Source: Deinococcales bacterium (GTDB lineage: Bacteria; Deinococcota; Deinococci; Deinococcales; JAAFIG01). Taken from it: a stretch of DNA of 22,880 nt. The stretch lies in the NCBI GenBank assembly GCA_031414595.1, contig JANNVX010000111.1, positions 1-22,880 on the forward strand, written 5' to 3'. The notes under the pieces were generated by a model, which was not told where the DNA came from, made no database searches, and saw only the letters and a list, made by a program, of their open reading frames with translations. The stretch's first letter is position 1; each line of letters opens with the position of its first letter. Of the stretch, positions 1-22,880 are shown piece after piece. The position numbers and the translations under genes were made by a program.

Positions 1-1
1 C

Positions 2-112
2 TTTGCTGATTTGGATGCTTTGGAAGATATTTTGTGTGACCGTTGTGCTTTTCTGATGCAGAATCCTGAACTGGTTCGTGGTCGGGCTGGTTTTAGCTGG
101 CTCGATGATTAA
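2..112 (+). mobile_element. 3' end of an IS630-family transposase ORF (partial, runs in from the left edge)
   Basis: Frame from nt 2 reads FADLDALEDILCDRCAFLMQNPELVRGRAGFSWLDD*, resembling the F..L..LE..L..RC..L...P..VR....F.W C-terminus of IS630 transposases. It is not in the ORF track because it is short and partial. Confidence 0.65.
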
Positions 113-138
113 ATACTATCTAAGTAAATTTGGTATTA
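113..138 (+). mobile_element. Probable right end (terminal IR plus TA target) of the IS630 element
   Basis: ...AAATTTGGTAT-TA lies shortly after the transposase stop; IS630 elements insert at TA. The left IR is outside the window, so this cannot be confirmed. Confidence 0.45.
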
Positions 139-171
139 TTCTTGACAGTTACACTTTTCACACCTTTAAAT

Positions 172-2016
172 TTATTCAACCGTCACAGATTTGGCTAGGT
201 TACGCGGTTTATCCACGTCTTTACCCAGCGCAGTAGCCGTAAAATACGCCAATAACTGCATCGCAACCGCATTGACCACTGGCGAGACTATCTCATGGCT
301 TTTTGGCACGATAATCACATCGTCGGCGTGGCGGCTGGCTTGGGTATCACCGTCGGAAACCACAGCAATCACCTTGCCACCTCGAGCGCGAACTTCTTGA
401 ATGTTAGAAATAGTTTTCTCGAGCAGTACGCTGTCGGTGGCAATCACGACTACGGGCAGATTTTCATCAATCAGCGCAATTGGTCCGTGCTTCATTTCGC
501 CAGCAGCATAGGCTTCGGCATGAATATAGCTAATTTCTTTAAGTTTCAGTGCGCCTTCATAAGCAGTTGGGCTGTTGACACCGCGACCCAAAAACAAATA
601 GTCTCGGGCATCTTTGTATTTTTCGGCGATGCGTTTGATGTTGGCGACTCGAGTCTCATTCAATGCTTCTTCGACCAAACGCGGCAATTCCCTTGCGCTG
701 CGGATTAACTCTGCGCCTTTGACAGCATCAAGTGTACCCCTTGCGCGTCCAAGCCACAGCGCCAGCATCAACATGGCACTGACCATGCTGGTATACGCCT
801 TAGTGCTTGCCACACCAATTTCTGGACCAGCATGAATATAGAGCGTGTCGTCTACTTCTCGAGTCATGCTGCTGCCTTTGGCGTTAATAATACCCAATGT
901 TTTCGCGCCACTTTTTTTGGCTTCGCGCAGTGCCTCTAAAGTATCTATTGTTTCGCCACTTTGCGAAATCACAATCGCTAAGGTATTTTCTGAAACCAAA
1001 GGTTGACGGTAGCGGTACTCGGAAGCAACATCTATTTCGACTGGAACTCGAGCCAACTGCTCGATTAAATACTCGCCGACCAGACCAGCGTAAAAGGCAG
1101 TACCACAAGCAATGATGCTGATGCGCTTAAAACTGGCTGGGTCGAGGTTAAGTTCTAATTCAACTTCGCCAGTCTCGTCATGTAAACGCCCAAGTAAGGT
1201 GTTTGACAAGGCTTGGGGTTGCTCATAGATTTCTTTAAGCATATAGGTGTCAAAACCACTTTTTTCGGCGGCTTCGGCATCCCAGTCAATGTGGCTGACT
1301 TCTCGAGAGACGGTGTTGCCTTGAAGATCCATGATGCGGTAACTCGAGTCGGTTAAAACCACCATATCACCATCGTGTAAAAACACCACTTCTCGAGTGT
1401 AATTAAGCAGTGCTGGCACGTCGGAAGCCAAAAACATTTCGTCATGCCCCACACCCATAACCAGCGGCGAAACGGTTCTGGCTGCCACAATTTCGCGGTG
1501 GTCACGGTGCGTAACCACAATTCCATAAGCGCCGCGTACCTCGGATAATGCGTTTCGCACTGCCTGCTCGAGATTACCCGAACCGGACGCGCCACGGGTG
1601 GTCTCATATTTTTCTTCGATTAAATGTACCAACACTTCCGAATCGGTTTCGGACTTAAAAACATGTCCCCTTGCTTGCAGTGCCTCTTTTAGGGGCAAAT
1701 AATTTTCGATAATGCCATTGTGGATAATTACGATACTGCCATCTTCAGAGGCGTGTGGGTGGGCATTGACATCGTTGGGCTTGCCGTGGGTTGCCCAGCG
1801 TGTATGTCCAATACCAAGTGTGCCAAGCAGATTTTCTTGGGCTAATTCGGCTTGTAGAATAGCGAGTTTACCCGCGTTTTTACGCACTTCAAGATTTGTG
1901 CCATTATGAACTGCCACGCCCGAAGAGTCATAGCCACGATACTCAAGTTTAGAAAGACCAGAGATTAAGACTTCGGTGGCGTTGCGTGTTCCAATATAAC
2001 CAACTATTCCGCACAT
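172..2016 (-). CDS. glmS: Glutamine--fructose-6-phosphate aminotransferase (isomerizing)
   Basis: N-terminal MCGIVG (Ntn catalytic Cys), GHTRWATHG, HNGIIENY, SQSGET, C-terminal DKPRNLAKSVTVE; 614 aa; SD GTGAGG upstream. Confidence 0.99.
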   Translation of the reverse strand: MCGIVGYIGTRNATEVLISGLSKLEYRGYDSSGVAVHNGTNLEVRKNAGKLAILQAELAQENLLGTLGIGHTRWATHGKPNDVNAHPHASEDGSIVIIHNGIIENYLPLKEALQARGHVFKSETDSEVLVHLIEEKYETTRGASGSGNLEQAVRNALSEVRGAYGIVVTHRDHREIVAARTVSPLVMGVGHDEMFLASDVPALLNYTREVVFLHDGDMVVLTDSSYRIMDLQGNTVSREVSHIDWDAEAAEKSGFDTYMLKEIYEQPQALSNTLLGRLHDETGEVELELNLDPASFKRISIIACGTAFYAGLVGEYLIEQLARVPVEIDVASEYRYRQPLVSENTLAIVISQSGETIDTLEALREAKKSGAKTLGIINAKGSSMTREVDDTLYIHAGPEIGVASTKAYTSMVSAMLMLALWLGRARGTLDAVKGAELIRSARELPRLVEEALNETRVANIKRIAEKYKDARDYLFLGRGVNSPTAYEGALKLKEISYIHAEAYAAGEMKHGPIALIDENLPVVVIATDSVLLEKTISNIQEVRARGGKVIAVVSDGDTQASRHADDVIIVPKSHEIVSPVVNAVAMQLLAYFTATALGKDVDKPRNLAKSVTVE

Positions 2017-2065
2017 GAAAAAACCTCACAAATACAGCAACTCGAGTTATTCTCGAGTCTGGAAA

Positions 2066-2250
2066 TTCCCTGCTCCTTAGTTTGTGTCCGTTTCGCAACG
2101 TGTTTTCTAAGGGCTTTTTGATTCGGGCGGCTGGGGGTACAGCCGAAGGACATCCGCAGATTATGGTGTTACCACCGCTTTTCGATAATCCTTACCTCGT
2201 GTTCTCGAGCATGGTTTTCTTTGACCGATGTAACCCGAGACCTTGCGCTT
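2066..2250 (-). ncRNA. glmS ribozyme (GlcN6P-activated self-cleaving riboswitch)
   Basis: Minus strand reads A|GCGCAAGG, P1 (UCUCGGG/CUCGAGA), ACGAGG, UAAGGA, UUAUCGA...UCUGCGGAUG, UCCUU, P3 (CGGCUG/CAGCCG), P4 (CCUUAG/CUAAGG) and P4.1 (CGUU-GCGA-AACG), directly upstream of glmS. Predicted cleavage is between 2249 and 2248. Confidence 0.92.
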
Positions 2251-2449
2251 CCCTATTTTGAATACGACTTAGCAGCCTCCAAATACCGTAACATAGGATG
2301 ATACACCATCATGAGTAACTTGTGTAAAGCACTCAACAATTTGACTGGCAAAATTCCAGATTTTAGGAGCAATAGCTCGGAATGTTTTTAATTTTTCACC
2401 TCAGTAAACTCTAGCATTTGACACTTCCATGACGTAAACTTGGTACTCA

Positions 2450-3610
2450 ATGCAATTGGCTGCGGTTACAGATTCGATTCTCGATGCCTCACGGGTCGCC
2501 AGTGCTTTTGCACGGGCTGGGCATGAGACTACGCTGCTCCTGCATGAACACAGCCAAAAAACCGTCGGTGGCAGTGCTTTGGTTTTAGATGCAGATTTGC
2601 GTGGGCTTTCTAAGCTCGACTCGAGAACCCGCTTACAGAACTTGGGGCGAAATTTGCGAAACAGCCAAATTGCTTTTTTTCGTTTTGACTCGAGTCTGCG
2701 CCGCCCGTGGGACGACCTCTTCGCCACGCTCGAAGCCAGTGGGCGCAACAAAGTGATTTTAGCCGCTTTTAGCCCGCTCGAAGGCTTTGAAGTGCGACAT
2801 GGCACAGTCTTTTGGCATGGTTCGCCGCTTCACCGTAGCAGTTTAGCCAGAGACCGGCTGAACCCAGTCTATGATGCCAACATCCCAGATTTACTCGAGC
2901 GTGAAGGGCTTGGTGCGGTGGCATTGGTGCGAGATATAAACCCGCAGACCATCCAAGCCGCCCTCGAGAAAGCCCGTTTTGTGATTGTGGACGGAGGCAA
3001 CCGAGGCGATATTGAAAACTTAGTCGCCAGTGTTCAAGACCCCCAAAGTGTTTTGTGGGCGGGCAGTGCTAATCTTGCTCGGGCAATTGGCGCGGCTTTT
3101 GCAGTCGGTGAAGCACCAGACTTTGAGCGTACCGATTTGGTCGCCCCGACCCTGCTTGCCCTTGGTGGCAACTTGCAAAAAATAGAACAACTCAAAATCC
3201 TAAAAGCCGCAGGATTAAGCACCGTTGCCCTCGAGCCGAACGAACAAGGCATTGCCAGAGCCGTGACCCAAGCCAGAACTGCCTTAGAAAAAACAGGCTG
3301 TGCCTTGTATCTCGAATTACCACCAAGTGCTTTTGGAATTCCAGCCGCCCAAGTGCAACGCAATTCGCTCGAGGCGTTGTCGGAAGTGATTGCCCAGTTA
3401 TCGCAAAACAACTGCTTTGAAAACCTGTTGCTCTGCGGCACACCACTTGCCACCAGCAGTTTAAGGCGCTTAAATGCCCAAGGGATTCACATTGACCCAT
3501 TTACCGACAGCACCCATTTAATCGCTCCAAATCCACACCGAATTCAGGTCAGAGCCTCGAGTGACACGCCACAAACCCTGCTTGGGGCGTACCAATGTTT
3601 GGCTGGTTAA
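2450..3610 (+). CDS. Four-carbon acid sugar kinase (DUF1537/YgbK)-like protein with degenerate motifs
   Basis: Layout matches the family: N-terminal AAVTDSILDA (cf. IADDLTGA), RFDSSLRR (cf. KIDSTLRG), VIVDG, WAGSANLARA (cf. GSAGLA). Confidence 0.7.
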   Translation: MQLAAVTDSILDASRVASAFARAGHETTLLLHEHSQKTVGGSALVLDADLRGLSKLDSRTRLQNLGRNLRNSQIAFFRFDSSLRRPWDDLFATLEASGRNKVILAAFSPLEGFEVRHGTVFWHGSPLHRSSLARDRLNPVYDANIPDLLEREGLGAVALVRDINPQTIQAALEKARFVIVDGGNRGDIENLVASVQDPQSVLWAGSANLARAIGAAFAVGEAPDFERTDLVAPTLLALGGNLQKIEQLKILKAAGLSTVALEPNEQGIARAVTQARTALEKTGCALYLELPPSAFGIPAAQVQRNSLEALSEVIAQLSQNNCFENLLLCGTPLATSSLRRLNAQGIHIDPFTDSTHLIAPNPHRIQVRASSDTPQTLLGAYQCLAG

Positions 3611-3637
3611 ACATACCCATGTTTGGCTGGTTAAACC
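3590..3637 (+). repeat. 24-bp tandem duplication across the stop codon
   Basis: TACCAATGTTTGGCTGGTTAAACA followed by TACCCATGTTTGGCTGGTTAAACC (2 mismatches). Confidence 0.9.
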
Positions 3638-3642
3638 AAGAA

Positions 3643-3651
3643 TGTTAGAAT
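3643..3651 (+). promoter_or_regulatory. Extended -10 of a probable leaderless promoter
   Basis: TG-t-TAGAAT lies 6 nt before the ATG at 3658, with no clear SD; this is typical Deinococcus leaderless geometry. Confidence 0.6.
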
Positions 3652-3657
3652 ATAGGC

Positions 3658-4080
3658 ATGGGTATTTCCTCGGTTCGTACAGATTTTTCGCCTCGCGGTA
3701 ATGATGTCCTAGATGTTCTCGAGGGCGAATATGCCCTGATTTCTTTATTGCCAAATACTGAAATCAGGCTACCTGCGACTGGCGCTCTGCGGGTTTTAAT
3801 CGAAGACCCTTTTGAAACCACCCTGATTCTCGAGGTTAGCGCATGGCAAAAAATCACTCATCTGTACCCAGAAGCCCGAGCCAATGGGCATTACCGAGCG
3901 ATACGACTTTCCCAAGATTTTCCACTCGAGACGGTCGGTGTGATGGCAAAACTGACCACTGCACTGGCACAAGCAGGGGTCAGTATTATGGCGTACAGTA
4001 CCTTCAAAACCGATGTGGTGTTGGTGCGAGAATGGGAATTATCTAAGGCACTTGGCGCACTCTGGGACTTGCGTTTCTAG
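3658..4080 (+). CDS. ACT-domain protein (ACT_7/CASTOR-like)
   Basis: C-terminal VGVMAKLTTALAQAGVSIMAYSTFKTDVVLV is the ACT_7 signature. Confidence 0.85.
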   Translation: MGISSVRTDFSPRGNDVLDVLEGEYALISLLPNTEIRLPATGALRVLIEDPFETTLILEVSAWQKITHLYPEARANGHYRAIRLSQDFPLETVGVMAKLTTALAQAGVSIMAYSTFKTDVVLVREWELSKALGALWDLRF

Positions 4081-4081
4081 C

Positions 4082-4951
4082 TTACTTGATACTGCCGTTT
4101 AAGCCACTCGGGAAGAAACCACCGCTTGTTGTGCCACCCAAGTAAACAATTTTTAAGACTTCGGCGGTGCTGCGGCTAAAGGCTATCGAATTAGCATCGG
4201 TCGGTAGGATATTGGCTTTTCCACCAACCACCAAACCTTGGTCTTTACCGCCACCAACACTGCCACGCAAATCCGAGATTTTTTGGACAATCGTTTCGAC
4301 GGTGACGTTGTATGGGGTCATGATGTCTTTTTGTTGGTACAAAAGGGTACGGATTTCGCCAGCATGGTATGCCTCAACCCCAAGAATTCCGGCGGCTGCC
4401 TCGAGAAAGTCTTTATTGGTGATTAAACGGGCTGCGCCTTTGTAAGCGGTCACACCGACATCTTCAAAAATAAATGCACCATGCAAAAAGAACAACTCGT
4501 TGGCATAGGGGTCAAAGGCTGGGCTTAAGGTTGCGGCAAAAGCAGCATTGGCGGCGGCAGCAAAGGCTGGACCAATGTCTATTTGTGGACGCGCCACAGC
4601 TTTAGAACCAAGTGCTGCCCGTAAAAACTTGACATGGGCTTCTTCGTCCAGAGCAATTTCTTCGGCGTATGCCTGAATCGCAGGAGTGGCAAAAGTGACT
4701 TTGCGTCCACCAATTGGCGCGGGACCACCGCCACTGTCGGCGGCACTGAGTGAGCGTCCAAAGGCAGCTTGTAAGTAAAATTCGGCTTCTAAATACTCGA
4801 GATTTAGCGCAAAGTTAAGAACATCCACATCAATATCTGGCATTTGTGCAACTACTGTTGGCACACAGGCGGCAAGGGTAGCACCCACGCCCATCATTCC
4901 GAGGCTTCCGAGGGCTTGACGACGACTGAGGTTACGTGTATTGGTTGACAT
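4082..4951 (-). CDS. Ferritin-like desiccation-related protein (PCC13-62/DR_B0118 type), predicted Tat lipoprotein
   Basis: SRRQAL twin-arginine motif, LAAC lipobox, DVLNFALNLEYLEAEFY, EEAH, FEDVGVTAYKGAA, VEAYHAG, C-terminal GGFFPSGLNG. Confidence 0.92.
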   Translation of the reverse strand: MSTNTRNLSRRQALGSLGMMGVGATLAACVPTVVAQMPDIDVDVLNFALNLEYLEAEFYLQAAFGRSLSAADSGGGPAPIGGRKVTFATPAIQAYAEEIALDEEAHVKFLRAALGSKAVARPQIDIGPAFAAAANAAFAATLSPAFDPYANELFFLHGAFIFEDVGVTAYKGAARLITNKDFLEAAAGILGVEAYHAGEIRTLLYQQKDIMTPYNVTVETIVQKISDLRGSVGGGKDQGLVVGGKANILPTDANSIAFSRSTAEVLKIVYLGGTTSGGFFPSGLNGSIK

Positions 4952-5013
4952 AAAATTCCTCCACCAAAGATTGTTGCAACAACCCTTAGTCTAAAAGCGC
5001 TTCAACTTGGATG

Positions 5014-5039
5014 TACGCAAAGCCATCAGCCTTTGGATG
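5014..5039 (-). promoter_or_regulatory. Putative ECF-sigma promoter of the ferritin-like gene
   Basis: Minus strand CATCC-N17-CGTA about 60 nt upstream of the start; resembles SigK/ECF26-type promoters as I recall them. Confidence 0.5.
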
Positions 5040-5126
5040 TGGCGGCGCGGTGTGTGTCTTTGGGTGTAGACTTGGGTTCTTCAAGAACCTCGGGTCTAAG
5101 CCTTCATTTAATGTAAGGGGTGGATT

Positions 5127-7157
5127 ATGCGCGTCAGAAATGTGGCGGTGGTTGGTCATAACGGGGCTGGGAAAACCAGTCTGGTTGAAGCAATGCTTTT
5201 TAGAACTGGCTTAAAAGACCGCCTAGGACGGGTCGAGGACGGTACAACCGCTTCGGATCACCTCGAAGCCGAAAAGCGCCGAGGCATGAGCATTGCCACC
5301 AGTGTCTTAAATGTGACGTGGCAAGACACCCAAATCAATTTGTTAGACACCCCCGGTTATGCCGATTTTGTCGGCGAGATACGCGGAGCGCTGCGGGCTG
5401 CCGATTCTGCCCTTGTTGTGGTAAATGCCACGGCTGGCGTGGCAGTCGGCACAGAACGTACTTGGAACACCGCCGAGGAATTTGGCTTACCTCGAGTCGT
5501 GGCAATTACCAAGCTAGACCGTGAACACGCCAGTTTTTTTGGAGCGCTTGCCAGTGTCCAAGATACCTTATCGCCTCATGCGGTGGCGGTTTTTATCCCG
5601 ATAGGCACAGAAAGTAATTTTAGGGGCGTAATAGATTTACTGACCGATAAAGCCTACACCTACACAAGCGGTAAGCTCGAAGTCTCGAGTATCCCAGAAG
5701 CCCTTGCAGAATCGGCTCGAGCGCAACGCACCAAGCTAATCGAGGCGATTGTTGAAACAAACGAAGATTTGCTCGAGTTGTACCTAGCCGACGAACCAAT
5801 TCCAGATGATACTTTGCAACAAGCCTTTTTAGATGCGGTGCATCGGGCAGAGATTTTTCCAGTCATCCCTGTTTCCGGTACAGGTTTAATCGCCATCGAA
5901 CCACTGCTTGAGTTAATGCGTGGTTGCCTACGCGCCCCCGAGGAACGCCGCCCAGTCATCGGCACGGACGGTGAAGAACGAGAATGTAGCCCGTCTGCCC
6001 CGCTCTCGGCTCGAGTTTGGCGGGTGGCAATAGACCCTTTTGTTGGCAAAGTGGCGTACCTACGAATTTGGAGTGGCACGCTTCACGCGGGTCAAACCGT
6101 CCATAACTCGCATACCGATAAGGATTTTCGCCCAGCCCATTTGTATGTTCTGGTTGGTAAAGACCTTAAGGAAGTGCCAGTTCTCGAGGCTGGAATGATT
6201 GGCGCAATCACCAAAATCCCAGATTTGCACACCGGCGACACGATTTGCGACCCCGAAAATCCCATAGATTTTGGAGCGCTTGAACTGCCAGAACCGATGA
6301 CCAGCATTGCGATTCATGCCGCCACGCGAAGCGATGAGGACAAACTCGGCACAGCGATAGGCAAGTTACTCGAGGAAGACCCAACGCTCCATTTGGTACG
6401 CAACACCGAAACCTTAGAATCCTTACTCGAGGGCATGGGTCACACGCATTTAGAAGTAGCAGTCGAAAAACTTGGGATTATGGGTGTGAGCGTCAAAGCC
6501 ACCACCCCAAAAATTGCCTACCGAGAAACAGTTCGCGGTGTGGGGAGCGCCCAAGGTAAATTCAAAAAACAAAGCGGAGGACACGGACAATACGGCGATT
6601 GTTGGCTGCGTCTCGAGCCAAGTTTAGAGGATTTTGAATTCAAATCCGAAGTGGTTGGTGGAACAATCCCAACCAAGTACATCCCCAGTGTCGAAAAAGG
6701 AGTCGAAGAAGCCCGCCATCACGGGGTCTTGTCTGGTTTTTTAGTCCAGAACATCAAAGCCGTGGTCTATGAAGGCAGTTACCACGATGTAGATTCTTCA
6801 GACATTGCCTTTAAGCAGGCTGGAATTATTGCGTTTAAGGCTGCCATGGAAAAAGCCAAACCCAGCCTCCTCGAGCCAGTCATGCTCCTAAAAGTCCGTG
6901 TTCCAGAGCGCTACACCGGCGAAATTCTAGGCGACCTCAACACGAGACGAGCCAAAGTCCAAGGCATGGATCCCGACGGCGCAGTGACCGTCATCAGCGC
7001 CCTTGTGCCACTGGTAGAAGTCCAGAATTACAGCCCAGACCTGCACAGCCTAACTGGAGGACGCGGCGCGTACAGCCTAAAATTTGACCATTATGCCGAT
7101 GTGCCAGCCTTAAGTGCCGAAAAAATCATTGCCGCCCGAAAACTCGAGACAACATGA
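5127..7157 (+). CDS. fusA: Elongation factor G paralogue (EF-G2)
   Basis: [43 protein letters not shown]; five-domain EF-G length; not in the rpsL-rpsG-fus-tuf operon. Confidence 0.93.
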
Positions 7158-7163
7158 GTGCAT

Positions 7164-7207
7164 AGGCGAAGGTTTTACTTTTGCCCTTCGCCTTTCGCCC
7201 TTCGCCT
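7164..7207 (+). repeat. Heptamer tandem repeat (TTYGCCY x4) with an upstream complementary arm
   Basis: TTTGCCC TTCGCCT TTCGCCC TTCGCCT at 7180-7207; AGGCGAAGG at 7164-7172 can pair with CCTTCGCCT. Confidence 0.75.
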
Positions 7208-7298
7208 TCTTTTGTCCCTCTTCCGTTAAGACCTTCTTTGGTGTACACTCCCAAGGCTTGCCGTGCCGAATTACAGTAGCGTGGCTTTGGAGGATTTT

Positions 7299-7895
7299 GT
7301 GGAATTAAAAGCAGTATTACGAACTGAAAAACCAAGCAGCTTACGCGCCGAAGGGTTGTTGCCTGCCGTGGTTTACGATAAGAACACCAATAAGAACATC
7401 TATGTTGAATTGAAGGCTTTTGATAAAGCATTTCGTAAAGTCAGCACCCACGGTGTAATTACTTTGATGTTTGACGATGGCACTCATTTGGATACCTTGG
7501 TCAAAGCTGTAGCGATGAATAAGAAAAAGCGGATTGCCGAACACGCCGACTTTTTGATTGTGGCTGACGAACCAATTGATGTGGTTATTCCAGTTCATAC
7601 CAAAGGTGTGTCTTTGGCGGTTAAGGCTGGTGGGGTTTTGGACATCGTGGCACATCATGTCACGGTTCACTGTACTCCGAAACGGATTCCACAAGAATTC
7701 GTGGTGGACATCACCAATCTTGGAATCAACGAACCTGTTCACACGGGCGATTTGGTAATGCCAGAAGGCGTTAAGCTGGTTTCTGACCCCAAAGCCACGG
7801 TACTTGTGATTCACCGTTCGCGTTCAGGCGACGAGGTTGTGGCAGTAGCCGCCGAACCAGAAGTGATTACCAAAGGTAAAAAAGAAGTTAAGTAA
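7299..7895 (+). CDS. rplY: 50S ribosomal protein bL25/Ctc (long form)
   Basis: LRAEGLLPAVVY, EHADF, GGVLD, IPQEFVVDITNL, EPEVITKGKKE. Start moved from the track's 7263 to GTG 7299, which follows SD GGAGG. Confidence 0.95.
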   Translation: MELKAVLRTEKPSSLRAEGLLPAVVYDKNTNKNIYVELKAFDKAFRKVSTHGVITLMFDDGTHLDTLVKAVAMNKKKRIAEHADFLIVADEPIDVVIPVHTKGVSLAVKAGGVLDIVAHHVTVHCTPKRIPQEFVVDITNLGINEPVHTGDLVMPEGVKLVSDPKATVLVIHRSRSGDEVVAVAAEPEVITKGKKEVK

Positions 7896-7912
7896 ACGGT
7901 TAAGCGTTTCTC

Positions 7913-7941
7913 AAGCGGGACGCAAATCGCGTCCCGCTTTT
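7913..7941 (+). terminator. Rho-independent terminator after rplY
   Basis: AAGCGGGACGC-aaatc-GCGTCCCGCTT followed by a T run. Confidence 0.85.
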
Positions 7942-7979
7942 GCTTGTTGAGGCTTTTGGTCTTAAAATAGGACGAATCC

Positions 7980-9209
7980 ATGGCGCAGACTTCTCGAATT
8001 GAAATCATAGATACCACCTTTAGGGATGGTCAACAATCACCGCTTTTATTTGACACCCTTAAATACCGTTTTTCACTCGAGGAAAAAAAATTGTTACTGG
8101 CGGGTTTAATAGAACTTGGTGTGACCCATCTCGAGTTTTTTTCGCCAGTTGTCGGTAAAGCCGAACAAGATGATGTGGCGGCGCTGATAAGCTATGCTAA
8201 GACCCTGACCGATAAACCCCTGATGTTTTTAGGGCATTGTCGGTGTCACACAACCGATATTGAACGGGCTTTAGCGGTGGGCTGTAACGGCTTAAATTTG
8301 TATTTAGGAGTCTCGAGCCTTGCCCAAGCCCACAATGCCCAAAAGTCGCTCGAGGAAGCAATTGAGTTATCTTCTGGTGTGGCAAGACAAGTGCGTCAGC
8401 AGTACCCAGCGTTGTATATGCGTTTTAGTGCCGAAGATGCTTTTAGAACCAACAGGCAAGACTTGTGGCAGCTTTACGATGCCATGTATCCGTTTGTGAA
8501 TACCTTTGGCATTCCCGATACTGTGGGGCTTGCAGAGCCAAGCGACGTGACCCAAGTCGTGACCGAGTTGCGCCAAAAATACCCCAATGTAGACCTCGAG
8601 TGTCATTTTCACAATGACCGTGGTTTAGCAATAGCCAATGTTCTGGCGGCGGTTAGTGCTGGTGTGCGTTATGTGGATGCTTCGATTTGGGGACTTGCTG
8701 AGCGCTCTGGGATTCCGTCGGTCACGGGGGTGCTTTTTAATTTAAGTAAAGGACATCCCGAGCTTTATCAGCAATACAATCTTTCGCAGTGTTACCCGCT
8801 TAATGTCTTGATGGCTTCGATTCTAAACACCCTCGTGCCGTACTCCGAACCCGTCTCTTTGACCAACCGTACCCACACCGCAGGAGTACATCAAAAAGCT
8901 GTACTGAACGAGAAAAAAGTATATGAGGCGCATAACCTACACGATTTTGGGGTGGATAAAAATCAGTTGCTTTTGGGTCCACTGTCGGGTTTTAACCTGA
9001 TTTATTATTACCTCAAAGAAGTCGAAAATTACGCGATTACTAGAGAGCAAGCCAAGCGCATCACCGAAGAATTCAAGAACCAAACCCATGAAATCGGACG
9101 TGGACGTAAACCCGAGGATTTACTGATTAAACTGGTCAGTCAGTACGATATTCCAAAGAATGAATTGCCTGTTGGAGTTGAAGAAACCCGTCTCGAGAAT
9201 TTGGATTAA
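7980..9209 (+). CDS. Homocitrate/2-isopropylmalate synthase family (DRE-TIM) enzyme
   Basis: DTTFRDGQQ, FSAEDAFR, PDTVG, HFHNDRG, GLAERSGI, HTAGVHQKAV; lacks the LeuA C-terminal regulatory domain. Confidence 0.85.
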   Translation: MAQTSRIEIIDTTFRDGQQSPLLFDTLKYRFSLEEKKLLLAGLIELGVTHLEFFSPVVGKAEQDDVAALISYAKTLTDKPLMFLGHCRCHTTDIERALAVGCNGLNLYLGVSSLAQAHNAQKSLEEAIELSSGVARQVRQQYPALYMRFSAEDAFRTNRQDLWQLYDAMYPFVNTFGIPDTVGLAEPSDVTQVVTELRQKYPNVDLECHFHNDRGLAIANVLAAVSAGVRYVDASIWGLAERSGIPSVTGVLFNLSKGHPELYQQYNLSQCYPLNVLMASILNTLVPYSEPVSLTNRTHTAGVHQKAVLNEKKVYEAHNLHDFGVDKNQLLLGPLSGFNLIYYYLKEVENYAITREQAKRITEEFKNQTHEIGRGRKPEDLLIKLVSQYDIPKNELPVGVEETRLENLD

Positions 9210-9280
9210 GGGAAAGCAGTATCACGCACGTTTTGAAATAACCATTTAGTTTTGCAGTCAAAACATGAAAAATGCGTCAG

Positions 9281-9308
9281 GTAGGGGCGAACCCCCGTGT
9301 TCGCCCTG
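9281..9308 (+). repeat. GTAG-family REP element
   Basis: GTAG-GGGCGAAC-CCCCGT-GTTCGCCC-TG; near-identical copy at 22849-22876. Confidence 0.85.
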
Positions 9309-9668
9309 TTTTTTCATTTACTCACTCCCGCCGCTTTTCATATTTTGCTGTCGCTGGCAGAAAATGAACAACATGGGTATGGGATTATTAAAACTGTTCT
9401 CGAGCGCTCAGGCGGCGAAGTCAACCTTGGGGCTGGCACACTGTATGGCAACCTTAAACGCTTTATTGACCTTGCTTGGATTGAGGAACTTGAGGCTCGA
9501 CCAGCCAAAGATTTGGACGATGAACGGCGCAGGTATTACCGTCTGACTAAACACGGGTTACGGATTGCTGAACTCGAGGCAGAGCGCTTAGAAAGCCTTG
9601 TGCGTTACGCTCGAGCCGCTAGATTATTACCAAATCTAAGAATCAGCACCAAACGGGAGGTTGCATGA
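9297..9668 (+). CDS. PadR-family transcriptional regulator (start uncertain)
   Basis: LTPAAFHILLSL, HGYGI, GAGTLYGNLKR, RRRYYRLT. The only in-frame start ahead of the domain is a GTG inside the REP. Confidence 0.9.
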   Translation: MFALFFHLLTPAAFHILLSLAENEQHGYGIIKTVLERSGGEVNLGAGTLYGNLKRFIDLAWIEELEARPAKDLDDERRRYYRLTKHGLRIAELEAERLESLVRYARAARLLPNLRISTKREVA

Positions 9669-10477
9669 AACTCGAGACTTGGATGTACAAACAAACCCTA
9701 GAATTGTACCCAAGGGTTTACCGTGAACAATTTGGTGAACCAATGCTCGAGACTTACACCGATGCACTAAAATCCGCCAAACTCGAGGGGAAAACATTTG
9801 GGTTTCATTGGAATACTTTTTGGGACATCATCAAAAGCATTTCTCGAGCCACAATGGATGTCAAGAATGCTAACCTACTGGCTCGAATTACGGCTGTACT
9901 GGGTTTGATGTTGCTCATTTTACTGCTTGTTGGTTTAATGCAAGTTCCACTTTTTCCGATTGTTGGGAAATATGTGTCACCAGTGGTGGCTTTGCTGTTT
10001 GTTATTGGTTTAACTTTTTTTGCCAATTGTTTTTATGAAATGCGACACAAATGGATTCTGCCACTCATGATGATATTATCAGTGCTAGTTTTGTTCATTC
10101 AATTTTGTTTTGAACTGTTTTACCCTTCCCAAATTGGTGTTTTGCATAATCCACAATTGAATCCATATGCAAATACCACATTTCTGGTATTTGCATATAT
10201 TTCCAAAATTCTTGGCGCATTGGTGCTGGTTTTGATTGTTGGCTCAATTGCCCTTGAAGCAGTTGAGAAGCGTAGAGTTTTACCAATAAATCGTTTCACA
10301 TTGAGTTATATCGCGTTTACTTTTGGGATAAATGCGGTTGCTCCACAAGGTCCAGATTTTATACTGAAGATTTTGAGTGCTGTTTACTTTATTGTTTGGT
10401 TTGCGGTGATGATTTTTATTTGCTTACGCTTATGGCAACAGCCTCGCGCTGCACCTCGAATGATTAAAACTTCGTAA
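9665..10477 (+). CDS. Multi-pass membrane protein with the N-terminal motif typical of PadR-associated genes
   Basis: ATGA overlap with pad[23 protein letters not shown] motif followed by about 6 hydrophobic segments. Confidence 0.8.
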
Positions 10478-10521
10478 ATCCCATAACTCGAGCCAAATTT
10501 CACGGTATCATCCCAAGTCTT

Positions 10522-10653
10522 GTGGAAGGTCTTTTTATTGCTTCACAACTGGGGGAAATCTGTGCGCGGCTTCCAGCCCGTAACCTCGGTTGGGTATTTC
10601 CGAATGAAACCACTGCCGCGCTACTGCTCGAGGATTCAAACCATAAAGCGTAA
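10522..10653 (+). pseudogene. 5' fragment of an NFACT/Rqc2 (RqcH, FbpA-like) gene
   Basis: GTG-started 43-codon [46 protein letters not shown] matches my recollection of the Deinococcus NFACT N-terminus (MEGL..A..L..L...[19 protein letters not shown]). A -10-like TATCAT lies at 10506-10511. Below the ORF-track size cut-off. Confidence 0.7.
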
Positions 10654-10674
10654 AATCTGCTGCTCGAGGCAGGT

Positions 10675-11268
10675 TTACCTGAGTTTTGACAACGCCTTAC
10701 GAATTAAGCCCTCGGCGGTGTCATCCACTCCACTCTCGAGCAAATTTGCCACCACCGTTCGCACTTGGGCATCGCGGTAGCCCAAGGAAATCAGGGCTTC
10801 AACCGCATCCCTAAACGCCTCATTTTCTGATGGGGCTGGTCGCGGTGTGCCTTTGCCTACAGCTAAATGGGCTGGGAGTTTAGAACTTAGCTCGAGAATT
10901 AGGCGCTCGGCGGTTTTTTTACCTACGCCGCTTACACTGGCAAGTAATTTGGCATCTTCTTTCATGATTGCACTGGCAAGCACATTTGGGTTATAGGTCG
11001 AAAGTGCAGCCAAAGCAATTCTGGGACCAACGCCCGAAACCGTCATCAGGAGCTTAAAAATTTCCAGTGCATCGGCTTCATGGAAACCGTATAAACTCCA
11101 ACCATCCTCGCGGACGATTAGACTGGTCTCGAGGCGCACGGGTTGTCCGACTTTACAGCGTTCTAAACTGGGTCTGGGACAGGAAATCTCGAGTCCAAAA
11201 CCGCCAATGGCGATAATCGCACTGGAGTCTTTGACAGCAACCACCAAACCTTCTACAAAAGCAATCAT
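10675..11268 (-). CDS. ruvA: Holliday junction branch migration protein RuvA
   Basis: MIAFVEG, VREDGWSLYGF, VSGVGPRIALA, GVGKKTAERLILEL, ALISLGY, IRKAL. Confidence 0.98.
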   Translation of the reverse strand: MIAFVEGLVVAVKDSSAIIAIGGFGLEISCPRPSLERCKVGQPVRLETSLIVREDGWSLYGFHEADALEIFKLLMTVSGVGPRIALAALSTYNPNVLASAIMKEDAKLLASVSGVGKKTAERLILELSSKLPAHLAVGKGTPRPAPSENEAFRDAVEALISLGYRDAQVRTVVANLLESGVDDTAEGLIRKALSKLR

Positions 11269-11401
11269 TGCCTTGTATTGTAAAAGAAATTGTACTCGAG
11301 AAACGAGTTTGCTTTTTTAGGTTCAGGTTTTTCGTGAGGGAAAGAATTTATTGGGTTTTTTGTAGGTTTTGACCAGTTTGGCAGTAGAATTTGCGGACGA
11401 C

Positions 11402-11431
11402 TTGACAGCATTTATGTTATTAACGTATTCT
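11402..11431 (+). promoter_or_regulatory. Sigma-70-type promoter of the SWIM-AAA-VWA operon
   Basis: TTGACA (11402-11407), 18-nt spacer, TATTCT (11426-11431), 40 nt upstream of the GTG start. Confidence 0.7.
11412..11428. promoter_or_regulatory. RDRM (radiation/desiccation response motif; DdrO operator)
   Basis: 17-mer TTATGTTATTAACGTAT fits the quasi-palindromic TT(A/C)(T/C)G-N7-C(A/G)(T/G)AA motif with one terminal mismatch, and overlaps the spacer and -10. Confidence 0.8.
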
Positions 11432-11471
11432 TTTTGGCAGCCCTACAGCCAGACACCACAAAGGAAAATTC

Positions 11472-12782
11472 GTGACTCAACTGACCAGTACACAAATCCT
11501 GTCCTTAGCCCCCGATACCTCGAGTGCCAGCAGTGGTAAAGCGCTAAGCAACCCCAGCAAATGGAAAACCCTAGGCTCGAGCGATATGGCTATTTGGGGA
11601 GAATGCCAAGGCAGTGGCAAAGACCCCTACCGCACAGGGGTGGATTTATCCGATTACACCGCCAAATGCTCCTGTCCAAGCCGAAAATTTCCTTGTAAGC
11701 ATGGAATAGGTTTGATGCTGATTCACGCGAGTAAAACACTCGAGACAGCCACACCACCAGATTGGCTAAGCACATGGCTCGAGGGCAGACAAAAACGCGC
11801 CGAAGCCAAAACTGCCCCGCCCAAAGAACAAAGTTTAGAAGAAACCAAAAAGTCCGAAAAAGCCGCTATCAAGCGCTTGGAAGCTCGAGAAAAGAAAGTC
11901 GAACTTGGACTTGAAGAATTTGGCTTATGGTTGTCTGACCAAATCAAAAATGGAATTGCCAACGCCCCAAGCCAGCCTTACAGCTATTGGGAAACCGTGG
12001 CAGCACGGCTGATAGATGCCCAAGCCCCCGGACTCGCCCGAATGGTACGCGAATTGCCCACGGCTGCCTCGAGCGGCACAAATGCTTTACTCGAGGCACT
12101 GGCACGGCTGCATCTGATTGTCAGCGCTTACTCGAGACTCGAAACCTTATCGGCAAGTACCCAAGCCGATGTTCGCGCCGCCGTTGGCTTCACCCAAGAC
12201 AAAGCCGAATTGATGCAAAAAACTGTGCCTCGCAACAAATGGCAAAGTTTAGGGCAGATTATTGTCCAAGAAGATAATTTGCGGGTACGGCGAACTTACC
12301 TCGAGAACTTAGAAAACAAAGAATATGCCTTGCTGCTCGATTTTGCGGTGGGCAACCAACCGATGACTGGCGGTCTGCCGATAGGTGTGAATTTAGAAAC
12401 CGAACTGATTTACTACCCAAGTCACTTGCCCCTACGCGCCATTCTCAAAGACCCGCAAATTCTCGAGCCAGCCCAAACCCTGCGCGGTATCACCATCAAC
12501 CAAGCGCTTGAACAGTACACCAATGCCCTAAGTAAACTCCCGTGGCTCGAGCGATACCCAGTCACCCTAAGCAATGTTCAAGTGGTGACAGACGGTACGG
12601 TTTGGTACATTCAAGATGAGCATCACAGCCTAGCGATACAAACCCAAGACCACTGGCAGATGATGGCGTTAAGTGGCGGACATCCTGTACAAGTTTTTGG
12701 TGAGTATAACGGCACACACCTTGTTCCTTTAAGTATCGAAGTACAAAACACTATTTTTATGCTTGGAGGTAGCCATGAATGA
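11472..12782 (+). CDS. SWIM zinc-finger protein (DdrT/YehQ-like)
   Basis: WGECQGSGKDPY, CSCPSRKFPCKH (CxC...CxH), ARLIDAQAPGLA; SD AAGGA. Confidence 0.92.
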   Translation: MTQLTSTQILSLAPDTSSASSGKALSNPSKWKTLGSSDMAIWGECQGSGKDPYRTGVDLSDYTAKCSCPSRKFPCKHGIGLMLIHASKTLETATPPDWLSTWLEGRQKRAEAKTAPPKEQSLEETKKSEKAAIKRLEAREKKVELGLEEFGLWLSDQIKNGIANAPSQPYSYWETVAARLIDAQAPGLARMVRELPTAASSGTNALLEALARLHLIVSAYSRLETLSASTQADVRAAVGFTQDKAELMQKTVPRNKWQSLGQIIVQEDNLRVRRTYLENLENKEYALLLDFAVGNQPMTGGLPIGVNLETELIYYPSHLPLRAILKDPQILEPAQTLRGITINQALEQYTNALSKLPWLERYPVTLSNVQVVTDGTVWYIQDEHHSLAIQTQDHWQMMALSGGHPVQVFGEYNGTHLVPLSIEVQNTIFMLGGSHE

Positions 12783-14286
12783 CCTTCGCGCTCTAACTTC
12801 GAGTGCGCTTTTAGGCACGGAGCGCAGCCCGCTTGGGATACTCGAGAACCCGCACCTCGAAGAAGCCCGCCAATCGCTCGAGCCACACGGACAAGCCAAG
12901 CAGTTGCTCGGAACGGCAATATTGGCGTTTAACCTGACTCGAGCAGGAGCGCAAGCCAGTGGCAAAATACCAAGTCTTGCACCAGCCGCAGCAGATACTC
13001 GCCCGATTATTCCAGAAGCCGCCCAAGAGCGACTGCAACAACTTTTTGCTCAGCAAGCAGACTTGATTCCAGAGTGGCTCGAGCTTGCCAACCAAGCAGG
13101 GTTTCGTATGCCGCACAAAGATTTAATTGCCCTGCTCGAGTACGGGCGGCAACACACTGACCAACGCCAAAAAATCCTGCCTTTGCTTGACTCGAGGGGA
13201 CGTTGGTTAGCCCAGCAAAATCCGCAGTGGGCATGGGCAACGGGCGACACCAGCAGTTTAGAAACCGCGCTCGAGACTTGGGAAACGGGTTCAAAAGCGG
13301 CTCGGGTTTTGGCATTGCAAAGTATTCGCCAAGACAACCCCGACCAAGCCCGAACCTTACTCGAGAGCGTCTGGAAGAGCGAACCCGCCGATGAACGCAA
13401 AAGTTTCTTAATCCAACTACAAATTGGACTCTCTGAAGCTGATGAACCCTTTCTCGAGTCATGCCTAGATGACCGCAGCAAAGAAGTCCGTTCATTCGCC
13501 GCATTAACACTCTCTCGATTAAAAAGTAGTGCCTATAATTTGCGAATGGCAAATCGAGCCAAACAATTGCTCCAGAATGGCAAAAAAGGAATAGAAATTG
13601 TGTTACCTGAATGGACGAATGATTTATCTCGAGATGGAATCGAAAAAACCCCACCACATGGTATTGGCGAAAAAACCCATTGGTGGCAAAGCATCATAGG
13701 TCGTGCGCCAATTGAAATATGGTACTCACATTTACAATTGACTGCACTGGAAATCCTAAAACAAATACCAAAAATGTGGCGAAAGAATTTTATAGATTCA
13801 ATTCTATTATTTGGATTAAACGGTTACTGGGCAAATGCTCTACTTGAATACGACGCAAAAATGATTTCTGAAAACTCAGTGATGGCTACCCTGCCAATCG
13901 ATTCAAGGCAAAAATACATCCAAAAACATATTTTTTCAAAACCATTGCAAGAACAAATATATTGGACACATTGGATGTCAGACCCTTGGGACTTAAGTTT
14001 TAGTCAATCTGCACTTGAATGGATTTTATCTTCTGGAAAGCAAGTGCTGACAAGTAAGAAAAAACATTTTGGCAGCTCGTTTCATGATTTTAAGGTAAGG
14101 ATTCACCTGCAAGCGTTCCAACAATGGAAGCTAAAACCAGAGACACTTTCATTAGTCAAGCAATTGGAACAAGTTATTGCACAAGATAAGTATTCATATT
14201 CAGTCAAAGATTTTTACGAATACCTTCAAGACTTAATTACGACCCTCGAGACCCGCGCTGCAATGCGAAAGGAATTACAACCATGA
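12775..14286 (+). CDS. DUF5691-type helical-repeat protein (DdrU-like)
   Basis: ALLGTER, RGRWLAQQNPQWAWA, DEPFLESCLDDRSKEVR. Start taken as ATG 12775 after SD GGAGG, overlapping the SWIM stop. Confidence 0.82.
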   Translation: MNDLRALTSSALLGTERSPLGILENPHLEEARQSLEPHGQAKQLLGTAILAFNLTRAGAQASGKIPSLAPAAADTRPIIPEAAQERLQQLFAQQADLIPEWLELANQAGFRMPHKDLIALLEYGRQHTDQRQKILPLLDSRGRWLAQQNPQWAWATGDTSSLETALETWETGSKAARVLALQSIRQDNPDQARTLLESVWKSEPADERKSFLIQLQIGLSEADEPFLESCLDDRSKEVRSFAALTLSRLKSSAYNLRMANRAKQLLQNGKKGIEIVLPEWTNDLSRDGIEKTPPHGIGEKTHWWQSIIGRAPIEIWYSHLQLTALEILKQIPKMWRKNFIDSILLFGLNGYWANALLEYDAKMISENSVMATLPIDSRQKYIQKHIFSKPLQEQIYWTHWMSDPWDLSFSQSALEWILSSGKQVLTSKKKHFGSSFHDFKVRIHLQAFQQWKLKPETLSLVKQLEQVIAQDKYSYSVKDFYEYLQDLITTLETRAAMRKELQP

Positions 14287-15359
14287 GCCAAGAACTCCGC
14301 CAACACGCCGAACAAGAATTCGCTGTCGAACTCGAGGCTCTGAAAAAAGCCGATGATAAACCAAGACCGCCAAACTGGAAACTCAGCCCTTGGGCGGTGA
14401 TTCAATACCTGATGGGCGGTAAGGTCGGCAAACTCGAGATTAAGCCCAAATATATTGGCAATCAGCGCTTAATGGAAATTGCTGTTGCTACGCTTGCCAC
14501 TGACCGCGCTTTGTTGCTTTTGGGTGTTCCCGGCACTGCCAAAAGTTGGGTCTCGGAGCATTTGGCGGCAGCGATTAGCGGCGACAGCACATTACTCGTT
14601 CAAGGCACAGCCGGAACATCGGAGGAAGCGATTCGCTACGGCTGGAATTACGCTGAGCTTCTATCTAAAGGACCCAGCATCAAAGCGATTGTCGAAAGCC
14701 CGATTATTCGTGCCATGAAAACAGGGGCAATTGCACGGCTCGAGGAACTGACCCGCATTCCATCCGATGTGCAGGACGCACTGATAACGGTGTTGTCCGA
14801 AAAAACATTGCCCATCCCCGAACTAAACAGCGAAGTCCAAGCCCAAAAAGGCTTTAACATGATTGCCACCGCCAATAACAAAGACCGAGGGGTCAATGAA
14901 CTCTCGAGCGCCTTGAAGCGCCGTTTTAATACGGTTATTCTGCCTGTGCCAGACAATATGGACGAAGAAATTCGGATTGTCCAAACCCGAGTCGCTGACC
15001 TTGGACGCGCCCTCGAGATACCCGCCCAAGCCCCAGCGCTCGAGGAAATTAGGCGTGTGGTGCGGGTTTTTAGGGAACTGCGCGAGGGTAAAACACTGGA
15101 CGGCAAAACCAAGCTGAAAAGTCCAAGTGGCAGTTTAAGCACTGCCGAAGCAATCGGGGTGATTAACCAAGGGCTGTCTTTGGCAGCCCATTTTGGGGAT
15201 GGGGTGTTGCGGGCAAATGATGTTGCCTCGAGTTTGATTGGCGCAATTATCAAAGACCCGATTCAAGACCGTGTGGTGATGCTTGAGTACCTCGAGACCG
15301 TGGTCAAAGAACGTGATGGCTGGAAAGATGTCTACCGTGCTTGCCGTGACGTGGTGTGA
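14283..15359 (+). CDS. MoxR-clade AAA+ ATPase, YehL type (DdrV-like)
   Basis: LRQHAEQEF, Walker A GVPGTAKS, Walker B RLEE, ATANNKDRGVNELSSALKRRF; ATGA-coupled to the upstream gene. Confidence 0.93.
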   Translation: MSQELRQHAEQEFAVELEALKKADDKPRPPNWKLSPWAVIQYLMGGKVGKLEIKPKYIGNQRLMEIAVATLATDRALLLLGVPGTAKSWVSEHLAAAISGDSTLLVQGTAGTSEEAIRYGWNYAELLSKGPSIKAIVESPIIRAMKTGAIARLEELTRIPSDVQDALITVLSEKTLPIPELNSEVQAQKGFNMIATANNKDRGVNELSSALKRRFNTVILPVPDNMDEEIRIVQTRVADLGRALEIPAQAPALEEIRRVVRVFRELREGKTLDGKTKLKSPSGSLSTAEAIGVINQGLSLAAHFGDGVLRANDVASSLIGAIIKDPIQDRVVMLEYLETVVKERDGWKDVYRACRDVV

Positions 15360-15360
15360 A

Positions 15361-17592
15361 ATGAGCCTACATTTGTTTGGGATTCGGCATCATGGTGTTG
15401 GTGGGGCGCGTTCGTTAAAGCGGGCGCTGCATCTGCTCGAGCCAGATTGTGTTTTGGTCGAGGGTCCACCCGATGCCAACGACCTCCTGCCTTTACTAGC
15501 CGATGTTGGCATGACCCCACCTGTTGCGCTACTGCTCTATGCCAAAGACGACCCATCAAAAGCTGTCTATTACCCATTTGCTGCTTTCAGCCCCGAATTC
15601 CAAGCCATTTCCTATGCCTTAAAGCAAAAAATAACAGTTCGTTTCATGGATTTACCTCAAGCCCATCAGTTATCTGATGACCCTGACTGTAGAGGTGACG
15701 GAGCTTCAAGCGACGGGGGTTGCGCCCGTGCAGATGACGATGATGTATCCCAAGACCCCCTAGGCTGGTTAGCCAAAGCCGCAGGTTTTTCCGATGGTGA
15801 GCGCTACTGGGAATACCTTGTCGAACAACGCCAAAACGACCAAGACGTTTTCACTGCCATCCTCGAAGCCATGACCGCTCTACGTCTCGAGTCCAAAATT
15901 CTCGAGCCTCGAGAAGCTGGGCGCGAGGCATACATGCGTCAAACCATTCGCAAAGCCCAAAAAGACGGCTTCAAAAAAATAGCTGTAGTCTCTGGTGCGT
16001 GGCATTCACCCGTTTTGAACCCTGAAAATTTTGACCAAAAAAACGATGCCAAACTGCTCGAGGGTCTGCCCAAAACTGCCGTCTCGAGTACCTGGATTCC
16101 GTGGACATATGGGCGTTTGGCACGTTCAAGTGGGTATGGCGCAGGCATCACCAGTCCCGGTTGGTACGCGCACTTGTGGGAACTACAAGATTCGTCGTCG
16201 CGCAACGTCATCACCCATTGGCTGACCAAAGTAGCGCATCTGCTCCGAGCCGAAGATTTACCCGCCTCGAGTGCCAGCATCATCGAAGCGGTGCGTTTAG
16301 CCGAGGCACTAGCCGCCCTGCGTGGTTCACCGATGCCGGGCTTGGATGAAATGAACGAAGTTTCTCGGGCGCTTTTTGCCTGGGATTCTGACTTACCACT
16401 CGAGTTAATCAAAGAAAAACTAATTCTGGCAGAAACCCTTGGGGCTGTCCCCGCCTCCACGCCAACTGTACCGCTTGTGCGTGATTTGGAAGCTGAACAA
16501 AAACGTTTGCGCTTTAAGCCCGATGCGGTTGCTAAGAATGTGGAATTTGATTTACGAACCCCCAATGACTTAGAACGAAGTATGCTTTTGCACCGTTTGC
16601 GGCTGCTCGGTGTGCCGTGGGGCGAGGTGATTGGCAGTAGTGGCAAGGGGACATTCAAAGAGGCGTGGCGCGTTCAATGGCATCCAGAATTTGCGGTGCG
16701 GTTAATCGAAGCCGCGATGTTTGGTTCGAGTGTACTGGAAGCCGCCACCCAAAAAGTGCTGGAAATCTCGAGCCTGACCAGTCATTTACCAACCCTTACG
16801 GGCTTACTCGATGATGTGTTGCTATCGAACTTGCCCAATGCAGCGCAATTGGTTTTAACACGGCTTGAAGCGGCTGCGGCGCAAGATGCGGACATCAACC
16901 ACCTGATGATGGCAGTACCGCCTTTGGCTCGAGTACAACGTTACGGCAGTGTCCGTCAATTTGATTCGACCATGTTGCAAAGTGTGGTATCTGGTTTGGT
17001 AGTACGAATCTGTATTGGTTTACCGAACACTTGCGCCAGTTTATCGGATGAAGCGGCTGGAGACTTGTATCCAAGAATCCTTGAGCTACATGCCGCCATT
17101 GCCACCCTCGAGCAACCCGATTTACTAACAGAATGGCGCAAGGTGCTTGGGGTCTTAGCAGTTCAGCACGGACTACATGGCTTGATTGCGGGTCGTGCTG
17201 TGCGCTTGCTGCTCGAGGCGGGTGTCTATACCCCCGAGGACACCGCCAAACGTTTATCTTATGTGGCTGGTAGTGCCACCGACCCTAACGAAGTGGCGGC
17301 ATGGACAGATGGTTTCTTGCGTGGTTCAGGTTTGGTTTTGGTTCATGATGATGCTCTTTTTGGAGTGCTGGACTCGTGGGTACAACACCTCACGCCCGAG
17401 ACCTTTATTGCCATTCTGCCCCTGATGCGCCGTACCTTCTCGAGTTTTGAAGAGGGCGAGCGCCACGACATCGGACAGAAAGTCAAAGCCCCAAGGCAGC
17501 TAAGCACTTTTCACACTACCCAAGACATAGATGCCACCCGAGCCGAACAAGTCATCCCGTTAATCCATCAAATGCTAGGCATCCAACCGTAA
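15361..17592 (+). CDS. DUF5682/YehM-family protein (DdrW-like)
   Basis: LFGIRHHG, VLVEGP, YYPFAAFSPE, REAYMR, GAWH, WIPWTYGRL, SGYGAG. Start taken as ATG 15361, 1 nt after the AAA stop. Confidence 0.9.
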   Translation: MSLHLFGIRHHGVGGARSLKRALHLLEPDCVLVEGPPDANDLLPLLADVGMTPPVALLLYAKDDPSKAVYYPFAAFSPEFQAISYALKQKITVRFMDLPQAHQLSDDPDCRGDGASSDGGCARADDDDVSQDPLGWLAKAAGFSDGERYWEYLVEQRQNDQDVFTAILEAMTALRLESKILEPREAGREAYMRQTIRKAQKDGFKKIAVVSGAWHSPVLNPENFDQKNDAKLLEGLPKTAVSSTWIPWTYGRLARSSGYGAGITSPGWYAHLWELQDSSSRNVITHWLTKVAHLLRAEDLPASSASIIEAVRLAEALAALRGSPMPGLDEMNEVSRALFAWDSDLPLELIKEKLILAETLGAVPASTPTVPLVRDLEAEQKRLRFKPDAVAKNVEFDLRTPNDLERSMLLHRLRLLGVPWGEVIGSSGKGTFKEAWRVQWHPEFAVRLIEAAMFGSSVLEAATQKVLEISSLTSHLPTLTGLLDDVLLSNLPNAAQLVLTRLEAAAAQDADINHLMMAVPPLARVQRYGSVRQFDSTMLQSVVSGLVVRICIGLPNTCASLSDEAAGDLYPRILELHAAIATLEQPDLLTEWRKVLGVLAVQHGLHGLIAGRAVRLLLEAGVYTPEDTAKRLSYVAGSATDPNEVAAWTDGFLRGSGLVLVHDDALFGVLDSWVQHLTPETFIAILPLMRRTFSSFEEGERHDIGQKVKAPRQLSTFHTTQDIDATRAEQVIPLIHQMLGIQP

Positions 17593-17595
17593 ACC

Positions 17596-17623
17596 GTAGG
17601 GGCGAGGCATGCCTCGCCCCTAC
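17596..17623. repeat. GTAG-family REP, perfect 28-bp palindrome
   Basis: GTAGGGGCGAGGCA|TGCCTCGCCCCTAC immediately after the DUF5682 stop. Confidence 0.9.
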
Positions 17624-17650
17624 CACCATCCCACCAAAAAGGAGAACTAC

Positions 17651-18316
17651 ATGTCCCTAAAATCCCAAATCCCGCAATCATGGCAAACCGCCCTCGAGCC
17701 AGAATTCTCTAAACCCTACATTCCTAAACTCGAGGCGTTTCTCGAGGCAGAACGCAAAGCACATTCAGTCTTCCCCCCAGAATCAGAAGTCTTTTCTGCC
17801 CTCGAGTTCACTCCCTTTAATACTGTGCGGGTGCTGATTGTCGGACAAGACCCCTACCACGACGACAATCAGGCGCATGGCTTGGCGTTTTCGGTGCAGC
17901 GCGGTATGAAAATCCCACCGAGTTTGGTCAACATGTATAAAGAACTCGAGACAGATTTGGGCGTGCCACGAGCTAAACATGGTTTTCTCGAGTCGTGGGC
18001 GCGGCAAGGTGTGTTGATGCTCAATACCGTGCTGACGGTTCGGGCGCATGAAGCAGCTTCGCATAAGGGTAAAGGCTGGGAGAACCTGACCGACGCAATT
18101 ATTAAGGCTGTCAGTACCAAACCAGAACCTGTGGTCTTTGTCTTGTGGGGCGCTCATGCCCAGAAGAAACTCGAGTTGATTGATACCAAAAAGCACACAG
18201 TCATTCAAAGCGCCCATCCTTCGCCGCTCTCGGCGCGAAATGGTTTTTTTGGTTCTCAGCCATTTTCTAAAATCAATGCGGTTCTAAAAACCCCTATTGA
18301 CTGGAGTCTCGAGTGA
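17651..18316 (+). CDS. ung: Uracil-DNA glycosylase, family 1
   Basis: [39 protein letters not shown]. Start taken as ATG 17651 after SD AAGGAG. Confidence 0.98.
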
Positions 18317-19497
18317 GCCTTGAAACCGAACGCTTACGCCGTTGGCGTTTGCTGCTGGGTAGCGCGGCTGATAACTCTTGTGGCGCATGTGGTGCAGCCG
18401 ACCAGCGTATTGATCTTGCGCTCGAGTCTTTATACGGCGATGGCGACACAAAACCAATGTCGCCCGAAGATAAAGAAAAGAACCGCAACAATGTTGGTAA
18501 GGGCAAATCCCAACCCAAAGTCGCCCGTTGGCTTGGTGACATCCGTGAATTCTTCCCCAGCAGTGTGGTGCGGGTGATGCAGCGCGATGCTTTTGACCGC
18601 CTTGGCTTAAAACGAATGCTGCTCGAGCCAGAGATGATGGAAGCCGTCACCCCAGATGTACACATGGTCAGCACACTCTTGGCACTCAAAAACATCATGC
18701 CGCAAAAAGCCAAAGAAACAGCGCGGCTGATTGTACGAAAAGTGGTGGATGAACTCGAGAAAAAACTAGCTGAAAAAACCCGAGAGGCGGTGATTGGTAG
18801 CCTCAACCGTGCCATTCGTAATCGCCGCCCAAAGCACACCGAAATGGATTGGAACAGAACCATCAGGGCTAACCTTAAGCATTACCAACCCGATTATCAA
18901 AGCATTGTGCCAGAAATAAAAATTGGTTTTGGGCGTAAACGCTCGAGCCTACGCGATATTATTTTGTGTTTAGACCAAAGCGGTTCAATGGGTTCAAGTG
19001 TGGTTTATGCGGGTGTGTTTGGGGCAGTGCTTGCCAGCCTACCCGCCGTGCGAACACGGGTCGTAGTTTATGACACAAGTGTGGTGGATTTAACAGCAGA
19101 ACTCCACGACCCAGTAGATGTGCTTTTTGGCACACAACTTGGTGGTGGCAATGACACCCCAAAGGCACTTGATTACTGTGCGGGGTTGCTCGAGAAACCC
19201 GAGGACACCATTTTTATTTTAATTTCTGATTTGTACGAAGGCTCGGGCAGTGCTGCAATGCTCTCAAAACTCGAGGCGTTTATTGCGTCTGGCGTGACCG
19301 TGATTTCGCTGCTGGCGTTGTCTGACGATGGCAGACCCAGTTACGATGTCCAGAACGGAGCGGCGCTTGCCAAGATGGGCGTACCGGTCTTTGCCTGTAC
19401 TCCAGACCTTTTTCCAGACATGATGGCGGCGGCTATTTCGAGGCGTGATATTTTGCAATGGGCAGCCACCGAAGGAATTGTGACCACAAGAGCTTAA
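18313..19497 (+). CDS. VWA (CoxE-like) domain protein, YehP type (DdrX-like)
   Basis: [30 protein letters not shown]...T...D (ISDLYEG), ACTPD; GTG start overlaps the ung stop (GTGA). Confidence 0.92.
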
Positions 19498-20021
19498 TCT
19501 TGCCACTCGCTTAAACGCCGCAGGTCAGACCAGCCGTAGGTCACTTCACCAACACTGGAAGCTCCAACAGTCACTGGATGTAAACCTAAATCCTCTGCCC
19601 CCATGGCAATGTAGACCCGAGGGGTTGGATTACCACTGCGTAAGCGCACCAACATCGAATTAAGTCCGAGTGCGACTAAACCTTTTGCCACCGAAAGGAG
19701 CAATTGTTTACCCACACCTTGTCCTTGGTAACGTGGCATCACATATAAGGAGTACATTTCGGCTTCGATGGTTGAATGTCCGCCCCATTCAGGACCACCA
19801 GCCGCAAAACCAACCACTTCGCCGTCTTCTTCGGCAACGTAGGCAACCTCGTCGCCCCATTCTGCGCCTTCAAGAAAATGCTGCCAGCGTTGGTCGCCTC
19901 TTGGTTGTAAGGCATCAAAGGCAAAATCCGGTACAAGACTCGAGAACAAGGCTCTCCAGCATTCAAAATGCACTTGGGCGATGGCAGGAATGTCGTTTTT
20001 AGTGGCAGGTCGTATTTTCAT
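19494..20021 (-). CDS. GNAT-family N-acetyltransferase
   Basis: MKIRPATKNDIPAIAQVH, YVAEEDGEVVGF, LYVMPRYQGQGVGKQLL (acetyl-CoA motif). Start taken at ATG 20021. Confidence 0.92.
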   Translation of the reverse strand: MKIRPATKNDIPAIAQVHFECWRALFSSLVPDFAFDALQPRGDQRWQHFLEGAEWGDEVAYVAEEDGEVVGFAAGGPEWGGHSTIEAEMYSLYVMPRYQGQGVGKQLLLSVAKGLVALGLNSMLVRLRSGNPTPRVYIAMGAEDLGLHPVTVGASSVGEVTYGWSDLRRLSEWQD

Positions 20022-20088
20022 CGCTGGTTCTAGTCTAACCGATTTTATCTGGGCTTGCACAAGGAAATCAGAAAGGTATGCAGAATTA

Positions 20089-20122
20089 GGGTCGGATTAC
20101 TGGATAACTCGGGTCGGATTAC
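20089..20122. repeat. 12-bp direct repeat in the divergent intergenic region
   Basis: GGGTCGGATTAC at 20089-20100 and 20111-20122 (22-bp period). Confidence 0.8.
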
Positions 20123-20183
20123 GGCACAATGTCCTCTTGTGGCAAGGTAAGATAAGCCACATGAAACCGCGCAAGGTGACAAC

Positions 20184-20978
20184 TTGAAACTGGCAATTGC
20201 AGATTTGCACGGACGAGCCGACCTGCTCGAGGGTTTACTCGAGCGTGTGCCAGCCGACACCACTTTTGTTTTCTTGGGCGATGCGATAGACCGAGGGCAT
20301 CGTAACCGCGACACGATTCGTTTGCTGACCAAACTGGCGGATGAAGGACGCATGACTTTACTGCGTGGTAATCATGAAGCAATTGTTCTCGAGGTAGACG
20401 AATGCTTTGAGCGTTTTAAGCGCGAACCGACCGAGTTGCGGCGCGGGGACGCGCTGCTTTCAATGCAAAATTGGATTCAAAACGGTGGCGATACCGTGAT
20501 TATCGAATATGGCGGTTGGGACTCGGGTGGACAAGCCGATGCTTTTGGCGATTGGGGCTTACCACCAGAACTGATGACCTATGCCAGCCGCACCGAATAC
20601 ACCTACCGTCATGCAGGTGGCGAAAAAGGCGATATTTTGTGTGTCCATGCCGCCCCAAGCCAAGTCAAAGGCTACCGCAGCCCCGAAGACAGTATGGTTT
20701 GGGCGCGTCCAGAAGATGGTCCTTTTGCGTTGCCAGAAGGTGTTCTGCTCTCGGTGCATGGTCATACACCGGTTCATGCACCCACTCGGATTGGACAAAA
20801 TATTTTTATGGACTTAGGGGCAAAATGGACTGGACACCTTTGCACCCTCGACTTAGATACCCTAAAATTCACCACCTACAAAGGACTGGGTGAAGATACT
20901 TTAGAGAATCTACCTGTCTTTGAACCTGTGGCTGGAATTGAACCTGTGGTACTCGAGTTTGAGACAGTAGAGCTTTAA
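20184..20978 (+). CDS. Calcineurin-like metallophosphoesterase (PrpA/PrpB Ser/Thr phosphatase-like)
   Basis: ADLHG, GDAIDRG, RGNHE, CVHA, HGHTP, DLGA; TTG start after AAGGTGA. Confidence 0.92.
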   Translation: MKLAIADLHGRADLLEGLLERVPADTTFVFLGDAIDRGHRNRDTIRLLTKLADEGRMTLLRGNHEAIVLEVDECFERFKREPTELRRGDALLSMQNWIQNGGDTVIIEYGGWDSGGQADAFGDWGLPPELMTYASRTEYTYRHAGGEKGDILCVHAAPSQVKGYRSPEDSMVWARPEDGPFALPEGVLLSVHGHTPVHAPTRIGQNIFMDLGAKWTGHLCTLDLDTLKFTTYKGLGEDTLENLPVFEPVAGIEPVVLEFETVEL

Positions 20979-22261
20979 TGGGTTTGCACCAGTATTTCAA
21001 GTTCCTTCCATGCCGCTCGAGCGCTGGGTAAATCATCACGGTGACGCACTAAAAACTCTTGAACTCGAGCCATGCTGAGGCTGTCTTCAGAAAGGCGTTC
21101 AGCCAGTGCGGTGGCATCTGGAATACCCGGATAGAAGCGCTCGAGCATCTTGGCAATTTGTTGCCGTGTGGCATGACCCACAAACAAATGGACATCGCAA
21201 CGCCCCGGACGCACCAAGGCAGGGTCGAGTTTCTCGAGATGATTGGTGGTCATAAAGACCATTCGACCTTGTTGCGCTGTTACGCCATCTAAGGCGTTTA
21301 ATAAGCCATTAAAAGAGAGTTTGGTTTCAGCATCTTTTTTACGACCGACAAAAATCGCATCTATATCCTCGAGCAGAATTAAACTGCCTTCGGGTGCATC
21401 GGTCAGTAAATTGGTCAGGCTTTCATCGGTCAAAATTCCACTGGCTAGATTTAGCACACAAACACTTTTATGCAGCACACCTGCCAATGCCGTAATCAAA
21501 CTCGATTTGCCGTTGCCCGGAGGACCGTAGAGCAAGTAGCCACGCCGCCAAGGAATGCCCATGTCGGTGTACCACTGCTCAGACTCGAGGAAACGCTTAG
21601 TATCAGCACAAACCCGTTCAAATAATCCACCAGCATAAACCAAACTTTTGGGGTCTCGAGGCGGCACACGCTGCATCACCCGCCAATCATCCCAACGCGG
21701 CGCAAGAATTTCGACTCTGGGTTCTTCGGGTTTATGGACAGTTTTATAAGCCGCACCGACCAAGCGCTCTAAAGAATCACGGTTGGTGACCAAAGTACGC
21801 ACCGTTAAAGTCTCATGGAAACCAATCAGCAGACTGTTGTTTTGTTGGCGTTCCCGAGAAGCACTAAACCAAAATGTCCGATTTTCAAATTGTACTTTGA
21901 ATGTCCCGTCCACGGGTGCAAAGACCCCACGCGGCGCGTTGTCACGGGTATCCACAGCAAAACCTGCTTCGCCACTTCGTTGTGTCACCAGCGCCAAGTC
22001 ACGCATTCTCGAGCGCACGGGTTGGGTGGTTAGCCATGCTCTAAACCATTCAAAAGCATCGTCTCGAGAGTCCACTTGAACAGTCACGATAATGCGTTCC
22101 CAAATATAATCCCAGATTTGCTTGGGTAAATGCCGCAAATAGGCGATTGCCCCACCTGCAATCGCAAGGGTTAAACCACCAGTCACGACTTGGTTGGATT
22201 GCAAAGTCTTTTGCAACTCGAGCCAAACTTGGTTTATATCTGGATGTAAAAAATCAATCAT
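20975..22261 (-). CDS. BCS1-like membrane-anchored AAA+ ATPase (BCS1_N plus AAA)
   Basis: One N-terminal TM segment, DDAFEWFRAWL, GIPWRRGYLLYGPPGNGKSS, LLEDIDA, GLLNALDGV, MTTNHLEKLDPALVRPGRCD. Start taken as ATG 22261 after SD AAGGA. Confidence 0.9.
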   Translation of the reverse strand: MIDFLHPDINQVWLELQKTLQSNQVVTGGLTLAIAGGAIAYLRHLPKQIWDYIWERIIVTVQVDSRDDAFEWFRAWLTTQPVRSRMRDLALVTQRSGEAGFAVDTRDNAPRGVFAPVDGTFKVQFENRTFWFSASRERQQNNSLLIGFHETLTVRTLVTNRDSLERLVGAAYKTVHKPEEPRVEILAPRWDDWRVMQRVPPRDPKSLVYAGGLFERVCADTKRFLESEQWYTDMGIPWRRGYLLYGPPGNGKSSLITALAGVLHKSVCVLNLASGILTDESLTNLLTDAPEGSLILLEDIDAIFVGRKKDAETKLSFNGLLNALDGVTAQQGRMVFMTTNHLEKLDPALVRPGRCDVHLFVGHATRQQIAKMLERFYPGIPDATALAERLSEDSLSMARVQEFLVRHRDDLPSARAAWKELEILVQTH

Positions 22262-22375
22262 AAAGTCCTTAACTGTCAAACGCCAGACAGTAGCACAGCC
22301 CAAGACTGGCTGTGTAACAGACAATACGCAACGCAGAGGACTCAGTGCATCGGGGTTTTGGCGTAAGCCATTACA

Positions 22376-22409
22376 GCAAGACCTATGCGCCATCTGCAAG
22401 ACCTATGCG
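22376..22409. repeat. 14-bp direct repeat upstream of the BCS1-like gene
   Basis: GCAAGACCTATGCG at 22376-22389 and 22396-22409 (20-bp period). Confidence 0.85.
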
Positions 22410-22578
22410 TTTTTAATGGATCAGTCAGTCAGAGCCTCCGAAAGAATGCTATTTCATCGTTGCTAAAAATTAAAATCTTTTTGGAAGCGCTCAGGATTGC
22501 AGAGTTAAGAATTTTTCGAGTCAAAGCGCGGATTTTGTGTGCAGTCCTGTGCTGAACGCCAAAACTCGAGACTAACTA

Positions 22579-22788
22579 TTAAGGCAACAACTCAAAATAA
22601 TCCATACCAAATGGTCTGACCAACGAAAAATGCCTTCGGTCAAAAGTTGGGATTTTTTGAATCCGATGTCGTTCTGCCAAGGTAATAATGCTGGCATCTA
22701 CAAAACCAAGTGGCACATCTGGATACCGATTTATCACCGCTAAGGATTTGTCCGTAAATAACTTCCCTATTTGGAAATGATGAAACAT
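22579..22788 (-). pseudogene. C-terminal half of a PIN-domain (VapC-type) toxin gene
   Basis: RYPDVPLGFVDASIITLAER....TFDRRHF..VRP......LLP is the VapC C-terminal signature. The N-terminal DT motif is absent and an in-frame TAG lies 3 codons upstream, next to a REP. Confidence 0.75.
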
Positions 22789-22798
22789 TGTTTCCTAG

Positions 22799-22876
22799 CA
22801 GGACAGACACAGGGGTCTGTCCCTACAAAATCCATAAAAATACGTCAGGTAGGGGCGGACCCCCGTGTCCGCCCTG
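22799..22876. repeat. Inverted pair of GTAG REPs (REPIN/BIME-like)
   Basis: Minus copy GTAGGGACAGAC-CCCTGT-GTCTGTCCTG (22799-22826) and plus copy GTAGGGGCGGAC-CCCCGT-GTCCGCCCTG (22849-22876), 22 nt apart. Confidence 0.85.
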
Positions 22877-22880
22877 TGAC

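Follow-up and report, generated by a model that had tools for sequence, protein, structure and literature searches.

The extreme abundance of the palindrome CTCGAG in a 22,880-nt stretch of DNA (hereafter the window, meaning the whole stretch analysed) is a lineage trait and not a feature of the window. The source genome, G000 (120 contigs, 94% complete, GC 47%), carries 23,235 copies, corresponding to 5.2 per kb or one about every 190 bases, and each of the family's 19 genomes, with GC contents of 47-63%, carries the word at 4.3-6.8 per kb. As to its origin, CTCGAG is a HIP-type word, and we tentatively favour the view that it is kept by a molecular drive that acts at the DNA level on each site and not by an inherited cognate methyltransferase.

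CTCGAG sites in the window

The 129 CTCGAG sites counted in the earlier note matched our count exactly. The array (381..22570, no strand; first site at 381, last at 22565-22570) has one site per 177 bp and runs through 19 ORFs on both strands and the spacers, whereas 100 dinucleotide-preserving shuffles of the window gave a mean of just 3.1 sites (sd 2.2, maximum 10), with 129 reached in none of them. The ORFs comprise 15,573 gene bases on the plus strand and 5,301 on the minus strand, and the 122 site counts within them are spread over all three codon phases (81 in phase 0, read CTC-GAG, 20 in phase 1 and 21 in phase 2) and over genes of both strands (96 plus, 26 minus), as had been described. 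Eight sites lie wholly outside the ORFs, at 2041, 2052, 2204, 10487, 10627, 10663, 11295 and 22565, and include every one of the five previously named as intergenic (2041, 2052, 10487, 11295 and 22565). Two of the eight, 11 bp apart (2041-2046 and 2052-2057), are located between the glmS ribozyme and the glmS start; three (10487, 10627 and 10663, spanning 10487..10668) between ORFs ending at 10477 and 10675; one (11295..11300) between the divergent ORFs 10675-11268 (minus) and 11472-12782 (plus); and one (22565..22570) downstream of the last ORF (20975-22399, minus), all without strand assignment. The exact site list further contains a CTCGAG-N-CTCGAG pair with a spacing of 7 bp (15901..15913, no strand). 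Synonymous-codon shuffling restricted to the window (200 shuffles) yielded 14.9 ± 3.3 sites (maximum 23) compared with the 122 observed, and 129 of the 193 TCGA tetramers in the window are flanked by C and G.

The glmS gene (172..2016, minus strand) carries nine sites, two in phase 0, six in phase 1 and one in phase 2; the six in the x-Arg-x phase are consistent with the 'TRE' example that the earlier note had drawn from this gene. When GlmS from 19 sources was aligned by codon, the site at CDS nucleotide 444, which is in phase 0, read CTCGAG in every sampled motif-rich genome, with TTGGAG or CTCGAA in its place in motif-poor relatives. The glmS ribozyme itself (2062..2260, minus strand) matches Rfam RF00234 with 44.9 bits (gathering score 37), and structural alignment places CUCGAG at 2204-2209 in the 3' strand of the first helix of the model, in agreement with the proposed location of a site inside P1. 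The closest named GlmS records, at 84% and 78% identity, are from Deinococcus sp. MAGs, which supports the placement in Deinococcota.

Genome-wide excess

Relative to base composition, CTCGAG is enriched 23.9-fold in G000 and is the top hexamer, threefold ahead. Its density is 5.14 per kb in coding sequence and 5.36 per kb in the rest, and the coding sites are divided among the three phases as 11,403, 3,705 and 4,016. Per-gene synonymous shuffling leaves 1,854 ± 40 sites versus 19,124 observed, an approximately tenfold excess that amounts to 9.2-, 10.2- and 16.1-fold in the respective phases. With equal density outside the ORFs and all phases above the codon null, the pressure acts on DNA and not on protein, as the earlier note had argued from the window. 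The enrichment outlasts not only this null, which keeps amino acids and codon usage, but also a comparison with the inner tetramer, 69% of TCGA in G000 falling inside CTCGAG against about 5.6% expected, and it extends well beyond the window and a single assembly; neither of the two refuting outcomes named in the earlier note was therefore observed. The maximal-order Markov O/E is merely 1.16, because the enriched 5-mers themselves belong to CTCGAG. A dispersed repeat is excluded because the bases flanking CTCGAG are near random, the top 10-mer being present in just 517 copies. At the protein level, 60% of the 18,999 Leu-Glu pairs are encoded by CTCGAG, against about 1.6% from context-free codon use, and the dipeptide O/E is 2.22 for Leu-Glu and 0.98 for Glu-Leu.

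Gaps between neighbouring sites in G000 (mean 191, CV 0.99) are near geometric, with 95% and 99% quantiles of 530 and 877 where an exponential distribution would give 573 and 881, suggesting that each site acts independently. This independence is not complete, as gaps shorter than 20 bp are depleted (5% quantile of 24 versus 10 for the exponential). CTCGAG-N-CTCGAG, with spacing 7, is present in 101 copies in the genome versus 17-49 at neighbouring spacings, and spacing 6, which would create GAGCTC, has zero occurrences genome-wide. The six transition variants of CTCGAG reach 950-1,368 copies at all positions (O/E 1.06-1.26) and the 12 transversion variants have O/E values of 0.16-0.70; no positional bias of the one-off variants, including at the first and last position, was detected in G000. 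The second most enriched 6-bp palindrome in G000 has an O/E of only 2.15, and the median O/E over the 64 6-bp palindromes is 0.09 in G000 and 0.17 in G157, compared with 0.80 in the motif-poor G158. In G000, GCGATCGC has 0 copies, CGATCG has 3, and the O/E of GATC is 0.14.

Distribution, conservation and turnover

All but one of the family genomes (the single-contig G013) are fragmented MAGs, 57-94% complete. Across the 363 genomes of the order, CTCGAG abundance is patchy: outside the family, two of the three genomes of genus g23 are CTCGAG-rich and genus g19 is also hyper-accumulating, and the largest sister genus, which is Deinococcus-like, shows depletion of the word in every one of its 111 genomes. 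G158 appears to be a lineage that has lost the abundance; its proteins have a Leu-Glu O/E of 1.60, versus 0.96 in the sister genus, with the DNA word gone. Literature searches found no published report of CTCGAG hyper-abundance.

In five congeners, 88.5, 85, 73.5, 81 and 69% of CTCGAG sites are conserved in place, against 70, 59, 41, 27.5 and 23% of control hexamers, respectively. Between genera, 19-46% of sites are kept in place versus 5-11% of control hexamers, and the positional retention of CTCGAG can be summarised as 3-4 times that of the controls. Losses per lineage amount to 8.8, 10.6 and 13.5% for CTCGAG versus 18.4, 28.6 and 42% for control hexamers, so that ordinary hexamers change at 2-3 times the rate at which the word is lost, and gains and losses (41 versus 45 over four overlapping trios) are roughly balanced. 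Recently acquired-looking DNA carries few or no sites: the largest tracts free of CTCGAG are polysaccharide and peptidase islands rich in AT (29-39% GC), a copper island has 2.55 sites per kb, and two Tn7-like transposition genes have seven sites in 4.1 kb (about 1.7 per kb).

Methylases and associated nucleases

The XhoI-family endonuclease (PF04555, a model without a match in 14 control genomes) was found in none of the 19 family genomes. Matches exist in the same order, in G021, G033 and, as a pseudogene, G031, with adjacent methylases, but the methylases beside the nucleases in these three outgroup genomes are just 23-30% identical to the G000 matches. The Vsr endonuclease (PF03852, a model that matches 3 of the 14 control genomes) has no match in G000, which is 94% complete. 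Among the 18 other family genomes, PF00145, PF07669, PF01555 and PF02086 were detected in 17, 17, 16 and 17, respectively, and none of the five Pfam families searched is common to every family genome, although with incomplete, fragmented MAGs and a search of five families a shared enzyme may have escaped. The methylases of G013 have no orthologue-level match in G000 (best identity 38%), and no methylase common to two motif-rich genera was found. Genus g1 conserves a single C5 enzyme, present in 7 of its 8 genomes and lacking in the four other genera; it is M.HhaI-like, with homologues at 60-69% in unrelated phyla. As regards methylase content, G000 has 5 C5, 8 Eco57I-type and 8 N6/N4 matches and G157 has 10, whereas both the motif-poor G158 and the motif-rich G156 (58% complete) have 0 matches in these three classes. 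The suggestion in the earlier note that methylation-directed repair through a CTCGAG or TCGA methyltransferase maintains the word thus found no support.

Possible explanations

According to the reading that we tentatively favour, a directional force on the word itself would act site by site and hold CTCGAG at about 4-7 per kb, bending synonymous codons and even amino acids (the Leu-Glu excess) towards it. The evolutionary pattern suggests that a palindrome-recognising protein may bias allele retention during DNA recombination or repair, for example through preferential uptake or integration of CTCGAG-bearing DNA in naturally transformable populations, a scheme already put forward for uptake sequences; a precedent is the transformation link for HIP1 in the available part of PMC13756078. 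The trait would be gained and lost in the course of evolution, as its presence throughout the family and in part of g23 and its depletion across the sister genus would suggest. Biased conversion and weak selection per site predict the same pattern and are inseparable by it, and the analysis yielded no candidate for the recognising protein, an uptake receptor or a repair enzyme. As an uptake signal, a 6-bp palindrome at 5 per kb would be unprecedented, and a drive without a methylase sits uneasily with the fact that 6-bp palindromes are typical of dimeric restriction-modification proteins and that motif-rich genomes are methylase-rich.

A methylation-linked mechanism, as Elhai proposed for HIP, strikes us as plausible but rather unlikely. 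Here an orphan CTCGAG or TCGA methyltransferase would mark the word, and methylation-dependent repair or another function would create and maintain it. CTCGAG is a classical type II site with XhoI-family nuclease and methylase pairs in the order; it carries m5C in a Halorubrum (PMC8112702), and CTCGAG and TCGA are methylated motifs common to one hot-spring genome group and its phages in the available part of bioRxiv 10.64898/2026.06.24.734251. HIP1 and each alternate HIP have a cognate methylase, as far as the accessible text of PMC4390886 goes. Moreover, the methylase-rich, motif-rich genomes avoid nearly all other palindromes, and G158 lacks matches in three methylase classes. However, each class went undetected in at least one of the 18 other family genomes, the partner methylases of the XhoI-family nucleases and those of G013 are only distantly similar to the G000 matches, and the g1 C5 enzyme is restricted to that genus. 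G156 is motif-rich with none of the three classes, though only 58% complete; Vsr is absent from G000, the one-off variants show no HIP1-like bias, and methylation alone would leave the accumulation of CTCGAG unexplained.

Direct selection on each site as a chromosomal binding or structural element, serving, for instance, an abundant nucleoid protein or chromosome architecture, is doubtful in our view. Positional conservation far over background within and between genera, a force strong enough to alter proteins, and the depletion of spacings below ~20 bp, which would fit a protein footprint, all argue for it, as do the selection and architectural role advanced for HIP1 by Xu et al. 2018 (available part of PMC5861425). 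Yet positions differ between genera for over half of the sites even though density is the same, the exponential long-gap tail implies no enforced maximum spacing, whole islands function without CTCGAG, G158 appears to have lost the word entirely, and no candidate protein has been identified.

We also consider it improbable that CTCGAG serves these lineages as a 'self' word, recognised not by a conventional restriction-modification pair but by a dedicated module for uptake, recombination or defence that prefers word-dense DNA. A lineage would then flip between purging and hyper-accumulation upon gain or loss of the recognition system, and G158 would have lost it, with its Leu-Glu excess persisting. 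Very unlikely, in our judgement, is a self-mark by which a host system would spare or prefer CTCGAG-dense DNA and act against DNA without it, thereby selecting both resident and mobile DNA. The gradient from the core (5.2 per kb) through the accessory copper island and the Tn7-like genes to the AT-rich foreign island (0), the extreme palindrome avoidance, indicating heavy restriction-system traffic, and the depletion of the word in the sister genus are compatible with such a mark, but slow accumulation under any drive would produce the gradient equally, no such system has been identified, and the viral contigs listed included no usable host-linked phages. Finally, that the excess merely reflects amino-acid content, codon usage, TCGA abundance or a dispersed repeat, or that assembly or binning created it, can practically be dismissed: the Markov value may hint at it and CTC-GAG codon preference alone gives 1-3 per kb in high-GC genomes, but GC here is only 47%, the codon-null, TCGA, extra-ORF and flanking-base results all oppose it, and the trait recurs in 19 separately assembled genomes, one of them single-contig.

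Significance

To our knowledge, HIP1 has gone unexplained for three decades and the HIP phenomenon is known only from cyanobacteria. CTCGAG is a second, denser HIP-type case, seemingly without a cognate methylase; because a different word is involved in an unrelated phylum, the phenomenon is convergent, and an independent system becomes available for testing competing HIP models. The juxtaposition of purging genera and hyper-accumulating lineages, together with one apparent loss, means that the responsible gene can be sought by phylogenetic profiling. Should the 'self' word reading hold, HIPs would represent a kind of kin-recognition signal that arises convergently and generally in transformable bacteria, and not a cyanobacterial oddity. 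In practical terms, CTCGAG distorts codon use and protein composition, doubling Leu-Glu, its absence marks foreign DNA, and its abundance will have consequences when these genomes are cloned, restriction-mapped or binned by k-mers.

Comparison with known systems

The likeness to HIP1 proposed in the earlier note extends to abundance, use of all codon phases, presence in spacers and positional conservation. In the available parts of PMC4390886 and PMC5861425, HIP1 is, like CTCGAG, a short palindrome (15- to 300-fold enriched versus 24-fold for CTCGAG) that is found in all coding phases and in spacers, goes beyond codon preference, is conserved over control words and is lineage-wide. HIP1 has a cognate methyltransferase, and Elhai 2015 reports a word-specific methyltransferase wherever a HIP is abundant (accessible text of PMC4390886), whereas none was found for CTCGAG in the searches made. 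HIP1 is also described as periodic at tens of kilobases by Xu, Lawrence and Durand 2018 (PMC5861425, available part). HIP1 (GCGATCGC) is 8 bp long and cyanobacterial, whereas CTCGAG is 6 bp long, belongs to Deinococcota and is about fivefold denser. One-nucleotide deviants of HIP1 favour the first and last positions, a bias that the CTCGAG variants lack, and CTCGAG, unlike HIP1, is actively avoided by a sister lineage.

The uptake sequences of Neisseriaceae (DUS) and Pasteurellaceae (USS) are asymmetric words of 9-12 bp, present at about 1 per kb, with a known receptor, and are explicable by molecular drive without a benefit per site; Deinococcota are a phylum known for natural competence. Like CTCGAG, DUS and USS are in family-wide excess in genes and spacers, imprinted on proteins and missing from recently acquired DNA, but they are longer, non-palindromic and sparser, and the likeness is one of genomic signature only. 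In E. coli, Dcm/Vsr very-short-patch repair raises CCWGG and lowers CTWGG to a modest extent. This, too, is a genome-wide shift in word frequency, there caused by biased repair linked to a methylated palindrome, but the effect is not 24-fold, G000 has no Vsr match, and the transition variants of CTCGAG are undepleted. With XhoI/PaeR7I restriction-modification the target word is identical, and such systems exist within the same order. Restriction targets are normally avoided in genomes, as CTCGAG is in the sister genus, whereas here, in a family with no XhoI-family nuclease in any of its 19 genomes, the target is the commonest hexamer.

Genome-wide excess of CTCGAG

In the assembly from which the window comes (GCA_031414595.1; 4,488,778 bases in 120 contigs, 47.2% GC; hereafter G000), CTCGAG occurs 23,235 times, which corresponds to 5.18 sites per kb and 23.9 times the base-composition expectation. 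It is the most frequent hexamer by threefold, the next six being all one-base extensions of its halves. The maximal-order Markov ratio is just 1.16, but it carries no information, as CTCGAG itself contains 90% of all CTCGA and 69% of all TCGA. The bases flanking the word are near the genome composition and the most frequent 10-mer has only 517 copies, indicating that CTCGAG is not a dispersed repeat. Based on crude ORF calls (3,234 ORFs with a minimum length of 150 aa), the density is 5.14 per kb in ORFs versus 5.36 per kb elsewhere. When synonymous codons were shuffled gene by gene, preserving the proteins and the codon usage of each gene, the ORFs were left with 1,854 ± 40 sites; the actual 19,124 exceed this null 9.2-fold in phase 0, 10.2-fold in phase 1 and 16.1-fold in phase 2. 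The enrichment described in the earlier note hence persists against a null that keeps amino acids and codon usage and is not removed by the test of TCGA content, and it extends beyond the window and this assembly to all 19 genomes of the family. For practical purposes, composition or artefact is excluded as its source.

The window itself contains 129 sites by exact count, precisely the number previously reached by hand, whereas 100 dinucleotide-preserving shuffles gave 3.1 on average and never more than 10. Within 19 ORFs picked from a mechanical ORF list, there are 122 site counts, on both strands and divided 81/20/21 among the phases; eight sites are wholly intergenic, among them all five that had been called intergenic by eye. 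The placement of one site inside the first helix of the glmS ribozyme was borne out by Rfam, which locates the ribozyme on the minus strand (2062-2260) and, in the structural alignment, assigns CUCGAG at 2204-2209 to the 3' strand of that helix. Short sequences of the window lacking CTCGAG (~7164-7212, 9255-9327 and 17591-17625) recur on many congener contigs with 85-100% identity and look like small dispersed repeats.

The longest CTCGAG-free stretches of G000 are AT-rich. One of 4,941 bp on contig C46 carries ORFs of 29-37% GC for a family-2 glycosyltransferase, a polysaccharide flippase-like protein and a hexapeptide transferase, and another of 3,255 bp on C30 encodes a clostripain-family peptidase (30% GC). 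Accessory and mobile DNA is of intermediate density. A one-strand cluster encoding a multicopper oxidase and DUF305, DsbD-like, thioredoxin-like and Lnt-like proteins, which occupies the whole of the 17.2-kb contig C79 (L356) and is probably an accessory metal-homeostasis (copper) island, has 2.55 sites per kb, half the usual value, and two Tn7-like transposition genes at C26:2136-7764 (L358), one for TnsD/TniQ and one for a protein whose C-terminal domain is of the Mu-transposase type, hold 7 sites over 4.1 kb. All contigs have at least 2.3 per kb. Such a gradient, decreasing from core through accessory and mobile DNA to the AT-rich stretches, would be expected if sites accumulated slowly in resident DNA. 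Among the at least 126 stretches listed for viral contigs with CTCGAG triplets, most dense loci are high in GC and also rich in GAGCTC, and were accordingly rejected as signatures of the family type.

Patchy distribution among related genomes

In a panel of 41 related genomes, the 19 from the window's family, which represent five genera and, with one exception, are fragmented MAGs (57-94% complete), contain 12,028-35,442 copies of CTCGAG (4.3-6.8 per kb) and 0-568 copies of GAGCTC. CTCGAG remains the top hexamer in samples of the other four genera at 52-63% GC, so that the trait does not depend on base composition. It is also the top hexamer of two low-GC MAGs labelled Trueperaceae (2.2-2.4 per kb).

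Across the order (363 genomes and 59 genera, with the unpublished G327 counted but supporting no claim), abundance of the word is patchy. In the neighbouring family, the genus with most genomes (111), taken to be Deinococcus-like by its size, GC content and GlmS identity, has 26-1,372 copies per genome, and 40 kb of a Deinococcus-like genome contain 4 sites versus ~14 expected by hand calculation from 67% GC, indicating depletion. The nearest named GlmS records, from Deinococcus sp. MAGs (84% and 78% identity), are likewise almost free of CTCGAG. Within g23, another genus of the neighbouring family, densities are 8.6 and 7.0 per kb in G156 and G157 versus 0.30 in G158; the contrast must be old, because identities are only 54-61% for proteins and 65-73% for DNA, and it was rejected for timing the switch. 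Genome G042 has 3.6 sites per kb, and in two further families several genera have densities of 2-3.5 per kb and contain little GAGCTC. GlmS of genus g2 of the window's family (G008, G012) is 64-65% identical to that of G000, other genera of the family reaching 80-86% and the sister genus 81%; judging from these identities, the g2 gene may be a replaced copy.

Imprint on proteins

CTCGAG spells 60% of the 18,999 Leu-Glu pairs of G000, where CTC accounts for 7.9% of Leu codons without a following Glu and GAG for 20% of Glu codons without a preceding Leu. The odds of this spelling are ~90 times the context-free expectation, far above ordinary codon bias. At conserved Leu-Glu positions of GlmS, all motif-rich genomes use CTCGAG, and motif-poor ones CTCGAA, CTGGAA or TTGGAG. 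The dipeptide itself is overrepresented in G000 (observed/expected ratio, O/E, 2.22, versus 0.98 for Glu-Leu). Only 11 of 52 phase-0 sites correspond to Leu-Glu in a Deinococcus-like outgroup, below the background dipeptide identity of 34%, indicating that many of the pairs are derived. Across samples, the Leu-Glu excess tracks CTCGAG, with O/E of 0.96 in the Deinococcus-like sample, 1.53 in G019, 1.83 in G042 and 2.04-2.44 in the four other genera of the family. The outlier is motif-poor G158 (1.60), for which secondary loss of the trait would fit; its Leu-Glu excess may be a protein-level ghost of the lost motif. The second most frequent Leu-Glu spelling in G158 (loci L297, L298) is CTCGAA.

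Conservation and turnover of sites

In five congeners, whose DNA orthologous to the window is 93-77.5% identical, 88.5, 85, 73.5, 81 and 69% of CTCGAG sites are kept, versus 70, 59, 41, 27.5 and 23% of control hexamers. For comparisons across genera, 12-31 pairs of orthologues per genus were codon-aligned; sites of G000 are kept in place at 36/126 in G013, 95/209 in G011, 11/55 in G010, 40/95 in genus g2 and 11/57 in G009, compared with 5-11% for control hexamers. Although the genera have equal density, over half of their sites are therefore not shared in position. Polarised comparisons in four overlapping trios yielded 41 gains and 45 losses, with losses per lineage of 8.8, 10.6 and 13.5% versus 18.4, 28.6 and 42% change in control hexamers.

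Discordant hexamers at CTCGAG sites often differ by three or more bases (8/23, 11/33 and 11/38, versus 7.9, 9.8 and 10.4% of differing control hexamers). Since the flanks of these hexamers show no consistent reduction in divergence relative to those of control hexamers with multiple differences, rewriting in one event (concerted conversion) is disfavoured, and we read the pattern as probable suppression of single-step losses. A directional force thus acts on CTCGAG itself, site by site and in all contexts, with turnover at equilibrium and accumulation over residence time. The evolutionary pattern does not discriminate between biased allele replacement and weak selection on each site.

Methylases and nucleases

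A cognate methylase anchors most models of HIP1, the highly iterated palindrome of cyanobacteria. For CTCGAG, a methylation-linked model appears unlikely, although G000 has matches to five C5, eight Eco57I-type and eight N6/N4 methylases and one D12 enzyme. Homology searches of Pfam, NCBIfam and PDB reveal no more than the class and architecture of these enzymes; L116 and L118, for example, combine Eco57I-type and TaqI_C domains and have only distant PDB relatives (CamA, BseCI and type I M subunits). No methylase class is universal in the family, each being missing from at least one genome. The M.HhaI-like C5 enzyme L111 was rejected as a family-wide candidate, as it is confined to the genus of G000 (g1; 7/8 genomes); its 60% match in G157 is not special, because homologues with 60-69% identity exist in unrelated phyla. 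L118, found only in G000, G001 and G003, was rejected as a conserved orphan methylase. The single-contig genome G013 encodes one C5 and two D12 enzymes, an N6 enzyme of 634 aa, two type I M subunits and a type IIG-like protein of 1,108 aa, none exceeding 38% identity to any sequence of G000. Motif-rich G157 has ten methylase matches, and no matches in three classes were found in motif-rich G156 (58% complete) or in motif-poor G158.

A profile search found an XhoI-family nuclease in 0 of the 19 family genomes, and no Vsr was found in G000. The same XhoI-family model matches three outgroup genomes, in each of which the nuclease adjoins a methylase; these partners share only 23-30% identity with G000, save one decayed fragment on contig C5. 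In G031, an XhoI-family gene with two in-frame stops, one TGA and one TAG (C1:1095688-1096226; L153, L154), adjoins a 583-aa Eco57I-type methylase. A D12-class adenine methylase followed by a 207-aa MutH/MvaI-BcnI-like nuclease (G000 C1:26904-28483; L150:401-1980) is probably an ordinary GATC-type restriction pair and was rejected as a CTCGAG system, given this arrangement and the GATC O/E of 0.14. The methylation-directed repair suggested in the earlier note thus found no support in the nuclease, methylase and Vsr searches; a cognate CTCGAG methylase is not demonstrated, yet one may exist, as these genomes are incomplete and specificity is unreadable from sequence.

Spacing and palindrome avoidance

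Nearest-neighbour gaps between CTCGAG sites in G000 are near geometric (mean 191, CV 0.99; 95% and 99% quantiles of 530 and 877 versus 573 and 881 for an exponential), departing from it by a three-base periodicity, a shortage below ~20 bp and a complete lack of gaps of 6, a spacing that would create GAGCTC. Direct selection on CTCGAG as a chromosomal binding site is less likely than a link to methylation. CTCGAG pairs 7 bp apart (CTCGAG-N-CTCGAG) number 101, versus 17-49 for spacings of 8-14.

Almost all palindromes are extremely avoided in G000, the 64 six-base ones having a median O/E of 0.09 versus 0.83 over all hexamers (in 4.5 Mb, GGCC occurs 152 times, GAGCTC 6, CGATCG 3, GGGCCC 0 and TGCGCA 2), and CTCGAG is the sole large exception, followed by CAATTG at 2.15. 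Other motif-rich genomes show similar avoidance of nearly every palindrome, which is absent from G158 and G042. CCTCGAGG is specially depleted in G000 (178 copies versus 1,324-1,540 for the other three palindromic 8-mers around CTCGAG). That CTCGAG is a self-mark for discrimination is the most doubtful of these proposals. Among one-off variants, the six transitions have O/E of 1.06-1.26 at all positions and the twelve transversions 0.16-0.70; avoidance of star sites, attacked by a nuclease, was rejected, because the transition variants are at or above expectation.

Comparison with known systems

We tentatively regard molecular drive as the best explanation of CTCGAG. A putative protein recognising the palindrome would bias allele survival during repair or recombination events, the most plausible setting being natural transformation. 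Genomic comparisons favour this reading because the sites behave independently, no maximum spacing is enforced, searches yielded no cognate methylase and the trait is turned on in some lineages and off in others.

A full-text literature search, with most subscription journals outside its reach, returned no published account of CTCGAG as a hyper-abundant or iterated palindrome, in Deinococcota or elsewhere. Methylome papers mentioning CTCGAG and Deinococc- do not report its abundance in the parts covered, which exclude the supplements of one preprint, where motif tables may be found. CTCGAG of this family is HIP-like in behaviour, but several features specific to HIP1 are not clearly shared. 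In the accessible part of recent HIP1 work, the same transformation-linked drive is argued for cyanobacteria (PMC13756078), and in its switching on and off between lineages the CTCGAG trait resembles uptake-sequence dialects.

Follow-up and report, generated by a model that had tools for sequence, protein, structure and literature searches.

The window (the whole stretch of DNA analysed, 22,880 nt) belongs to an uncultured Deinococcales bacterium with a low GC content (47%). Between positions 11402 and 19497 it holds six genes on the + strand, which Pfam assigns, in order, to the SWIM, DUF5691, MoxR-AAA, DUF5682, ung and VWA families. The first-pass annotation had described six co-oriented genes behind a single RDRM-containing promoter, with a complete family-1 ung between DUF5682 and VWA; the Pfam matches, a promoter scan and the operator site bear out the arrangement, and the complete ung, with its GTGA stop/start overlap with the VWA gene (18313-18316), likewise stands. 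The features of the locus are given below.

11402..11431, + strand: sigma-70-like operon promoter, TTGACA (11402) and TATTCT (11431) with an 18-nt spacer, scoring 10/12
11412..11428, no strand assigned: RDRM-like 17-bp operator TTATGTTATTAACGTAT, the presumed DdrO site, between -35 and -10, agreeing at 11/12 half-site positions
11472..12782, + strand: ddrT, SWIM zinc-finger protein, 436 aa, GTG start (Pfam SWIM, 25.9 bits against a cut-off of 19.6)
12775..14286, + strand: ddrU, DUF5691 protein, corrected start ATG 12775 (Pfam DUF5691, E 9e-109)
14283..15359, + strand: ddrV, MoxR-type AAA+ ATPase, 358 aa (Pfam AAA_5, E 2e-37)
15361..17592, + strand: ddrW, DUF5682 protein, 743 aa, corrected start ATG 15361 (Pfam DUF5682, E 6e-259)
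17596..17623, + strand: REP-like perfect 28-nt palindrome in the 58-nt ddrW-ung spacer (-28.3 kcal/mol, z -5.4)
17651..18316, + strand: ung, predicted family-1 uracil-DNA glycosylase, 221 aa, corrected start ATG 17651 (NCBIfam ung equivalogs)
18313..19497, + strand: ddrX, VWA (CoxE-like) protein, 394 aa, GTG start (Pfam VWA_CoxE, E 1.4e-43)

The ddrT stop and the ddrU start overlap in ATGAATGA, the latter being ATG 12775 with GGAGG ahead of it (TTG 12763 is wrong), and ddrU overlaps ddrV by ATGA (14283-14286). The ddrV stop occupies 15357-15359 and ddrW starts at ATG 15361 (MSLHLFGIRHHG), in agreement with the family consensus; since the listed TTG 15283 is not the ddrW start, the two genes are separated by 1 nt instead of overlapping by 77 nt. 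Similarly, ung starts at ATG 17651 after AAAGGAG, a start kept in all relatives (ATG 17609 is wrong), which leaves a spacer of 58 nt behind ddrW. The earlier account of mostly overlapping or abutting genes is correct as regards the overlaps and the 1-nt gap, but three starts had to be corrected, and ung follows a 58-nt spacer.

Among the Deinococcus operons, ddrTUVWX is one of those most strongly induced by radiation, and it is present in many phyla, in E. coli in part (yehLMPQ). In the window, the SWIM, DUF5691, MoxR AAA+, DUF5682 and VWA genes follow one another in the same order, co-oriented and close-packed; on this sequence evidence they are identified as the ddrTUVWX operon of the radiation/desiccation-response regulon, with one extra gene, ung, separating the fourth (ddrW) from the fifth (ddrX). 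The D. taeanensis plasmid locus (p_TS293_3), named ddrTUVWX in the available text of PMC9510100, has the same gene order at 43-72% identity (DUF5682 43% over 100% of the query, MoxR 72%, VWA 59%). The accessible part of the published record describes the Deinococcus operon as damage-induced and places the D. deserti copy at Deide_18730-18690. The SWIM-led five-gene operon mentioned in the first-pass annotation does exist as described, and the window genes match its D. taeanensis copy. The D. deserti and D. taeanensis operons share with the window the five families, their order, an upstream RDRM and an affiliation with Deinococcales, whereas the window differs in the ung preceded by a REP-like hairpin and in its host, a 47% GC member of an uncultured family.

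The promoter at 11402 is the best + strand site in a scan of 10500-20500, and the DNA from its -35 hexamer to the Shine-Dalgarno is kept in three congeners, while that further upstream is not. The operator was scored against the half-sites TTAYGT / ACRTAA, which we take to be the RDRM consensus. Since the motif count alone is not enriched genome-wide (27 sites scoring at least 11/12, where two scrambled controls gave 40 and 17), the reality of the operator is judged by its position, its conservation and like sites elsewhere. A looser pattern was dropped (315 hits against 925 for its control). In the genomes G010, G005 and G015 the SWIM gene is preceded, at -55 to -60, by the same operator or a 1-nt variant of it, and genus g5, f3 g33 and a Deinococcus-like genome have related sites; no RDRM-like site precedes the operon in 10 loci from other phyla. 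Within the host genome, RDRM-like sites are located 9-79 nt before ddrB, gyrA, ssb and recQ, two more occupy the region separating a 135-aa HTH_3 gene from a 117-aa ORF divergent to it, an arrangement like that of ddrO/ddrQ, and candidate ddrO and M78 peptidase genes exist. The sequencing runs matched to the locus were all DNA runs, four of them possibly derived from the source sample. In genus g4, the second genus with an embedded ung, an RDRM was found before neither half-operon. The accessible portions of the regulon accounts examined do not list ung among the RDR regulon members, and a literature search found no link between ung and the RDRM, one review treating both, separately.

The embedded ung encodes a predicted family-1 uracil-DNA glycosylase, exceeding the cut-offs of five NCBIfam ung equivalog models (NF003589, 318.6 bits against 223; TIGR00628, 274.9 against 185.75). 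Its best solved relative is the D. radiodurans UNG (DR_0689, 2BOO; E 1.6e-81, full length), and alignment to 2BOO shows intact GQDPYH and HPSPLS, presumably the catalytic motifs of family-1 Ung, which are invariant across 17 sequences. It is the sole family-1 copy in the genome, the other UDG belonging to family 4; exactly one UNG match was obtained in 18 of the 19 genomes of the family survey. In genera g2, g3 and g5 the ung orthologue is 71-76% identical, located elsewhere and devoid of an RDRM, and the genes which flank ung in the genome G025 adjoin each other, without ung, in the host genome. By these comparisons the embedded gene is orthologous, as a single copy, to the ung that stands alone in the sister genera. 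Its dN/dS is 0.08; not a single position carries a residue fixed solely in embedded UNGs, and no extra domain was found in them.

The first-pass annotation had asked whether ung takes this position in one genome only. It lies between ddrW and ddrX in 12 genomes from two genera of one uncultured Deinococcales family (all seven g1 genomes and five of the six g4 genomes that hold DUF5682), and is missing from the slot in 44 further Deinococcales genomes, three from the same family and 41 from different ones, as well as at 67 loci of other phyla that contain both DUF5682 and VWA. The stop/start overlap of 4 nt between ung and ddrX is present in seven of the 11 genomes in which both genes are complete, across the two genera, even though their DdrW proteins are only about 55% identical; in g4 the operon is split in two with the ddrW-ung-ddrX order kept. 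The VWA tree unites g1 with g4 in one clade (100/99) and leaves g2 and g5 outside, which suggests one ancestral insertion of ung in the common ancestor of the two genera. This deduction is drawn from the VWA tree, since the genera form a polytomy in the UNG tree, which is uninformative on one versus two insertions, and a trichotomy in that of DUF5682. A GlmS tree places a Deinococcus-like genus inside the family and g5 far away, and owing to these oddities GlmS was left out of the genus ordering. The divergent ruvA had been regarded as a functional clue; however, neither it nor the GNAT gene flanks the operon at any other locus, which holds also for three congeners whose upstream DNA extends over 3-4 kb, and the clue loses its force.

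The palindrome at 17596-17623 is not followed by a T-run. Its 22-nt core has 39 genomic copies (up to 3 mismatches), 25 of which lie outside ORFs of at least 150 aa and 15 within 40 nt after a stop, i.e., many near-identical palindromic copies, mostly extragenic, as expected of a REP-type family. Y1_Tnp-like ORFs were also found. Congeners carry different palindromes in the ddrW-ung spacer, and the hairpin is missing from two g4 genomes, where ung starts about 10 nt past the ddrW stop.

Across Deinococcales, the junctions on either side of ddrW serve repeatedly as cargo slots. One of them (slot A) holds SUKH, LRR, DUF1963, Schlafen-AlbA_2 and LRV/HEAT proteins, while that between ddrW and ddrX (slot B) holds MazEF and PIN toxin-antitoxin pairs, NADAR, GGDEF-EAL, deacetylase-like and unknown genes as well as UNG. 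In the genome G107, which belongs to another family, the slot-B cargo is a NADAR/YbiA-type N-glycosidase with a weak match to an anti-phage NADAR model. The D. taeanensis operon has a 78-aa ORF between ddrV and ddrW, according to the available text of PMC9510100, the one additional gene of this operon that was encountered in print. Loci of Pseudonocardiaceae show gaps of 300-670 nt between DUF5682 and VWA, with two sampled ORFs lacking a Pfam match; since a longer VWA is annotated in D. taeanensis, the gaps may in fact encode N-terminal extensions of VWA and were not counted as cargo.

Among the core proteins, DdrV is 95-99% identical within the genus, while DdrU is 48-60% identical with a dN/dS of 0.26-0.37 and evolves far faster than its neighbours; its C-terminal half is hypervariable, residues 300-500 being only 20-40% identical within the genus. 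In DdrT, the CxC...CxH columns (C66, C68, C75, H77) show no variation across 19 sequences, and the MIDAS motif of DdrX (D221-Q-S223-G-S225) is invariant in 30 VWA sequences. DdrV, an AAA_5 ATPase with Midasin AAA modules and NorQ as solved relatives, together with the neighbouring VWA protein bearing the MIDAS DxSxS, constitutes a MoxR AAA+/VWA pair. For DdrW, the AlphaFold model (pLDDT 82) predicts an N-terminal TraB/ChaN-like alpha/beta domain and a C-terminal alpha-solenoid. In this model the N-terminal domain resembles ChaN (2g5g, Z 8.1 over 150 residues) and HopBA1 (5t09, Z 7.5), both in the middling range, and residues 470-736 match helical repeat proteins; Foldseek with the whole model returned weak helical-repeat matches alone (E >=0.01). 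By hhalign, DdrW matches three TraB_PrgY_gumN proteins (E 4.2e-4, probability 34%), the alignment bringing together four pairs of motifs (GIRHH/GTAH, VEGPPD/IELD, REAxM/ERDxYM and GAWH/GAGH), while not one of 32 members matches a Pfam model of the TraB/ChaN superfamily even at E 5. The N-terminal approximately 270 residues may thus be compared, at middling scores, with the TraB/PrgY/GumN-ChaN-erythromycin-esterase (TIKI) superfamily, to which DdrW adds a helical solenoid of about 270 residues. Profiles of SWIM, DUF5691 and DUF5682 found nothing below E 0.01 among PDB sequences, and neither 'DUF5682' nor 'DUF5691' was found in any paper.

The relatedness of E. coli yehL-yehM-yehP-yehQ, claimed earlier, is confirmed by their annotation (MoxR, a 759-aa protein, VWA and SWIM, respectively) and by a match of the DUF5682 model in E. 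coli. In the K-12 cluster yehI-yehK-yehL-yehM-yehP-yehQ, the MoxR ATPase, the 759-aa protein and VWA stand in the same order, overlapping or abutting; however, the SWIM gene is last, a DUF4132 protein lies upstream, and DUF5691, ung, the RDRM and a DdrO system are lacking. In the literature, two of the three names yehL, yehP and yehQ occur together solely in one genome announcement. NorQ and NorD remodel their client, nitric-oxide reductase, at the expense of ATP. Pairs of this type combine an AAA_5 ATPase with a VWA/MIDAS protein, as do DdrV and DdrX, but nitric-oxide reductase is unrelated to the SWIM, DUF5691 and DUF5682 proteins of the window and the analogy is mechanistic only. As regards defence systems, all six proteins gave 0 matches to PADLOC models at E 0.01, and the bpMoxR model of the vWA-MoxR ternary conflict systems, which the available text of PMC7159879 describes, scored 25.6 bits, under its cut-off of 27.

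The explanation we favour, with a probability of about 0.6, is that ung is a passenger in a slot of ddrTUVWX, where it gained co-expression with the operon, and that the locus is a ddrTUVWX variant. The varied slot cargo and the lack of UNG-specific residues and of an added domain argue for it. According to this explanation, ung would have been an ordinary single-copy housekeeping gene until a single insertion in the ancestor of the two genera, at one of the ddrW-flanking junctions that appear to tolerate, and often acquire, foreign genes in Deinococcales. It would be co-transcribed with the operon and its translation coupled to that of ddrX; in the host genus, cleavage of DdrO by IrrE after DNA damage would then render uracil excision inducible, and housekeeping may be covered by basal read-through along with the family-4 UDG encoded elsewhere in the genome. 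The REP-like hairpin probably determines how much downstream message is made relative to that upstream, a terminator role being unlikely. UNG is probably no structural part of the MoxR-VWA machine, which by analogy with NorQ/NorD most likely remodels or activates a hydrolase-like DdrW at a target that DdrT and DdrU select. Nevertheless, some observations stand against a passenger: the overlap kept in two genera and the adjacency surviving the split amount to more persistence than a neutral passenger needs, and another slot-B cargo, the NADAR/YbiA type of G107, is likewise an N-glycosidase. Moreover, since g4 lacks the RDRM, gained damage control cannot explain the retention of ung in that genus.

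UNG could instead be a true client or partner, bound by the VWA protein and loaded, activated or recycled by MoxR at DNA lesions that the SWIM protein locates, in a six-gene complex. The presumed translational coupling of ung and ddrX in two genera, the ddrW-ung-ddrX adjacency that outlasted the operon split, the damage induction of the Deinococcus operon, the second N-glycosidase (NADAR/YbiA type) in the same slot of another family and the action of MoxR-VWA pairs on clients (cf. the relative NorQ) are in its favour. Such a partnership is nonetheless unlikely: the five-gene operon does without ung in 41 other Deinococcales genomes and 67 loci of other phyla, the slot also takes MazEF, PIN pairs, GGDEF-EAL, deacetylase-like and unknown genes, and UNG is an unaltered housekeeping orthologue with neither shared derived residues nor an added domain, of a well-studied monomeric enzyme that requires no chaperone. 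Alternatively, ung might be embedded yet transcriptionally independent, with a constitutive promoter in the 3' end of ddrW or the spacer and with the hairpin terminating the bulk of the transcription that starts at the RDRM promoter. The only ung of a genome should need steady expression, the hairpin directly past the ddrW stop is very stable (-28.3 kcal/mol), and g4 has ddrW-ung-ddrX without the upstream genes or a detectable RDRM. However, no sigma-70-like promoter was detected on the + strand from 13963 to ung (3.7 kb) by a consensus scan that may miss a weak one in ddrW; the hairpin lacks a T-run, comes from a 39-copy REP-like family and is missing in two g4 genomes; and ddrX, a core gene that must be expressed with ddrT-W, sits 3' of ung. 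This makes an independent ung rather improbable.

The diversity of the slots can also be read as that of a damage-triggered conflict system against phages or mobile elements, with exchangeable sensor and effector positions, in which UNG would be an effector directed at the uracil-containing DNA of invaders. The hypervariable C-terminal half of DdrU with its raised dN/dS (dS is raised as well in the closest pair), the SUKH, LRR, DUF1963, Schlafen-AlbA_2 and LRV/HEAT proteins of slot A and the toxins, NADAR and UNG of slot B, the weak match of NADAR to an anti-phage model, homologues on 35 plasmid records and the vWA-MoxR ternary conflict systems in print (PMC7159879, available text) are consistent with it. 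We regard it as quite doubtful, as there is no PADLOC match, bpMoxR stays below its cut-off (25.6 < 27 bits), a homologue occurs in just one phage record, the core genes are strongly purified by selection and syntenic across phyla, ung is the cell's own vertically inherited single-copy repair gene, and toxin-antitoxin pairs enter many permissive sites. An equally doubtful proposal takes ddrTUVWX for a modular damage-induced surveillance system with true accessory slots at the ddrW-flanking junctions, UNG being a recruited effector or client on base-modified or uracil DNA. Target choice would fall to DdrT together with the hypervariable C-terminal half of DdrU, activation of the TraB-like DdrW to the MoxR-VWA motor, and the slot genes would serve as sensors (SUKH, LRR, HEAT) and effectors (UNG, NADAR-type N-glycosidase, MazF, PIN). 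The damage-processing or anti-uracil-phage complex put forward in the first-pass annotation finds no support, given the housekeeping orthologue, the varied slot cargo, the missing PADLOC match and the absence of an RDRM in g4.

The five-gene operon itself is already published; what is new here is the ung inside ddrTUVWX and the cargo slots flanking ddrW. Since ung is probably a passenger at a cargo-prone spot, the locus is an interesting variant and no proof of a new repair machine. It is of interest that a lineage keeps a well-understood DNA repair enzyme inside ddrTUVWX, presumably translationally coupled, for the lifetime of two genera, and the recurrent cargo sites on both sides of ddrW and the fast evolution of DdrU provide further handles on the operon. 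A passenger ung would show how insertion into an operon draws a housekeeping repair gene into a stress regulon, while, with UNG as a partner, the ddrTUVWX machine would have its first candidate client. Within the order Deinococcales, ung has been joined to another damage-related gene before, in the Deinococcus PhrB-Ung fusions (PMC6300522, available text); there the two are fused, whereas in the window ung remains a gene of its own within an operon.

Counted without ung, the six-gene block consists of five core genes in the ddrTUVWX order. These are the ddrTUVWX operon, and the locus is a new variant of this known, unsolved operon; the identification of the genes as ddrTUVWX under a radiation/desiccation response motif (RDRM) is supported. 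In Deinococcus deserti, Deide_18730-18690 is described as a SWIM-led five-gene operon of unknown function with an RDRM in front, and its induction by radiation exceeds 10-fold and depends on IrrE (PMC5552922; PMC6300522; PMC8072749). The plasmid copy of D. taeanensis is annotated in the order SWIM, DUF5691, AAA, 78-aa ORF, DUF5682 and VWA, and its DUF5682 protein is 43% identical over the full length to that of the window. The species paper names the operon ddrTUVWX and places an extra ORF between ddrV and ddrW (PMC9510100), this 78-aa ORF being the only such cargo that we found in print. The yehL-yehM-yehP-yehQ genes of E. coli share the core of MoxR, large protein and VWA, but there the SWIM protein comes last. 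The five-gene order also occurs in Pseudonocardiaceae, Chloroflexota, Cyanobacteria, Gemmatimonadota, Planctomycetota and Bacteroidota, with all five genes present in 56 of the 74 loci outside close relatives. The host genome is a 4.49-Mb assembly (120 contigs, 47% GC), whose closest public records are metagenome-assembled Deinococcales genomes.

Features of the operon
11402-11431, + strand: promoter-like site, TTGACA-18 nt-TATTCT, best + strand site in the promoter scan
between the -35 and -10 hexamers: RDRM-like operator TTATGTTATTAACGTAT, by sequence reading
11472-19497, + strand: SWIM (ddrT), DUF5691, AAA_5 (MoxR type), DUF5682, UDG and VWA_CoxE genes, by Pfam
12775-14286, + strand: ddrU (DUF5691), start corrected to ATG 12775 by junction reading, GGAGG in front
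15361, + strand: corrected ATG start of ddrW (DUF5682), one base past the MoxR stop
17596-17623: perfect 28-nt palindrome, -28.3 kcal/mol, z -5.4, no T-run
17651, + strand: corrected ATG start of ung, AAAGGAG in front, a start common to every relative

A Pfam scan of the window places all six genes in one orientation, which bears out the first-pass observation, with three starts corrected (DUF5691, DUF5682 and ung). The DUF5691-MoxR (ATGA) and ung-VWA (GTGA, 18313-18316) overlaps are as first given, the ddrU start overlaps the SWIM stop as ATGAATGA, and the ddrW protein now begins with MSLHLFGIRHHG, matching the family consensus. The UDG protein passes five NCBIfam ung equivalog models at their cut-offs; among solved structures its best match is D. 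radiodurans UNG (2BOO, E 1.6e-81), and the GQDPYH and HPSPLS motifs are intact.

The RDRM-like motif taken alone is not special: scored against an assumed RDRM half-site consensus, 27 sites reach at least 11 of 12 in the genome, versus 40 and 17 for two controls. The operator is credible because of its conservation in congeners, the sites at ddrB and gyrA, and further sites of regulon type. In three congeners of genus g1 (the genus of the host), the DNA from the -35 hexamer to the Shine-Dalgarno sequence is conserved while that upstream of the -35 is not, and the operator recurs, identical or as a one-base variant, at -55 to -60. Related sites precede the SWIM gene in g5 (another genus of the same uncultured family), in genus g33 of family f3 and in one Deinococcus-like genome; of ten loci from other phyla, all but one, which reaches 11, score 7-8 of 12. 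A scan of 17 ORFs beside 12 intergenic 11-of-12 sites identified two canonical genes of the regulon, namely ddrB (site 49 nt upstream) and gyrA (50 nt). The 15 ORFs at 13 of the 42 filtered 10-of-12 sites, a biased choice made by plausibility, include ssb, a recQ-type helicase, an AlkZ-like glycosylase and a RecN/SMC-type ATPase. The site lies 10 nt before the AlkZ-like DNA glycosylase gene (host contig C63:168-1246) and 20 nt before the RecN/SMC-type ATPase gene (C104:1904-3520), and both genes may be lineage-specific regulon members. The stretch that separates a 135-aa HTH_3 gene from a divergent 117-aa ORF lacking a Pfam match (C39:38580-39407) contains two further RDRM-like sites; with their ddrO/ddrQ-like layout, the two genes are candidates for ddrO and ddrQ of the lineage. 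The genome also holds three M78 peptidase matches, which could include IrrE. DdrO presumably binds at the operator.

The position of ung was followed through the Deinococcales by reading what comes after DUF5682 in 57 of the 60 genomes matching the DUF5682 model (201 genomes sampled). It is ung in all seven g1 genomes (from adjacent coordinates in G075 and G090) and in five of the six genomes of g4, a further genus of the family, the sixth having the two genes on separate short contigs. The same reading gave no ung in the three g2 and g5 genomes or in 41 genomes of other Deinococcales families, and none of the 67 loci of other phyla having both genes carries ung between DUF5682 and VWA; in one Thiothrix locus, ung lies 1.5 kb downstream in convergent orientation. 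Confinement of the arrangement to this genome, named in the first-pass annotation as part of what would refute its reading, is not seen: ung occupies the same slot in other g1 and g4 genomes. Exactly one ung match is present in 18 of the 19 genomes of the family as defined by GTDB, and the host has two UDG-superfamily genes, ung and a family-4 UDG. In g2, g3 and g5, ung (71-76% identical) is found at other places, three contexts in all, and no RDRM-like site precedes it. The genes flanking ung in genome G025 are neighbours in the host, about 680 nt apart and without ung; this host site (C88:173465-174147), where sister genus g2 has ung, holds an opposite-strand ORF. The VWA tree unites g1 and g4 (100/99) to the exclusion of g2 and g5, while a quick DUF5682 tree gives a trichotomy and the UNG tree a polytomy, so that one insertion in the g1-g4 ancestor is the most parsimonious account, based chiefly on a single gene tree.

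Both junctions flanking ddrW, MoxR-DUF5682 (slot A) and DUF5682-VWA (slot B), are cargo slots. At 35 further Deinococcales loci, more than 250 nt lie in slot B at 15 and in slot A at 21. Slot A harbours SUKH proteins in four genomes, as well as DUF1963, LRR and Schlafen AlbA_2 proteins, and 14 of 20 scanned ORFs are without a Pfam match. It also holds Y1_Tnp-like ORFs from four genera of three families (L121:6190-6954, L126:5378-5935, L138:6285-6830 and L191:2370-3023), which are 37-47% identical to one another and 26-35% identical to two own-genome paralogues. In those loci the IS200-like Y1_Tnp ORF follows the MoxR gene, and it appears to be a long-established accessory of the operon and not the result of repeated IS hits. 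Slot B contains ung, at times with DUF4240, a 219-aa unknown protein or a MazF pair. Other slot B cargo comprises a MazF pair alone (G025), a NADAR protein passing the YbiA-type N-glycosidase model (G107), GGDEF-EAL proteins in two genomes, polysaccharide-deacetylase-like proteins in three scanned ORFs, a PIN and MraZ-like pair, and, at one locus from Bacteroidota, a DUF4132 protein; of the 20 ORFs scanned in this slot, 13 gave no match.

The 4-nt overlap of ung stop and ddrX start is found in the host, in congeners G005 and G015 and in four g4 genomes; in other relatives, small ORFs intervene. In g4 the operon is split, with SWIM-DUF5691-MoxR and a Y1_Tnp-like ORF on one contig and DUF480-DUF5682-ung-VWA on a second, and a search before both half-operons found no convincing RDRM. 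Immediately past the g4 VWA gene there is a conserved RDRM-like site, TTATGCTNTAAACAGAA (L127:11245, L129:10304, L133:2038). The DUF5682 frames of G015 (L123) and of a Saprospiraceae genome (L086) are interrupted by stop codons, and a single TAA falls within G015 ung; the cause is either decay of these copies or faulty assembly.

The palindrome lies in a 58-nt spacer in front of ung that was overlooked at first. Its core GGGGCGAGGCATGCCTCGCCCC, often flanked by CCGTA / TACGG, recurs at 38 further places in the host, giving 39 copies at up to 3 mismatches, of which 25 lie outside long ORFs and 15 just after a stop. All g1 genomes have palindromes of differing sequence at the ddrW-ung junction, and in two g4 genomes ung begins about 10 nt after the ddrW stop. 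Because of the dispersed copies, the congener palindromes and the close g4 starts, it is taken to be a REP-like element that arrived after ung. A dedicated terminator was rejected, the family being dispersed and differing or absent in relatives.

The embedded ung was at first taken, together with the divergent ruvA, as pointing to a UNG-containing damage-processing or anti-phage complex. The coupled arrangement has been long retained and has survived the operon split, and a second N-glycosidase occurs in the same slot, which argues against a purely neutral passenger. The complex is not supported, and the favoured reading is that ung is a passenger which entered a junction tolerant of insertions and has persisted there because being co-expressed does no harm or is of use: the cargo is heterogeneous, ung is an unaltered housekeeping gene, and it is absent from the operon elsewhere. 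UNG is under strong purifying selection (dN/dS 0.08), has no added domain, and no residue is fixed in 11 embedded UNGs yet absent from five stand-alone copies. The flanking genes carry no weight, because neither ruvA nor the GNAT gene, which runs convergently towards the VWA stop, adjoins the operon at any other locus examined; ruvA itself (10675-11268, - strand) starts 144 nt from the RDRM. UNG probably forms no complex with MoxR and VWA. As for the passenger ung of g1, its position would put uracil excision under the RDRM promoter, with ung co-transcribed with the operon; the passages on Deinococcus in PMC6300522 and PMC8072749 do not list ung among regulon members.

In the core machine, DdrV resembles Midasin AAA modules and NorQ, and DdrX keeps the MIDAS motif. 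Residues 1 to ~270 of DdrW can be aligned to TraB_PrgY_gumN proteins (E 4.2e-4, probability 34%), the alignment bringing four pairs of motifs into register, and the DUF5682 model weakly matched a TraB gene in G011; no Pfam model of the TraB/ChaN superfamily matched DdrW. In the DdrW model (pLDDT 82), the N-terminal domain matches ChaN (Z 8.1, rmsd 3.9, 150 residues) and HopBA1 (Z 7.5), superfamily scores that are middling, and residues 470-736 match helical repeat proteins. A hydrolase role for DdrW may be considered a lead. DdrU is 48-60% identical within the genus (L011, L012, L015, L016), against 72-99% for its neighbours (MoxR 95-99%, VWA 93-98%), with the divergence concentrated in residues 300-500 and a dN/dS of 0.26-0.37. 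Its dS in the closest pair (0.90) exceeds that of the neighbours (0.20-0.41), which hints at allele exchange. In a working model based on what is known of these families, DdrT and DdrU would choose the target, where the MoxR-VWA motor would remodel or activate DdrW. Of the side results, those on the cargo slots and on the rapid evolution of DdrU are the most useful.

Elsewhere in the window, a glmS ribozyme (2062-2260, - strand; Rfam RF00234, 44.9 bits versus a gathering score of 37) lies upstream of glmS (172-2016, - strand). A BCS1-like AAA ATPase (20975-22399, - strand) with BCS1_N, AAA and lid domains weakly matches IetA in PADLOC (E 7e-10) and adjoins a metallophosphoesterase gene at 20184-20978.
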